This document shows positions 1 through 36,391 of a stretch of DNA of 36,391 bases, in pieces. Positions within the stretch are counted from its first letter, which is position 1, and every line of letters begins with the position of its first letter. The stretch lies in the sequence record NC_034620.1; one strand, 5' to 3'. The translations under genes were made by a program, and so were the position numbers. The notes beneath the pieces are model-generated. The model did no database searches and was not told where the DNA came from. It saw only the letters and a list, made by a program, of their open reading frames with translations.

Positions 1-485
1 TTATTAATTCTAGCAAACCAAAACCTCAATTTAAAGTTAGAAAGTTACTAAACATATTGTTAATTTGTTATATTTATTCATTTCGTTATGTGTTGTTAGT
101 TTTTTGCGTTTAGTGTTGGAGAAATTGGAAGTTTAGAAAGAAAAGTTTATATACCAGAAGAAAGCATTTAATAATGTTAGTGGGCATTATCTTTCTTCTT
201 ATTATTATTTTTTTATATATATTATTATTAACATTTAAATTAGATAATTATATAACTACATAGTTAGTATATTATATAATTAGCTAACTACTAATTAGTA
301 GTTTATAATTAATAAATTATAGTCAAACCCAAAATAGGTTTTTTTACGCGATTTCACCGTTACAAAACAATTTATCTCTACAGCGTTGAAAGAAATTGGA
401 GATGCAAAGTTGATACGTTCTCTATAGAGAGAGATGATGGAGAAGAAACGAAAAATAGAGATCTAAAAAAGGAGAGAAAAATTTA
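1..485 (+). repeat. Left inverted terminal repeat (truncated copy)
   Basis: Base i pairs with base 35494-i; checked at both ends (1-36 vs 35458-35493; 421-485 vs 35009-35073). The match breaks at 486/35008. Confidence 0.95.
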
Positions 486-490
486 TAAAG
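471..490 (+). promoter_or_regulatory. BRE+TATA early-type promoter of the first ORF
   Basis: GGAGAGAAAAATTTATAAAG about 30 nt before ATG 522, with GGTGA RBS at 513-517. Confidence 0.75.
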
Positions 491-521
491 GAGGAGAAAG
501 ATATGATATAATGGTGAAAAG

Positions 522-860
522 ATGAAACATTTGACTGATGAACGAATCAGTGAATTAATAAAACAAGCAATACAAGAAGGAAAAAATGATTCAAGATACT
601 ATCTCATAATTAAAGAGTACAAGGGAAGAGATGGGCATGTAAAGATTAGACAAGTTTATGGCGAATATGAAATGATATTGATGAATATTAATGATGCTGA
701 TGATAATACAAGAGAATTTGAATATGCTGTTATTCCCAAGAGTGATACGGTAATATTGCTGGTTGAAGAAAGAATTAAATATAATTCACAGAGCCAAAAA
801 CATCAAATAGTATACGTTTTCAATTTCTTTACCGGCTGGAAGTCATTAAGTCTATATTAA
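522..860 (+). CDS. Terminal accessory protein (112 aa); resembles the rudivirus/lipothrixvirus AFV1 ORF99-like family
   Basis: ORF with promoter, RBS and T-rich terminator. The C-terminal pattern EYAVIPK...VYVF..FTGWKSL matches my recollection of that family (unverified). Confidence 0.75.
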   Translation: MKHLTDERISELIKQAIQEGKNDSRYYLIIKEYKGRDGHVKIRQVYGEYEMILMNINDADDNTREFEYAVIPKSDTVILLVEERIKYNSQSQKHQIVYVFNFFTGWKSLSLY

Positions 861-970
861 GTTAATTGTTTTTTTTATTTTTATTTTTATTATCTTCTAT
901 TTTATATTTTCTATTTTGAGATAAAAATTGATAATATAAGATAAAAAAGTAGATAGATAGAGAGATAAAC

Positions 971-992
971 GTTTAGAGAAAACTTTAAATAT
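971..992 (+). promoter_or_regulatory. Conserved early promoter GTTTAGAGAAAACTTTAAATAT
   Basis: Identical 22-mer at 2879-2900; variants at 1681, 3978, 33671 (+) and 31574, 33600, 34586, 35005 (-). Confidence 0.85.
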
Positions 993-1021
993 AAGTTTAG
1001 ACATATATATAATTGAGAGTT

Positions 1022-1249
1022 ATGAAGATTCAAATTATTGATGTAAAATTTCATGACTTTGAAATAGTTCAACAAATGAACAATTTTGCTTTAGCTAAAT
1101 GTAATTGTTGTTCAAAGTCAAGATTTGCGGTTTATAAAATTTCAGAAAAAAATAGATTTTTTTATTATCATGGATTTGATCAAAAATATGCACAAAAATT
1201 ATTTTCTTCTCTCGTTTCTCGTTTTAATTCACAACAACAAATTCAATAA
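1022..1249 (+). CDS. Hypothetical early protein (75 aa, CNCC motif)
   Basis: ORF track 1013..1249; ATG 1022 fits promoter spacing; followed by a long T-rich terminator. Confidence 0.8.
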   Translation: MKIQIIDVKFHDFEIVQQMNNFALAKCNCCSKSRFAVYKISEKNRFFYYHGFDQKYAQKLFSSLVSRFNSQQQIQ

Positions 1250-1345
1250 TTTTTTTAACTTTTTTCCTTAATTTTATTTTATTTTTATAATTTTATATTT
1301 TAACTTCCTATTTTTATGTTTATTATCTTCTATTTTTATCAATAT
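1250..1345 (+). terminator. T-rich terminator region (similar tracts follow most arm genes, e.g. 861-915, 3110-3200, 3765-3920)
   Basis: Oligo-T tracts directly after stop codons, as in Sulfolobus terminators. Confidence 0.6.
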
Positions 1346-1458
1346 TTTTTTTCATGTTTGGGATAATAATACTAACATTTTAGGAAATTCGTAAATCTAA
1401 AATTAAAGATACTTTTAAATTTGTCATATAACGTATGATGATTTGTAGATGATAAAAA

Positions 1459-1647
1459 ATGACAAGAGTACATAAATTAACTGCTGAGCAGAAAAAAATT
1501 CTAGAAAGAATGAGAAATAGGATAAATTATATTATTGAAACTTATAGTGAGTATTTGAATGCATTATCTGAATTTGATAGAACTGGTGTATTAAAAATTC
1601 ATGGGAAAGTCATTTATGAAAGAAAGTATAATGATCATGAAAATTAA
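1459..1647 (+). CDS. Small conserved rudiviral protein (62 aa, SIRV ORF62-like)
   Basis: TATA+GTC promoter at 1411-1427; sequence LTAEQKKILERMRNRINYII...FDRTGVLKIHGK resembles a recalled SIRV small ORF. Confidence 0.8.
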   Translation: MTRVHKLTAEQKKILERMRNRINYIIETYSEYLNALSEFDRTGVLKIHGKVIYERKYNDHEN

Positions 1648-1736
1648 CATAATTGTAAGTCGAAAAATGAAGACATGAAAAGATAGAGAAAACTTTAAAT
1701 ACTTTTGAAGACAGATGTAAAAATAGTGAATAAAAA

Positions 1737-2015
1737 ATGAATGCATTCGAAATCTTGCAAAAAGCAAAAGAAAAAGGAGAAGTTTTTTTAGTTTCACTTA
1801 CGCCTGAAGAGTTGAAAAGTACAGGATTTGAAGAAGAAAAAGAATTTTTTAATTTTCAGTTTGTAGATATTTTTTTAATATATGACAACGGTTACAAGCT
1901 AAAATATATTTTTGATGGAGATAATAGCAATTTCCTATATGAAAGTGAAAAAGATGTTGGCGGATATATATATTTTTTGGAAGTAATTAATGCGTATCTT
2001 AATGCAAGTAAATAA
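1737..2015 (+). CDS. Small acidic hypothetical protein (92 aa), anti-defence candidate
   Basis: Early promoter at 1681-1701; rich in E/D and F/Y. Confidence 0.8.
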   Translation: MNAFEILQKAKEKGEVFLVSLTPEELKSTGFEEEKEFFNFQFVDIFLIYDNGYKLKYIFDGDNSNFLYESEKDVGGYIYFLEVINAYLNASK

Positions 2016-2133
2016 TTTTTTAAGTTATTTTTTTTATTGATTATTTTTCTCAGATTCATTTTAATATTTCAGGATTAACATTTATTAAGAGAAACATAAA
2101 TATGTCATAAATATAAAAGAAAATCGATATATT

Positions 2134-2658
2134 ATGAATATAGTTTTAAGAGAATTTGATAAAGAAAAATTTAATATAAATATCACTGCATGGTTAGATA
2201 TTGATAATGATATTCAAAGTTGTTATACAAATTTTAAAGAAATTACGATAGTTACAATAATTCAAATGATTTCTGAAATTGTAGAAAAAGATGGCTGGGA
2301 TTTACAATATTTTGAGAAAGATGAAGAAGAAAAATTATTTAATGCATTTATGAAAAATTCTAAAATTACAGTAAGATTAAATAAAAAGATAGATGAATTA
2401 AATTATGTTTTTGAAGAAACTATTGTTGAATTTGATTTTCCAGAAATTGAGAAAAAGAGAATTGCGGAAATATATTTGAGTAATATACTTAATAATCTTT
2501 ATTATTTTGATGAATGTATTATTTATAATTTAGATGAAGGAGATATTAATTTAATACCAGAAGTTTTAAGTGATGAAGTTTATCAATTATTAAGTCCTGA
2601 TGAAATAAAGGGAAAATTTAAGGAAAAGATAGAGAAAATTATTAGTGACAAAGAATAA
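2134..2658 (+). CDS. Acidic hypothetical protein (174 aa)
   Basis: Long ORF; TATA+TGTCAT at about 2095-2109; leaderless start. Confidence 0.85.
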   Translation: MNIVLREFDKEKFNINITAWLDIDNDIQSCYTNFKEITIVTIIQMISEIVEKDGWDLQYFEKDEEEKLFNAFMKNSKITVRLNKKIDELNYVFEETIVEFDFPEIEKKRIAEIYLSNILNNLYYFDECIIYNLDEGDINLIPEVLSDEVYQLLSPDEIKGKFKEKIEKIISDKE

Positions 2659-2673
2659 ATATGGTGCAGAAAT

Positions 2674-2835
2674 ATGAATTTAAATGCTCCATTGGATCCA
2701 ATATGGCTTTTGGTTATTGTTGGAATTTTTTATGAATTATTATTTATCTTTTTCTTATTGGAATTAAGACAGATAATGAAACGAATTGAAGAAGAAGAAT
2801 TAGTCAGAATGTTAAAAAAGAAATATAAAAATTAA
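2674..2835 (+). CDS. Small single-pass membrane protein (53 aa; not in ORF track)
   Basis: Hand-translated MNLNAPLDPIWLLVIVGIFYELLFIFFLLELRQIMKRIEEEELVRMLKKKYKN; GGTG RBS at 2663-2666; hydrophobic segment followed by a charged tail. Confidence 0.65.
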   Translation: MNLNAPLDPIWLLVIVGIFYELLFIFFLLELRQIMKRIEEEELVRMLKKKYKN

Positions 2836-2934
2836 ATAAATTTTCACTAAAAACATGGCGTAAGCTACAAAGATAAAAGTTTAGAGAAAACTTTAAATAT
2901 GAGTTTTTACATATGTTATATTGGTGATAAAAAG

Positions 2935-3102
2935 ATGAAAGTCGTACAAGTTCAAAACACAAGATATTTCATTCAAGACAAAGATGATTTAATAAGCGTA
3001 ACTCATGAGTTGGCAAGGCAAGGCTATAGTATAAGTCAAATAGCTCAAGTGTTAGGAATAAGTGAACGACAAGTAAGAAAGTATTTGGAAGATTGTTGGT
3101 AA
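2935..3102 (+). CDS. HTH DNA-binding protein (55 aa), homolog of SIRV1 ORF55 / SIRV2 gp01 (acr-associated regulator type)
   Basis: MKVVQVQNTRYFIQDKDDLISVTHELARQGYSISQIAQVLGISERQVRKYLE aligns along its length with recalled SIRV1 ORF55. HTH motif is clear. ATG 2935 has a GGTGA RBS. Confidence 0.88.
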   Translation: MKVVQVQNTRYFIQDKDDLISVTHELARQGYSISQIAQVLGISERQVRKYLEDCW

Positions 3103-3306
3103 GCTAATTCTTTTTTTAATTTTCAATTTTCTCTTTTTCTTTTATTTTTATATTTATATTTTTGTTGTCTTTGTTTTCTATCTTTATCAATAATTTTTCT
3201 CAAATTTCAAATAATAATTCTACTAGTTTAAGAAGTTTATAAACCGAAAAATAAAAAAAGTTATATATTTGTCATATCTAGTTAGTTGTTTTTTGGAGGA
3301 AAGAAA

Positions 3307-3759
3307 ATGAGTGAAAATAACCTTATAAATGAGATAATTAACAGTTTGGAAGTTTTAAAACAACAAATTGATGAAATTAAGACAAAATTAATATCTACAA
3401 ATCATGACAAAGATATAGAAAATGTTTTTGAAAAATTAAGAAAAATTGCAGATGATCATTTAATTAATGCTATAATTTTTGTTTCAAACAGTGAAGTAAA
3501 ATATATTGCAATTCGTTCAGATAGCACTGGATATAAAACTCTTGTCATTTTAAATAATAAGGCATATTATTTCTATGAATATTCAATTATCAAAGGAAGA
3601 TTACAATTAAGATATTTCAAAGAATATGATATTCCAGAAGATATTATAAAAATATTAGAGAAATTGCCAGAGTCGAATATTGATTATGCAGAACCGAGAT
3701 ATTTCAAATTATATTATATTTTGAAAAAACATTATTCAATAGATTTAATTAAAGAGTAA
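3307..3759 (+). CDS. Hypothetical protein (150 aa), paralog of 32611..33075
   Basis: GGAGG RBS before ATG 3307; TATA+GTC at 3261-3275; shares FEKLR, IIFV...VKYIA and EY.IPEDII blocks with the right-arm gene. Confidence 0.88.
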   Translation: MSENNLINEIINSLEVLKQQIDEIKTKLISTNHDKDIENVFEKLRKIADDHLINAIIFVSNSEVKYIAIRSDSTGYKTLVILNNKAYYFYEYSIIKGRLQLRYFKEYDIPEDIIKILEKLPESNIDYAEPRYFKLYYILKKHYSIDLIKE

Positions 3760-4027
3760 TGTCAATTTTATCTTTCTTTTTTATTTTTCGATTTTTTCAT
3801 TTTTTACGTAACATTTTTCTGCTTCTTATTTTGATGTTTTGCCAAAATAAAGTTAATTTTTTTCTTTTTTAGTTTTAACTTTCTATTTTTTATTTTTATG
3901 TTCCATTTTTTTCACTTTTGATATATTATTTCTAAACTGGAGAAATTAAAAAAGCGTAAGATAGAAACGTAAAACTGTAGAGAAAACTTTATATATAAGT
4001 TTTTACATAATAGATATTAGTGATAAA

Positions 4028-4276
4028 ATGAGTCAAGTAGAAAAGCAAAAAGTTAAATTAGGTAAAAAAGAAAAAGCGGTTTTAGATTTTTTGAAATCGT
4101 ATCCTCAAGGAATATGGAAAGATGAGGTTATTAGACATTTTTCATGGGCATCAAGATATGACTCTGTAATGAGTAAACGTTTGCACAATCTGCAGAAAAA
4201 AGGATTAATAGTGATAAAAGCAGAAGTTAATCCTTCCTCTGGAAGGTCAAAACAAAGAGTATATTTAAAACAATAA
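4028..4276 (+). CDS. Winged-helix DNA-binding protein (82 aa)
   Basis: wHTH pattern LGKKEKAVLDFLK...KRLHNLQKKGLI...GRSKQRVY; early promoter at 3978-3997. Confidence 0.8.
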   Translation: MSQVEKQKVKLGKKEKAVLDFLKSYPQGIWKDEVIRHFSWASRYDSVMSKRLHNLQKKGLIVIKAEVNPSSGRSKQRVYLKQ

Positions 4277-4309
4277 TTTTTTTCTTTAAGCTTTTTCTTT
4301 TTTTTAGTT

Positions 4310-4501
4310 TTATTTTAGTTCTCTAATTAAATTTTCTATCTCACCTATTATATCTTCTATTTCTTCAATTTTTGCTTTTTCAAAATTATGTTCTTCATAA
4401 TTTTCAATAAGTTTCATAATTTCTTCTAATTTTTCTTTTGCATTTTGCAATTCTTTTATTGCATCTTCAAGATCTGATATTATTTCATCATAATCTATCA
4501 T
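4310..4501 (-). CDS. Acidic coiled-coil protein (63 aa)
   Basis: Heptad pattern; last gene of the minus-strand replication gene run. Confidence 0.75.
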   Translation of the reverse strand: MIDYDEIISDLEDAIKELQNAKEKLEEIMKLIENYEEHNFEKAKIEEIEDIIGEIENLIRELK

Positions 4502-4504
4502 TTT

Positions 4505-4771
4505 TTACACCTCTTTTATAATTTTTGAAACTTTTCCAATTGTTACATTTATTGTATTGCCAAAAGTTGAAAACCAAATTTCAAAATTTAATAGTTTATT
4601 ATCAATTTCTAAATAACCAGCAATTTTATTTTTATTTTTTGTATAAAATATTATTCTTGGTTTTTCGTTAAAAATAAAAGCTTTATTTAGTAAATTTAAA
4701 ATATCTTTTTCATTCATATTTTCAACTTTGTTTTTTATTTTTTCCATTTGTTCTAAAAATTTTTCACTCAT
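4505..4771 (-). CDS. Conserved rudiviral hypothetical protein (88 aa)
   Basis: ORF in a tight minus-strand cluster downstream of the Cas4-like gene. Confidence 0.8.
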   Translation of the reverse strand: MSEKFLEQMEKIKNKVENMNEKDILNLLNKAFIFNEKPRIIFYTKNKNKIAGYLEIDNKLLNFEIWFSTFGNTINVTIGKVSKIIKEV

Positions 4772-4823
4772 ATGACATCAAATAATCATATAAATTATGA
4801 CAAATAAAAATCTTTCTATTTTT

Positions 4824-5441
4824 TCAGAATAAAGAGCCAAAACATTTTGCTTTAAATTCACAATTTTTACATAAATAATTATTTGCTCCTGGTATAGTTT
4901 TATAATCTTGTGATTTCATAAATTCTTTAAATTTCTTAATCCAATCAATTGTCTTTTTTGTATATTCATCTAATACTTTTTTGTCTATTTGAAATTGTCT
5001 AACTTCTTTATTTATTCTATTTAAATATATAATGTATACGTTATCAATTTTATAGTTTTGTTGTTGTAGTAAATAATAGTAGATTGAGACTTGGTAAAGA
5101 TGATACTCCTTTATATTAAAGTAATTACTTGTAATAGTTTTTAATTCTATAAGATCATTATTGCAAATTAAGTCAATTCTTCCAGAAATTTTTATATTTT
5201 CAATTTCTCCTTTTATTTCAATTTCTGCTTTACAATTTAGTTTTTCTTGAAAATAATGTTCTACTTTTTCATGATATTGTTCTCCTAAATCTAAAGTAAT
5301 TTCATTTACGGCTTTCTCAAATTCAAATTTTCTACTAAAATAGCTTTTTCTAAAGCAAATTCCAATTTCGCTAGGAAATATTGTATCTTCTGGATATTTC
5401 ATTTTAAAGCTTTGTTTTACAAATTCTTCATAATTTGTCAT
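4824..5441 (-). CDS. Cas4-like PD-(D/E)XK ssDNA nuclease (SIRV2 gp19/ORF207 type)
   Basis: CFRK near the N-terminus, GRIDL...IELKT, QVSIY, and C-terminal [10 protein letters not shown] Fe-S cysteines. Confidence 0.93.
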
Positions 5442-5443
5442 TT

Positions 5444-6751
5444 TTAACCACCTAAATTACTAAATCTCATTAAGTTTATTATTCTATTACAAATTTCTTC
5501 ATTTTGTACTTTTCCAATTTGTAGATCTATGTCTAATGCCTGTAATAGAATTTGAATATCGATACTTTGCTCTTGTCTTCTAGATTCTAAATTATTGCAA
5601 TTTACATAGTTATTAATACTATTTATTTTCTGTTGAATTAATTCAATTAAAGCTTTCAAAATTGATGGATAGAGAACTCTTGCATTTATAATTTTATCAT
5701 AAGTTTTTTTAATTGCTAATTGAATAATATGAATTCTATCTAATATTGCAGATGTAAATATTTGATAATTTTGTAAATAATCTTCTATATCTGGATTTAC
5801 TAATTTATTAATTGTATAAGAATATGGATTTCCAGCGTAAATAATTGGAATACATTTTTGAATAGTAGCAGATTTTGACTCTGTTCCAGCACCTCTTGTC
5901 CAAATACAATTTTCAATTCCAGTTGATAGAGTTGAATTTATAGTATTTAATTCTTTTGTTGAAAAACCATCTTTCCAATTTTGAATTTCATCAAATATCA
6001 ATCCATTTGATAAAAATACAGCTCCATACATATTATTTCGGGCATCATAAACTAGATTTGCATAAGTTGGAGCTTCTGTATAATATCTAAAATTGAAAAC
6101 TTCTTGTAAAATCATAAAAGTTGTAGTTTTTCCAGTTCCTCTGTTAGAAATTTCAATATAATTAATTTGTCTTTTTGTAATTGGAGATTTGAATAATGGA
6201 AATAATCTAGGGAGAAAGAGAAATATATCATTTATTTCCATTTTTGATGGATCATATCCAAAACTTTGCAATAAAAGTGCATAAGTTGAATATTCTGAAT
6301 TTGCTAATTCAAATAATTCTTTTGCAATTTCATAATTGTTGGGTGGCTCAATTGAATAAATATCGCTAATGTACCAGTCTTCTATACCTTTCCTAATTTT
6401 AACAAACATATAACTAGTTATCAAATTATAGAAATCTTCAGGATTATCAGCTATAAAATGTGGATCGAAATTTGCAGTAAAACCATTTTGAAATTTTGCT
6501 ATTATTTCATCATCTTTAACTTTAAAATTAACAATTTTCGAAATAAACTTAACTTCATCATTATATAATAAATAAGACTGAAAATATTGTTGATCAATTC
6601 CGCGTTTGTAAGCTTTAAGAATTTCAACTTTTTTTGAGTCTTCAATTTGTTTTCCAGATAAAATTATATTTAAAACTCTTTCTGTATCTCTTGGATTATA
6701 AAAAAAAGAATGAGATTTTATTTTTTCAAGAAGTTGAGTTGAACTACTCAT
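5444..6751 (-). CDS. AAA+ ATPase (SIRV2 gp18/ORF436 type)
   Basis: Walker A SNRGTGKT, Walker B LIFDE, sensor AGNP, Arg-finger ILDRIH; position between SSB and Cas4-like genes. Confidence 0.9.
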
Positions 6752-6776
6752 AAAAAAAATCGTAACTTATGACATT

Positions 6777-7178
6777 TTAAAATTCGTCTTCTACGTTTTT
6801 CTTTTCTCTTTTTTTCTCTTTCTTTTGCTCTTTTTGACTTTCTGTATCTTCTTCTAATTCTAATTCTTCCTCTTGAACTGTATTATTATTCCTTGGTGTG
6901 AATTTTACATATTCGTTTAATAAGTCAGCATATTTATTTAAGAATTCTGCAATTAATCTTAAATCTTCACTGTCATTTGCAGTTATTCCAAGTTGTTTCT
7001 TAAAATTGTTTTGTGAATGAATTGTCATACTGTATCTTACTTTATTATCTTGCGGAATTGCATTTAGTTGAACCACTAGTCTTTTTAGACCTTTGATTTT
7101 TAAAATTCTTGAAGCTATTTTATTATTTTCTTTAGCTTGTTTACCTAATTCATCTATTATTTCTTTGAGGGAACTCAT
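6777..7178 (-). CDS. ssDNA-binding protein (SIRV2 gp17/ORF131 type)
   Basis: First gene of the conserved SSB-ATPase-nuclease operon; charged, low-complexity C-terminal tail. Confidence 0.85.
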   Translation of the reverse strand: MSSLKEIIDELGKQAKENNKIASRILKIKGLKRLVVQLNAIPQDNKVRYSMTIHSQNNFKKQLGITANDSEDLRLIAEFLNKYADLLNEYVKFTPRNNNTVQEEELELEEDTESQKEQKKEKKREKKNVEDEF

Positions 7179-7278
7179 GTGTTTCTCCTAATTCAAAACT
7201 TATAATATGACATATTTATATATTTATAAAAGTAGAGGCTATGATATTTAGAAGTTAAAAAAGAGGAGAAAAAAATAT

Positions 7279-7551
7279 TTAAATTAACTTAAAGAATATA
7301 GATCTTATTAATTTAGATATTTTCATGTTATATTTATTTGCTAATTCTTTAAGCTTTTGATAGTATAGTTCATCAATTGTGAAAAAAACACGCTCATCAT
7401 AAATTTCGTTACTTTCAATTTCTTTGAATTCCCTTTGAGAATTTAGAATTCTGTCAATTTCTTGTTTTATTAACTCTCTTTTTTCGTAAAAAACATTTTT
7501 ATACTTTGATGGTATACGTAATTCGATATACTTATTTCTTTGCTTTTTCAT
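7279..7551 (-). CDS. Ribbon-helix-helix transcription regulator (90 aa, probably two RHH units)
   Basis: YIELRIP and VFFTIDELYYQKLKELANKYNMKISKLIRSI patterns. Confidence 0.75.
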   Translation of the reverse strand: MKKQRNKYIELRIPSKYKNVFYEKRELIKQEIDRILNSQREFKEIESNEIYDERVFFTIDELYYQKLKELANKYNMKISKLIRSIFFKLI

Positions 7552-7583
7552 AATTTTAGATATTTTAGAATACTATAAAAAGA

Positions 7584-7605
7584 TGACATATACATTTAAA
7601 TGTCA
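7584..7605. promoter_or_regulatory. Divergent TATA/GTC promoter core, TGACAT-N10-ATGTCA
   Basis: Inverted repeat lying between the divergent starts at 7551 (-) and 7623 (+). Confidence 0.55.
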
Positions 7606-7622
7606 GGTTTTCAATTGCATAT

Positions 7623-7967
7623 GTGAATTGTGAAAAAGTTTTCATTTATCATTTTCTTTACAATTATACATATTTTGTTACTATTGCTACAAATTATCGC
7701 TATAATGATACGATAAAAATCTATAAAAAATTTCGGCAATATATTTATAATCATGATAAAAATTCTCATTTATTTAGCGTAAAAGAGTATACAACAAAAT
7801 TTCATGGTCTACATTATCATGTTTTAGTTTTCACGAATAAACGACTTGATTATTCTAGAGTTCATAAACATATGCCTCCACATTCAGATATCAGAATTGA
7901 ATTAGTTCCAAAAACAAAAAAAGATATAAAAAAAGTTTTAGCTTATATGACTAAATCTAAAAAATAG
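7623..7967 (+). CDS. rep: HUH-family replication initiator Rep (SIRV1 ORF119 type)
   Basis: Motif I FVTIAT, motif II GLHYHVLVF, motif III YMTK; GTG start. Confidence 0.93.
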   Translation: MNCEKVFIYHFLYNYTYFVTIATNYRYNDTIKIYKKFRQYIYNHDKNSHLFSVKEYTTKFHGLHYHVLVFTNKRLDYSRVHKHMPPHSDIRIELVPKTKKDIKKVLAYMTKSKK

Positions 7968-7968
7968 A

Positions 7969-8256
7969 TTATTTACTTTGTGACTGTTGCTGAGAACTTT
8001 GCTTTTTCTGTGCTAATGCATTTACATCTGAAAGAGTATCCATATTCAATAATGCATTAATTCCAAGAGTTGTAGTATCTTTTATACTCTCTACTGCCGA
8101 AATTGTAGATTTTGTCATTTGATCGACTGCTATTTGGAATGATTCATTTGCTTGCTTTTGATTGTAGAGATATACTATTTCTCCAACTACATATGATCCT
8201 ATTAAAACTCCCATTAATACTAGAAATCCTTCAATTGCATATTGTATTGTTGACAT
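7969..8256 (-). CDS. pvap: Virus-associated pyramid protein PVAP (egress)
   Basis: N-terminal TM helix plus GEIVYLYNQKQ...DQMTKST...ESIKDTT..GINALLNMDTL, matching recalled SIRV2 P98. Confidence 0.93.
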   Translation of the reverse strand: MSTIQYAIEGFLVLMGVLIGSYVVGEIVYLYNQKQANESFQIAVDQMTKSTISAVESIKDTTTLGINALLNMDTLSDVNALAQKKQSSQQQSQSK

Positions 8257-8354
8257 TTCAATTTTATTATATGCAAATTACTTAGTAATAAAGTTTATGC
8301 AAAAAATCGAAATATATAAATATGTCATAATGTATGTTTATAAACTGAGGAAAA

Positions 8355-8516
8355 ATGATGGAGAAAGGGAAACCTGAAAGAGTTGTATTTGGAATTAATA
8401 TAGATAAAGAATTAAAGAGAAAATTAAAAGTATATTGTGCAAATAATGGCATAACATTAACTGAAGCTATAGAACAAGCATTGGAAGAATATCTACAAAA
8501 GAGGCAACCAAAATGA
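8355..8516 (+). CDS. svtR: RHH transcription regulator SvtR homolog (53 aa; not in ORF track)
   Basis: Hand-translated [53 protein letters not shown]; matches recalled SIRV1 SvtR ([15 protein letters not shown]...LT.AIE.A..EYLQKR). Confidence 0.9.
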
Positions 8517-8659
8517 GAGTAATAACAGTAAAAATTGAAGAAGATCTTTTGCAAAAACTTGATAAATATGCTATGAATCATAAATTAAACAGATCTGAAG
8601 TAATTAGGCAAGCGCTAATGGAATTCTTGAGACCAAATACTACAACATATGATAGTTAA
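8513..8659 (+). CDS. Second RHH (CopG-like) protein (48 aa; not in ORF track)
   Basis: [39 protein letters not shown]...; ATGA overlap with svtR. Confidence 0.85.
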
Positions 8660-8714
8660 AAATAAATTAATATATCTTTTTTTATTTTTCATTTTCTGAC
8701 AAATATATTTTCAT

Positions 8715-8957
8715 TTATCTCTTCTTTTTTAATCTTTCAATTTCAGCTTTAAGTTCATCAATTTCATCATAAATATCTGCAAAGATATCATAAATTACTA
8801 CATATATAATTGCAAAAATTCCAGATGCAAAAAATGTTGATATTATAACTATTGGCATATTTTTTACAAGAATTCCTAATGACATGACTATTAAAGCTAA
8901 AGACATTAAAGCTAAAAAAATTAAGAAAACTATTATTTCACGAAATTCTCTTTCCAT
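8715..8957 (-). CDS. Small membrane protein, 2 TM plus coiled coil (80 aa)
   Basis: Two hydrophobic segments then DIYDEIDELKAEIERLK. Confidence 0.8.
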   Translation of the reverse strand: MEREFREIIVFLIFLALMSLALIVMSLGILVKNMPIVIISTFFASGIFAIIYVVIYDIFADIYDEIDELKAEIERLKKKR

Positions 8958-8969
8958 TTTTTTTCGTTT

Positions 8970-9245
8970 TTATTTTTCGTTTTCTGACAAATTTATTTCT
9001 TGTCTTCTTTCTCTTTTTAATCTTTCAATTTCTAGTTCAAGTTTATTAATTCTTGTATCTAAATCATCTACCAAATCTATTATCCAAGTAAAAATTATTG
9101 CTAACAAAATTGATGCAATTGCGGAATATAAAACTATATTTTGTAGATTTTTAGATAAAATTCCTTCAGAAAATATTAAAAGTATATTAAGTATTACAAT
9201 TGAAAGAATTATAGAAATATATAACCTAAAAGCTAATTTACCCAT
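8970..9245 (-). CDS. Small membrane protein, 2 TM plus coiled coil (91 aa), paralog of the previous gene
   Basis: Same architecture; DLDTRINKLELEIERLK. Confidence 0.8.
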   Translation of the reverse strand: MGKLAFRLYISIILSIVILNILLIFSEGILSKNLQNIVLYSAIASILLAIIFTWIIDLVDDLDTRINKLELEIERLKRERRQEINLSENEK

Positions 9246-9300
9246 ACTTTGTCATTCTTATTTTTCGTTTTCTGACAAATTTATAAGTTTCTATTTCAAG

Positions 9301-9435
9301 TCATTTTGAAGACTTAGGCTTATGTTCTTGATGAAGTTCATAATAAGCCTCAATTAACATTTTTCTGAATTCTTCTAAATCTTCTTTACTTTCAATTACT
9401 AAAAACTTTTCTCCATTTTTTTCTTCAATTCTCAT
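9301..9435 (-). CDS. Small charged protein (44 aa; not in ORF track)
   Basis: Hand-translated MRIEEKNGEKFLVIESKEDLEEFRKMLIEAYYELHQEHKPKSSK; TTTTTAAATGTC promoter upstream at about 9455-9467. Confidence 0.65.
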   Translation of the reverse strand: MRIEEKNGEKFLVIESKEDLEEFRKMLIEAYYELHQEHKPKSSK

Positions 9436-9491
9436 ATATGAATATTTGTTATTAGACATTTAAAAAACTTTACTTTATCTTTAATTCTGAA

Positions 9492-9803
9492 TTAAAGAAT
9501 TTCACCTTGTTCAGTTTTATCGACTTTACCACAAATTACAGTAATATTAAACATATTTCTATTATATCTCCAATTTACTTTTATTAATTCTGGTCGTCTG
9601 AAAGTTTTAATTATATAATTTACAATTCCTAGACCTCTTTTTTCATAAAATTTTATTGTTACATTCATTATAATTTTTATAGTTACTAAGTTTTCATCTT
9701 CTAAAACTAAATAATCATAAACATTATCAGAGTAACGATTTTTTAACCATTTAAAAATTTGAACTACATATTTTCTACATTCATATTTGACAAGATCATT
9801 CAT
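9492..9803 (-). CDS. Conserved rudiviral hypothetical protein (103 aa)
   Basis: ORF divergent from the capsid gene; TATA+GTC upstream at about 9820-9832. Confidence 0.8.
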   Translation of the reverse strand: MNDLVKYECRKYVVQIFKWLKNRYSDNVYDYLVLEDENLVTIKIIMNVTIKFYEKRGLGIVNYIIKTFRRPELIKVNWRYNRNMFNITVICGKVDKTEQGEIL

Positions 9804-9921
9804 ATTTTAAATTTCATGATCTGACAATTTAATAGTTTTTTTAAAAATAGAAGATAGTATATTAGATGATTAATAATTCTCTTAATTATTGTAGTATTTT
9901 AGTTTAAAATCTTGTCAACTC

Positions 9922-10001
9922 ATATACATAATATAATGTATATAGCTTTGGTTTTGAATTTTACGCCAATTTCATCAACTTATATACATTATATAGTATA
10001 T
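9922..10001 (+). promoter_or_regulatory. Two palindromic upstream sites of the capsid promoter
   Basis: ATATACAT-AATATA-ATGTATAT (9922-9943) and ATATACAT-TATA-TAGTATAT (9982-10001), both preceded by TCAACT, 60 bp apart. Confidence 0.7.
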
Positions 10002-10051
10002 ACGGCGTGAAAATTTATATTGTAGCAATTTTAAATATTAATTGACCAAAA

Positions 10052-10456
10052 ATGGCAAAAGGAAGAACACCAAGATCCTATAGTCAAAGGTATGCAAAAT
10101 GGTCAGCTAAATTTGCATCATTTTCAAATCCTACCGTAGCATCTACTATATTATCAAATGTTGCACCAGTTGCACAACAAAATTTCCAAACAAATGTTCC
10201 AAAATTTACTAGCGTAAATGAACAAGTTTCTAGCGTATTGTCAGAATATGGAATTACTGGTCCTAACAGAGCCATTTACCAAGGCTTTGGTTTGAAGGTA
10301 GCTAGAGCTTTAAATAGGTTGGGAGGAGGGCCAGCACTTGTTAACATGATAAATGGTTTGAAAGCATATTATATTTCAGCATTTAATGCTAATCCTACAG
10401 TATTAGATGCAGTTACTAATATAATTACTGGATCTCCAACTGGATATGTAAGCTAA
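10052..10456 (+). CDS. Major capsid protein (134 aa, SIRV ORF134/gp26)
   Basis: MAKGRTPRSYSQRYAKW...GPNRAIYQGFGLKVARALNR...GSPTGYVS; highly similar to recalled SIRV2 MCP. Confidence 0.98.
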   Translation: MAKGRTPRSYSQRYAKWSAKFASFSNPTVASTILSNVAPVAQQNFQTNVPKFTSVNEQVSSVLSEYGITGPNRAIYQGFGLKVARALNRLGGGPALVNMINGLKAYYISAFNANPTVLDAVTNIITGSPTGYVS

Positions 10457-10567
10457 AAAATTATAGAATATCTTTTAAGCTATTTTATTTTTTTATTTTT
10501 TCTTTTTCAGAACTTTAGTTCAAATTTAAAATTTTAAAAAAATCACTTTTAACTTTTTAACTTGAAA

Positions 10568-10738
10568 TTAATCATTATCATCAATTTTTGTTTCTATATA
10601 CTCATAATTTGTTTTACTTATTCTTTTACAATCACTAATTTTTACATTAGGATGATGTTTTTTCAAATGTGTAATCATAGCTTTTCTAGTTCTCGTTAAA
10701 TGTTGACAAATTGGACACTCGAACAAAAAGATGCCCAT
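10568..10738 (-). CDS. C2H2 zinc-finger protein (56 aa)
   Basis: CPICQ...HLKKHH; ATG 10738 fits the minus-strand TATA at 10762-10769 better than the track start at 10774. Confidence 0.82.
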   Translation of the reverse strand: MGIFLFECPICQHLTRTRKAMITHLKKHHPNVKISDCKRISKTNYEYIETKIDDND

Positions 10739-10742
10739 GATA

Positions 10743-10769
10743 TTTTTTAATGTCATGACATTTAAAAAA
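10743..10769. promoter_or_regulatory. Bidirectional promoter with palindromic core AATGTCATGACATT (10749-10762)
   Basis: TATA-like T6AA on each strand flanks the palindrome; ATGs at 10738 (-) and 10775 (+). Confidence 0.7.
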
Positions 10770-10774
10770 TTCAC

Positions 10775-11782
10775 ATGAAAACTACAATTTTGACCATGAA
10801 CTATTCCTCAATTCGTAATGTTTCAGAGGATATTGCACAAGTTTTACGAAAAAATGGAGAAATTGTAACAATTTCAACAAATCCATATTTAATTCCACAA
10901 TCTGATAAATTAATAATTTTTATGCCTTTCCATCCACCATCTCTAAATCCATATTTGTATGCATTTAGAGAATTTAAAGGTAAGAAGTATTTTTATACAA
11001 CTTGTGATGGTTTACCTAATACAAATATTGTAAATCAATATCTATTAGAAAATATAATATTTATTCCAAATTCAAAGTTTACAGCTCAAAATCTTCAAGA
11101 AGTTGGTCTTCAAACTGATCTTCCAGTTTTCCACGGTATAAATTTTGAAATTGTAGAAAAAGCTGAAAAATTAGCTATTCAATTAAAGCAAAAGCTGGAT
11201 AAAGATTTTCCAAATTCCATAAAATTTGGAATTGTAAGTGGTTTAACTAAAAGAAAAAATATGGATCTTATGATAAGAGTTTTCCAAGAAATAAATACTA
11301 AAATTCCAGAATTAGCCAAGAAAATCCATTTCTTTGTAATTTCTCATAAAGCATTTAAAGATTTTGAAGTTCCTGAAAATGTGCATTTTGTTTCAGAATT
11401 TGGTCTAAATCCAAGAGAATACATTTTTGCATTCTATCGCTCCATGGATTATATGATAGTTCCTTCTGGAACTGAGGGCTTTGGACTTCCAGTTTTAGAA
11501 AGCATGGCCATGGGAACGCCGGTCATTCATCAACTTATGGCACCGTTTGATGAATTTACCTCATGGCAGTGGAACCTTTTGATTAAATCTTCAGAAGTTG
11601 AAGAATATTATGATAAAACGCATGGGCAAAAATGGAAAATTCATAAATTTGATATTCATGACATGATAAATGCAATATTAATAGCTTCAGAACTTCAAGA
11701 TAGAGATGAGAGAAATAAAAATTTAAGAGAGTTAGCAAGAAAATATAATATAGAAAATTTATATGTCAGATTTTTAGAGTGA
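10775..11782 (+). CDS. GT4-family glycosyltransferase (SIRV ORF335 type)
   Basis: KRKN, EGFGLPVLESMAMGTPV signature; adjacent to the capsid gene as in SIRV2. Confidence 0.93.
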   Translation: MKTTILTMNYSSIRNVSEDIAQVLRKNGEIVTISTNPYLIPQSDKLIIFMPFHPPSLNPYLYAFREFKGKKYFYTTCDGLPNTNIVNQYLLENIIFIPNSKFTAQNLQEVGLQTDLPVFHGINFEIVEKAEKLAIQLKQKLDKDFPNSIKFGIVSGLTKRKNMDLMIRVFQEINTKIPELAKKIHFFVISHKAFKDFEVPENVHFVSEFGLNPREYIFAFYRSMDYMIVPSGTEGFGLPVLESMAMGTPVIHQLMAPFDEFTSWQWNLLIKSSEVEEYYDKTHGQKWKIHKFDIHDMINAILIASELQDRDERNKNLRELARKYNIENLYVRFLE

Positions 11783-11845
11783 CTTCAAGAGCTGATTAAT
11801 CGAAAAATTTATATGCTTTATATGATATATAATTATAGTGAGAGT

Positions 11846-11971
11846 ATGGAGGAAGTAATAATTGAATGTAAAGGTCTTACAAAGTTTCATGTAAAGAAAA
11901 AGAAAGGTATACAAATTAAAAATATAATAAATATGTGCAAAGATTATGGCTTGGAAGTGAAGGTGTATTAA
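11846..11971 (+). CDS. Small basic protein (41 aa; not in ORF track)
   Basis: MEEVIIECKGLTKFHVKKKKGIQIKNIINMCKDYGLEVKVY; TTTATAT promoter and GTGAG RBS upstream; ends 3 nt before the next ATG. Confidence 0.6.
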   Translation: MEEVIIECKGLTKFHVKKKKGIQIKNIINMCKDYGLEVKVY

Positions 11972-11974
11972 AAA

Positions 11975-12274
11975 ATGCCAAAATTCTATTATTGCTTTTT
12001 ATGTAAAACTACACTTGTTGGGAAAAAAGAATTCAAAAAACATGCACAGATACACTTTAAAAATAATAGATGTCCATATTGCAATATGAAAACTAAAAAT
12101 TTATCAATACATTTAGCATATTATCATTTACAATTTAGAAGAAAAGCAGTCTTATTAAGGGATTTAGCAATATTGTGCAAGGAAGCAAATACTACAAATA
12201 TTCTTCATGATAAAGATTTAAAAATTGATAATTACATCAAATTCAATATACAAAGAATGATGAAAAAGTTATAA
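11975..12274 (+). CDS. Double C2H2 zinc-finger protein (99 aa)
   Basis: CFLC...HAQIH and CPYC...HLAYYH. Confidence 0.85.
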   Translation: MPKFYYCFLCKTTLVGKKEFKKHAQIHFKNNRCPYCNMKTKNLSIHLAYYHLQFRRKAVLLRDLAILCKEANTTNILHDKDLKIDNYIKFNIQRMMKKL

Positions 12275-12350
12275 TTCTTTTTTTTAATACTATTTCTTTT
12301 GTCGAATGCTTTATATCTGTCATATTACATGTTTTTATTTACGTGAAAAA

Positions 12351-12551
12351 ATGGTAAACAAAATAGACATAATAAAAATTCACATATTATCTAAATTAGA
12401 ATATGAATTAATAAATGAAATAGTACAGAATAAAGAATTTGATGATAAAGACATAGTTGATATTTTAATGTTAATAAAAAATATTTTAAATGAAATTGAT
12501 ACGACTTTAACAATTTTAATAAGAACAACACAAAAAAATAACAATTTATAA
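12351..12551 (+). CDS. Hypothetical helical protein (66 aa)
   Basis: ORF track 12306..12551; ATG 12351 fits the TTTATAT-CTGTCAT promoter at 12310-12323. Confidence 0.75.
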   Translation: MVNKIDIIKIHILSKLEYELINEIVQNKEFDDKDIVDILMLIKNILNEIDTTLTILIRTTQKNNNL

Positions 12552-12567
12552 ACTTAGAGGTGTTAAA

Positions 12568-12891
12568 ATGGAGATTATAAAAGATTATGCTTTAGATAAT
12601 TTAGATATAATGATAATTTTATCTATAGGGAAAAAAGGAAATTCAAGTAAAAAAATTCATGAAACAGTTATAGAACTTTCGAAATTATTAAATATAAAAA
12701 TTGATTGTATTGATAATTATTGTGAAGATGTTGCAGAAAGGATAAATTCTCCATCAAGAATTCCATTTTGGATTAAGGTCAATTATAGATATAGATTGAA
12801 CAAATTAGGAAGAATAGCATATGATATAATAATAGAAAAACTAAAAGAGAAAAAAAGAGAAGATATGTTAAAAATATTAGAAAAACTTTAG
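12568..12891 (+). CDS. Hypothetical protein (107 aa), possible winged-helix fold
   Basis: GAGGTG RBS; C-terminal YRLNKLGRIAY resembles a wHTH wing/helix pattern (weak). Confidence 0.75.
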   Translation: MEIIKDYALDNLDIMIILSIGKKGNSSKKIHETVIELSKLLNIKIDCIDNYCEDVAERINSPSRIPFWIKVNYRYRLNKLGRIAYDIIIEKLKEKKREDMLKILEKL

Positions 12892-13109
12892 CTCAATTTC
12901 TTTTTTATTTCTTCAATTTGTTGTTTTAATTCATTCTGATTTATTTTCAACTCTTCAATTTCTATTTTTAAATTTTGTAGTTCTGAATTAACTATTTCTT
13001 TAACTGCGTCTCTTAATGCATTCTTAATTTTTAAATAAAGTTGAACAATTGCAAATAATGTAGTTACAAATGTTGAAATTATAGTTAAAACAAGTGTATA
13101 CTCACTCAT
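12888..13109 (-). CDS. Small TM plus coiled-coil protein (73 aa), conserved rudiviral type
   Basis: N-terminal hydrophobic helix and long heptad tail; overlaps the upstream gene by 8 nt. Confidence 0.8.
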   Translation of the reverse strand: MSEYTLVLTIISTFVTTLFAIVQLYLKIKNALRDAVKEIVNSELQNLKIEIEELKINQNELKQQIEEIKKKLS

Positions 13110-13470
13110 CTTTGATCCCTTGTATTTCTTCTTCTAGATTATCTAAATTTGTATTTTCATCATTTTTGAATTTCTGGTAAACAGAATCAACTTGTTTCGC
13201 GTAAGGTTGTGGATAAACTACGCGAAAATCTGCGATATCAATTCTACCAGTTTTAGGATCTTTTGCAATTAAAAACTGGAAATAAAAAGTAAATCCGGGG
13301 ATATATAAATCTACAATCATGGGCAATTCTGAATTTTTCAAAACAATAATTGAATGAGGTAAATATTTACTAAGGCCATAAATTTGACCTTGAAGTTCTA
13401 GTTCTCTAATTTTGTCTATCGCGATTCTCACGGGACCGAAAATATTCGAAAACTCATCTTTAATTTGCAT
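13102..13470 (-). CDS. Conserved rudiviral protein (122 aa, ORF110-like), probably late
   Basis: ORF with the late-type palindrome at 13521-13542. Confidence 0.82.
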   Translation of the reverse strand: MQIKDEFSNIFGPVRIAIDKIRELELQGQIYGLSKYLPHSIIVLKNSELPMIVDLYIPGFTFYFQFLIAKDPKTGRIDIADFRVVYPQPYAKQVDSVYQKFKNDENTNLDNLEEEIQGIKDE

Positions 13471-13619
13471 GTTTATTTATTTCATAAAACAAGAATAAAT
13501 AAACTCAAAGCAAATTTGCTATATACATAATATTATGAATATACATTTGTTGATGAGTACGTAAAGCATGAGCGAAAACTTTTTATATTTCGAAAACCAA
13601 TATTATCTTGGTGAAAGGA

Positions 13620-13973
13620 ATGAGAAGTCAAAAAACACAAAACAAAAGTCAAAACAAGTTACTTTTTTGTAAATTATGTCCTTTTGTAGCCGAATCTTAT
13701 GAAGAATTAGATCATCACATAAAAATGAGTCATTCTTATGATGATGATATTGAGGAAGAATTTACGCCAATTTTTGTAGATAAAAAAACCTATGAAAAAA
13801 TGTTATATAATGATTATTTAAGAATTTGTAAAGGAGGAGGATGTATTATTAGACCACAAATTGATTTTGAAGATGACAAAAATGAAGTAAGAAGATTGTA
13901 CAAAGAATATTGTGAAACTTGTGAATTAAAGAAATTATTACTTTCTGAATTAAAGCAAAATGGAAAAATGTAA
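13620..13973 (+). CDS. C2H2 zinc-finger protein with extra cysteines (117 aa)
   Basis: CKLCPF...HHIKMSH, further C at CKGGGC and CETC; GGTGA RBS before ATG 13620. Confidence 0.8.
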   Translation: MRSQKTQNKSQNKLLFCKLCPFVAESYEELDHHIKMSHSYDDDIEEEFTPIFVDKKTYEKMLYNDYLRICKGGGCIIRPQIDFEDDKNEVRRLYKEYCETCELKKLLLSELKQNGKM

Positions 13974-14099
13974 ATTTATTAATTTTTTATTTTTTTATCT
14001 CTAATTTTTTTCATCTTTGTATTAATATTTCAGCTTTTTGAAATAAATAAAGCAAAAGATTTTCATATTTCAAAAACATATATCATATCAGGGATAAAG

Positions 14100-14237
14100 A
14101 TGAGCGTAAAAGAAATTGAACAACAAATAATTAAGTTAGCACATGAGTTCAGTAAAAAGTATGGACAAGAAATACTAGAATTAAATGAATATGAATTAAC
14201 AGCATATATAAATTCAAAGTTAGATTATGAATTTTGA
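14100..14237 (+). CDS. Small protein (45 aa; not in ORF track)
   Basis: MSVKEIEQQIIKLAHEFSKKYGQEILELNEYELTAYINSKLDYEF; own AT-rich promoter region. Confidence 0.55.
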   Translation: MSVKEIEQQIIKLAHEFSKKYGQEILELNEYELTAYINSKLDYEF

Positions 14238-14287
14238 AAATATTTTAATTTTTATCAATTAAAATTGTTAATACTTTTATCTAAATC

Positions 14288-14446
14288 TTAAGTTAATATT
14301 TTTAAAATTTTTTTCTTATCAATCTTTTTATCAGTTTTGCAAGGTATATAAAATCCTTCATGTAAATCATACGGTTCACCATACCATAATTTTTTATTCA
14401 AATTACATGGCTCAATATTCCAATCTTTTTTCTTTTTAATTATCAT
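14288..14446 (-). CDS. Small basic protein (52 aa; not in ORF track), downstream of the virion protein gene
   Basis: MIIKKKKDWNIEPCNLNKKLWYGEPYDLHEGFYIPCKTDKKIDKKKILKILT; starts 13 nt after the upstream stop. Confidence 0.55.
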   Translation of the reverse strand: MIIKKKKDWNIEPCNLNKKLWYGEPYDLHEGFYIPCKTDKKIDKKKILKILT

Positions 14447-14459
14447 GTTTATCAATTCT

Positions 14460-15860
14460 TTATCTTTCAGCTATGTTTTTAAAGTTTTTGTAATAGAAGA
14501 TTGGCTTATATTGTTTGGCTTTTGCAGACTTTTGAGCTAACTTAAGCGAATTTTCAACTTTTGCTTGACCTTGTAATTTCTCTCCAAGTTGTTGAGCAAA
14601 TTGCAAATCAACATTTGAAATTCCATAAAATGACCACTTATTCTTCCAATAATTCAAAAATTCATTATAAGGAAGTGTTCTTTTTCCAGTTGAATAACTA
14701 TAATTTTGTTGATAAGGATATCTAGCAATTTCCAAAATTGCTGAAGCTACCATTTTAGCATACCATATATTAGAATATTTCTTGTTTACAATTCTTTGGA
14801 CTTGTAAAAATTGTTCATATGAAACTGCATAATTTTCAATTTCAGAACTGTAAGTTATGTTTATTCCTCCAGGAGATGGGTCATATAAATGTTGTTTAAA
14901 CAAACTTCCAAATATTGAAATTACAGTTTTATCAGCAGACAAAATGGAAACTAAATCTAATTGTGTGATATTGTTTGGATTAAATTCTGGAATTAGAATT
15001 GATAAATCTAAAGGCGAATAATCTAATATCATTCCGAAAACGTTAGCAAAATTTTGTAAAATCATACCGTTTTGTAACTGGACTTTATACTCTGGACTTT
15101 CTTCAATTTCTGGAGCTAAAACACATCTGTCTAACCATCCAACATCTAAAGCAAATCCGCTATTAATTATATCATTTAAGTTAGGAATAAATGAAACTAT
15201 GAATTTTGCTAAATCTGGAAGTTGATTATAGTTTAAATTTAAAGCATTCAATAAATCACCAACTCCAGTGTCTTGAATATTAGAAAGTGAATAATTATCA
15301 ACATTTGGAATTTGAGTATTTCCAATTCCTAAAGTTTGTAAGTTAATACTAATATTTGAATAACTTAAACTATTAAAATATTGTTCTATTTTTTCACATG
15401 CATTATTTCTGTTAATAATTGTATTTGCTGACTGAAAAACACTTAAGTCAAAATATGTCTCATCAAAAACTGCAGGCTGATATAAAATTGAACAAAGATT
15501 TACATAATTATCATAAAGTTGTGTAGATTTGTTTATAAAATCAAGACCAGAAGTTTGACCATAAATTCCACTTTGACCTAATTGTAGAAAACTAAATGAA
15601 TTTGTATTTGGATTAAATATTGACATTGCTAAATTGTTTAATGCGGAAAGTAAAGATGAAATAATTGTAGCATATGCAATTCCATAATTAGTATTTATAC
15701 CTTTAGGAACTGAAATGTTCTCAAGCGGTGTTGGTAAAACTGATGAAACTCCAGCGTTAAACATTTGCGAAAAAGCGGGAAAAGTATTTCTATTTAGTAC
15801 TTTTTGATAAAGATGATATTTCATTTGTGCAATTGATCTTTGTCCTACTTTCCTACCCAT
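14460..15860 (-). CDS. Minor virion protein (SIRV2 ORF488 type, about 466 aa)
   Basis: Size, position and MGRKVGQRSIAQMKYHLYQKVLN start; ATG 15860 preferred over TTG 15884. Confidence 0.85.
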   Translation of the reverse strand: MGRKVGQRSIAQMKYHLYQKVLNRNTFPAFSQMFNAGVSSVLPTPLENISVPKGINTNYGIAYATIISSLLSALNNLAMSIFNPNTNSFSFLQLGQSGIYGQTSGLDFINKSTQLYDNYVNLCSILYQPAVFDETYFDLSVFQSANTIINRNNACEKIEQYFNSLSYSNISINLQTLGIGNTQIPNVDNYSLSNIQDTGVGDLLNALNLNYNQLPDLAKFIVSFIPNLNDIINSGFALDVGWLDRCVLAPEIEESPEYKVQLQNGMILQNFANVFGMILDYSPLDLSILIPEFNPNNITQLDLVSILSADKTVISIFGSLFKQHLYDPSPGGINITYSSEIENYAVSYEQFLQVQRIVNKKYSNIWYAKMVASAILEIARYPYQQNYSYSTGKRTLPYNEFLNYWKNKWSFYGISNVDLQFAQQLGEKLQGQAKVENSLKLAQKSAKAKQYKPIFYYKNFKNIAER

Positions 15861-15994
15861 AATTATTATATTTGTAAAAGTCAAAATAAAAACTTAATTC
15901 TAATATACAATATAATGTATATCAGTTTTACTCTTTGATCTCATCATATTCAATTCATAAAATATATATTTGTCATATTTTGAGTTACAAATAT

Positions 15995-16453
15995 ATGCAG
16001 TTACAATTTAGAATAGAAGAAGCGAAAAGTAAAGAATTAATAAAATTTGTAAGAATGCTTATTGACTTTTACCATTTTCAAGGAATGCCTTTGGGCGGTG
16101 GAGCTGGAAAAAATAGCAGATATTTTATGTATATTGCTAACGACAGTGAGCAAGATTTTATTGTAGCAGTGGCATGGTTACATGATAACACGCCATTTCG
16201 TTACATAGCTCAAGAATACAAAATTCCAGATAATAGAAGTTATTTTATTAGAAGAGTTACAAAAACAGCTCCTGGAGATTATGACATTAATTTTCTAGTT
16301 GATTTAGCTAAGAAGTTAAAAAGTGATGGATTTGAAGTACTTTGGACACTTGGATTTCCAGATCATTCAAATGCACTTTACAAGAAAGCTGGATTTCAAG
16401 AAGTTGGGAAAACAAATAGAACTGGACATCCAATTTTCATTAAAAAATTATAA
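15995..16453 (+). CDS. GNAT-fold acetyltransferase (SIRV ORF154 type, 152 aa)
   Basis: HSNALYKKAGF motif B; TATA+GTC at 15963-15977 supports leaderless ATG 15995. Confidence 0.88.
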   Translation: MQLQFRIEEAKSKELIKFVRMLIDFYHFQGMPLGGGAGKNSRYFMYIANDSEQDFIVAVAWLHDNTPFRYIAQEYKIPDNRSYFIRRVTKTAPGDYDINFLVDLAKKLKSDGFEVLWTLGFPDHSNALYKKAGFQEVGKTNRTGHPIFIKKL

Positions 16454-16729
16454 CTTATGTTTTTTAATTTTTTTTGCTACATATACAGATTCAATTATTG
16501 CAAGAAGTGTTTCAAGTTGAACATCATTATCGATAAGTACTCCAAAAAGATAACCAAAGAAAATAATTAAAGAATCCATACTTATTTTTTCATCTTTGTA
16601 GCTTTCTAAAAGATCATAAAAAGCATATTCTAGATAACTTACTTGTTTTTCTATAATTTTAAGTGAGTTTTCATCTGGATGAAAAGTTTCTTTAAAAACT
16701 TCTATTATTTTCTGTAAACCGGGATCCAT
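16448..16729 (-). CDS. Conserved hypothetical helical protein (93 aa)
   Basis: ORF with its own TATA+GTC promoter (16755-16767, minus). Confidence 0.8.
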   Translation of the reverse strand: MDPGLQKIIEVFKETFHPDENSLKIIEKQVSYLEYAFYDLLESYKDEKISMDSLIIFFGYLFGVLIDNDVQLETLLAIIESVYVAKKIKKHKL

Positions 16730-16801
16730 ATATCATCAATATAAAAATTTTTATATGACAAATTTAAACATATATATGTCATAATTTTTAAGTTTAATTT
16801 G

Positions 16802-17185
16802 ATGAATTTTAGACAATCTGGAAAATATTATGAATATAAGACACTTAATTATCTTGAAAAACATGGATACAAAGCTATAAGAATTCCAGTTTCTGGAACT
16901 GGAAAACAGCCAATTCCAGATATTATAGCAACTAAGGATAATACAATTTTTCCAATTGAAGTTAAATCAACTTCACAAAATTATGTTGTAGTTGATAATT
17001 TTCAAATTGATAAATTGTTTAAGTTCTGTGAGATATTCAATTTTTGTAATTGTAAACCGTTAATACTAGTTCATTATAAAAAATATAAAAATGTCATAAT
17101 ATATAATTTGAGTCAAGATGTCAGAACAAAAGAAAAAATCAAATTTACCTTCAGAGCTAACAGCAAAACTGTATTTAGCACTTGA
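16802..17185 (+). CDS. hjc: Holliday junction resolvase (Hjc family)
   Basis: GKYYE...GYKAIRIPVSG...PDIIA...IEVKS PD-(D/E)XK motifs. Confidence 0.95.
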   Translation: MNFRQSGKYYEYKTLNYLEKHGYKAIRIPVSGTGKQPIPDIIATKDNTIFPIEVKSTSQNYVVVDNFQIDKLFKFCEIFNFCNCKPLILVHYKKYKNVIIYNLSQDVRTKEKIKFTFRANSKTVFST

Positions 17186-17327
17186 CGATTTAACTATGGC
17201 ATTAGCTACTTGTGATAGTGAAGAAATTAGAAAAAGTGAAGTTTTTCAAAAAGCTCTAGAAGTTGTAAAAATTGTTAAAGAAATGAGAAATGCTAAAATA
17301 AAATCTGATGAAGAAGAAAAAGCTTAA
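17118..17327 (+). CDS. Conserved rudiviral protein (69 aa, ORF69 type)
   Basis: TAKLYLALDDLTMALATCD...KALEVVKIVKEM; overlaps hjc by 68 nt. Confidence 0.8.
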   Translation: MSEQKKKSNLPSELTAKLYLALDDLTMALATCDSEEIRKSEVFQKALEVVKIVKEMRNAKIKSDEEEKA

Positions 17328-17489
17328 ATTACTATTTTTTTCAAGTTAAAGAGATATCAAGTTTGATATAACTCTTTTCATCTAAAATTTTTTTCTTTAT
17401 AAATCTCGTTACACTCTTTCTTTGCGTAAAATTACGTTAAGAAAAATAAAAATATCGAGAGATAAGAGTTTTAAAAGATTTCTTGTAAA

Positions 17490-17640
17490 CTAACGCGTTT
17501 GGTTTATATACTCATCATTACAATTTCTTAGCAAGATGATGAGAAAAAATATCATCTGGAGAATTGAAAGAAAGAGATTATAAAAAATAGTGACAAAAAA
17601 TGTAAATAAAAAAATCGAAAAACAAAAAAGTTTTTACTTC
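17490..17640 (+). ncRNA. Candidate small non-coding RNA containing a CRISPR-repeat-like unit (boundaries approximate)
   Basis: Promoter-like GAGATAAGAGTTTTAAAA (17459-17476) and TTTATATA (17503-17510), no ORF, hairpin 17511-17543, and AAATATCATCTGGAGAATTGAAAG at 17547-17570. Confidence 0.3.
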
Positions 17641-17741
17641 TTCAGTTGAAAACTTCAAAAAAAGGAAGAAGATTTTTACATAAAACAATTTTTACTTTTA
17701 CAACAACATTTATAATTTTATAATATACACATGATAATAAT

Positions 17742-20700
17742 ATGAGTTTCTTATTAAATCTTGGAGATTTAGGTACATTTTTTTCAGATGAGCTAACAGC
17801 ATTAGAGAATTTTGCAAATTTCTTAAGCTCTGATTTTATAAACTTTTTTAGTGCAGTAGTTAATGATATTGAAAATGTTGTAAGTTTCATAGGTCAGGCA
17901 ATTAGTGATATTCCAACTTTTATGCAAAAAATTGCTAACAATTTCTTGACGATTTTGCAAAACTTTGTACAAACTGCAATTCCAGTAGTTTCAGGATTTT
18001 TAACATTTCTTGAACAACAAATTATAAATGTATTTCAAGATTTGTCTTCTTTAGCTTCTACATTTATAAATGATGCATATTCATTTTTACAAGGTGTTGT
18101 AAATGCATTTGCAAATTTAATAAGTACAATAGTTCAAGATTTTCTAAATAATTTTGGTCAAAATATGAAACATATTAGTTCTGCAATTTCTCAAGTTACT
18201 CAATTTTTAACTCCATTTATCGCTCCAGTCACTTTAGGAAAATTTTTGCCAGCAATAATAGATAAATTAGCTGAAATTTTGCCAGAAGTTGAAATTGATT
18301 TAGCGCCAGTTGGCTTAGGCGGAAAAATTCCAATTAACTTTGGAGAAATTGTAAAAGCGTTTGCTGAAACTTCAGTTGACTTTTTAAATGAAGTAAGAGT
18401 AGAAATACAAACTACGCTTAAGGAGTTTATAAAAGAGCCATTTATTTCAGATTTTAAAATTACTGCGAGAGAAATATTTAATGAAATTGGTCTTGGAGAT
18501 TTACCATTTGCAGATCCTCCATTTAGATTAATTGCAAATTGGGTCGGTTCAAGATCATTTTCTGAAATTAAAGACCATCTTAAAGAAACAATTCTATTGA
18601 CTGGATTTCCAGCATGGTTTACTGATGCTTATCTAGAATCTCCAGTTGATGATTTTATACCAAGAAATCCGTTATTTAGACCAGTAAATATAAGAGATGT
18701 AATTTTAGCTTCACAATATGGAATTTTAGACTTTAGTGCAGTTTCTCAATATGCAGAAAATAATTTAATAACTCCAAAAACTGCAAAATTAATGTATCAA
18801 AATGAGACTGCGAGACTTTTACAAAGAGCAGTTGAAGAGGGAATTAGACAATTTGTAGTTACTCCTGAAAAAGCTTATCAAGAAATAATACAAAATGTTA
18901 ATTTAGCTGGTAAAGATTTATATCTAAAAGTTTTCTCTCTTGAGTACAATTATTCAGTTCAAAGAATTGTTAGACAGTTTTTAAGATCACTTTTATCAAG
19001 AGCTTTAACTAATTTTGGAAGACCATACATTGATCTAAAATTCCTAGAATCAACAGTTCAAAAATTATTTAAAGAACTAAATTATCCTGAAGAAGTTCAA
19101 AATGTTTTCAACATAATGATTGAACAATCTCAAATAGTTTATACTAATCAATTACTTTTGACACAATTAGAACAACTTACCAGATTAGGAATATTTGACG
19201 AAAAGAAAGTAAAAGCAGAGTTAAAAGCTAATAACTTTAATGAACAGATAGCACTTACAATTTTGAATTATGAACTTCAATATGTACAATTACAATATAT
19301 CTTGAAACAATACCAATTCATGTTACAAAATTATATTATTAGTACAAAAGATGCAGAAAATCAATTAAAGAAATTAGGCTTTGATTCATCTATAATTTCT
19401 GAGATAATTTTTGAATATCAAACAGCTCCATTAACAAAATATCAAATTAGCCAAATTGAAAGTTTGGCTAGAAAAGGATATTTATCAGTTGATGAAATTA
19501 AAAAACAATTACATTCATTAGGCATAATTAAGGAATTTGAAGACATATTTATCAATTACACAAGTCAAGAAATTCAAATATCAACAACTTTAAGTATTGT
19601 AAAAGAACAATTAAGAAACTTCCTAATAGATTCGAAAACTGTAGAAAATGAATTAAAAGCATTAAAAATTAATGATTATTTAATAAATGAGATAATTCAA
19701 GAAGAATATAACATAAATATATCTAAATTACAATTATCATATTTAGAAACTTTAGCTAAGAATTTATATTATGATCAAAATCAATTAGCCGGAGAATTAG
19801 CAAAAATTCTAAAAGATAAAACTGCAATAGATCTTTATACTCAAAAATTCTATTATGAATATGTATTTCCAAAAATTGTCAGTTATCACGTTAGTTTAGC
19901 AAGACATGGAATTTCCTCAAATATTTCAAACTTGCCAAAAGAAATTGTAGATTATGAAATTAATCCAGAAATCCAAATTTTCCAACTTACAACAGAATTA
20001 GAATATATAAAATCATTATTAAAAGATTTACAAATAACTCCAACAAATGCTGAAAACGAGTTAATAAAATTAGGAATGCAAAAAGATTTAGCTAATTTAT
20101 TTGTGCAAACTTATATTCCAACACTTTACAGTTTACATACAATTATTGGAAATATTATAGAAGGTCAACTTTACAAAGTTGGAAAAATTCCAATTAATTT
20201 AGGAAATGCAGAAACGCAATTAAGACAATTAGGAATTCCAGAAAACCAAATAAAAATAATTATTGAACAATATGAATCTTCATTTGGCTTAGAAATTTGG
20301 AGAAAATACTTACCTTCACTTTCTCAAATTGAAACTGCAATAAAATATAACTTTCCAATTAACCAATTAGTTGAATATTCATTTATACCATCTGAATTTC
20401 TTAACTTATATTCTAATTTATATCAATATGAATTAATTGGACAATATGTACAATCTTTGAGAAATGAATATATTCAACTTCTCACTTATGGAGTTCAAAA
20501 TATACAATTAGAGAATTTGCTAAAACAATATGGAATAAATCAAGTCCTATTAGAAGTTTTCAAATTATCAGCACAAATTAGAAAATTATTAATGGCTTAT
20601 CAAGAACTTTACATCACTCCATCTAAAGCACTCACAATTAGCGAATATATTAGCAATCCAAATCAACTTTTACAAAAAGTATTTTCCGAATTTCAAGTAC

Positions 20701-20918
20701 CAACAGATTTACAAAATACTTACTTAGAATATGCAAGAAATAGGAGACTTAGAACGTACGTAAATGAAATAATTTCAACAATCAATTTGTTATTTGAAAG
20801 ACAAAAAATAGATCTAAATACGGCTCAACAATACTTACAACAATTAAAACAATATGGTTTAACAAATGAAGAAATTCAATTAATCTTACTTAACTGGCAA
20901 TTAAGAAGTAACTATTAA
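17742..20918 (+). CDS. Large virion terminal-fibre protein (SIRV2 ORF1070/gp38 type, 1058 aa)
   Basis: Largest ORF; N-terminal amphipathic/coiled region, repeated helical units; conserved position after hjc. Confidence 0.92.
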   Translation: MSFLLNLGDLGTFFSDELTALENFANFLSSDFINFFSAVVNDIENVVSFIGQAISDIPTFMQKIANNFLTILQNFVQTAIPVVSGFLTFLEQQIINVFQDLSSLASTFINDAYSFLQGVVNAFANLISTIVQDFLNNFGQNMKHISSAISQVTQFLTPFIAPVTLGKFLPAIIDKLAEILPEVEIDLAPVGLGGKIPINFGEIVKAFAETSVDFLNEVRVEIQTTLKEFIKEPFISDFKITAREIFNEIGLGDLPFADPPFRLIANWVGSRSFSEIKDHLKETILLTGFPAWFTDAYLESPVDDFIPRNPLFRPVNIRDVILASQYGILDFSAVSQYAENNLITPKTAKLMYQNETARLLQRAVEEGIRQFVVTPEKAYQEIIQNVNLAGKDLYLKVFSLEYNYSVQRIVRQFLRSLLSRALTNFGRPYIDLKFLESTVQKLFKELNYPEEVQNVFNIMIEQSQIVYTNQLLLTQLEQLTRLGIFDEKKVKAELKANNFNEQIALTILNYELQYVQLQYILKQYQFMLQNYIISTKDAENQLKKLGFDSSIISEIIFEYQTAPLTKYQISQIESLARKGYLSVDEIKKQLHSLGIIKEFEDIFINYTSQEIQISTTLSIVKEQLRNFLIDSKTVENELKALKINDYLINEIIQEEYNINISKLQLSYLETLAKNLYYDQNQLAGELAKILKDKTAIDLYTQKFYYEYVFPKIVSYHVSLARHGISSNISNLPKEIVDYEINPEIQIFQLTTELEYIKSLLKDLQITPTNAENELIKLGMQKDLANLFVQTYIPTLYSLHTIIGNIIEGQLYKVGKIPINLGNAETQLRQLGIPENQIKIIIEQYESSFGLEIWRKYLPSLSQIETAIKYNFPINQLVEYSFIPSEFLNLYSNLYQYELIGQYVQSLRNEYIQLLTYGVQNIQLENLLKQYGINQVLLEVFKLSAQIRKLLMAYQELYITPSKALTISEYISNPNQLLQKVFSEFQVPTDLQNTYLEYARNRRLRTYVNEIISTINLLFERQKIDLNTAQQYLQQLKQYGLTNEEIQLILLNWQLRSNY

Positions 20919-20961
20919 ACAACTAAATAAATAAATTTGTCACATTTTTAAACTAGAAATT

Positions 20962-21777
20962 ATGAGCGTTAATTTATGTCATTATGAGGCGGAAAATATA
21001 AGTTATAAAGATTTAGAAAATCTTCAAGGTATGATATATTATGAGATAAAATATGATGGAACACATATTTGTTTAAAGTATGAAAATGAACTAAAAATTA
21101 ATACTAGAAAAGATATACCTCATGATAAAACATTTCAGAATTTGTTTTATCAAGTTCCAAATATTGATGAAATTATAAAATATATAAAAGAACATAACAA
21201 TTATATAATACATGGGGAACTTATACATAAAAAGACATCAGCATTACAGATTCACAAAAATGAAACTCCAGAATTTATAATTTATGATGTTTTTGATAAA
21301 GAAAATAATAGATATTTAAATCCATTTGAAGTTGATAGTGAAATTTACGAATGGTATCCAGAAATTTGTTTAGATTTAGATGATTTACTTGATATTATAA
21401 CTAAAGAAAAACTTGAGGGCTTAGTAGCTAAAATCTATAATCCGAAATTTGCAAATTGTGAAGAAGGCAGAAATTTTAACATGTGTCTTTTCAAATACAA
21501 ACCATATTTTTCAACTTTAGGAGTAATATTTAAACCAATTAGGAGAGAAATTGATGTTAGACAATTAGCGTTTCTTCTCGGCGAAATAGATAATGATTTA
21601 AAGAATAATAAAGATGAATGGTATAGAAATCATCCAGAACTTTACAAGTTCTTTATCGAAAATAAAGATAAAATAATACAGATACTACAAAACGAAAACT
21701 TCATATTACAAATTGAAGAAAATACACATTTAGACATTAAGAAAATTAAAGAATATATTACAAATTTCAAAAGATAA
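20962..21777 (+). CDS. ATP-dependent polynucleotide ligase-family nucleotidyltransferase, RNA-ligase-like (271 aa)
   Basis: Motif I EIKYDGT, Ia TRK, III IIHGEL, IIIa FIIYDVF, IV LEGLVAK, V LFKYK; no OB domain. Confidence 0.85.
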   Translation: MSVNLCHYEAENISYKDLENLQGMIYYEIKYDGTHICLKYENELKINTRKDIPHDKTFQNLFYQVPNIDEIIKYIKEHNNYIIHGELIHKKTSALQIHKNETPEFIIYDVFDKENNRYLNPFEVDSEIYEWYPEICLDLDDLLDIITKEKLEGLVAKIYNPKFANCEEGRNFNMCLFKYKPYFSTLGVIFKPIRREIDVRQLAFLLGEIDNDLKNNKDEWYRNHPELYKFFIENKDKIIQILQNENFILQIEENTHLDIKKIKEYITNFKR

Positions 21778-21796
21778 CAACATTTAGACCAAGCCA

Positions 21797-21816
21797 TATA
21801 CATAATATTATGTATA
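21797..21816. promoter_or_regulatory. Perfect 20-bp palindrome TATACATAATATTATGTATA upstream of the 566-aa virion gene
   Basis: Read directly; same family as sites at 9922, 9982, 13521, 15903 and 26670. Confidence 0.75.
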
Positions 21817-21858
21817 AGCTATGTGTGTTTATTTCTGTCAAGTTAATAATTTTTTCAT

Positions 21859-23559
21859 ATGAGCTTACCATACAAAGTACGTTTTAAGTTACCGTTAGAA
21901 TTTCTAACGTTACAAGACTGGAATAATTTTGTGCAAAATTTGTTATTTATAAATCAATATGGTTCAGCAAAGCTATTACAATATTATCAAAATGGGAATT
22001 TTCAAAATCTAAATGATGTAATTGCTGACTATTTATTTGTTTCAGCTTTAAAAGTAGCTGGATATAATGTTCTTCATAATTTATCACAACCACAAGCTTA
22101 TACATTTGGGGAAGGAAAACAACAGCCATTTGAAAGCATGGCAAATAAACCAATAATTCAACTGAAGCCTGTAATATTTCCAATTCTAAATTTTCAGATA
22201 CAATTATCTAAAGTTAGTAAACAATTGCAATTATTAATTCCTAAACTAACAAGTAAAATTATAACTCCAAACCAAATTGCTGGAACACAATTCCAATTTT
22301 CTGGGAGTGCAAATTTACAACAAATAACTTCACAATATTTAGATCCATCATATTTACAAACTTGGAGAGAAATAATAATACAAAATTTAGGCAGTTCTGC
22401 AGTTCAAATTAATAATTCTATCTATTTAATGCCTAAAAATTGTTTAAAGATAACTGTAAGTTCACCAAGTGAAATTCAATTAACCGCACAAACTCCAACT
22501 TTGCTAAGTGAAGAAATTGAATTTGTTGGAATTCCAATAACATTTTATACAATTACGATAACAAATTCACAGAGTGATCCAACTCCATCTCCATTCCAAC
22601 AATTACTTCAACTTAATCTTTCTTCAATTTTATCAAGTTCTAGTCAATTATTAAATTTAGAATTTTGTTTAGATTCACAATGTAATACTCCACTTTACGC
22701 ATGGATTGAAAGTTATACTTCTGATTTATCAAGTGTTTATATTTGGATTAATTTGCCAACTTCAATACCAGCAAATTCATCAATTACAATTTATATGTTT
22801 ATAAGAAATTCAATTCAATATCCTTATACTGGAATGAGACCAGATTTATCCGCGAGTTATGCACAATATGATAACGGAAAAAATATATTTTTAATTTATT
22901 TTAATGGCAATGAACCATTATCTAATTTTAATAATCAAGGAAATTCATTAACTCAAATATCTACAACCGGACCGTTAGGAAATACAATAAATGCAATTTA
23001 TATAAGTGGTTATAATTCACATTTTGGATTTGTATATACTGCTAAGTATATATCAAATCAAGCAGTAATTGCAGAATCATCAGTGATAGATCTAGGAAAT
23101 CAAACAGGTGGATTAAATGCAGATAATGGATTTTCTTCTATAGTTGATAGTACTTCAATTGGTAATTTAAATGCAATAAGTGTGGATATGGGGTATTCTG
23201 GTTCTTATTTTTCTAATGATTATTTTATAAGTGGAACTCAAACTTCTGATTTAAACCCAGCAGGAACTGCAGTATCACAGTGGCTTTATGCATGGGTCGT
23301 ATATTCTGGAACATCAAGTACTTCATGGTATGGATGTATAGCACCTCAACTTTATAGCTCAACTAATGGTTATTGTGGTACAGTTGGCAATAATCCATTT
23401 TCTAGTTCTTCTCAATTATATTTAGGTATAATTGGTAGTGTAAATTCTAGTTATCAGTGGCAAACTGCATGGAATTTTATGAGGTTAAGAGCTTATCCTC
23501 CAAATAACGTAATGCCTTCAAATTCTCAACCACAAAAGACAATAGTTCTAGTCACGTGA
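21859..23559 (+). CDS. Minor virion protein (SIRV2 ORF564 type) with DUF2341-like beta domain
   Basis: TITITNSQSDPTP...PLYAWIESY...IWINLPTSIPANSSITIYM pattern; S/T/N/G-rich C-terminal half. Confidence 0.87.
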   Translation: MSLPYKVRFKLPLEFLTLQDWNNFVQNLLFINQYGSAKLLQYYQNGNFQNLNDVIADYLFVSALKVAGYNVLHNLSQPQAYTFGEGKQQPFESMANKPIIQLKPVIFPILNFQIQLSKVSKQLQLLIPKLTSKIITPNQIAGTQFQFSGSANLQQITSQYLDPSYLQTWREIIIQNLGSSAVQINNSIYLMPKNCLKITVSSPSEIQLTAQTPTLLSEEIEFVGIPITFYTITITNSQSDPTPSPFQQLLQLNLSSILSSSSQLLNLEFCLDSQCNTPLYAWIESYTSDLSSVYIWINLPTSIPANSSITIYMFIRNSIQYPYTGMRPDLSASYAQYDNGKNIFLIYFNGNEPLSNFNNQGNSLTQISTTGPLGNTINAIYISGYNSHFGFVYTAKYISNQAVIAESSVIDLGNQTGGLNADNGFSSIVDSTSIGNLNAISVDMGYSGSYFSNDYFISGTQTSDLNPAGTAVSQWLYAWVVYSGTSSTSWYGCIAPQLYSSTNGYCGTVGNNPFSSSSQLYLGIIGSVNSSYQWQTAWNFMRLRAYPPNNVMPSNSQPQKTIVLVT

Positions 23560-23567
23560 GGTCAAAC

Positions 23568-23732
23568 ATGATGTTCTTTAATTCAAAATTAAGTTCATTC
23601 GGCTTTAATTCAGAATTTAAAAATCTCCAGATTTGCCTCATACCGAACAAGTGCAATTTTGGAATTGATAATATAAAAATTATGAATATAGTTTTAAATC
23701 ATTTATTCAAAATTAAGCACGTAGTGATGTAA
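23568..23732 (+). CDS. Small protein (54 aa; not in ORF track) inside the virion gene operon
   Basis: GAGGT RBS at 23558-23562; fills the gap exactly and stops 2 nt before ATG 23735. Confidence 0.6.
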   Translation: MMFFNSKLSSFGFNSEFKNLQICLIPNKCNFGIDNIKIMNIVLNHLFKIKHVVM

Positions 23733-23734
23733 AA

Positions 23735-25270
23735 ATGTCTTCAACTTACTGCGTTCAATTACCAGAAAATCTTTTATTATTATCTATGACTACAGTAAAT
23801 CCTATAAACTTTACATCTTTGCAATTTTCATTAAGCGTAAATTCGCTAGTTATATTTCTATTCTCAAAATATCCTTTTAATTCTGGTTATTACAATAATT
23901 TTTGTATAAATCAAGATGAGTTTGGATTTGCACAAGTTGGACAAACTTTCAATATAGATCTATCAAATTATCAAGGATATTATATGCTAATTTTAATTTA
24001 TCCACAAGGAATTAATTTAAAGAGTTCTAAAAGTTGTGTCTCGATTCAAGGTTTAACTATGACTTTTCAGAATACAACAATTTCACCAATTACAAGTGAA
24101 ACTGTAATTAATAATTTTGATGGTCAAGAAGAAACCGGATTTTGTACATGTTATGATGGTCAAAGTCATGTAATAGAAATTCTATGTAATAATTCAAATT
24201 ATGTTTCTGCTATTTTATTAAATAATTTAAATAATCAATTACTAATAATGACTTGTCAAGGATTTGTATATGAAAATAATACAACTGTAGGATTTATAAC
24301 GCCAAGTACATGTGGTACTTTTGGTTCATATTTAACAGCAGAAATAACATTTATTGCAAATCAATCAGTTATAGATTTTCTAAATAATAATAATATCTCT
24401 TATAATATTTTATCATCTACTGAATGTCAACCAACTTATAAATTATTACCATGTACTTTACCATGTAAATCGTTTTACCAAATTACAAAATTATTATCTC
24501 CACCAACTAAATATTCTATAATATCTTCAAAATTATGGAATGAAATTGTACAAGACCTATATCTAACTTATAGTGTATTTAAATATATTAATTATTTAAC
24601 ACAATATGCATATTTAGACTATATATATCCTACAATTTTAGACTTTTATAATTTTTATGAAAACTTTCAACCATATCCATTTACTCAATTATTGTATGCA
24701 CAAAAAGGAATTCCATTAACTGTAAACGATTTTAACAAATTAATAGATGCAATTGTAAAATTAGCAAATGAAAATGATATAAAATTGAAAAAAGGACTTT
24801 CTTATGTTCAGCGTGATCAAGTCGTAAGAGCTTCACAATTTGCAAATATAGTTTATAATGTTAATCAATTTCTAACTTTTAATTATAATCAATATTTTCT
24901 ATTAGATTGTAATGGATCAATTTTCTCGAATTTATTGAATAAACAAAATGCATTTTTAAATGTCATAATTAATAATTTAGTAACTTCACTTAATATTCCT
25001 TCAAACGTTTATATTAAAAACTTATTAATATATACTTTAAATCAAACTATTTATAATTATGGTGTAATAGATAAATTAATAATTAATATTAATAACGGCG
25101 AAATTTATCTTAATGGAAATTCATTTATAAATTTTCTACTTATAACTGACAATAATAATAATATTTATGTAAATGATAATTCAGTAATAAACAATTTAAT
25201 TTGTATTAGTAATACTGGCACTATAAATATCTCATCAAATGCAATAATTAAAAATAATCAATGTGCTTAA
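23735..25270 (+). CDS. Putative virion/adhesion protein (511 aa) with Cys-rich N-terminal half and C-terminal beta-solenoid repeats
   Basis: Downstream of the ORF564-type gene; about 20-aa N/I-rich repeats at the C-terminus. Confidence 0.8.
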   Translation: MSSTYCVQLPENLLLLSMTTVNPINFTSLQFSLSVNSLVIFLFSKYPFNSGYYNNFCINQDEFGFAQVGQTFNIDLSNYQGYYMLILIYPQGINLKSSKSCVSIQGLTMTFQNTTISPITSETVINNFDGQEETGFCTCYDGQSHVIEILCNNSNYVSAILLNNLNNQLLIMTCQGFVYENNTTVGFITPSTCGTFGSYLTAEITFIANQSVIDFLNNNNISYNILSSTECQPTYKLLPCTLPCKSFYQITKLLSPPTKYSIISSKLWNEIVQDLYLTYSVFKYINYLTQYAYLDYIYPTILDFYNFYENFQPYPFTQLLYAQKGIPLTVNDFNKLIDAIVKLANENDIKLKKGLSYVQRDQVVRASQFANIVYNVNQFLTFNYNQYFLLDCNGSIFSNLLNKQNAFLNVIINNLVTSLNIPSNVYIKNLLIYTLNQTIYNYGVIDKLIININNGEIYLNGNSFINFLLITDNNNNIYVNDNSVINNLICISNTGTINISSNAIIKNNQCA

Positions 25271-25339
25271 TATAGAACTTTTACATATTCGGTTTTAATT
25301 TTAAATTAAAAAGTTCTAAATTTGACCTCATAATGCTCT

Positions 25340-25822
25340 TCATAATTTGCAAAATATAAATTCTTTATTATCATCAGTTATAAAAGTTAGAACTGTGCCG
25401 TATAATTTTCGCATTAAATCAAAACGGTTCTCTGTCCAATCATGAATAGCTATACAATATTGTTTGTATTTTTGTAATTGAGAAAAATCAAGTTTACTTT
25501 CGCATCCCTCACAATCCATAACTAAAATATCAGCATTTGGATATTCTTTTCCAGTCCATTCGCCGTAAACTTCAACTTTATCACATATTTGAAATTCTTT
25601 ACAAACTTTTTCTTTAAATCTTTTATTCAGCTCATCACTTTTTTCATAACCAATTATTTTCTTTGCACCTTTAAGAAGAAAATACAAAGCAGAACTTCCA
25701 CAATCATTTCCAATTATTATAATTGTTTTATTTTCAACTTGCAATTTTCCATATGCATAATCAAACTCATGCCAATAACAACACTCTAATTTACAAAAAT
25801 AATCTTTATAATTTATACTCAT
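25340..25822 (-). CDS. SAM-dependent methyltransferase (FkbM-like, SIRV ORF158 type)
   Basis: Motif I variant IIIIGNDCGSSALYF, IIGYEK, DILVMDCEGCE. Confidence 0.85.
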   Translation of the reverse strand: MSINYKDYFCKLECCYWHEFDYAYGKLQVENKTIIIIGNDCGSSALYFLLKGAKKIIGYEKSDELNKRFKEKVCKEFQICDKVEVYGEWTGKEYPNADILVMDCEGCESKLDFSQLQKYKQYCIAIHDWTENRFDLMRKLYGTVLTFITDDNKEFIFCKL

Positions 25823-25824
25823 GA

Positions 25825-26628
25825 TTAAATGACCTCAAACAAAGCATAAACTTTAGCTTTCCCGGTAGCCCATGCGTAAACATTTGCAGGATTATTTACA
25901 TGTATTTCCAAACTATCATTTTGTAGAATTGGAAAATTATTATATAATTGATTTCCAATATAAACTATATAATTACTAAGATTTTGTAAAATTATTCTTA
26001 CAGTTTCTATAGATGGACCGGAATAAAGTGGACTTGGAGTTGTAGAAACATCAAGTTGAAGACCTTCAATAGTCGGCGGTGATAAATACAAACTTAATTT
26101 ATTTATTGTATTAGCTAAACCAACTGTAGCTAAATATACATAGTCAAGTACATATTCTATAGAATTCGCAATAACATAAATTGCATTTTGTAATGAAATT
26201 CCTAATTTTTTAGAAATTGAATTTATCAAAATATAAAATGACTCATAAAAGTTATCAAAATTTTGTGTAAGTGTATTACTAATTTGATTAGGTAATTTGA
26301 TAATTGAGTAATATAATTGTTCATTTGAATATAAAATTAAATTTATTTGTTGTTGAGCAGTTGAAATAAATCCAGCGATATAAATTGGATCTAGTTCTGT
26401 TAAAACTGGTTGTCCAGCTATATAAATTTCATCATAGAAAAATCCAGAACTAGCATTTATTGAACCTGGAATTGTTAAATTTCCATTTTTTAGAATTGAA
26501 GTAACTGCATTTCCACCAGTTTCATAAAGTTGAATTAGCAAAAGTGATGCAGTGTTCCACATGGAAGAAGTAAGTCTTTGAAACGGTGAAGCTAACAAAC
26601 TTGAAATTGATGTATATGTAATGCTCAT
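25825..26628 (-). CDS. Conserved rudiviral protein (267 aa, ORF269 type)
   Basis: Size and position; late-type palindrome at 26670-26691. Confidence 0.85.
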   Translation of the reverse strand: MSITYTSISSLLASPFQRLTSSMWNTASLLLIQLYETGGNAVTSILKNGNLTIPGSINASSGFFYDEIYIAGQPVLTELDPIYIAGFISTAQQQINLILYSNEQLYYSIIKLPNQISNTLTQNFDNFYESFYILINSISKKLGISLQNAIYVIANSIEYVLDYVYLATVGLANTINKLSLYLSPPTIEGLQLDVSTTPSPLYSGPSIETVRIILQNLSNYIVYIGNQLYNNFPILQNDSLEIHVNNPANVYAWATGKAKVYALFEVI

Positions 26629-26759
26629 ATGTTTATATACTTAAATTGTAGTAAAAATAAACTCATAACTTATATATCATATTATGTATATCACTTGATC
26701 TAATTGTCCTCGTTACGAATTAACAATATTTTAATTTGTCATGAACTGGAAAAATAATT

Positions 26760-27365
26760 ATGAAAATCTTTACTTTTGCAGGTTATACAAAGCATTTAGA
26801 AGAATTAGATTTTGATTATGTAGTTGTGGACAAAACTTTTAATGATTTAACTCCCCAGTTAATCGATAAATATTCAGATAAAATAATCTGGAATGAGACA
26901 AATAGTAACATAAGATGGATCAGAATTGCTAAACAATTACTTAAAATTCTAGAAGTAGTTAAAGATTTAGATGATGATATATTTGCGATAATTGATAGTG
27001 ATCTAATAGTTCCAAAAATACGTGAAATTGATCCACAAAATAAAATTTTGACTTTATGCTATTGGCTCTATTACGAGTGGGCTAATGAAATAAGACCTTT
27101 CTGCTCTGGAACAAACTACATTTTCAATAAAAAACATATTGTAATTTTAGAAACTGCAATAAATGTTTATTTAGAAAAAGAATATTATAAAGAATTTCCA
27201 GTGGATATATTTCTACATGACCATATTTTGCATATAAATATATTAAAATTAGGAACTATACATTATGTAAAAACTCCTGAAGGAGAAAAAAGAATGGAAT
27301 TTACATTTGAAAATATAAATCAAGTATTTAAACATATTCCTGAATTTGTATTAATAGCATGGTGA
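26760..27365 (+). CDS. GT-A-fold glycosyltransferase-like protein (201 aa)
   Basis: FAIIDSDL DxD motif; TATA+GTC promoter at about 26728-26741. Confidence 0.8.
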   Translation: MKIFTFAGYTKHLEELDFDYVVVDKTFNDLTPQLIDKYSDKIIWNETNSNIRWIRIAKQLLKILEVVKDLDDDIFAIIDSDLIVPKIREIDPQNKILTLCYWLYYEWANEIRPFCSGTNYIFNKKHIVILETAINVYLEKEYYKEFPVDIFLHDHILHINILKLGTIHYVKTPEGEKRMEFTFENINQVFKHIPEFVLIAW

Positions 27366-27372
27366 GGTTAAA

Positions 27373-28437
27373 TTGGAAAAGCCAATTTATTATGTTTACC
27401 CTCAACATCATGATGTCAGTTTCAAATTTATTGCTTTGCAACATATAAAAATGTTAAAAGAAAAATATACAGTTTATGAAATTCCAGCTTTATCATTCTA
27501 TCAATTTACCCCATTCAGAAATCCAATTTCAATTATTCATCCCTTCTTTTATTCAATGTGGCATTGGGGAAAAGTAGAATTCTCATTTTTTGAACAATAT
27601 AGAAGCCGTGTTTCAGCAATTATTGGAGTTGAAGTAGCTGACAGTGATAGAATTTCAGAAAAATTCATAGATTATGCTAATAATTACGCTGATAGACTAA
27701 TTGGAAATTCTGAATGGACATTAAACGCTTTTAAAAATTCTGGACTAAAAATTCCAATTTTCAAAGTTGTACACAATTTCAATTCTAGATTATTGGCAAA
27801 AGATAATGAGTTAAAAGTTGATGATCAAGTTAAATATATTGAAAAAGTTAAAAATGAAAAAAAGATTAAGTTAGTAATGATATCACTTTGGCACTCTGAT
27901 TTTAGAAAAGGTGCTGATTTATTTCATGTAATCGCTAAGGAAATACAAAAAGAAAGAGACGAGATTTATTTTTTAGTTAAATCTGGAGGGCCAAGAACAG
28001 ATTTTCAAGATTTGAGAATGTTTAATCTCACTGGAAATACAGATTTTGACAATATAGTTAAAATGTATAGAATTTCTGACTTATATCTTCTAACTAGCAG
28101 AGGAGGAAGTTTTGAATTAAATGGTTTAGAAGCATTTATATCAAAAATTCCAATTGTAGCTACAAAAGGTGGTGCATGGGAAGAATATTTTCCTAACAAT
28201 TTAAAAGATTTATTAGTAGATTCTTGTAGATTTCCAGATGTTCTTTGGAATAATCCAATTCATATTGGACAAGGAGTAGAAATGTGCATGGATAAAGCTA
28301 TAGATAAAATATTAGAAGTTCTGGATAAATTGGATGAATATAAAGCAAAAATTGAAGAAAACTATAACTTTTGGCTAGAAAACTTTAGTTATGAAACTGT
28401 AAAAAAACAATTATTTAACGCTTTGACTTTTACTTAA
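27373..28437 (+). CDS. GT4-family glycosyltransferase (SIRV ORF356 type)
   Basis: RKGAD, SRGGSFELNGLEA signature; TTG start with GGTGAGGT RBS. Confidence 0.92.
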   Translation: MEKPIYYVYPQHHDVSFKFIALQHIKMLKEKYTVYEIPALSFYQFTPFRNPISIIHPFFYSMWHWGKVEFSFFEQYRSRVSAIIGVEVADSDRISEKFIDYANNYADRLIGNSEWTLNAFKNSGLKIPIFKVVHNFNSRLLAKDNELKVDDQVKYIEKVKNEKKIKLVMISLWHSDFRKGADLFHVIAKEIQKERDEIYFLVKSGGPRTDFQDLRMFNLTGNTDFDNIVKMYRISDLYLLTSRGGSFELNGLEAFISKIPIVATKGGAWEEYFPNNLKDLLVDSCRFPDVLWNNPIHIGQGVEMCMDKAIDKILEVLDKLDEYKAKIEENYNFWLENFSYETVKKQLFNALTFT

Positions 28438-28788
28438 AAAATCATAAATTTTTAGTAATGCTTCAACATTTTCTTCTCTCTTTAACTTCTTTATCTCTCT
28501 TATTATTTCATCATAAATATTATTAATTTTAATCAATTCCAAAACTTCTTTAATTAGCAGAATTGAAAATCTATGAGATTGTTGAACTATAACATAAATT
28601 TTTCTTGCTAATTTTTCAGCATCAAATTTGTCATATTCAATTGAAAGTTCAACATCTGAATATTTTGCGGTAACATTATTTTCATAAAGAGTCAAAAAAA
28701 GTTTATATTTGTCTTCTACAATTACTTCAGCTTGATTATCATTTATCTTAACTATCACGTTTTCTCTTAACTTAAACTCCTTAGTCAT
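28411..28788 (-). CDS. Hypothetical protein (125 aa)
   Basis: ORF track 28411..28854; ATG 28788 fits minus-strand TATA+GTC at 28806-28820. Confidence 0.75.
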   Translation of the reverse strand: MTKEFKLRENVIVKINDNQAEVIVEDKYKLFLTLYENNVTAKYSDVELSIEYDKFDAEKLARKIYVIVQQSHRFSILLIKEVLELIKINNIYDEIIREIKKLKREENVEALLKIYDFLSKSQSVK

Positions 28789-28871
28789 CAATATAATATA
28801 TATTTTATGACATATATATTTCTTTAAATTTCGAGTAAATCTTAAATTGGTCATAATGTAGGAGCTATGAT

Positions 28872-30062
28872 ATGGAATTTAAAAGAGAAAGTTCAGGTAT
28901 AATAAAAAGCTTTTCAACATTAGATATTTTTTCAATTAATCTTTTGTATATGGGCATTTTGAGCGGTATAAGTTATCCATTATTTGTCTCTGAAATGATG
29001 AAAAATGTAAACTTATTAATTGCGGTTCTTATAGGCTCTGCTTTTGGAATTCCGTTACTTGTAATGTATTATTTACTGACTAAGAAAATTCCGTTAAACG
29101 GGGGCGATTACGCTTATATTCGCTCAACATTTTCTCCAAAGTTTTATACAATTTTTGGAATTTCGTTATGGCTGATTTATGTATTTTCAGCACCAGTTTT
29201 ATCAAACCTTGTATTGTTAAATTTCAATATTCCAATATTCGATAAGTTTTTAATTTCAGAACTATTATTTGGGACTGCGTTACTTAGTGTTAGCAAAAAA
29301 ACAATTTATGCTTATTTAGTAGACGGATTAGCAATTTTACAAATAATTGTTTCTTTAATTCTGCCAATTTCAAGTTTCCATTTCCAAATACAAAACTTTA
29401 CAATATCAAATACTTTACTTTCAGCTTTATTATTTGATTTATCTATGTTTTTGTTTTTAAATGCAATTAGCTATATAGCTGGCGAAACAAAAAACATAAG
29501 CAAAAACGCTAAAATCGGATATTTTGCAAGTTATTTAGTAGTTACTGTATTAGCAGTATTAGACAGTTATTCAAATTTAAATATATTATTTCTATTAATG
29601 CCAATATGGTTTATGAGTTATATTTTTGTAACTTCCATGATTCAAAGTAGATTAATTCAAAATTTAGCATTTGATAAAATCTTACCTGAAAAATTTGCAA
29701 AAATAACGCCTAATGCTTTACTGTTAATCTTTATCGCTGATACAATTGCAAACGTTTTAGAAAATCTATTTAATTTCTCAATTTCATTTGGTCTTGATGG
29801 ATTATTATTCATCTTCTGGAATTTTATAATTGTAAGTCTAGCATTTCTAAAATTGACAAATAAAAAACTATTATTTTCAATAGTAATGATTAGCCTAATT
29901 TTACAGATCTTCTTATTCTTTTATTTAGGAATACAAAATTCAATATTCTATAATTTTGTAATTGAAGGAAATCTCATATACGCAATATTGAGAATTGCAA
30001 TAATGCCAATTTTAGGAGGAATTATTTACTTGTTAAGGAGAAAAATTATAAACGCTGAATAA
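28872..30062 (+). CDS. APC-superfamily amino acid transporter-like membrane protein (SIRV ORF399 type)
   Basis: About 11-12 hydrophobic segments; PLNGGDYAYIR and SYIAGETKN APC motifs. Confidence 0.9.
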   Translation: MEFKRESSGIIKSFSTLDIFSINLLYMGILSGISYPLFVSEMMKNVNLLIAVLIGSAFGIPLLVMYYLLTKKIPLNGGDYAYIRSTFSPKFYTIFGISLWLIYVFSAPVLSNLVLLNFNIPIFDKFLISELLFGTALLSVSKKTIYAYLVDGLAILQIIVSLILPISSFHFQIQNFTISNTLLSALLFDLSMFLFLNAISYIAGETKNISKNAKIGYFASYLVVTVLAVLDSYSNLNILFLLMPIWFMSYIFVTSMIQSRLIQNLAFDKILPEKFAKITPNALLLIFIADTIANVLENLFNFSISFGLDGLLFIFWNFIIVSLAFLKLTNKKLLFSIVMISLILQIFLFFYLGIQNSIFYNFVIEGNLIYAILRIAIMPILGGIIYLLRRKIINAE

Positions 30063-30064
30063 AG

Positions 30065-30967
30065 ATGAAATTGGTATTTGGCATTTCTAGTTCAAGAAGT
30101 TATTTTTTTAAAACTAATTTTCCAGTCTTAATTAATCAGTTGAGATTTAGAAAAAAAACATGGAAAAATGAAACTTGGGTTGATAGTGGCGGATTTCAAA
30201 TTATAATGCATAACTTAAAAATTTCTGTAAATGATGTCTTGCAAAAGTATAAAAGTGTTAATGCTTACGCATTTTTTTCTCTCGATATTCCTAGCGTTTT
30301 TGCACCTCTTGACAAACGGAATTTTGAATATTTTGAGTATCTCTACACAAAAATTGAATGGATAGAAAAAATTATACCAGTTTTACATATTTATCCACTT
30401 CAAGATTTGGATAAAGCTATTGATTTTTACAAACAATACAGTTATTATTTTGCAATTGGCGGAATAATGACTTCTAGCAAATTAAGAGTTTTACAATATA
30501 CATTTCCATGGATTTATTACCTAAAAAGAAAAGTATCTTATCTTCACGTTCTCGGTATATCATCTCCATATTTTTTACAAATTTTTAATAATATACAAAG
30601 CATGGATACCGCATTTTGTTCAATAATTTCAGCATTTAAAGAAATAATTTGGTTTGATAGTTCTAGGAGATATGTTGGAAATATGGAAACGAGAAGAAAA
30701 AAATATAAAATTACAAAAGACGAAAAAGAACAACTTTTTGAATTTCTAGATAAACATAACTTTCCATTTGAATATGATTTAAGTAATAGAAATATTCTAG
30801 AACTTATAAATGCATATATGTTATTATATAATAATTGGAAAATTAAGAATAAGTATACTGAATATGCAGAAAAACTTAGAAAAATGGGATTAGACAGTTT
30901 GACAAGCGAGTTAATTAGAAATTATAAAATTGCAAATGAAATATTAAAACAGAAAAGAGAAAAATAG
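30065..30967 (+). CDS. tRNA-guanine transglycosylase-like protein (SIRV ORF310 type)
   Basis: WVDSGGFQ, FAIGG, HVLG, SMDT TGT TIM-barrel motifs; no CxCxxC zinc site. Confidence 0.87.
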   Translation: MKLVFGISSSRSYFFKTNFPVLINQLRFRKKTWKNETWVDSGGFQIIMHNLKISVNDVLQKYKSVNAYAFFSLDIPSVFAPLDKRNFEYFEYLYTKIEWIEKIIPVLHIYPLQDLDKAIDFYKQYSYYFAIGGIMTSSKLRVLQYTFPWIYYLKRKVSYLHVLGISSPYFLQIFNNIQSMDTAFCSIISAFKEIIWFDSSRRYVGNMETRRKKYKITKDEKEQLFEFLDKHNFPFEYDLSNRNILELINAYMLLYNNWKIKNKYTEYAEKLRKMGLDSLTSELIRNYKIANEILKQKREK

Positions 30968-30981
30968 AAGATAAAAAAATA

Positions 30982-31539
30982 TTAACTTAACAATTTGTCT
31001 AATTGCTCATCATAAATTACTTCAACCTTTCCATCTTTAATCACTATTTTACCTGACAAATTCTCGCCGAAATATTGTATCAAATATCCGTATCCAGCAG
31101 TTCTAACTCTACCGCTTATGCTATACTGAATTTCTACATCTCCATTACAATAAAGATGTTTAACCTCTCCGAGACTTCCTCTAGGACTTCTCAATATTTC
31201 AAAATCTTCACATTCACCGCTAAGCACTTTGAAATAAACACCACCTCTATAACCGCTTGGTAATTCAATAACATATAATGTATTTCCCGGTTCAAACTTT
31301 ATGATTGGAGTTCCCTTTTCTGTTACAACAATTTTTGCATTTGCTAATTTTACCGTAAACTCATTAACTCTATCAAATTCTATAAAACTTCCATTTTCAC
31401 CGCTTTCTACAAATCTTCCACTGAAATATATAACTCTTCCTCTAGCTCTATCACCAATTTCAGTTATATCCAATGCCTTGTCCTCAAAAAATGGATATTT
31501 CTCATCTTTTAAACTAACTTGAACTTTTAACTTATTCAT
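30982..31539 (-). CDS. Beta-rich hypothetical early protein (185 aa), anti-defence candidate
   Basis: Early promoter at 31574-31592, GGTGA RBS; GDRARGR, SGYRG and SPRGSLG motifs; next to acrIIIB1. Confidence 0.85.
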   Translation of the reverse strand: MNKLKVQVSLKDEKYPFFEDKALDITEIGDRARGRVIYFSGRFVESGENGSFIEFDRVNEFTVKLANAKIVVTEKGTPIIKFEPGNTLYVIELPSGYRGGVYFKVLSGECEDFEILRSPRGSLGEVKHLYCNGDVEIQYSISGRVRTAGYGYLIQYFGENLSGKIVIKDGKVEVIYDEQLDKLLS

Positions 31540-31798
31540 TCTCTTATCACCAATATCTATTATGTAAATCTTTGTATTTAAAGTTATCTCTTAATTTTTA
31601 CGTTTATATCTTACGCTATTTTTATCATTAAATTTCTTACTGTATAATTCCTCTTGATTTTAAAATATTATCTCAAAATTGAGAAAAAATAAGCATGAAG
31701 ATAGATGATAAAGAGTAGAAAAATAAAATTAATAAGTTAAAAATTATAGATTAACAAAAAGAAAAAAATTATAGATAAAAAACGATTAATTTAAAACT

Positions 31799-32521
31799 TT
31801 AATCAGCTTTATTTTTTCTAGGTCTTGGATGTGTAATTAGATAATATTTATTTCCGCTTAGCATAACCGAATTTTCTCCATGATCTGCTGATTTCATAAC
31901 AAATGTTGTAGAATTTTGAAGATATACTAAAAACGTAGTACCAGGTGTTGAAAATAAATCAGTAGCTAATACAGTATTTGAAAATTGTATTTCATGATTA
32001 TAAATTGTCAAACTGTTTACATGATTGAGACTAAGATTTAATTCGCTATTTGGCGATGGAACTTCATAAATTTCCAAATTGCCTTGATTATATGTCAAAT
32101 GAAATTCGTATAATTGACCTTTTATGAAATAATCATAAATTTCTATTGCATAATTGGTATAATTAATAAGCAATTTTTTAGAATTAAGATTTGAAAGTTC
32201 TATTTGTTTTAATATGAAGTTTTTCATATCATCTAAACTTCTTGTAATTTTATTTCTTCTATAAACTGAAATTATTGATGGAGCTGGCGTATAATATATG
32301 CCTTTAGTTTCATCTAATTGATTACCATCATACTTAAAACAACCGTTAAACGTTAATCCTGACCTAGAAATATATTTAGAACAATTTACATAATGATTTG
32401 AAATTAACGAAATTTTTGTAACTTGACCATTTGAATGTTTCAACATAAAAACGATTGGCAAATGAATTATTTGTTTTAAAATTTTTACTTCATATTTTTT
32501 TTGATCTTCAACTTGGGACAT
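31799..32521 (-). CDS. acrIIIB1: Anti-CRISPR AcrIIIB1 homolog (about 240 aa)
   Basis: Colinear matches to recalled SIRV2 gp48: VNC..Y.SRSG.T..GC, GIY.TP..SIIS, RS.DD.K, NY.IEIYD...KG..YEF, IYNH, TPG...LVY, S.DH, C-terminal HPRPR. ATG 32521 has an AGGTG RBS. Confidence 0.88.
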   Translation of the reverse strand: MSQVEDQKKYEVKILKQIIHLPIVFMLKHSNGQVTKISLISNHYVNCSKYISRSGLTFNGCFKYDGNQLDETKGIYYTPAPSIISVYRRNKITRSLDDMKNFILKQIELSNLNSKKLLINYTNYAIEIYDYFIKGQLYEFHLTYNQGNLEIYEVPSPNSELNLSLNHVNSLTIYNHEIQFSNTVLATDLFSTPGTTFLVYLQNSTTFVMKSADHGENSVMLSGNKYYLITHPRPRKNKAD

Positions 32522-32610
32522 ACGACCTGACACCTGTAAATGAAAATATGCTATATGACAAATATAAAAATATCTTGAGTTTTCGATTTATAAAAAAGAA
32601 AAAAATAATA

Positions 32611-33075
32611 TCAAACTTTGACAAATTCGATTTTATAATTTTTCTTCAAAAGATAATATACTTTAAAATAGACAGGATCGACATGACTGACAATAGACTC
32701 TGGTATCATCTTCAACAAAACAATAATATCTTCTGGAATATTATATTCATTACCATAATATATAATTATTTTATTTTCTTTAGTTTCAAATCTATACCAA
32801 GAATACGCTTTTCTATAATCTATAACATAATTATGAGATCCATTATTCCACTCATCATATGCAATATATTTTACGCCATCATCATTAACAAAAATTATAG
32901 AACCAACATATCGATCATTTACGGTATTTCTTAATTTTTCAAATAGATATTCCTTTAACTCTCTATAATTGGCTTTTTGCATTTCATCCCATAACTGAAT
33001 AATTTCATATCTTAAAATCTCTAATTGATTTATTATTTGATTTATTTTCTCTAATTGTTGATCAAATTTATTCAT
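32611..33075 (-). CDS. Hypothetical protein (154 aa), paralog of 3307..3759
   Basis: Shared blocks with the left-arm gene; TATA+GTC at 33106-33121; GGTGAG RBS. Confidence 0.88.
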   Translation of the reverse strand: MNKFDQQLEKINQIINQLEILRYEIIQLWDEMQKANYRELKEYLFEKLRNTVNDRYVGSIIFVNDDGVKYIAYDEWNNGSHNYVIDYRKAYSWYRFETKENKIIIYYGNEYNIPEDIIVLLKMIPESIVSHVDPVYFKVYYLLKKNYKIEFVKV

Positions 33076-33252
33076 TTTCGCTTCTCACCAAATCAATTTG
33101 TGAGTTATGACAAATTTAAAACTTTCTTTATCTTTCGATTTATGAATTTCTTAAAATATTAGTATTAATATTACAAACATAAGAAAAATCAAGCATGGAG
33201 AAAGAAAACAAAAAACAAAAAAATAAAAAATAAAGAATACGAAAGAAAAAAA

Positions 33253-33567
33253 TTAGTATATATTCCAAATTAATAAAGCAATTAACTTTAATATTTCTTC
33301 CCTTGCACCCTCTGCTATCTTCTGATTATTTACCTCTTTGTAAACCTTATAAAGTCTTGCAATTTTTTGTAGCGTCTTAACAAAATCAATATCTTCTGGA
33401 TTTAAATAAGTAAAGCTAATTTCATTTTTCGTATCATTTACTACGACATATAGCTTTGAATATTCTATATGTCTTCCCTTAACTTGTTCTAACTGAATCA
33501 AAAAACTAATATTAACTTGTCCTTCCAACTTTTCTTTAAACGAATTTTGACTTTTTTCTTCCGCCAT
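33253..33567 (-). CDS. Hypothetical early protein (104 aa)
   Basis: Promoter GATAGAGAAAGATTTAAATAT at 33600-33620 (minus). Confidence 0.82.
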   Translation of the reverse strand: MAEEKSQNSFKEKLEGQVNISFLIQLEQVKGRHIEYSKLYVVVNDTKNEISFTYLNPEDIDFVKTLQKIARLYKVYKEVNNQKIAEGAREEILKLIALLIWNIY

Positions 33568-33718
33568 TTTTATTCACAATTTTACATATGCATAAACTCA
33601 TATTTAAATCTTTCTCTATCTCTTTACTTCTTTATCTTTCATTTTTTTTATCTTCAACTTCTACAAATCTGTAGAAAACTTTAAATATCTAAATATCGAA
33701 AGTATACATGTGAGTCAA

Positions 33719-34078
33719 ATGAAAACACAAGAAAAAAACGAATGGTTGGAAAATACAAAGTACATAGTTAGAAAAATAAGCAAAACAGACATTAGAAATA
33801 CATTAATGTTTTTTTACGAGATGAATGAAGTACCTGAAATAATAATATTAAATAGAGGAAATATACATTTAGAAGGCTTCATAAAATTAAGCAAGAAAAT
33901 ATTTAAATTTGATTTGATATTTTTAAGAAAAGAAGAAAAAACCATATTAAGAGTATCATTACAATATGGAAAAGAAAAACTTGAGAAATCTGAAGAAATT
34001 TTTATTATAGAATATAATGACAGTCTTGAAATACAGCTTGCCGAAACTAAACAATATTTGTTTAGTGTATACTTCTAA
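33719..34078 (+). CDS. Hypothetical early protein (119 aa), oriented opposite to the rest of the right arm
   Basis: Promoter GTAGAAAACTTTAAATAT at 33671-33688; GTGAG RBS. Confidence 0.8.
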   Translation: MKTQEKNEWLENTKYIVRKISKTDIRNTLMFFYEMNEVPEIIILNRGNIHLEGFIKLSKKIFKFDLIFLRKEEKTILRVSLQYGKEKLEKSEEIFIIEYNDSLEIQLAETKQYLFSVYF

Positions 34079-34325
34079 CTTTTAATTTAAATTTATTTTT
34101 TTATACCTCATTTTTCTTAACTTCTCTATAATATTTCAAAACTTCTTTTATCTCTCTATCTTTCTAGATCTCTATCTTTCGTTATTTTTATCGTCTAATC
34201 CCTTACTTAGAAATCCTTCTTTATCCTGAAATAATAAAACGGAAATGAGAAAAATTTGACATAAAAATAACTAAAATAAGAAAATAAAAGCTAAAAGTTA
34301 AAAAAGAAAAATAAAATAAAAAAAA

Positions 34326-34553
34326 TTAATCTATATCTGACAAAAGGAAATACTTTAAACCGTCACGTTTAGCTTTTATTAAAGATGTTTTTCCTATTTC
34401 TTTAGCTTTCTTGCCAACTACAACTTTCCAATAATAATGTTCACAATTGTGATAACTTGCTAAATATCCATCTATCCTTCTTTCGCCTAGTTTCTTATTG
34501 CAAAGTAAACATATATATACTTCCCATCTTCCGATTATATATTTTTGTATCAT
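34326..34553 (-). CDS. Small putative zinc-binding protein (75 aa)
   Basis: CLLC and HNC; promoter at 34586-34603 duplicated from the ITR edge. Confidence 0.78.
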   Translation of the reverse strand: MIQKYIIGRWEVYICLLCNKKLGERRIDGYLASYHNCEHYYWKVVVGKKAKEIGKTSLIKAKRDGLKYFLLSDID

Positions 34554-34772
34554 TTTCACTCACATATAATTTTGCATGTCCTCCTTTATAAATTTTTCTC
34601 TCCTTTTTTAGATCTCTATTTTTCGTTATTTTTATCATTAGGCTATACAACATACGATTTCTCTATATTTAGTAATATTATCTCAAATATGAGAAAAATT
34701 GAGCATAATTACAGAAAATAAAAAATTATAAAACAGAAGAAAAATAGGAAATTAAAAATAACAATTAAAAAA

Positions 34773-34970
34773 TTAACTTAATGTGGTAATTTCTAAATAA
34801 AAATCTTTTCCAAATTGGTACAATTTTATATGAACTTTTCCTTGTTTCTCAATAAAAGAATAATAAAAGTCGGCTTCGCCTTTGTATGGAATAAAATTTT
34901 TGTCTTGTTGAAGCTGTTTTGCTAATTCATTTGCTTGTTTCTTGCTTATTTTTACTTTTGTGTCTACCAT
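34773..34970 (-). CDS. Hypothetical early protein (65 aa), first gene of the right arm
   Basis: Promoter at the ITR boundary (35005-35023, minus). Confidence 0.78.
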   Translation of the reverse strand: MVDTKVKISKKQANELAKQLQQDKNFIPYKGEADFYYSFIEKQGKVHIKLYQFGKDFYLEITTLS

Positions 34971-35435
34971 TTTTCATTCACAATACATACTATCTCTAAA
35001 CTCATATTTAAATTTTTCTCTCCTTTTTTAGATCTCTATTTTTCGTTTCTTCTCCATCATCTCTCTCTATAGAGAACGTATCAACTTTGCATCTCCAATT
35101 TCTTTCAACGCTGTAGAGATAAATTGTTTTGTAACGGTGAAATCGCGTAAAAAAACCTATTTTGGGTTTGACTATAATTTATTAATTATAAACTACTAAT
35201 TAGTAGTTAGCTAATTATATAATATACTAACTATGTAGTTATATAATTATCTAATTTAAATGTTAATAATAATATATATAAAAAAATAATAATAAGAAGA
35301 AAGATAATGCCCACTAACATTATTAAATGCTTTCTTCTGGTATATAAACTTTTCTTTCTAAACTTCCAATTTCTCCAACACTAAACGCAAAAAACTAACA
35401 ACACATAACGAAATGAATAAATATAACAAATTAAC

Positions 35436-35565
35436 AATATGTTTAGTAACTTTCTAACTTTAAATTGAGGTTTTGGTTTGCTAGAATTAATAATTTAAAT
35501 AAATTATGAATATGTTTAGTAACTAAAAGTTTTAAATTGTGGGTTTGGTTTCCTACAAATTATAA
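35436..35565 (+). repeat. Imperfect tandem direct repeat, period 73 bp
   Basis: AATATGTTTAGTAACT...TTTAAATTG...GG.TTTGGTTT.CTA at 35436 and 35509. Confidence 0.75.
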
Positions 35566-35665
35566 ATTATAATATTATAGTTAGTAGTTATTAATATCCA
35601 CAAATTAACATTTATTACAAATTTCCAAAGTTTGAATTTGCAAATTTTATATTACAAATTTCACT

Positions 35666-35957
35666 AAATGACAGATTAATTGTAATTTAGGAATTTAGAA
35701 AATTAGTATTTTTTATCATAGTTGGAAAATTATTTGGAAATGTAGAATTATTTGGAATTTAGGAATTTCCAATTTTTTAACTTTTTTGCAGAAAATGATA
35801 GATTATTTCAAATTTAGGAAATTAGGAATTTACAATTTTTCTCATTTTTTGCACAATTTACGCAAAATGACAGATTAATTGGAATTTTGGAATTTTGAAT
35901 TTTTTGCACCGCTCCAATTAATATTTGGAGGTGTAGAATTAATTGGAATTTCCAATT
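35666..35957 (+). repeat. Subterminal degenerate repeats including the rudiviral AATTTAGGAATTTAGGAATTT-like motif
   Basis: AATTTAGGAAATTAGGAATTT at 35811-35831; related units start AAATGA(C/T)AGATTA (35666, 35793, 35865) or TGTAGAATTA (35741, 35932). Confidence 0.75.
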
Positions 35958-36391
35958 TATTGCGAAAGTTGGGAAATTTGCGAAAAAAACGAAAAAAACG
36001 AAAGAAATTGGAATTTTCAATTTTTTGCATTAGTTGTGAAATTTTCGCAGAAAATGAAAAAAACTACAAATACCTAGTTAATATTCTGCAATTGCAAAGG
36101 CTTAATTAGGGAACTGTAGTTTTTTTCATTTTCTGCGAAAATTTCACAACTAATGCAAAAAATTGAAAATTCCAATTTCTTTCGTTTTTTTCGTTTTTTT
36201 CGCAAATTTCCCAACTTTCGCAATAAATTGGAAATTCCAATTAATTCTACACCTCCAAATATTAATTGGAGCGGTGCAAAAAATTCAAAATTCCAAAATT
36301 CCAATTAATCTGTCATTTTGCGTAAATTGTGCAAAAAATGAGAAAAATTGTAAATTCCTAATTTCCTAAATTTGAAATAATCTATAATTTT
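35792..36391. other. Fold-back read through the covalently closed terminal hairpin or a concatemer junction
   Basis: Base i pairs with 72183-i; arms 35798-36068 and 36115-36385; central TGCAATTGCA at 36087-36096. Mirror-image ORFs in the track confirm the symmetry. Confidence 0.88.

Follow-up and report, generated by a model that had tools for sequence, protein, structure and literature searches.

An AT-rich palindrome conserved upstream of the coat-protein promoter and other central gene promoters of rudiviruses as a putative regulator-binding site

We examined a 22-base palindrome, ATATWCAT-WATATW-ATGWATAT, that directly precedes five promoters in the window analysed, those of the coat-protein gene and of four further central genes. 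The window corresponds to the complete genome of Sulfolobus islandicus rod-shaped virus 9 (SIRV9; NC_034620.1, 36,391 nucleotides). The evidence supports a genuine, selectively maintained promoter-upstream element. We put the probability at about 0.62 that the palindrome is the cis-regulatory binding site of a sequence-specific dimeric regulator, which would define one class of rudiviral promoters.

Results

Sequence and symmetry of the palindrome

The six sites of the original prediction are all present in SIRV9 (Table 1), and its distances from the proximal site edge to the ATG are correct: 51 nt for ORF24 and ORF32, 43 nt for ORF36, and 42 nt for ORF42 and ORF45. Among 65 palindrome sites, C6 is found in 60 and G17 in 51. 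These two symmetrically set positions are the most informative of the palindrome and the only G/C pairs of the 22-mer; spaced 11 bp apart, they fall on the same face of the helix. Such a dyad would fit a dimeric protein. Since many sites have a degenerate proximal half, binding by a monomer or an asymmetric complex may also be considered.

The sites had been described as half-sites around a spacer of six or four bases. The coordinates hold, but the spacer is not free: the 6-bp centre, which was not used in site selection, matches WATATW in at least 61 of 65 sites, or more than 93%. The two four-base sites are nearly identical, as had been noted (19 of 20 positions in gene orientation). Rather than a separate variant, they are best read as six-base sites with a degenerate or slipped proximal half, because the orthologous SIRV5 sites are of the ordinary six-base form (TAATACATAATATAATGTATAT at the orthologue of ORF36) and the full length up to the BRE stays the same.

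Table 1. Palindromes, putative TATA boxes, downstream genes and candidate regulators in SIRV9
Feature	Coordinates	Strand	Sequence or description
ORF19, ribbon-helix-helix (RHH)	8513-8659	+	SIRV2 gp21 orthologue, viral aCcr1 homologue; RHH_1, E = 8e-8
Distal MCP palindrome	9922-9943	.	ATATACATAATATAATGTATAT, perfect ATATACAT-AATATA-ATGTATAT; 109 nt from ATG; PWM 28.4
Proximal MCP palindrome	9982-10003	+	ATATACATTATATAGTATATAC; PWM 15.2; originally the four-base 20-mer 9982-10001, ATATACATTATATAGTATAT
MCP TATA box, putative	10012-10019	+	ATTTATAT; 8 nt downstream of proximal palindrome
ORF24, major capsid protein (MCP)	10052-10456	+	SIRV2 gp26/ORF134 orthologue, 88% identity
ORF25, single C2H2 zinc finger	10568-10756	-	gp27/ORF55 orthologue beside the MCP gene; SIRV3 annotation 'C2H2-finger transcriptional regulator'
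ORF32-ORF31	12888-13470	-	gp32/ORF110 and gp31/ORF84c orthologues; core rudiviral genes, no assigned function
ORF32 TATA box, putative	13494-13503	-	TTTATTTATT on minus strand; 17 nt from palindrome
ORF32 palindrome	13521-13542	-	ATATACATAATATTATGAATAT, gene orientation ATATTCATAATATTATGTATAT; 51 nt from ATG at 13470; PWM 27.3
ORF36	14460-15860	-	SIRV2 gp33/ORF488 orthologue; minor virion protein type; virion or structural protein in SIRV3 and SRV annotation
ORF36 TATA box, putative	15883-15892	-	TTTTTATTTT then GAC, minus strand; 10 nt from palindrome
ORF36 palindrome	15901-15922	-	gene orientation ATATACATTATATTGTATATTA; ATG at 15860 is 43 nt from the edge as 20-mer, 41 nt as 22-mer; PWM 13.9; originally the four-base site 15903-15922, ATATACAATATAATGTATAT
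ORF42 palindrome	21796-21817	+	ATATACATAATATTATGTATAA; 42 nt from ATG; PWM 26.8
ORF42 TATA box TTTATTT and downstream TGTC element, putative	21828-21839	+	10 nt from palindrome
ORF42	21859-23559	+	SIRV2 gp39/ORF564 orthologue; structural protein in SRV annotation
ORF45-ORF44	25340-26628	-	gp42/ORF269 orthologue and SAM-dependent methyltransferase
ORF45 TATA box, putative	26652-26661	-	TTTATTTTTA on minus strand; 8 nt from palindrome
ORF45 palindrome	26670-26691	-	TTATATATCATATTATGTATAT, gene orientation ATATACATAATATGATATATAA; 42 nt from ATG at 26628; PWM 20.8

Comparison with chance

With up to two mismatches in 16 positions allowed, the SIRV9 genome holds eight matches, six of them intergenic, against 0.27 genome-wide and 0.06 intergenic expected from dinucleotide shuffles (maximum 1 in 500). 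The perfect sequence at 9922-9943 has one exact match in SIRV9 and none in 100 shuffles. We also scanned the genome, as had been suggested with the original prediction, using an independent PWM built from 29 site sequences of other rudiviruses only, none of which occurs in SIRV9. There was no random genome-wide scatter: the top six matches were exactly the six sites, scoring 28.4, 27.3, 26.8, 20.8, 15.2 and 13.9. Against a null maximum whose 95th percentile is 14.7, both four-base sites (15.2 and 13.9) are borderline by PWM alone. The scan gave no match in the SIRV9 arms, in agreement with the claim that the arm promoters lack the site. In 596 Gb of genomes the exact palindrome had 12 matches, none of them in Sulfolobales, and it was not found in SIFV, a virus of the same host species. 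A chance origin of the sites is excluded.

Conservation across rudiviruses

The palindrome is kept upstream of the coat protein, ORF110, ORF488, ORF564 and ORF269 in Icelandic and American rudiviruses, and in Icelandic viruses it also precedes ORF399/ORF310 and ORF335. Across 44 rudiviral sequences (691 kb), 106 matches lay outside ORFs with homologues and three inside such ORFs. Distances to the ATG are fixed at orthologous genes: 49 and 109 nt for the MCP, 51 for ORF110, 42 for ORF564, 42 for ORF399 and 42 or 51 for ORF269. The position of the distal MCP site recurs in 22 related loci, and the proximal one has an orthologous six-base site at 49 nt in SIRV1, SIRV2, SIRV3, SIRV5 and metagenomic rudiviruses. 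The ORF110 distance is kept in 16 loci and the ORF564 distance in SIRV1, SIRV2, SIRV3, SIRV5 and one metagenomic locus, while for ORF269 the orthologous site stands at 42 nt in SIRV5 and at 51 nt in SIRV1. These positions persist in viruses from Iceland, the USA, the Azores and Japan although the flanking DNA differs, which indicates selection on the 22-mer itself and not recent copying.

Conservation of the palindrome matches that of the TATA box. In the ORF110 promoter it is the best-conserved block of the alignment (0.86, where the flanks reach 0.49-0.61 and the TATA box 0.72), and in the MCP promoter the proximal site reaches 0.78 against 0.36 for DNA further upstream. In some lineages, several promoters of one genome shift jointly to ATATTCAT..ATGAATAT.

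Position relative to the core promoter

The sites do lie just upstream of the BRE/TATA, as had been proposed, with gaps of 8-10 bp or about one helical turn more. The gaps between palindrome and TATA box form two clusters, at 8-10 bp (19 sites, adjoining the BRE) and at 15-20 bp (18 sites), which differ by about one helical turn. A position directly upstream of the BRE/TATA is usual for an archaeal activator. The G-TTTATTT-type TATA boxes described for four of the five promoters were confirmed, and these four core promoters, whose BRE is not purine-rich in appearance, look intrinsically weak. In ORF42, 31 nt separate the start of the TATA box from the ATG, which would make the mRNA nearly leaderless. 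The MCP promoter has a good BRE/TATA and yet carries two palindromes, which counts against an activator serving weak promoters. Its proximal palindrome, in which the distal half is conserved and the proximal half degenerate, adjoins the BRE (cgtgaaa), and the block gaCGTGaaaATTTAT at its TATA box is conserved across loci.

Genes and candidate factors

Three of the site-bearing gene types (MCP, ORF488 type and ORF564 type) are annotated as virion proteins in relatives. The original prediction of a late and virion regulon under a dimeric activator was right in that a defined set of central genes shares a real element. This set is not "the" virion or late regulon, since the virion gene ORF1070 (ORF40) and the lysis (pyramid) gene ORF17 have no palindrome in SIRV9, ORF110/ORF84c and ORF269/methyltransferase are of unassigned or non-structural function, and the Icelandic ORF399/ORF310 and ORF335 are included.

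It is more likely that the regulator is virus-encoded than host-encoded. SIRV9 encodes three RHH proteins, and ORF19, of the gp21 type, is the leading viral candidate, although as a lead only. In lineages with ATATTCAT..ATGAATAT half-sites, the N-terminal strand of the gp21-like RHH differs (MKTITIKI vs MRVITVKI) while the SvtR-like protein is unchanged; shared ancestry confounds this co-variation, and a W may simply be tolerated at position 5/18. SIRV2 gp21 has been reported to bind the gp17 and gp20 promoters (PMC9976892). The SIRV9 sites lack the published gp21/aCcr1 motif (AGTATTA, or a 9-bp box located between TATA and ATG). ORF25 is the second candidate. The winged-helix protein ORF9, put forward earlier as a possible activator, is a poor one because it has no detectable homologue in SIRV2 (BLASTP, E <= 1e-5), which keeps the palindrome.

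Discussion

Archaeal activators such as Ptr2, of the Lrp family, use dyad sites immediately upstream of the BRE/TATA, sometimes two per promoter, and act at weak core promoters through TBP recruitment. The two palindromes at the MCP gene match this layout. In contrast to such systems, the proteins conserved with the palindrome yielded no HTH protein, whether of the Lrp/AsnC type or another, and activation here is putative.

Among known systems of these viruses, the early-gene regulatory sequence linked to Aca8 is likewise a conserved, promoter-linked sequence that marks a temporal class (PMC11065993). However, it is found at early, anti-defence genes of the arms, where the palindrome is absent, and it contains a strong BRE/TATA, with a wHTH protein as its presumed repressor. 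The aCcr1 box of SIRV2 gp21 and host aCcr1 (PMC9976892, PMC9976878) is short and AT-rich, has GTAT at its core and is read by an RHH protein that every rudivirus encodes. The Icelandic promoter-proximal half-site TGTATTA contains the aCcr1 seed, and the gp17 and gp20 promoters that gp21 is reported to bind carry the full palindrome in some lineages and appear to show half-site-like sequences in SIRV1 or SIRV2. The box itself differs, being AGTATTA or a 9-bp GTA..TAC palindrome, whereas the SIRV9 sites have no GTATTA, are 22 bp long with everted halves (TAC-N12-GTA) and stand upstream of the BRE.

The host protein Sta1 (Sul14a) had been thought a poor fit on the basis of its consensus. That under-rated the link, as consensus matches overlap the SIRV1 palindrome, but current descriptions of Sta1, of the Lrs14 family, present it as a chromatin protein, abundant and essential, whose DNA binding is non-specific and favours AT. 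SIRV1 genes 134 and 399, both site-bearing, were chosen in 2006 as genes that "could be under transcriptional control"; both promoters pulled down Sta1, the only protein on silver-stained gels when infected cells were used, and P134 was stimulated in vitro (PMC1635249). The pull-downs speak against a viral factor that was both abundant and tightly bound in the conditions used. In the footprint of Kessler et al. 2006, a second protected stretch, about 20 bp long, is located some 30 nt upstream of the P134 core promoter (PMC1635249), which would place Sta1 on or beside a SIRV1 palindrome copy; the only consensus matches upstream of that core promoter (11060-75 and 11072-87) share bases with the palindrome at 11072-93. 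Binding is by a Sta1 dimer, the P56 "site" ATATACTTATATACAT includes a half-site, and the authors, working on the same family and promoter, noted an imperfect inverted repeat and an activating effect (PMC1635249). A Sta1 dimer might thus be the cognate factor and aid TBP/TFB recruitment, the virus having evolved good Sta1 sites. We find this doubtful. The Sta1 site is a degenerate 16-bp ATNT-N8-WNAT with 5.6 matches per kb in SIRV1, not a 22-bp dyad, and was not reported as common to a gene set or conserved across rudiviruses (PMC1635249); with 396 occurrences in SIRV9, this consensus is uninformative. The Kd for a P134 oligonucleotide was 10 uM, no stimulation was reported for P399 despite its strong palindrome, and the SIRV9 sites lack the motifs essential at the one host site mapped for Sta1 (TTATT...CANGNA...TTATT). 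Neither the invariant C6/G17 nor the lineage-wide half-site shifts are explained by an AT preference, and the absence of the exact palindrome from Sulfolobales genomes, and of any site from SIFV, also speaks against Sta1. Sta1 probably also occupies the AT-rich DNA of the palindrome without giving it sequence specificity.

Repression offers another reading, in which the palindrome is an operator from which, for example, an early or middle RHH protein spreads over the BRE/TATA and keeps the virion genes off until replication titrates it. Most characterised archaeal viral regulators are repressors, SIRV9 encodes three RHH proteins, the site adjoins the BRE, and SvtR (SIRV1 gp08), a rudiviral RHH protein with imperfect inverted-repeat targets, represses the virion gene ORF1070 by spreading from a site about 80 nt upstream of TATA (PMC5569661). 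Still, we regard an operator as unlikely: the sites stand upstream of the BRE/TATA, not over them, at spacings expected for the face-specific contacts of an activator and not for spreading, and most of the core promoters already look weak. As for SvtR, its consensus ATnnTTCAAnAnnnnnAAAATG has no match in SIRV9, its target ORF1070 lacks the palindrome there, and SvtR-like proteins are invariant across half-site types. That no dedicated factor is involved, and the palindrome is an intrinsic DNA feature (a flexible UP-like AT tract, an extra TBP pad, a cruciform or hairpin) or a copied promoter cassette, seems highly improbable. The element is about 90% A+T and TATA-like, and sites within one genome are alike even in their flanks (aactc on the 5' side, gAGTTATG on the 3' side). 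Against this, the information is concentrated in two symmetric G/C pairs, and orthologous positions outlast their flanks. Hairpins would be weak, reaching -2 to -5.5 kcal/mol at 37 C, whereas the virus grows near 75-80 C, and no divergent gene starts within about 100 nt of the two MCP sites or the ORF42 site to use a reverse TATA.

The regulator we favour is probably an activator; both this role and the "late" timing are read from gene content and position. A sequence-specific dimer, or dimer of dimers, would read the two half-sites and, from its upstream position, aid TBP/TFB assembly on the core promoters. The class would comprise the coat protein, ORF110/84c, ORF488, ORF564 and ORF269/methyltransferase promoters in SIRV9, together with ORF399/310 and ORF335 in Icelandic relatives. 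In this way, the virion-building genes of rudiviruses may be switched on together, after the early genes of the arms.

Identification of a conserved palindrome in SIRV9

We found that a 22-bp palindrome, ATATWCAT-WATATW-ATGWATAT, is a conserved, position-locked cis-element marking one class of rudiviral promoter. In Sulfolobus islandicus rod-shaped virus 9 (SIRV9; KY744228/NC_034620; Rudiviridae, Usarudivirus; Yellowstone; 36,391 bp; G+C 25%), the original prediction had placed six such sites upstream of late and virion genes at a near-fixed distance from the start codon, and both the sites (6/6) and their spacing, measured to the ATG from the edge nearer the gene, were confirmed in the sequence (see Table). 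The sequence under study agrees with SIRV9 in length and coordinates and showed complete identity to it across the 13 kb compared. All six lie within 9.9-26.7 kb. The predicted absence of the site from the genome arms also held, with no weight-matrix match above 9.2 before position 4300 or after 31000.

Table. Palindromic sites of SIRV9 and the genes adjoining them, named by BLAST against SIRV2 proteins. N4 refers to a four-base spacer between the half-sites.
Site	Coordinates	Sequence	Gene	SIRV2 counterpart	Edge to ATG (nt)	Remark
1	9922-9943	ATATACATAATATAATGTATAT	ORF24	major capsid protein (MCP), gp26/ORF134		perfect
2	9982-10001	ATATACATTATATAGTATAT	ORF24	MCP, gp26/ORF134	51	predicted as N4 type
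3	13521-13542	ATATACATAATATTATGAATAT	ORF32	gp32/ORF110	51	
4	15903-15922	ATATACAATATAATGTATAT	ORF36	gp33/ORF488	43	predicted as N4 type
5	21796-21817	ATATACATAATATTATGTATAA	ORF42	gp39/ORF564	42	
6	26670-26691	ATATACATAATATGATATATAA	ORF45	gp42/ORF269	42	shown in ORF45 orientation

Since the genome is 75% A+T, a motif of this kind demands a real test of significance. A scan allowing at most two mismatches over the 16 specified positions returned eight matches in SIRV9, six of them intergenic, against expectations from dinucleotide-preserving shuffles of 0.27 per genome and 0.06 in the 6.9 kb of intergenic DNA, with a maximum of one. A second, non-circular scan used a weight matrix derived from 29 site sequences that come from other members of the family and are all absent from SIRV9. 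Its top six positions in SIRV9 were the six sites, with scores of 28.4, 27.3, 26.8, 20.8, 15.2 and 13.9, where the 95th percentile of the null maximum was 14.7 and candidates ranking below the six scored 12 or less; matches are thus not random genome-wide. Two coding near-matches to the N4 form, at 26134-26153 (ORF45) and 30496-30515 (ORF50), have G/C-containing centres, recur at the orthologous SIRV5 positions and are probably due to chance and codon constraint.

Two other features of the genome were noted. An intact 127-codon ORF at 16802-17185 (+) has 72% identity to the SIRV2 Holliday junction resolvase (gp35/ORF121); in the RefSeq record the interval 16729-17118 has no annotated CDS. The 22-mer ATGTTAATAATAATATATATAA at 213-234 is found again, inverted, at 35260-35281, near both genome ends, as expected of a linear rudiviral genome, which has terminal inverted repeats.

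Conservation among rudiviruses

The palindrome precedes the same genes in SIRV5 (USA) and in SIRV1, SIRV2 and SIRV3 (Iceland). In these four viruses it lies 49 nt from the ATG of the MCP gene, 51 nt from that of ORF110, 42 nt from that of ORF564 and 42 or 51 nt from that of ORF269, and the distance at ORF488 ranges from 26 to 43 nt with the start codon called. The MCP promoter of the American viruses has two palindromes, 60 bp apart. Extra sites are present 42 nt before ORF399 in the Icelandic viruses and 60 nt before the ORF335 glycosyltransferase gene in SIRV1. Weaker versions were found at orthologous promoters of SRV (Azores), SBRV1 (Japan) and ARV2, and a search of ARV1 and SMRV1 gave no site.

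In a pooled set of nine isolate genomes and 35 non-redundant IMG/VR loci fetched via the coat protein (691 kb), ATATWCAT-N6-ATGWATAT with up to two mismatches occurred 106 times outside and three times inside ORFs with a SIRV homologue. When orthologous promoters were aligned, the 22-mer was the best-kept block. Pairwise identity at the ORF110 promoter was 0.86 in the palindrome, 0.72 in the TATA box and 0.49-0.61 in the flanks, and at the MCP promoter it was 0.78 in the proximal and 0.65 in the distal site, 0.53 in the DNA separating the two and 0.36 in the DNA upstream of both. An exact-pattern scan of IMG/VR returned, among the matches listed, mostly unrelated AT-rich viruses.

Some metagenomic rudiviruses carry the palindrome before gp17- and gp20-type genes (L158 at 4212 and 6726, L164 at 2832 and 5346, L165 at 6602), at a distance of 103 nt from the gp17-type gene, which encodes an ssDNA-binding protein, and of 75 nt from the gp20-type operon. 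By our own reading of the promoter sequences, the SIRV1 gp17 and SIRV2 gp20 promoters each keep half-site-like sequence only.

Architecture of the element and its promoters

Based on 65 distinct sites oriented by gene, the distal (5') half, ATATWCAT, is nearly invariant and the proximal half, nearer the gene, is looser (ATGTATAT, ATGTATAA, ATGTATTA, ATATATAT). The central six bases, which were not used for site selection, read WATATW in at least 61 of the 65. G/C pairs are limited to C6 (60/65) and G17 (51/65), which are 11 bp apart and hence on one face of the helix. The resulting dyad, TACAT-N6-ATGTA, has the 5-N6-5 geometry common to many dimeric DNA-binding proteins. The N4 variant of the original prediction was rejected as a spacing class of its own: the orthologous SIRV5 positions are ordinary N6 sites with unchanged length to the BRE, which indicates that the N4 sites are N6 sites in which slippage or decay within the TA repeat has altered the proximal half. 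A hairpin or cruciform function was likewise rejected on energy (-2 to -5.5 kcal/mol at 37 °C, in a host that grows near 75-80 °C).

The palindrome is followed by a gap of 8-10 bp (19 sites) or 15-20 bp (18 sites), two classes that differ by about one helical turn, and then by a TTTATTT-type TATA box, often with GTC after it. Dyad symmetry, a position directly upstream of the BRE/TATA and helical phasing (8-10 or 15-20 bp) are all shared with archaeal upstream activator sites. At ORF42 the TATA box is 31 nt from the ATG, so that the transcript would be almost leaderless and the palindrome would span about -59 to -38, immediately ahead of the BRE. At the MCP gene the site keeps its position, and the ATG is further away because of a conserved 5' leader, ATTGACCAAAAATG. 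This leader (10038-10054) is almost invariant in about 30 distinct rudiviral MCP promoters, which suggests that the gene of the most abundant virion protein has a conserved untranslated leader or translation signal.

The element differs from the other regulatory sequences compared. It is not an SvtR operator, whose consensus, ATnnTTCAAnAnnnnnAAAATG, has no match in SIRV9. None of the aCcr1 motif AGTATTA, its seed GTATTA and the 9-bp A(T/G)G(A)TA(G)A(T/G)TACN occurs within 25 nt of any SIRV9 site. In the Icelandic viruses the proximal half-site reads TGTATTA, containing the aCcr1 seed (TGTATTA is present in two of the four SIRV2 sites), but the palindromes, at 8-20 bp upstream of the TATA box, are not positioned as aCcr1 boxes. 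The early Aca8-linked sequence precedes small arm genes (PMC11065993), whereas the palindrome is a different element and is central only.

We also observed a second promoter type, ATATAAA(A/T)ATGTCATAAT, in which GTC comes immediately after a TATA box located about 25-35 nt upstream of the ATG. It is found at 8316-8340 and upstream of ORF14, ORF11 and ORF37, with equivalents in SIRV1, SIRV2 and SIRV3; the genes behind it have replication and other non-virion functions (gp15, gp17, gp20, gp23 and gp34 orthologues), and it is probably the "virus-specific consensus element" of PMC1635249. The gp24/ORF23 promoter, divergent from that of the MCP gene, has its own repeats of ATATACTATAT (about 9850-9868), which are also present at the gp24-type promoters of SIRV1 (L002, 10990-11025) and SRV (L006, about 6480-6510). 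In SRV these repeats build a perfect palindrome, ATATACTATAATATATAGTATAT, and the SIRV2 gp24 promoter has a stretch, AGTATACT, that resembles an aCcr1 box (GTA..TAC).

Regulation and candidate factors

In kind, the palindrome is a putative transcription-factor site of an ordinary sort. The original prediction invoked a dimeric activator and a late regulon, an interpretation that was supported in part. A dimeric regulator acting just upstream of the BRE is the best reading of the data, and positive control appears the more likely sign because of the site position, the helical phasing of the two gap classes and the unremarkable BRE/TATA in four of the five promoters; the terms "late" and "activator", and likewise the identity of the factor, are what we infer. 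The site-bearing set overlaps the virion genes but is not equal to them: ORF1070 and the pyramid gene have no site, and ORF110/84c, ORF269/methyltransferase and, in Iceland, ORF399/310 carry one.

The host protein Sta1 (Sul14a) would be one candidate for the specific factor, since it was pulled from extracts by the SIRV1 promoters 56, 134 and 399 (Kessler et al., PMC1635249), which were selected because their genes seemed to be under transcriptional control (PMC1635249), and both P134 and P399 have the palindrome. The Sta1 footprint on P134 comprises the core promoter and another region about 30 nt upstream (PMC1635249). The Reg2 oligonucleotide (core promoter) corresponds to SIRV1 11102-11131. 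The stretch of P134 that takes in both footprinted regions has only three matches to the Sta1 consensus, ATNT-N8-(A/T)NAT, at 11060-75, 11072-87 and 11111-26; the first two, the only ones in the upstream footprint region, overlap the SIRV1 palindrome at 11072-93. The single match in the P56 fragment, ATATACTTATATACAT, contains a half-site and is presumably the putative Sta1 site of those authors. Given these overlaps, the Sta1-protected DNA of the 2006 study very probably included part of the palindrome, and we found no prior description of it in the literature beyond that paper (PMC1635249). As an explanation of specificity, however, Sta1 fares poorly. Its consensus is found inside four of the six SIRV9 sites (9922, 13521, 21796 and 26670) but has 396 matches genome-wide on both strands, and therefore lacks discriminating power. 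The affinity for the P134 oligonucleotide is 10 µM, no Sta1 stimulation was reported for P399, and the three motifs that Sta1 requires at sso0777 (TTATT, CANGNA, TTATT; PMC2175319) have no match as a flexibly spaced trio anywhere in SIRV9. Sul14a is now described as an essential and abundant chromatin protein whose binding to AT-rich DNA is not sequence-specific (PMC12847825); this preference explains the protection of a 90% A+T element but leaves its invariant, symmetric C and G unexplained.

On four points the evidence leans instead to a virus-encoded factor. Prokaryotic genomes sampled at one per species (596 Gb) contain ATATACATWATATWATGTATAT, the exact palindrome, 12 times, never in Sulfolobales, and no site was found in the lipothrixvirus SIFV, which infects the same host species (best weight-matrix score 7.2). 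In some metagenomic lineages, several promoters per genome carry ATATTCAT..ATGAATAT and not ATATACAT..ATGTATAT, the change affecting both halves. These lineages (L146, L149, L170) encode a gp21-like ribbon-helix-helix (RHH) protein with the N-terminus MKTITIKI, not MRVITVKI or MMKIITFKI, and their SvtR-like protein does not differ from that of ATATACAT-type viruses. This co-variation is confounded by common descent, is seen in few lineages, and is a lead, not a result.

In gel shifts gp21 was reported to bind the SIRV2 gp17 and gp20 promoters, and it is made from 30 min with a peak at 1 h (PMC9976892). The palindrome upstream of the gp17 gene and gp20 operon in some lineages is a hint towards this protein (ORF19 in SIRV9), as is the aCcr1 seed in the Icelandic proximal half-site. 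We consider it rather improbable that the factor is the viral gp21-type RHH, a middle-phase homologue of the host cell-cycle regulator aCcr1, which would stop host cell division by repressing cdvA via aCcr1 boxes and also switch on virion genes via the dyad. Besides gp21, the DNA-binding proteins common to the element-keeping Icelandic and American viruses are the SvtR-like RHH (ORF18), the C2H2 protein gp27 (ORF25) and Aca8 (ORF7). Searches of Pfam, PHROGs and the PDB with small conserved proteins gave no HTH candidate.

Several other proteins were set aside. ORF9, named as a winged-helix candidate in the original prediction, ORF15 (7279-7551, -; RHH_3 domain at the C-terminus) and ORF33 (13620-13973, +; N-terminal C2H2 zinc finger, divergent from ORF32 across the palindrome at 13521) have no BLASTP match to SIRV2 proteins (E ≤ 1e-5) and are poor candidates, given that the element is retained in SIRV2. 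Homologues of gp24/ORF23 (9492-9803, -) are present by the same BLASTP threshold in the SIRVs, SRV and SBRV1, all with the element, and none was found in ARV1 or SMRV1, both without it. Its model (pLDDT 84) predicts a small alpha/beta protein (alpha-beta-beta-alpha-beta-beta) with no HTH and no significant PDB match; two cysteines, C9 and C91, are invariant. On this model gp24 does not appear to be an obvious DNA binder.

Implications

Little is understood of how archaeal viruses time their gene expression, and only three rudiviral regulatory elements have been described so far: the early arm promoters with Aca8, SvtR on ORF1070 and a vague Sta1 site. The palindrome would add a sharply defined 22-bp element, kept across continents and present at four to seven promoters besides that of the coat protein. 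It may be used to capture its factor, to design inducible or infection-responsive promoters for Sulfolobus genetics, to predict which genes are co-regulated in newly sequenced rudiviruses and to test the contact of archaeal activators with TBP/TFB, and it allows the 2006 Sta1 footprint to be re-read, given Sta1 as a general chromatin protein. If the gp21 reading were true, a single regulator would couple host division arrest to particle production, and gp21 would be a rare RHH activator working from an upstream site, its specificity co-evolving with the sites among rudivirus lineages. Overall, the palindrome gives archaeal virology a precise and testable way into middle-to-late gene control.

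Follow-up and report, generated by a model that had tools for sequence, protein, structure and literature searches.

The gene-free gap and its neighbour genes

The window analysed here is a stretch of 36,391 nucleotides from record NC_034620.1, read on one strand from 5' to 3', and represents SIRV9, a Sulfolobus islandicus rudivirus from Yellowstone. Positions 17328-17741 (414 bp) form its largest internal stretch without genes in the RefSeq annotation, and for internal gaps a first-pass annotation of the same DNA had therefore described the region correctly. The final gene ahead of the gap, ORF39 (17118-17327, plus strand), is the homologue of SIRV2 ORF69, as indicated by annotation and by synteny with SIRV1/2, while the gap is followed 3' by the tail-fibre gene ORF40 (17742-20918, plus strand), the homologue of SIRV1/2 ORF1070, which encodes a minor structural or terminal-fibre protein. 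The gap is a non-coding intergenic region, of which positions 17325-17572 are orthologous to the SIRV2 gp37-gp38 intergenic region (71% identity, E 9e-32).

The 5' part of the gap contains an imperfect, operator-like palindrome, AGAGATATCAAGTTTGATATAACTCT (17350-17375), that the US SIRVs share only in part; the upstream operon ends in a T-run immediately 5' of it. A conserved, putative TATA-like box, TTTATAAA, lies at 17396-17403 on the plus strand. At the opposite end, the sequence places the proximal TATA box of the tail-fibre gene, TTTATAAT, at 17709-17716 (plus strand), and the stretch around it is nearly invariant in eight US isolates. Between the two, the segment 17571-17670 carries 84 extra bases found only in viruses of the SIRV8/9/10 type. 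It consists partly of local duplications, 17604-17625 being a copy of 17444-17465 and 17624-17644 a copy of 17682-17702, and holds its first T5 run at about 17631-17635; SIRV9 and SIRV10 differ in its first 38 nt.

The gap had also been assigned to the position of acrIII-1, a gene said to be missing here. A tblastn search indeed found no DUF1874/acrIII-1 homologue in the window, and no remnant of a DUF1874 gene was detected in the gap. The positional argument fails, however, since SIRV1, SIRV2, and SIRV3 hold the same non-coding module between their DUF1874 gene and ORF1070. According to a preprint, SIRV2 gp37 shows no Acr action in native infection.

A non-coding module of fixed geometry

We aligned this module in 22 distinct variants, comprising the Icelandic SIRV1-3, the US SIRVs, and metagenomic rudiviruses. 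The alignment is gap-free, even though identity between ORF1070 proteins ranges from only ~71 to 100% in these viruses. The promoter motif that had been noted at 17457-17476, GAGAGATAAGAGTTTTAAAA, is present exactly there, but its "arm-style" label is not borne out, as there is no convincing second copy in the window and none that is clear in the genome arms. It opens the first promoter-like block, P1 (17457-17489, plus strand), which consists of a purine-rich BRE-like stretch and TTTTAAAA (17469-17476), followed by GATTTCTTGTAAA, and is kept in 22/22 variants; by the geometry of archaeal promoters, transcription from P1 would be expected to start near 17499. The second block, P2 (17503-17526, plus strand), combines the box TTTATATA with CTCATCATTACAATTT. 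It ends in ACAATTT (17520-17526), the only invariant run of at least five bases across all 22 variants.

Downstream of P2 lies a semi-variable segment (17527-17561) of fixed length, and the 36 nt separating the promoter-like blocks from the conserved 9-mer AATTGAAAG occur as eight diverged alleles, all free of indels. In every locus holding both strings, AATTGAAAG stands exactly 49 nt past ATCATTACAAT. A T5-T7 run, the usual archaeal terminator signal, begins 16 nt 3' of the handle in 14 of the 22 variants. The order of elements in most relatives is accordingly two promoter-like blocks, a fixed spacer, AATTGAAAG, and a T-run. The module is conserved across two rudivirus genera; in the other genera examined it is absent upstream of the ORF1070 homologues (SBRV1, SSRV1, MRV1, SRV, ARV1-3, and SMRV1), and some close metagenomic rudiviruses also lack it. 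A search of IMG/VR with a loose version of the module pattern was swamped by chance matches.

The 115-nt core of the module (17458-17572) contains stops in all six frames in 20-22 of the 22 variants, which agrees with the earlier remark that no ORF follows the promoter and excludes small ORFs in every frame; a 15-aa ORF, MMRKNIIWRIERKRL, was dismissed because the alignment shows no conservation of it. A stem that had been proposed between CTCATCAT (17511-17518) and ATGATGAG (17536-17543) has the arms at those positions but is specific to one allele. In four sub-windows of the module, RNAalifold predicted no consensus pairing for either strand, and the best hits of an Rfam search at a permissive threshold scored 21.5 and 16.2 bits, below the gathering thresholds of 40-45 and at E values above 1. 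A C/D box sRNA was rejected as well: the snoRNA-like Rfam hits are sub-threshold noise, and the C (RUGAUGA) and D (CUGA) boxes are unconserved, with ATGATGA in one allele only.

The CRISPR-repeat-like unit

The 3' part of the module is a 24-nt CRISPR-repeat-like unit, AAATATCATCTGGAGAATTGAAAG, at 17547-17570 on the plus strand, matching host repeats at 16-17 of 24 positions. The repeat named in the first-pass annotation, GATAATCTACTATAGAATTGAAAG, is the published Mutnovsky A1/A2 repeat, and the local Yellowstone repeat is GCTAATCTACTATAGAATTGAAAG (PMC6452263). Agreement with the former amounts to 17/24, as had been counted, and with the latter to 16/24; the final 11 bases are identical in both, the unit ending in AGAATTGAAAG, the last 11 bases of the host repeat. 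The first 15 bases, by comparison, match the host repeat at 3-8 of 15 positions, which is no better than chance. The designation as repeat-like thus applies to the last 9-11 bases, which are also conserved, but not to the beginning of the unit.

Taken within one genome alone, the match is not significant. The 10-mer GAATTGAAAG (17561-17570) occurs once in the genome against 0.29 copies expected, and 28 of 100 shuffles contain at least one copy; ATTGAAAG occurs 10 times against 5 expected. An earlier caveat, that copies of the handle arise by chance in coding DNA, was justified, as the ATTGAAAG copies checked (7412, 8734, 9022, and 9389) lie in annotated genes and two of them are EIER codons. 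An antisense copy of the repeat was sought inside the module, where the best windows match at 11-15 of 24 positions, within the shuffle range.

The unit rises above chance because related viruses have conserved it at a fixed position. The comparison that had been suggested for this purpose shows the core kept at a constant, indel-free position. This core, AATTGAAAG (17562-17570, plus strand), is identical to the final 9 bases of the host repeat, a stretch that takes in the crRNA 5' handle as well as the core of the Cbp1 DNA motif. The string AATTGAAA is found in 18/22 variants and the full AATTGAAAG in 17/22; the exceptions are a G to A change at unit position 20 in four variants and a G to C change at position 24 in one, giving AATTAAAAG and AATTGAAAC, respectively, in metagenomic variants. 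Position by position, the unit is conserved and agrees with the host repeat at 14-24 and, with frequencies of 0.91 for A, 0.64 for T, and 0.82 for C, at 5-7; it departs from the host repeat at positions 1-4 and 8-13. SIRV9 reads A5-T6-C7, and SIRV1-3 carry A-A at the A-T positions. Conservation ends exactly at the 3' end of the repeat.

We also searched for host repeats that covary with AATTAAAAG. A loose pattern was swamped by chance matches, and a scan of metagenomes returned one genuine array (L322, repeat GAATCTCACAAAGAGAATTAAAAG); the spacers of L322 match nothing in rudivirus or phage records, and GAATCTCACAAAGAGAATTAAAAG is absent from IMG/VR.

Such a unit could be the decayed, now functionless relic of a virus-borne mini-CRISPR array or of a stand-alone repeat of the kind found in SPV1/2 and ATV. 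Sulfolobales viruses do carry mini-arrays and stand-alone repeats (PMC6858448; SPV1 locus L097), and the opening 15 bases of the unit have a degenerate appearance. However, the core and its spacing have been kept while the flanking non-coding DNA is only ~71% identical, whereas a relic would have drifted, and the unit is single. A leader-like sequence was sought with two comparison sets from IMG/VR, L109 (a real array with its leader) and the SPV1 mini-arrays of L097. Local alignment to the Yellowstone leader of L109 scored 19 against a shuffle mean of 21.1, revealing no similarity to the host leader, and a score to one of the two SPV1 leaders was weak and unconvincing, being reached by 13 of 300 shuffles; in a control, the host leader aligned to an SPV1 leader scored 29, with 2 of 300 shuffles at or above. 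The 38-nt segments past the unit in SIRV9 and SIRV10 were compared with 50,697 phage and virus records and matched nothing beyond their own loci. A search for host arrays in the genome contig collection yielded chance single matches and no Sulfolobales arrays, which may be masked or absent there. An intact mini-CRISPR array is ruled out by the presence of one partial repeat, with no second repeat, no leader similarity, and no spacer target. We regard the relic explanation as very unlikely.

A candidate Cbp1 site

Cbp1 is a protein of Sulfolobales that coats CRISPR-repeat DNA (PMC10883916). Its non-canonical sites share a 21-bp repeat-like motif, in which a 6-bp core near the repeat 3' end is most conserved, and binding is lowered by the substitutions A6C/T7G, A17C/A18C, T19G/T20G, and A22C/A23C, but not by changes at A13/T14 (PMC10883916). 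A strong site in ISC1229, TAAGATTGCCACGTGAATTGAAAGG, has little in common with repeats beyond A5-T6 and GAATTGAAAG (PMC10883916), and the SIRV9 unit displays the same pattern: AATTGAA lies within GAATTGAAAG, the 3' end of the host repeat, A-T occupies the equivalents of A6/T7 of the 25-nt repeat, and the middle is variable.

The conserved positions 5-7 and 14-24 of the unit coincide with the positions Cbp1 needs on repeat DNA. We propose that the conserved module upstream of the tail-fibre gene contains a non-canonical candidate Cbp1 site that would tune transcription ahead of that gene, a proposal to which we give an even chance of being correct. The 3' end of the host repeat would have been retained on viral DNA as a Cbp1 binding site, and the bound protein would probably tune local transcription as it does in the host, where promoters close to bound Cbp1 are suppressed, transcription becomes more processive, and the promoters of CRISPR arrays 3-5, which have unrelated repeats, are occupied as well. 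These activities suit the setting of the module and so support the proposal. Cbp1 would damp the adjoining upstream promoters, aid RNA polymerase through the T-rich tract into ORF1070, or both, and the timing or level of the fibre gene would thereby be linked to a host CRISPR-chromatin protein.

A published list of Cbp1 ChIP-seq peaks from SIRV2-infected S. islandicus LAL14/1, an Icelandic strain, bears on this proposal for SIRV2, SIRV9 itself lying outside this noisy dataset. The top viral peak, AJ344259.1:20351, has an enrichment of 8.4, against 3.0-5.4 for the other ten, and falls in the same 277-bp intergenic region as the SIRV2 unit (20400-20423). The chance that the top peak would lie within 64-80 bp of the unit is ~0.004, and within the 277-bp region ~0.008 by length. 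The summit is 64 bp upstream of the core, inside the ±80 bp but outside the ±50 bp motif-search windows, which were used for one strain and another, respectively (PMC10883916). Infected samples have a high background; the peak list serves quality control only, and its authors do not discuss the viral peaks.

A crude scoring profile derived from four known Cbp1 sites places the SIRV9 unit 2nd of 72,736 windows. The SIRV2 unit is the best repeat-like window within its module but scores poorly overall, at rank 88 with the same profile, and no ChIP peak was found at three further copies of AATTGAAAG in SIRV2 coding DNA (21964, 23064, and 23376). Together, the unbound copies and the low SIRV2 rank imply that the core alone is insufficient. 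The core changes in five metagenomic variants, and the absence of the module from some close metagenomic rudiviruses and from the other genera examined, also speak against the proposal. As a variant, the site might titrate Cbp1 off the host arrays; this is less likely than local regulation, and such a decoy role is disfavoured because Cbp1 occupancy on the host arrays shows no visible change upon infection.

The main competitor of the Cbp1 proposal is a plain viral operator or promoter region with no CRISPR link, in which the conserved blocks, including AATTGAAAG, bind viral or host factors governing ORF1070, a late gene; the RHH repressor SvtR would be one such factor. The repeat identity would then be coincidental, and the ChIP signal would reflect background over open, AT-rich promoter DNA. 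A strictly constant spacing is what protein-DNA architecture typically shows, a match to the 10-mer is 28% likely somewhere in the genome, and both the unbound copies of AATTGAAAG and the noise of the infected samples fit this explanation. In addition, the top-affinity SvtR site of SIRV1 lies ~80 nt upstream of the TATA box of gp30 (ORF1070), inside the module (PMC5569661), and maps approximately to the segment equivalent to 17527-17561. Against this, the SvtR consensus ATnnTTCAAnAnnnnnAAAATG, with up to three mismatches, has no site in the SIRV1 intergenic module (L003 2368-2644) or in the unit and conserved blocks of SIRV9; its sole match in the SIRV9 gap, at 17650-17671, falls within the insert, and matches elsewhere are at chance level; the scan as a whole says little. 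Moreover, the 9-mer and the partial matches at positions 5-7 and 14-15 track the host repeat and the requirements of Cbp1, and the strongest viral Cbp1 peak lies in this very region, the length-based chance being that given above. An ordinary operator is thus possible but, in our judgement, somewhat doubtful.

Readings at the RNA level

The module may instead be a small ncRNA gene, in which a Cas6 of relaxed specificity cuts 8 nt before the end of the unit and the AUUGAAAG handle, with a short tail, enters I-A or III-B complexes as a decoy or guide. The two conserved BRE/TATA-like blocks point at the unit and have no ORF behind them, a terminator-like T-run follows the handle in most variants, and conservation halts just where the repeat ends. 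There is also a precedent in the ncRNA60 precursor of S. solfataricus, which is hairpin-less, cut by Cas6-3, and abundant in Csm complexes (PMC4041471). The structure expected of a Cas6-type repeat is not conserved, though: of the three base pairs of the hairpin (positions 6-8 with 14-16), individual alleles can form between 0 and 3 (2/3 in SIRV9, 3/3 in SIRV10, and 0-1 in SIRV1-3 and SIRV5), and the loop bases read by Sulfolobus Cas6-1 are unlike those of the host, yet Cas6-3 does cut ncRNA60 without a hairpin. The module further shows no conserved RNA structure and belongs to no Rfam family, the tail past the handle is only ~20 nt in most variants, and the 38-nt "spacers" described above lack targets among sequenced viruses. 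Finally, the conservation of positions 5-7 is explained by Cbp1 and not by the handle. We therefore hold an RNA mimic to be unlikely, while noting that Cbp1 binding may coexist with it.

In a dual version, the module would be a leaderless mimic of the leader-first repeat junction, whose DNA captures Cbp1 and whose short RNA, transcribed from the two upstream promoters and bearing the AUUGAAAG handle, loads into I-A or III-B effector complexes as a decoy. No earlier RNA anti-CRISPR from a virus of archaea would then be known; this combination seems to us quite improbable.

Significance and relation to known systems

Cbp1 has so far been viewed as a host CRISPR-array factor with puzzling extra sites in transposons. 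If the module contains a Cbp1 site, a lytic archaeal virus would have taken over a piece of the CRISPR machinery of its host, either to regulate viral genes or to sense or disturb the condition of the arrays, and the old puzzle of why the SvtR/gp30 control region reaches so far upstream would be accounted for. Should the RNA-level reading also be true, RNA anti-CRISPRs would be extended to archaea. SIRV2 and S. islandicus offer a system for a direct test, as hosts lacking cbp1, methods for editing the virus genome, and ChIP data are already available. As for the starting observation, a conserved and solitary repeat-like unit, non-coding, set behind promoter-like elements, and tied to the host CRISPR apparatus has stood, whereas the acrIII-1 slot has not, and the hairpin is not conserved.

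RNA anti-CRISPRs (Racrs) and solitary repeat units have reportedly been described in bacteriophages by Camara-Wilpert et al. in 2023 and Faure et al. in 2019. Like them, the SIRV9 unit is solitary, repeat-like, and placed behind a promoter on a virus genome, with a host that uses the same repeat family. Racrs, however, retain the repeat structure for binding of Cas proteins, whereas in the SIRV9 unit the Cas6 hairpin and loop are unconserved and the profile fits a DNA-binding protein. Closer in form is ncRNA60, a non-CRISPR locus whose partly repeat-like precursor lacks a hairpin and yields a crRNA-like 5' handle, which is putative in the virus (PMC4041471). It differs in being host-encoded and in keeping all five loop bases of the AB repeat, and experiments have demonstrated both that Cas6-3 cleaves it and that Csm complexes contain it (Sokolowski et al. 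2014, PMC4041471).

The arrays of SPV1, SPV2, and ATV likewise place repeat sequence in intergenic DNA of Sulfolobales viruses without cas genes (Medvedeva et al. 2019, PMC6858448). Their repeats are full-length and near-identical to those of the host, and often come with a leader resembling that of the host and with spacers against rival viruses (PMC6858448); in SIRV9 only 9-11 bases are repeat-like. The operator of SvtR (SIRV1 gp08) shares the intergenic region and the target gene, gp30/ORF1070, and acts far from the proximal TATA box (Guilliere et al. 2009, as reviewed in PMC5569661); its site, however, maps approximately to the variable part of the module and not to AATTGAAAG, and the published SvtR consensus fails on the unit.

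The closest counterparts are the sites that flank ISC1229 or lie within it, together with the promoters of arrays 3-5, in S. islandicus LAL14/1, which, like the SIRV9 unit, are single, stand outside arrays, and in some cases fall in promoters (Blombach et al. 2024, PMC10883916). What these non-canonical Cbp1 sites share with the repeat is mainly the 3' core GAATTGAAAG and the A-T at positions 5-6 (PMC10883916), as in the SIRV9 unit. Unlike any of them, the candidate viral site lies on a virus genome and is conserved in two rudivirus genera at a fixed distance from promoter-like blocks.

Genomic setting of the intergenic region

The window is identical to the genome of Sulfolobus islandicus rod-shaped virus 9 (SIRV9; 36,391 bp; NC_034620.1/KY744228.1), a Usarudivirus of the Norris Geyser Basin in Yellowstone, and the region is 99.9% identical between SIRV8 and SIRV9. 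The gap singled out as gene-free in the first-pass annotation (17328-17741) is indeed the largest internal unannotated stretch of the record, lying between ORF39, a homologue of SIRV2 ORF69, and ORF40, a homologue of the terminal-fibre protein ORF1070. An intact 128-aa ORF on the plus strand (16799-17185) encodes a homologue of the Holliday junction resolvase Hjc, which is unannotated in the SIRV9 RefSeq record and annotated in SIRV4, 5, 10 and 11. The gap opens with an imperfect palindrome, AGAGATATCAAGTTTGATATAACTCT (17350-17375); at the equivalent position the palindrome of SIRV2 and other variants is of another kind, the GGGTTAACCC type, a difference that suggests a putative lineage-specific operator.

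Within the gap lies a 24-nt CRISPR-repeat-like sequence (17547-17570, plus strand; hereafter the unit), whose last nine bases (17562-17570) form the core. All sequence elements quoted in the first-pass annotation are present at their positions, and the repeat with which it compared the unit corresponds to the one published for Mutnovsky A1/A2, from which the Yellowstone host repeat GCTAATCTACTATAGAATTGAAAG differs by one base (PMC6452263). The unit agrees with the Mutnovsky repeat at 17 of 24 positions and with the Yellowstone repeat at 16 of 24, the last 11 bases being identical, while over its first 15 bases the agreement with the host repeat is no better than chance (3-8 positions, depending on the variant). 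Inside one genome, the repeat match says little: the chance expectation for GAATTGAAAG is 0.29 copies, and it turns up in 28% of shuffles. ATTGAAAG occurs 10 times genome-wide, the other copies checked (7412, 8734, 9022, 9389) lying inside annotated genes, where two encode EIER. Most of the ATTGAAAG excess is due to the ORF20/ORF21/ORF22 cluster (8715-9459, minus strand), which holds four copies within 650 bp, three of them on the minus strand; ORF20 and ORF21, small hydrophobic proteins that are paralogues of each other, both have an (E)IERLK(K/R) motif at the C terminus, and two of the minus-strand copies code for its EIER, while the third is in ORF22; the fourth (9199, plus strand) runs antisense within ORF21.

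A conserved non-coding module upstream of ORF1070

The gap was aligned from 8 US isolates, and regions upstream of ORF1070 homologues were gathered from 31 IMG/VR loci together with SIRV1, 2 and 3, giving 22 distinct variants. A single architecture is common to all 22, and we take this cross-virus conservation, judged from the alignments, to be the real signal. The 115-nt module (17458-17572) consists of P1 GATAAGAGTTTAAAAAGATTTCTTGTAAA, P2 TTTATATACTCATCATTACAATTT, a semi-variable stretch of 36 bases with eight alleles, and then AATTGAAAG, with zero indels across variants and a ATCATTACAAT-ATTGAAAG spacing of exactly 49 nt in each locus containing both. Exceptions at the core are AATTAAAAG, in four metagenomic variants, and AATTGAAAC, in one. 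A T5-T7 run begins 16 nt past the core in 14 of 22 variants, the core stands at only three distances from the ORF1070 start codon (63, 87 or 171 nt), and each of the six reading frames of the module is interrupted by stop codons in 20-22 of the 22. It is absent from one group of related metagenomic rudiviruses and from all other rudivirus genera examined.

Several variants differ around the module. In isolate V60 (L010), an additional ~240 bp (about 945-1190), with short inverted repeats of their own, are inserted between the module and the ORF69 homologue. The SIRV8/9/10 type is longer by 84 bases downstream of the core, within 17571-17670, and these are partly local duplications; the first 38 nt after the unit are wholly different between SIRV9 and SIRV10 (L004), giving them a spacer-like look, and neither 38-nt segment matched any other virus. 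Two metagenomic loci (L022 and L030) join a SIRV10-type upstream allele to a SIRV9-type downstream segment, a combination that points to a recombination breakpoint at AATTGAAAG. On metagenome contig Ga0209225_1024287 (L322), a genuine 38-repeat CRISPR array has a 24-nt repeat, GAATCTCACAAAGAGAATTAAAAG, ending in ATTAAAAG, the same handle variant as in four metagenomic rudivirus modules (L015, L031, L038, L039); no link of its spacers to any virus was established.

Anti-CRISPR and CRISPR-array readings

The unit had been proposed to be an RNA anti-CRISPR in the slot of a missing acrIII-1. By tblastn, SIRV9 is without a DUF1874 (acrIII-1) gene, as claimed, and the CRISPR mimicry is real, but the slot argument is wrong: SIRV1, 2 and 3 carry the same module downstream of their own DUF1874 gene, 17325-17572 being 71% identical (E 9e-32) to the intergenic region between SIRV2 gp37 and gp38. 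Since module and gene coexist in these viruses, the unit is no replacement for acrIII-1; in the US viruses the DUF1874 gene is simply missing, with the conserved intergenic module directly after ORF69. According to a preprint, SIRV2 gp37 is a dispensable middle/late protein and has no Acr function in native infection.

A putative viral transcript that would bear the crRNA handle and act as an anti-CRISPR is currently the less likely explanation. A fair precedent for processing without a hairpin is ncRNA60, a host RNA whose repeat-like precursor lacks one and is nevertheless cut by Cas6-3 and abundant in Csm complexes (PMC4041471). In the viral unit, although processing could still occur, the hairpin and loop that Sulfolobus Cas6-1 recognises in the repeat are not conserved: the number of pairs in the equivalent stem varies with the allele from 0 to 3, and the loop is not host-like. 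The stem described in the first-pass annotation is confined to one allele, RNAalifold found no conserved pairing on either strand, Rfam gave no fitting family for the module, and an antisense copy of the repeat was not found. An RNA-level role could coexist with Cbp1, the Sulfolobales host protein that binds CRISPR-repeat DNA, because the same nine bases are the Cbp1 core in DNA and the crRNA handle in RNA.

A mini-CRISPR array was rejected, there being only one partial unit and upstream DNA unlike a genuine Yellowstone CRISPR leader (L109). Of the two SPV1 leaders, this upstream DNA gave a score with one only, and that was weak and unconvincing, while host and SPV1 leaders are mutually similar. 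When a collection of genome contigs was scanned for the repeat pattern of S. islandicus / S. solfataricus, 54 isolated chance matches and no Sulfolobales CRISPR array were obtained, such arrays being seemingly masked or missing there.

Cbp1 enrichment over the SIRV2 module

The Cbp1 ChIP-seq peak list from SIRV2-infected LAL14/1 holds 11 peaks on SIRV2, the top one 8.4-fold with its summit at AJ344259.1:20351 and the remaining ones 3.0-5.4 (PMC10883916 supplement). The list served quality control only, the viral peaks were left undiscussed, and the authors note high background in infected samples (PMC10883916). The top peak shares a 277-bp intergenic region with the SIRV2 unit (20400-20423; core 20415-20423), and the chance of its falling within 64-80 bp of the unit is about 0.004; the summit lies 64 bp off the core, over two TATA-like boxes. 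No other window of the SIRV2 module is as repeat-like as the unit. Its overall match is nevertheless poor (rank 88 with a crude Cbp1 profile), and no Cbp1 peak accompanies three AATTGAAAG copies in SIRV2 coding DNA, so that more than the core is needed. At the start of ORF83a/b in the terminal regions of SIRV2 (L366, 1121-1155 and 34296-34330), TCGAGAGATA comes immediately after AATTGAAAG, the same two motifs standing ~95 nt apart in the module; ChIP reads at these terminal sites may be multi-mapping.

The non-coding module is conserved, its invariant 9-mer is identical to the Cbp1 core, and Cbp1 is enriched over the orthologous SIRV2 module. That the unit is itself a Cbp1 site is the leading explanation, which we hold at about even odds.

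Possible role in transcription

Cbp1 suppresses promoters near its sites, raises RNA polymerase processivity on templates bearing them, and is also found at the promoters of CRISPR arrays 3-5, which have unrelated repeats (PMC10883916). We infer an effect of the candidate site on the virus, which would recruit Cbp1 to the control region and so shape transcription ahead of the tail-fibre gene; Cbp1 would damp the upstream promoter-like blocks and/or carry polymerase through the T-run 16 nt past the core. A decoy role, with Cbp1 titrated off host arrays, is less likely because Cbp1 occupancy of those arrays looked unchanged 2 h after infection (PMC10883916).

For the viral RHH repressor SvtR, the best site precedes the gp30 TATA box by ~80 nt (PMC5569661) and so falls inside the module. 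In SIRV9, ORF18 (8358-8516, plus strand) is an SvtR homologue, and its upstream region (8257-8357) contains TTTATGCAAAAAATCG, resembling the A-rich ATG(C/A)(A/G)AAAAAAT of the variable part of the module; going by this resemblance, the two may be a shared SvtR operator.

Comparison with known Cbp1 sites

Stand-alone repeats and mini-arrays are already known in Sulfolobales viruses (PMC6858448), and host transposons and promoters are known to contain non-canonical Cbp1 sites (PMC10883916); in the literature we found no description of a conserved partial-repeat Cbp1-type site in a virion-gene regulatory module of two rudivirus genera. Blombach et al. (2024) mapped Cbp1 genome-wide and found it, in addition to CRISPR arrays, at single "non-canonical" sites that share a 21-bp repeat-like motif, most strongly conserved at a 6-bp core near the repeat 3' end (PMC10883916). 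Double mutations A6/T7, A17/A18, T19/T20 and A22/A23 of the 25-nt repeat lowered binding and A13/T14 did not, and a strong site in ISC1229, TAAGATTGCCACGTGAATTGAAAGG, has little in common with repeats beyond A5-T6 and GAATTGAAAG (PMC10883916). When genome windows are ranked by a crude profile derived from four established Cbp1 sites, the SIRV9 unit comes second of 72,736. Across the 22 viral variants, host match and conservation coincide at positions 5-7 and 14-24, with no host match at 1-4 or 8-13, which is the same pattern as that of the positions required by Cbp1 and of the ISC1229 site.

Follow-up and report, generated by a model that had tools for sequence, protein, structure and literature searches.

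An RNA-ligase-like accessory gene between two virion genes of the Yellowstone rudivirus SIRV9

The covalent nucleotidyltransferase superfamily, which is recognized by motifs I, III, IIIa, IV and V occurring in order and by a motif I lysine that accepts the nucleotidyl group, includes several described kinds of RNA ligase, the ATP-dependent DNA ligases and the capping enzymes. Rnl1 is a viral RNA ligase; its T4 representative, gp63, is both RNA ligase 1 and the tail-fiber attachment catalyst, and together with Pnkp it provides the precedent for tRNA repair as a counter-defense. In Rnl2, represented by T4 RNA ligase 2 and the kinetoplastid editing ligases, the adenylyltransferase domain is N-terminal, and behind it comes a helical C-terminal domain of ~90 aa, which the enzyme needs to seal nicks. 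The Rnl3 enzymes (Pab1020, MthRnl and Palaeococcus pacificus Rnl; TIGR01209) are archaeal, thermophilic and homodimeric, are about 380 aa long with a four-domain plan, and have an N-terminal domain before the adenylyltransferase, a motif I of the KxDGxN/H type without arginine, and helices rather than an OB fold after the nucleotidyltransferase core. In Rnl5 (Naegleria gruberi, Deinococcus radiodurans), an extra OB-like domain is N-terminal and nothing follows motif V. We know of no description of a ligase from a virus that infects Crenarchaeota.

The window analyzed here, meaning the whole stretch of 36,391 nt, is from SIRV9 (KY744228; record NC_034620.1), a rod-shaped Yellowstone rudivirus (Usarudivirus) with a hot-spring archaeal host. 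A sequence-only reading of this DNA had singled out 20919-21796 as a self-contained, RNA-ligase-like insert between two virion genes. The features of this locus are as follows.

17742-20918, + strand: ORF40, 1058-aa minor capsid/terminal-fiber protein, homologue of SIRV2 ORF1070; left flank
20919-20961, + strand: 43-nt spacer between ORF40 and ORF41, with the ORF41 promoter inside; marks the left end of the indel in comparison with V3, V65 and SIRV2
20932-20942, + strand: TATA-like box plus GTC, TAAATTTGTCA, with the GTC 23 nt upstream of the ORF41 ATG
20962-21777, + strand: ORF41, 271-aa RNA-ligase-like nucleotidyltransferase, ATG start; ARQ96389.1
20962-21501, + strand: adenylyltransferase domain of ORF41, residues 1-180, with motifs I, Ia, III, IIIa, IV and V; PF09414
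21049-21051, + strand: codon for K30 of motif I (KYDG), the lysine predicted to accept AMP, invariant in 35 homologues
21502-21774, + strand: C-terminal all-helical domain of ORF41, residues 181-271; AF2 helices at 181-267
21778-21858, + strand: spacer between ORF41 and ORF42, with a palindrome and the ORF42 TATA/GTC box; kept in genomes that lack ORF41
21795-21818, + strand: palindrome TACATAATATTATGTA, the element ahead of ORF42
21859-23559, + strand: ORF42, 566-aa DUF2341 structural protein, homologue of SIRV2 ORF564; right flank

ORF41 is the sole long ORF within 20919-21796, where the antisense ORFs are of 45 and 53 aa. It is labeled 'hypothetical protein' in GenBank and is of unknown function in PHROGs. 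The paper describing these Yellowstone viruses does not mention it, and our literature search found no paper describing a rudivirus ligase or the ligase-like character of ORF41. An intact copy of the gene, with its promoter kept, is found at the same position in each of the 16 IMG/VR loci and also in the metagenome contigs, always between the 1058-aa fiber gene and the DUF2341 gene, the latter being a core rudivirus gene. Its dN/dS of 0.13-0.17 (about 0.15), as tight as that of the fiber gene, indicates that it is under purifying selection. The description of ORF41 as an insert was borne out by genome comparison: in SIRV2, V3 and V65 the ORF40 homologue is joined straight to the ORF42 homologue, and the indel extends from 20919 to about 21785, in agreement with the proposed coordinates to within ~10 nt. 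ORF41 is located inside a module of virion genes.

All six nucleotidyltransferase motifs that had been read from the sequence were recovered in order, within residues 30-180: motif I (K30-Y-D-G-T-H), Ia (T48-R49), III (H84-G-E86-L), IIIa (Y108-D109), IV (E152-G-L-V-A-K157) and V (K178-Y-K180). ORF41 therefore has the motif order by which the covalent nucleotidyltransferase superfamily is recognized. K30, G33, E86, D109, E152, G153 and K157 were invariant in 35/35 aligned homologues, and D32, K178 and K180 were conserved in at least 90% of these 35. The absence from motif I of the arginine found in DNA ligases had also been pointed out, and the aligned Rnl3 and Rnl5 chains lack it as well (KVDGYN and KLDGSS, respectively). 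In the profile comparison, the column that holds K30 falls opposite the motif I lysine in both P. pacificus Rnl3 and Naegleria Rnl5. Once differences in construct numbering are accounted for, we take these lysines to be the ones altered in the K92A and K170A/M entries.

ORF41 was searched with the family models that the sequence-only reading had suggested. Pfam RNA_ligase (PF09414), to which Rnl2 also belongs, matched residues 27-167 of ORF41 over model positions 5-162 of 171, scoring 43.2 bits where the cut-off is 27. DNA_ligase_A_M (PF01068) gave a partial match confined to N-terminal residues 16-91 (29.3 bits, cut-off 26.2), and the Pab1020 family model, TIGR01209, gave none at E values up to 10; the remote relatives of ORF41 reached 37 bits at best with this model, against a cut-off of 136.9. 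When a wide-alignment profile (A4), which took in remote PF09414 members and was alone in reaching known ligases, was compared with the PDB, the matches were to P. pacificus Rnl3 (1.2e-10), Naegleria Rnl5 (2.2e-10), Pab1020 (3.9e-8) and T4 Rnl2 (1.3e-5), while DNA ligase 1 was matched at just 3e-4, across motifs I-Ia. In this A4 comparison RNA ligases were ahead of DNA ligases by about six orders of magnitude. The viral family's own profile gave no significant match in the PDB, nor did a single-sequence phmmer search.

We also compared predicted structures. A first AF2 model from 20 close sequences had a pLDDT of 71 and was low across motifs IV-V; with remote homologues added, the model had a pLDDT of 90.7 and a pTM of 0.77. 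In the latter, residues 181-271 are predicted to be all-helical, with neither an OB fold nor motif VI, as the earlier proposal of ~90 aa of helical sequence in place of an OB fold had anticipated. Foldseek placed Rnl3 at the top in the PDB, followed by T4 Rnl1 and Trl1, with Rnl5 and Rnl2 also among the closest folds, and it placed viral RNA ligases first in BFVD. T4 DNA ligase appeared at rank 16 (4.7e-7), so that the gap between RNA and DNA ligases was a small one, of about one order of magnitude. The structural neighbors were all polynucleotide ligases, and no capping enzyme was present among the top 50. TM-scores to the matched folds were only 0.45-0.5, and the match is thus essentially restricted to the nucleotidyltransferase core. 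Outside this core, a C-terminal block, FLLGEIDNDLK..K..W..NH (204-224), is nearly invariant. When searched by itself against the PDB and Pfam, the C-terminal domain gave chance-level matches only; it is shared by a Sulfolobales chromosomal family and remote PF09414 proteins, and is a family-specific domain that was previously undescribed.

Among the described classes, Rnl3 is the best match to ORF41 in both sequence profile and fold, and ORF41 shares with it a motif I without arginine, the lack of an OB fold and the presence of helices after the core. However, the Rnl3 N-terminal domain is absent from ORF41, where motif I at residue 30 leaves no room for it, and the C-terminal domain of ORF41 has no detectable homology to Rnl3. 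Assignment of ORF41 to Rnl3 was rejected on the missing TIGR01209 match, the missing N-terminal domain and the length of 271 aa. The Rnl5 adenylyltransferase domain has the same motif spacing as ORF41, but its domain order is the reverse, for which reason this assignment was also rejected. Rnl1 is the second-best fold match; its similarity to ORF41 is in fold only and its C-terminal domain is different, and this class was rejected because ORF41 has no TIGR02308 (Rnl1) match and the SIRV9 proteome summary has no Pnkp or other kinase or phosphatase. ATP-dependent DNA ligases align with ORF41 over motifs I to III, but a DNA-ligase assignment was discarded for want of an OB fold or motif VI, an OB-domain Pfam match and the KxDGxR arginine; the DNA-ligase models TIGR00574 and TIGR02779 scored 20.3 bits (cut-off 217.8) and 22.3 bits (cut-off 227.75), respectively. 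The sequence-only reading had ascribed the architecture of ORF41 to Rnl2, Rnl3 and Rnl5 alike. This holds for Rnl2, with its C-terminal helical domain, but not for Rnl5, with its N-terminal domain, or for Rnl3, with its N-terminal and dimerization domains. Even for T4 Rnl2, the alignment stops near the end of the adenylyltransferase domain, and no C-terminal homology was detected by sequence search. Since ORF41 lacks the diagnostic features of Rnl1, Rnl3, Rnl5 and DNA ligases, we filed it as a distinct form of the RNA-ligase kind.

On balance, ORF41 is probably a compact polynucleotide ligase that uses ATP and belongs to the RNA-ligase branch of the covalent nucleotidyltransferases, with RNA as its likely substrate. 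By analogy with the family, K30 would attack ATP to form ligase-AMP, the AMP would be moved onto a 5'-phosphate end, and a 3'-OH would then attack the activated end to close the phosphodiester bond. The helical C-terminal domain, standing in place of the OB fold, presumably holds the substrate, which we infer to be most likely a 5'-P/3'-OH RNA, single-stranded or in a loop. ORF41 may thus rejoin or circularize cellular or viral RNA during infection. Several observations weigh against this explanation: the small Foldseek gap between RNA and DNA ligases, the low TM-scores, the dependence of the sequence ranking on A4, and the acidity of the protein (pI 5.4). The same is true of the genome content. 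As the earlier reading had noted, no Pnk-type partner is apparent; no Pnk, phosphatase or kinase family is among the 25 Pfam families listed for the SIRV9 proteome, and no tRNA gene or Rfam family was found in the window. ORF41 defines a small clade of minimal (271 aa) RNA-ligase-like enzymes, whose undescribed C-terminal domain is common to the unannotated Sulfolobales chromosomal family.

A promoter of its own had been proposed for ORF41 at 20926-20941. We found TAAATTTGTCA at 20932-20942, and the assignment is favored by recurrence of the pattern in SIRV9 and its conservation across related loci. The same type of arrangement is also ahead of about 20 other SIRV9 ORFs; the TATA/GTC pattern occurs 42 times, as compared to 21.8 expected, and 42 was reached in no shuffle. 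The spacer ahead of the ligase-like gene has a length of 31 nt in most relatives, where it begins ATAAATTTGTCAT. The 23-nt distance from the GTC to the ATG implies that the ORF41 transcript has little or no leader. A scan for bacterial-type promoters and terminators was uninformative, SIRV9 being an archaeal virus. Beyond ORF41, where a site for the next gene had been predicted, the palindrome precedes ORF42, whose own TATA/GTC box has its GTC 22 nt upstream of the ATG. The palindrome is repeated ahead of ORF24, ORF36 and ORF45 (8 matches, 0.43 expected) and is common to structural-gene promoters; ORF41 is without it.

The distribution of the gene among rudiviruses, a check that had been recommended, was determined next to that of its cellular relatives. 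Using tblastn, we found no ORF41 homologue in SIRV1 or SIRV2, in keeping with the sequence-only reading, in which no ligase was known from their gene sets. No rudivirus searched outside the Yellowstone lineage had the ligase-like gene. In V3 and V65 it has been cleanly deleted, a secondary loss. Because these two viruses have deleted it, ORF41 is an accessory, dispensable gene. As for signs of a mobile element, neither direct nor inverted repeats flanked the occupied sites consistently, and no duplicated target site was found. A single gain, in the Yellowstone (Usarudivirus) lineage, would appear to account for the gene, whose own promoter would drive its expression.

Full-length relatives were found only in an unannotated family of ~320 aa encoded by a few Sulfolobales chromosomes (Stygiolobus caldivivus, Sulfurisphaera ohwakuensis, Metallosphaera javensis and a Thermoprotei MAG). 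The two families aligned by hhalign over 231 columns (98.3%, E 2.5e-14) with 25-29% identity. Like ORF41, the chromosomal proteins combine an adenylyltransferase domain with the same C-terminal domain, but they have ~50 extra N-terminal residues and lack four cysteines of the viral proteins and the motif Ia arginine. Of the chromosomal proteins, P0039 and its fragment P0051 were scanned and gave no Pfam match, and the others have no precomputed match. Their genes stand alone among neighbors such as MFS transporters, rml sugar-nucleotide genes, TrmO, a protease and IS elements, and no conserved RNA-repair partner was found nearby. In one genome, a HEPN/MNT pair lies beside the homologue. None of the relatives found was from the host species, S. 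islandicus; ORF41 would add an activity without a homologue found in that species.

One tentative possibility for the role of such a ligase, which we regard as unlikely, is counter-defense by damage reversal, in which host enzymes first heal the ends and the ligase then rejoins RNA that was cut by abortive-infection RNases (Csx1, toxin-antitoxin toxins), replacing the AcrIII-1 ring nuclease that Yellowstone SIRVs are missing. The dispensability of ORF41, its loss in V3 and V65, the failure to find a homologue from the host species and the T4 Rnl1 and Pnkp precedent are consistent with this role. So is the distribution of DUF1874 (AcrIII-1), which is present in SIRV1, SIRV2, SIRV3 and many other archaeal viruses and in no Yellowstone SIRV, is absent from the Pfam summary of SIRV9, and adjoins the same fiber gene in SIRV1, 2 and 3 (just upstream of it in SIRV2). 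However, the two distributions amount to only one phylogenetic contrast, and both genes are missing from V3 and V65. The chemistry of the ends is a further difficulty. HEPN and RelE-type cuts leave a 2',3'-cyclic phosphate and a 5'-OH, sealing of 5'-OH ends by an ATP-dependent ligase requires both a kinase and a phosphatase, the virus has no end-healing enzyme, and archaeal RtcB already joins 5'-OH and 2',3'-cyclic phosphate ends. We had considered VapC (PIN-domain) toxins as a source of directly ligatable 5'-P/3'-OH ends, and dropped this idea because VapC cleavage products were reported to carry 5'-OH (PMC6459853). PADLOC gave no defense-system match for ORF41 or its cellular homologues. That ORF41 represents a new type of anti-CRISPR or anti-abortive-infection device, which reverses the damage from collateral RNases after host end healing, seems quite improbable. 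Icelandic SIRVs destroy the cyclic-oligoadenylate signal by means of the DUF1874 ring nuclease; in this reading, Yellowstone SIRVs, without that gene, would instead repair the cut RNA. A role in virus-host conflict is directly testable, since there are natural isolates with the gene (V60, SIRV8 and SIRV9) and without it (V3 and V65), and the host is genetically tractable.

It is distinctly doubtful that the substrate is viral DNA, with the ligase closing 5'-P/3'-OH nicks after resolution of concatemers by Holliday-junction resolvase or Rep, and so restoring the covalently closed hairpin ends, or sealing nicks where the viral DNA is single-stranded or in the A form. A ligase alone would be enough, since the ends left by a resolvase can be joined directly, and single-stranded and A-form DNA would suit an enzyme of the RNA-ligase type. 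Thermophilic Rnl1 and Rnl3 enzymes join single-stranded DNA (PMC10423840). The Hjc resolvase gene is ~4 kb upstream of ORF41 in the same conserved module, and both this proximity and the position in the virion-gene module are compatible with a role at DNA ends; the PF01068 match to the N-terminus and the only slightly weaker Foldseek scores of DNA ligases point the same way. In contrast, all other rudiviruses, as well as V3 and V65, replicate without ORF41, the promoter class of ORF41 is not specific to replication genes, and the missing OB fold and motif VI and the six orders of magnitude by which the sequence profile favors RNA ligases argue against a DNA substrate.

It is very unlikely that ORF41, as a nucleotidyltransferase, acts on something other than a break in a nucleic acid, or that it is an inactive remnant. 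The undescribed C-terminal domain, the acidic character of the protein and the lack of conservation of the motif Ia arginine in the cellular homologues would fit such a protein, but the complete ligase motif set is invariant, purifying selection is strong, and no structural neighbor is anything other than a polynucleotide ligase. A function, sole or second, as a virion-assembly helper acting on the ORF40 terminal fibers in the manner of T4 gp63 is scarcely credible, despite the constant position between fiber and structural genes and BFVD neighbors that include T4-type 'RnlA RNA ligase and tail fiber attachment catalyst' proteins, given that the strictly conserved catalytic residues argue for enzymatic use, that ORF41 lacks the palindrome of structural-gene promoters, that the cellular homologues have no virion context, and that V3 and V65 suggest that fiber-bearing infectious particles form without it. 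The ORF41 protein, a putative ligase encoded by a virus whose host is an acidophile of hot springs, could serve as a useful laboratory enzyme.

The window was a 100% match to Sulfolobus islandicus rod-shaped virus 9 (SIRV9; KY744228 / NC_034620, 36,391 bp), a Usarudivirus from Norris Geyser Basin, Yellowstone. The RNA-ligase-like gene that a sequence-only reading had placed between two virion genes is ORF41, which is indeed flanked by ORF40 and ORF42. That ORF41 encodes an RNA-ligase-like enzyme is well supported; its substrate and biological role are what we infer. The genes of this region are as follows.

16799-17185, plus strand, ORF unannotated in KY744228, 128 aa from a TTG with an ATG at codon 2, overlapping the start of annotated ORF39
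17742-20918, ORF40, upstream flank, 1058 aa, homologue of SIRV2 ORF1070, named 'minor capsid protein' in related records
20962-21777, plus strand, ORF41, 271 aa, annotated 'hypothetical protein'
21859-23559, ORF42, downstream flank, 566 aa, DUF2341, homologue of SIRV2 ORF564

The ligase motifs, expected in order within the first 180 amino acids, were located at residues 30-180 of ORF41.

Motif I, K30-YDG
Motif Ia, T48-R49
Motif III, HG-E86-L
Motif IIIa, Y108-D109
Motif IV, E152-GLVA-K157
Motif V, K178-Y-K180

Across 20 aligned members of the family, motifs I-V were invariant or nearly so. In a 35-sequence alignment of the viral family and two more distant groups, K30, G33, E86, D109, E152, G153 and K157 were the sole invariant columns, and D32, K178, K180 and H224 were at least 90% conserved. 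Motif I, KYDGTH, has no arginine at its sixth position, as had been noted in distinguishing it from DNA ligases; the aligned Rnl3 and Rnl5 chains (KVDGYN and KLDGSS) also lack this residue. The Pfam RNA_ligase model (PF09414), one of those that the sequence-only reading had named, matched at 43.2 bits, above its gathering cut-off of 27, with residues 27-167 aligned to model positions 5-162 of 171. PF01068, the adenylation model for DNA ligases, matched only in part, at residues 16-91. The NCBIfam Pab1020 model (TIGR01209), of a family also named in that reading, gave no match, nor did the T4 RnlA model; NCBIfam matches to DNA-ligase models were short and all sub-threshold. PHROGs assigned ORF41 to phrog_12949, 'unknown function', and the automatic UniProt name, as for the SIRV11 orthologue, already reads 'RNA ligase domain-containing protein'. 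On sequence grounds, ORF41 belongs both to the covalent nucleotidyltransferase superfamily and to PF09414.

An AlphaFold model of ORF41 from close homologues only was mediocre (pLDDT 71), and a model with the 35-sequence alignment reached pLDDT 90.7 and pTM 0.77. The latter has a mixed alpha/beta adenylyltransferase core to approximately residue 180, then six helices (181-267); no OB fold was found in it, consistent with the helical C-terminus that had been read from the sequence. Foldseek comparison with the PDB gave Pab1020 (Rnl3) as the best match (3.3e-8) and T4 Rnl1 as the second (5.3e-8), followed by MthRnl, P. pacificus Rnl and an Aquifex homologue, and then by Trl1, Naegleria Rnl5 and T4 Rnl2; the top DNA ligase, that of T4, was at rank 16 (4.7e-7). 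This order was unchanged with the first, poorer model. TM-scores against the PDB ligases were only 0.45-0.5, and the match is therefore confined essentially to the core. Against BFVD, the SIRV11 orthologue was the best match (TM 0.95), followed by viral RNA ligases.

The viral family's own profile gave nothing significant against the PDB. A profile built from the 35 sequences, which include remote PF09414 proteins, matched P. pacificus Rnl3 (1.2e-10), Naegleria Rnl5 (2.2e-10), Pab1020 (3.9e-8) and T4 Rnl2 (1.3e-5), with DNA ligase 1 at only 3e-4 and confined to motif I-Ia. The column of K30 aligned with the motif I lysine of P. pacificus Rnl3 and Naegleria Rnl5; once construct numbering offsets are allowed for, we take these lysines to be the ones changed in the K92A and K170A/M entries. 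Residues 204-224 of the C-terminal domain form a block, FLLGEIDNDLK..K..W..NH, that was nearly invariant in the 20 family members, and the domain is common to both more distant groups. Alone, it had no significant match in the PDB or Pfam and, judged from these searches, is thus undescribed at the sequence level.

Among known ligase families, an Rnl2/Rnl3/Rnl5-type architecture had been proposed. The two-domain plan of Rnl2 is common to ORF41, although C-terminal homology could not be shown; the proposal failed for Rnl3 (TIGR01209 not matched, N-terminal domain lacking, ~110 residues shorter) and for Rnl5 (domain order reversed). ORF41 was also rejected as a DNA ligase (neither an OB fold nor the motif I arginine, matches partial and sub-threshold) and as an Rnl1 (no model match, no Pnkp end-healing partner among the 25 Pfam families examined). 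With these tests failed, we file ORF41 and its Sulfolobales relatives as a putative separate variety of RNA ligase. The paper describing SIRV4-11 did not report a ligase among the variable genes (PMC5454432), and a 2023 review limits published work on thermophilic-virus ligases to bacteriophage Rnl1 enzymes (PMC10423840); no other publication that our literature search returned dealt with a ligase of rudiviruses.

Among 5.8 billion proteins, a word-indexed search gave 37 clusters, most of them from short metagenome contigs, all at least 66% identical and 248-279 aa in length (nearly all 270-272). Of 1.84 billion cluster representatives, only 17 reached E <= 1e-3 in an exhaustive HMM search. 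A ~320-aa family on the chromosomes of Sulfolobales (Stygiolobus caldivivus, Sulfurisphaera ohwakuensis, Metallosphaera javensis and a Thermoprotei MAG), which has no functional name and, on the member scanned, no Pfam match, is the nearest outgroup. Profile-profile comparison (98.3% probability, E 2.5e-14, 231 columns across both domains) identifies it as a full-length homologue of ORF41. In the reverse search with the Stygiolobus protein, Yellowstone SIRVs were the only viruses matched. Neither S. islandicus nor Saccharolobus yielded a member. The cellular homologue genes lie at four chromosomal loci.

L010, 10001-10963
L012, 10001-10945
L014, 5965-6939
L015, 6001-6946

These genes stand alone, with neighbours that vary by genome; rml-type sugar-nucleotide genes are nearby at three of the four loci, and no RNA-repair partner was found near any of them. 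A HEPN/MNT pair lies ~1.2 kb upstream of the Stygiolobus gene, and the Thermoprotei MAG apparently has the gene in two pieces, as ORFs of 101 and 173 aa. C6, C37, C166 and C175 of ORF41 are invariant in the viral family and absent in the chromosomal homologues; C166 and C175 bound a conserved loop, CxEGxNFNxC, in the motif IV-V interval, and the four cysteines may form disulfides or a metal site. A more distant group of PF09414 proteins (270-300 aa) has the same C-terminal domain; a tailed virus that has been assigned to Methanofastidiosa encodes a full-length homologue of one of these proteins, with 31% identity to it.

By tblastn of 50,697 phage and archaeal-virus records, ORF41 was matched in Yellowstone SIRVs only, namely SIRV4 to SIRV11 and isolate V60, with no match in SIRV1 or SIRV2, as the sequence-only reading had supposed. 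The ORF42 homologue is present in all rudivirus genera, and in SIRV2 it directly follows ORF1070. In the Yellowstone isolates V3 and V65, the ORF40 and ORF42 homologues are separated by an 88-nt spacer that matches SIRV9 from ~21786 on; therefore, the indel extends from 20919 to ~21785. The description of the gene as a self-contained insert thus holds, with the gene absent between the same neighbours in SIRV2, V3 and V65. No flanking repeats or target-site duplication marking a mobile element were found at the insert. An exact 10-nt direct repeat, ACATTTAGAC, occurs at 21726-21735 and 21780-21789, 54 nt apart on either side of the ORF41 stop, and may be due to chance in A/T-rich DNA.

Trees of the flanking genes nested V3 within the gene-bearing clade. 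For ORF40, with SIRV2 as outgroup, V3 was sister to V60 (support 94/95) within a clade of support 98/96; for ORF42, V3, SIRV9 and V60 grouped at 100/100, with two gene-bearing contigs outside. Most simply, the gene was gained once in the Usarudivirus lineage and was recently and cleanly deleted in V3 and V65; ORF41 is therefore dispensable for growth in culture. It represents a strongly conserved, dispensable enzyme, undiscussed so far, in a tractable archaeal virus system, and natural isolates with and without it are available for testing.

The gene is in use. Pairwise dN/dS among SIRV9, V60 and two metagenomic copies was 0.13-0.17, equal to that of ORF40 (0.16) and lower than that of ORF42 (0.20-0.40). 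In each of the 16 IMG/VR loci, as in the metagenome contigs examined, an intact ORF with the motif I sequence IKYDGTH lies between frames of ~1060 aa upstream and 570-590 aa downstream. At 12 of the 16 IMG/VR loci, ATAAATTTGTCAT comes immediately after the stop codon of the upstream frame, and the ATG is 31 nt from this codon. The gene has its own TATA+GTC promoter, as claimed: in SIRV9, TAAATTTGTCA occupies 20932-20942 and its GTC is 23 nt 5' of the ATG. An A/T-rich box then GTC is found 21-38 nt 5' of the start codon in ~20 other SIRV9 ORFs, and the pattern occurred 42 times versus 21.8 expected, a count reached by no shuffle. Kessler et al. 2004 reportedly described a TATA-like box then GTC for SIRV1 and SIRV2 promoters.

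A late site had been assigned to the next gene, and a palindrome, TACATAATATTATGTA, does lie at 21795-21818 in the spacer between ORF41 and ORF42. Copies also precede ORF24, which encodes a rudivirus coat-protein domain, ORF36 and ORF45 (copies at 9921-10004, 15900-15919 and 26669-26688), with 8 matches to the element versus 0.43 expected. Structural or late genes may thus have this regulatory site in common. The element is not present before ORF41 or ORF40, and the predicted promoter type of ORF41 thus differs from that of its structural neighbours.

In a Pfam scan, 35 families were matched by the remaining 57 annotated proteins of SIRV9, and 25 of the 35 were examined. These included glycosyltransferases, RHH and HTH regulators, a Cas4/PD-(D/E)XK nuclease, Rep, coat protein and DUF2341; polynucleotide kinase, phosphatase, 2H/LigT, HD and RtcB were not among them, in agreement with the suggested lack of a Pnk/phosphatase partner. 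No tRNA genes or Rfam families were found in the window. A role at DNA ends, in which ORF41 would seal resolvase nicks, close hairpin termini or act on single-stranded or A-form DNA, fits an enzyme working as a ligase alone. The ORF at 16799-17185, ~4 kb upstream, resembles a Holliday-junction resolvase gene, and its positional counterpart in related contigs has Pfam Hjc (PF01870). However, all other rudiviruses manage without ORF41, and the sequence profiles favour RNA ligases.

The proposal of counter-defence, in which ORF41 would repair RNA after toxin or Csx1 attack, is weakened by the chemistry of the ends. An ATP-dependent ligase requires 5'-P and 3'-OH ends, and HEPN and RelE-type RNases give 5'-OH products. 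Those of VapC have likewise been reported to carry 5'-OH (PMC6459853), and PIN-domain VapC toxins were therefore rejected as a source of directly ligatable 5'-P/3'-OH ends. RNA cut by such enzymes would therefore need host end healing before ligation, and archaeal RtcB already joins these ends. In favour of counter-defence is the distribution of DUF1874, which we take to be the AcrIII-1 ring-nuclease family (Athukoralage et al. 2020). By tblastn, DUF1874 was found in SIRV1, 2 and 3, SRV, ARV2, STIV, SMV4, fuselloviruses and lipothrixviruses, the SIRV2 gene being immediately upstream of ORF1070, and in no Yellowstone SIRV, the window included; it is thus complementary to the ligase among S. islandicus rudiviruses. 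However, this pattern amounts to one phylogenetic contrast only, and both genes are missing from V3 and V65. By analogy with T4 gp63, ORF41 might also help in assembling fibres, gene position being the sole point for this role.

Between SIRV8 and SIRV9, the ORF41 proteins are 100% identical and the ORF42 proteins only 58%, and DNA identity from 20500 to 22153 is 97.7%. This combination indicates a probable recombination breakpoint ~300 nt into ORF42 (window about 22150), and ORF42 appears to exist as two deeply divergent alleles among Yellowstone SIRVs.

Follow-up and report, generated by a model that had tools for sequence, protein, structure and literature searches.

The right-arm accessory genes of rudivirus SIRV9 and the wider viral family of its ORF51 protein

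The right arm of SIRV9 and its described counterparts

Rudiviruses carrying aca8 possess terminal anti-defence gene (ADG) clusters in which single genes are placed at the genome arms, having strong BRE/TATA promoters and a regulatory sequence shared with aca8, as described by Bhoobalan-Chitty et al. (2024; PMC11065993). The window, meaning the whole stretch of 36,391 nucleotides analysed here, matches KY744228/NC_034620 at 100% and corresponds to the rudivirus SIRV9, an archaeal rod-shaped virus. Its right arm shows the architecture of those clusters without difference, but its gene content is unlike that of SIRV2 except for AcrIIIB1. ORF51 to ORF56 and ORF58 are all entered in Supplementary Data 1 of that study as AcrIIIB1 or ADG families, in the order ADG.06 (ORF51), AcrIIIB1 (ORF52), ADG.18 (ORF53), ADG.01 (ORF54), ADG.21 (ORF55), ADG.12 (ORF56) and ADG.10 (ORF58). 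Thus, the anti-defence island proposed by the initial annotation through guilt-by-association is soundly reasoned but repeats a published prediction; it was already known and adds nothing to the archaeal anti-defence genes catalogued in 2024.

The coordinates and sizes first given for these seven genes agree with the annotation. ORF51 (gp51; 30982..31539, minus strand) encodes an all-beta protein of 185 aa belonging to a wider, unnamed viral family, and ORF52 (gp52; 31799..32521, minus strand) a protein of 240 aa homologous to SIRV2 gp48 (AcrIIIB1/AcrIA4). ORF53 (gp53; 32611..33075, minus strand; 154 aa) has a long helix at its N-terminus followed by a beta-rich part, and its family is very narrow, with nine close relatives; its structure model (pLDDT 52, pTM 0.36) was discarded as unusable, the alignment consisting of just 10 near-identical sequences. 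ORF54 (gp54; 33253..33567, minus strand) has 104 aa, and ORF55 (gp55; 33719..34078; 119 aa) is the sole plus-strand gene in this arm. ORF56 (gp56; 34326..34553, minus strand; 75 aa) is basic (pI 9.4) and does carry the CxxC...HxCxH pattern that had marked it as a zinc protein, a possible Zn site, while ORF58 (gp58; 34773..34970, minus strand) encodes 65 aa. Regarding known families, NCBIfam and PADLOC gave no match for the seven of eight annotated right-arm proteins that were scanned (ORF51 to ORF56 and ORF58), and sequence searches with ORF52 to ORF55 found no significant match among PDB chains.

The identification of acrIIIB1 in this arm holds, as ORF52 is a full-length homologue of SIRV2 gp48 (ORF249), with 38% identity over 96% of the length by tblastn (E 1e-36) and 40% identity in a local search (E 4e-46), in agreement with its published entry as AcrIIIB1. 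Both genes are alike in arm, orientation and full-length homology (38-40%), but ORF52 has diverged, and its promoter is of a second variant common only to ORF53. By analogy with SIRV2 gp48, the targets of ORF52 would be the type III-B and I-A CRISPR-Cas systems; SIRV9 forms plaques on LAL14/1 despite spacer matches (PMC5454432). Directly inward of ORF52, in the slot equivalent to that of SIRV2 gp47 (AcrIA3), lies ORF51 with its own predicted early promoter. There is no sequence similarity between them, gp47 being a wHTH DNA binder of 100-112 aa, in contrast to the 185-aa beta protein of SIRV9. Apart from ORF52, the right arms of SIRV9 and SIRV2 have nothing but core genes in common, which amounts to a complete turnover of the accessory content.

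Promoters and regulatory modules

Every gene had been said to possess its own promoter, and this is what is found: ORF51 to ORF56 and ORF58 form seven single-gene units, each with a purine-rich BRE/TATA promoter. The 16-mer GAGAWARNTTTAWAWA, allowing at most one mismatch, has 13 matches compared to 1.5 expected, a count that no shuffle reached, and 12 of the 13 lie in the two genome arms. ORF51, ORF54, ORF55, ORF56 and ORF58 each have such a match 38-43 nt ahead of their start. Those of ORF51 (31575..31590, GAGATAACTTTAAATA), ORF54 (33601..33616), ORF56 (34585..34600) and ORF58 (35005..35020) are on the minus strand, and that of ORF55 (33672..33687, plus strand, one mismatch) is the sole right-arm match oriented to the genome end. 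The promoter module of ORF52 (32554..32589, minus strand) is of the second variant, AAATCGAAA...TTTTTATATTTGTCATA, and that of ORF53 (33106..33141, minus strand) is of the same type; this variant occurs only at these two genes.

Two features of ADG clusters are present, as a strong predicted promoter, composed of a purine-rich BRE and a TTTAWATA TATA box, stands ahead of single genes, and the regulatory sequence around it is common to genes of one virus, aca8 included. The regulatory stretch of ORF51 aligns with the flanks of aca8 (ORF7) and ORF9 over approximately 90 nt. The aca8 gene (2935..3102, plus strand; start amended in PMC11065993) is placed outside the right-arm cluster, yet is part of its regulatory unit, and its product is a putative wHTH repressor acting on the early regulatory sequence that these genes share. 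Upstream of the ORF58 promoter there is a ATAGAGATCTA box, common to ORF1, ORF56, ORF58 and an orphan module (34130..34190, minus strand) in which the box is combined with a degenerate TATA. Downstream of this module there is just a 9-codon ORF, and it is directed antisense into ORF55. The annotated ORF57 (34495-34653) has no promoter of its own and is probably spurious, no real gene, because the ORF56 promoter is found inside it. Moreover, the sequence downstream of each gene holds a T-rich tract, in which T makes up 53-75% of 60 nt.

Taken with what is described for SIRV2, this arrangement points to seven independently transcribed early genes in the right arm of SIRV9, sharing an aca8-type regulatory sequence and encoding products that counter host defences, a reading to which a probability of about 0.7 is given. 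Gene structure, promoters, the lack of DUF1874 and the relationship of ORF52 with AcrIIIB1/AcrIA4 by homology were computed directly, and the timing and the defence role are transferred from SIRV2 (PMC11065993). Each gene would be read from its strong BRE/TATA promoter, set in the virus-specific regulatory sequence common with aca8, up to the T-rich tracts acting as putative terminators. As in SIRV2, transcription may begin immediately after infection, the products may then disarm host defences, and Aca8 may later shut the genes off.

Otherwise, the six small genes, entirely or in part, could be early host-takeover or regulatory genes, serving transcription, the cell cycle, replication control or superinfection exclusion, rather than defence inhibitors, which is considered unlikely. 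Early promoters indicate timing, not function, and the slot adjoining gp48 in SIRV2 is occupied by a wHTH transcription repressor, gp47 (AcrIA3). The Zn-finger-like pattern and basic character of ORF56 would suit such a role, and cell-cycle regulators are known from Sulfolobales viruses (PMC9976892). However, the content of this arm is highly variable among close relatives and its genes adjoin a validated Acr, and in SIRV2 this same class of promoter is used by acrID1 and acrIIIB1, both validated, as well as by gp47 (now AcrIA3) and aca8. The toxin-antitoxin inhibitor validated in PMC11065993 is a member of ADG.17, a family that SIRV2 lacks.

The predicted fold and conserved loops of ORF51

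Among the products of the favoured anti-defence set, ORF51 (ADG.06) belongs to a wider, previously unnamed family, reported here as new. Its AlphaFold model is confident (pLDDT 92.9, pTM 0.89) and shows an all-beta sandwich. The structure prediction and Foldseek comparison suggested at the outset gave an all-beta protein, one that resembles no solved or predicted fold. Foldseek returned nothing at E below 0.001 against the PDB, and the best Z of VIA-align against 48,161 chains was 4.3, all hits being Ig-like domains, with residues 1-59 barely covered by these fold searches. In the ESM Atlas, structure comparison gave a TM of at most 0.34 and the feature search no usable match. Likewise, ORF51 has no Pfam, NCBIfam or PADLOC family match, two distant members of the family have none in NCBIfam or PADLOC, and the family profile A2 has no significant match among PDB chains. 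A link to ASH/PapD-like Ig domains for residues 65-135 was rejected, as direct hhalign gave a probability of only 6.7%; it had arisen from a profile search in which weak repeats added up to hits on long proteins with ASH repeats.

The three Gly/Arg motifs pointed out by the initial annotation, GDRARGR, SGYRG and SPRGSLG, are all found in ORF51, and they are meaningful, since GYRG and SPxGSLG hold the most conserved positions of the family. The loops of the protein carry TEKGT, GYRG, SPxGSLG and GR, and an acidic C-terminal helix (DEQLDKLLS) is also present. Members diverge to approximately 25% identity, and the only invariant columns are R98 (GYRG) and S118 and G124 (SPxGSLG), so that His, Lys and acidic residues are missing from the invariant set. 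The conserved residues, R98, S118, G124, R144 and several glycines, map to the loops 94-100, 117-124 and 142-151, which would lie together at one end of the sandwich if the strand order is simply up-and-down, a placement drawn from the secondary-structure map alone rather than from coordinates. A catalytic metal site formed by Cys110, His128 and Cys131 was also considered and rejected, these residues being conserved in the rudiviral clade only and not in the wider family.

ORF51 is interpreted as an accessory protein, probably an early one, that has a conserved site in its loops. As its charge is near-neutral, it is no obvious DNA mimic or basic nucleic-acid binder. The best guess is a stoichiometric binder, acting through the loop site and a flexible acidic C-terminal helix, because no enzyme-like fold is recognised; for the same reason it is probably not a conventional enzyme, a weak argument given that enzymes can have new folds. 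The invariant Ser and the two conserved Arg could, for instance, perform metal-independent phosphodiester chemistry. Having a confident predicted fold without known relative and few invariant loop residues, the family is a well-defined target for structural work and for experiments based on the SIRV2/LAL14/1 genetic system.

Distribution of the ORF51 family and the absence of AcrIII-1

The family consists of proteins of 150-210 aa encoded by viruses and plasmids of Sulfolobales, by one Aquificae virus and by phage-like contigs with a GC content of 25-57%. ADG.06 is therefore the Sulfolobales branch of a wider family and no small orphan confined to rudiviruses, which makes it a modest lead. Its genes have their own archaeal or sigma-70-type promoters and are mostly located near contig ends (6 of the 10 IMG/VR loci, in addition to loci L007-L009 and AJCSV). 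No gene neighbour is common to three or more of the 16 loci, and the family is regarded as mobile, without conserved neighbours. Its target could be common to bacteria and archaea, such as a phosphate-bearing ligand or some conserved part of the defence machinery; a cross-domain target of this kind, if true, would matter to counter-defence biology in general.

As had been noticed, acrIII-1 is missing, since a six-frame search of the window with PF08960 (DUF1874/AcrIII-1) gave no match. On this basis, the 185-aa protein was put forward as a second-messenger nuclease, for which no positive support was obtained: there is no fold or family match, and two metagenomic virus contigs carry the family together with DUF1874. 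In its broader form, ORF51 being a cOA ring nuclease or sponge of new fold that replaces the missing AcrIII-1, the proposal is considered very unlikely. It is consistent with the composition of the invariant and near-invariant loop residues (Arg, Ser, Thr and Gly), which suits phosphate binding, and with a family that, as DUF1874, spans archaeal viruses and bacteriophage-like contigs, fitting a conserved small-molecule target rather than a lineage-specific protein. The distribution among cultured viruses also agrees with it, as in SIRV1, 2 and 3 DUF1874 is present and the ORF51 family absent, the reverse is seen in nine Yellowstone-type SIRVs (the seven named isolates SIRV4-7 and 9-11, together with V3 and V60), and the Aquificae viruses ACSV and AJCSV provide one split of the same kind. 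However, SIRV8 and isolate V65 have neither family, and the alternation in cultured viruses is confounded with phylogeny and geography. A strict either/or describes the cultured rudiviruses as well as both Aquificae viruses but fails in 2 of the 10 IMG/VR contigs, where both families occur, in one of them 3.5 kb apart.

The protein itself also argues against the replacement of AcrIII-1, having no fold or sequence similarity to ring nucleases or nucleotide sponges among structures solved up to April 2026, and none of the residues invariant in its family is a His, a Lys or acidic. Compared to AcrIII-1, with which the family shares its occurrence in archaeal viruses and bacteriophage-like genomes, ORF51 is all-beta, without sequence match or conserved His, and some contigs carry both families. 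Moreover, the need for a replacement is weakened because AcrIII-1 is reported (bioRxiv 10.1101/2023.01.10.523387; PMC11065993) to have no Acr activity in the native SIRV2 system.

A more general proposal, quite unlikely as well, is that the family forms a new cross-domain anti-defence class whose Arg/Ser/Gly loop site, carried on a novel beta fold, would bind or degrade a shared defence component, e.g., a cyclic-oligonucleotide signal; if true, it would stand as the second cross-domain counter-defence family beside AcrIII-1. Among the members of the ORF51 family, one contig carries three tandem paralogues.

Gene content and regulatory sequence of the right arm

The right-arm region of 3,989 bp (30982-34970) matches KY744228/NC_034620 at 100%, a record of 36,391 bp, as long as the window itself, in which all 58 annotated CDS are labelled "hypothetical protein" and the GC content is about 25% throughout. 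All ORFs named in the initial annotation were found with the sizes given there: ORF51 (185 aa), ORF52 (240 aa, the AcrIIIB1 gene), ORF53 (154 aa), ORF54 (104 aa), ORF55 (119 aa), ORF56 (75 aa, with a CxxC...HxCxH pattern) and ORF58 (65 aa), ORF55 being the only one of the seven on the + strand. ORF57 (34495-34653, -, 52 aa), whose sequence overlaps the 5' end of ORF56, is unlikely to be a gene, because it lacks its own promoter, is missing from the published list of anti-defence genes (ADG) and holds the ORF56 promoter, with its BRE/TATA at 34585-34600. Just inward of the arm, ORF49 (28872-30062, +, 396 aa) gave a weak, sub-threshold match to the amino-acid permease family PF13520 (E 1.4e-5); it is unusual for a rudivirus to carry a membrane transporter.

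The seven genes are monocistronic units with a common early-type regulatory sequence. Each has a TATA box (TTTAWATA, 0-1 mismatch) located 39-49 nt upstream of the start codon and preceded by a purine-rich BRE, and in most of them a GGTGA-like Shine-Dalgarno sequence stands a few bases before the ATG. With at most 1 mismatch allowed, the 16-mer GAGAWARNTTTAWAWA has 13 matches where 1.5 would be expected, and no shuffle gave as many; 12 of these matches fall within about 4-5 kb of either record end, all six in the left arm being on the + strand and five of six in the right arm on the - strand, with the ORF55 promoter as the exception. The similarity reaches well past the core, with some 90 nt of the ORF51 upstream sequence and leader being like the corresponding stretches at ORF9 and aca8 (ORF7). 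Moreover, each gene is followed by a tract of 53-75% T, and T-rich tracts are the usual archaeal termination signal. The elements found at each gene, the enrichment, the shared flanks and the T tracts thus confirm, far beyond chance, the initial claim that every gene has its own promoter. In addition, ORF52 and ORF53 have a promoter of a second type (AAATCGAAA and TTTTWWATTTGTCATA, 11 nt apart; 32554-32589 and 33106-33141, respectively, both on the - strand), present nowhere else in the genome, which hints at regulation separate from that of the other arm genes.

A ATAGAGATCTA box is common to ORF56, ORF58, ORF1 and an orphan regulatory module (34130-34190, -), where it is accompanied by a degenerate TATA box. 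This module faces into ORF55, the inverted gene, in antisense orientation, with only a 9-codon ORF downstream, and could be the remnant of a lost gene or a source of antisense RNA. In the left arm, the annotated start of ORF7 (2884-3102, +), at 2899, falls on the TATA box (2884-2899), the real start of aca8 being 2935, as amended for gp07 (Aca8) in Supplementary Data 1 of PMC11065993. The inverted terminal repeats carry an identical promoter-like AAGAAAAGTTTATATA with the same flanks at 138-153 (+) and 35341-35356 (-); the first annotated CDS after the left copy begins at 522, and no ORF of at least 40 aa lies downstream of the right-hand copy in the ORF list of 29500-36391. The last 600 nt of the record (35792-36391) form an inverted repeat of 300+300 nt, 97% complementary and without spacer; therefore, the record reads through a covalently closed hairpin end at 36091/36092, its final 300 nt being a fold-back copy.

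AcrIIIB1 and the predicted anti-defence island

The placement of acrIIIB1 in the right arm was borne out, as ORF52 is, by its homology to SIRV2 gp48, a true AcrIIIB1 homologue: tblastn aligned 96% of its length to SIRV2 30778-31521 (gp48/ORF249) at 38% identity (E 1e-36), a local search gave 40% identity (E 4e-46), and tblastn also found homologues in other rudiviruses and in betalipothrixviruses. SIRV2 gp48 inhibits subtype I-A too, and the adjacent gp47 (AcrIA3), a wHTH protein, represses the host cas operon (preprint 10.1101/2024.04.02.587611). SIRV9 forms plaques on LAL14/1 despite the immunity expected from spacer matches (PMC5454432).

As described by Bhoobalan-Chitty et al. (2024, Nat Commun, PMC11065993), SIRV2 early genes including acrID1, acrIIIB1 and aca8 have a common regulatory sequence with a strong BRE/TATA promoter, which was used for predicting ADGs in 57 archaeal viruses, SIRV9 included, by exactly the same logic that led the initial annotation to infer an anti-defence island. 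Supplementary Data 1 of that study lists CCL41_gp51 as ADG.06, gp52 as AcrIIIB1, gp53 as ADG.18, gp54 as ADG.01, gp55 as ADG.21, gp56 as ADG.12 and gp58 as ADG.10, with no function assigned to the six ADGs. For ORF52-55, which gave nothing significant against PDB sequences, the analysis yielded no functional clue beyond these published assignments; ORF53 has only nine near-identical relatives and a poor model (pLDDT 52).

When the SIRV9 arm proteins (ORF1-9, ORF51-58) were compared with the SIRV2 right arm, only ORF52 and Aca8 found a match, the other genes common to both viruses being core ones (ORF45-47 and the pyramid protein ORF17). This near-complete replacement of arm genes is what would be expected of genes engaged in an arms race. 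The island interpretation is thus partly supported, being reasonable in view of the arm turnover, the acr neighbour and the promoters; however, given the regulatory logic and ADG list of PMC11065993, what is supported had already been published as a prediction. By analogy with SIRV2, the seven genes would undergo immediate-early transcription and repression by Aca8, and the right-arm genes may have anti-defence roles.

Fold of ORF51

A word-based homology search with ORF51 gave 45 clusters of about 185 aa, none of them below 58% identity; no family match was found in Pfam, NCBIfam or PADLOC, and the sole PHROG match was to a PHROG of unknown function. The AlphaFold2 model built on the 45-cluster alignment is confident (pLDDT 92.9, pTM 0.89), having fifteen beta strands, one short internal helix (152-157) and a lower-confidence C-terminal helix. 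Structure prediction with Foldseek had been suggested as one check, and against the PDB the model returned nothing at E <0.001. VIA-align against 48,161 representative chains reached a best Z of 4.3, below the tool's meaningful level, its top matches all being generic Ig-like sandwiches over residues 60-170; BFVD contained only the SIRV11 orthologue, and ESM Atlas matches had TM of at most 0.34. These searches hardly covered residues 1-59. ORF51 is thus confidently modelled as a beta fold without structural match.

Solved ring nucleases and nucleotide sponges are absent from both the Foldseek PDB and VIA-align hit lists, so the initial view of the 185-aa protein as an enzymatic inhibitor, such as a second-messenger nuclease, is left unsupported. 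Ring-nuclease or sponge activity, for which one invariant Ser and two Arg could be used, found no positive support and is considered improbable. A catalytic metal site was rejected, as Cys110, His128 and Cys131 are not conserved in the wider family.

A viral family with a conserved loop signature

The three Gly/Arg motifs claimed for the 185-aa protein (GDRARGR, SGYRG and SPRGSLG) were all located in ORF51, and a profile search of 1.84 billion representatives recovered 71 proteins at E <1e-3, mostly of 150-210 aa and without Pfam domain, having in common four loop motifs (TEKGT, GYRG, SPxGSLG and GR); their C-termini are usually acidic and contain leucines (ELxxLL type). Among 48 aligned sequences (mean identity 26%), R98, S118 and G124 are invariant, with conservation of 90% or more at T73, G76, G96, G99, G121, G143, R144 and G170; GYRG and SPxGSLG therefore stand as a family signature, whereas GDRARGR is not conserved. 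As judged from these alignments, ORF51 is a member of a viral family that spans both domains and is marked by invariant Arg, Ser and Gly residues in its loops. In the secondary-structure map of the model, GYRG, SPxGSLG and GR lie in loops 94-100, 117-124 and 142-151, which would be at the same end, given a simple up-and-down sandwich. Searched against PDB sequences, the family profile found no relative. The profile search also matched a few long bacterial proteins with ASH repeats; the fold was not assigned to the ASH clan, direct profile comparison giving a probability of only 6.7%.

Close homologues are present in non-rudiviral Sulfolobales elements that have no other gene in common with SIRV9. 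One Sulfolobales contig carries ParA, ParB, a small TrmB-type wHTH gene, ThyX and dUTPase, the first three being read as a pNOB8-like plasmid partition set, and its homologue has its own TAGAAAAGTTTAAATA promoter. Distant members, such as DAD54634 from Aquificae Joseph's Coat Spring virus (hhalign probability 99.9%, E 1e-34), lie near the ends of virus-like contigs; sigma-70-type promoters are readable upstream of the family gene in three loci (L007, L008 and L018), and most loci have ribosome sites of the AGGAGG type. The GC content of the host contigs ranges from 25 to 57%, no gene neighbour is common to at least 3 of 16 loci, and the charge is near neutral. Taken together, the end positions, own promoters, GC spread, lack of shared neighbours and charge are typical of a mobile accessory gene that viruses and plasmids carry in bacteria and archaea alike. 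ORF51 may act as a stoichiometric binder, via its conserved loops, of a target common to both domains. The extension of ADG.06 to a broad unnamed family with a novel predicted fold is a modest new lead.

The absence of acrIII-1, from which an inhibitory role of ORF51 had been argued, is correct: a six-frame search of the window gave no match to PF08960 (DUF1874, the AcrIII-1 family), and tblastn with SIRV2 gp37 gave hits in SIRV1, 2 and 3 and no hit in any Yellowstone SIRV. ORF51 as its replacement looked suggestive in cultured viruses, since SIRV1, 2 and 3 possess DUF1874 without an ORF51 homologue, and SIRV4-7, SIRV9-11 and isolates V3 and V60 the reverse, SIRV8 and V65 having neither; of the two Aquificae viruses, ACSV carries just DUF1874 and AJCSV just the ORF51 family. 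However, this alternation is confounded with lineage and geography, and it is not a rule, because 2 of 10 IMG/VR contigs carrying the ORF51 family also have PF08960, one match being borderline (26.4 bits, cut-off 26) and located 3.5 kb from the family gene in the same run of small genes. The premise of a needed compensation is also weakened, as AcrIII-1 is reported to lack Acr activity in the native system of SIRV2 (10.1101/2023.01.10.523387; PMC11065993).

In Aquificae Joseph's Coat Spring virus (BK013346, locus L013, 747-2071), the family gene overlaps the downstream annotated peptidase gene by 4 nt, a pairing not encountered in the other 15 loci. One phage-like contig (IMG/VR 3300033233_000081, locus L026, 2437-4533) carries three paralogues within about 2.1 kb, the last two adjacent, similar to the expansion of the AcrID1 family in SIRV2.
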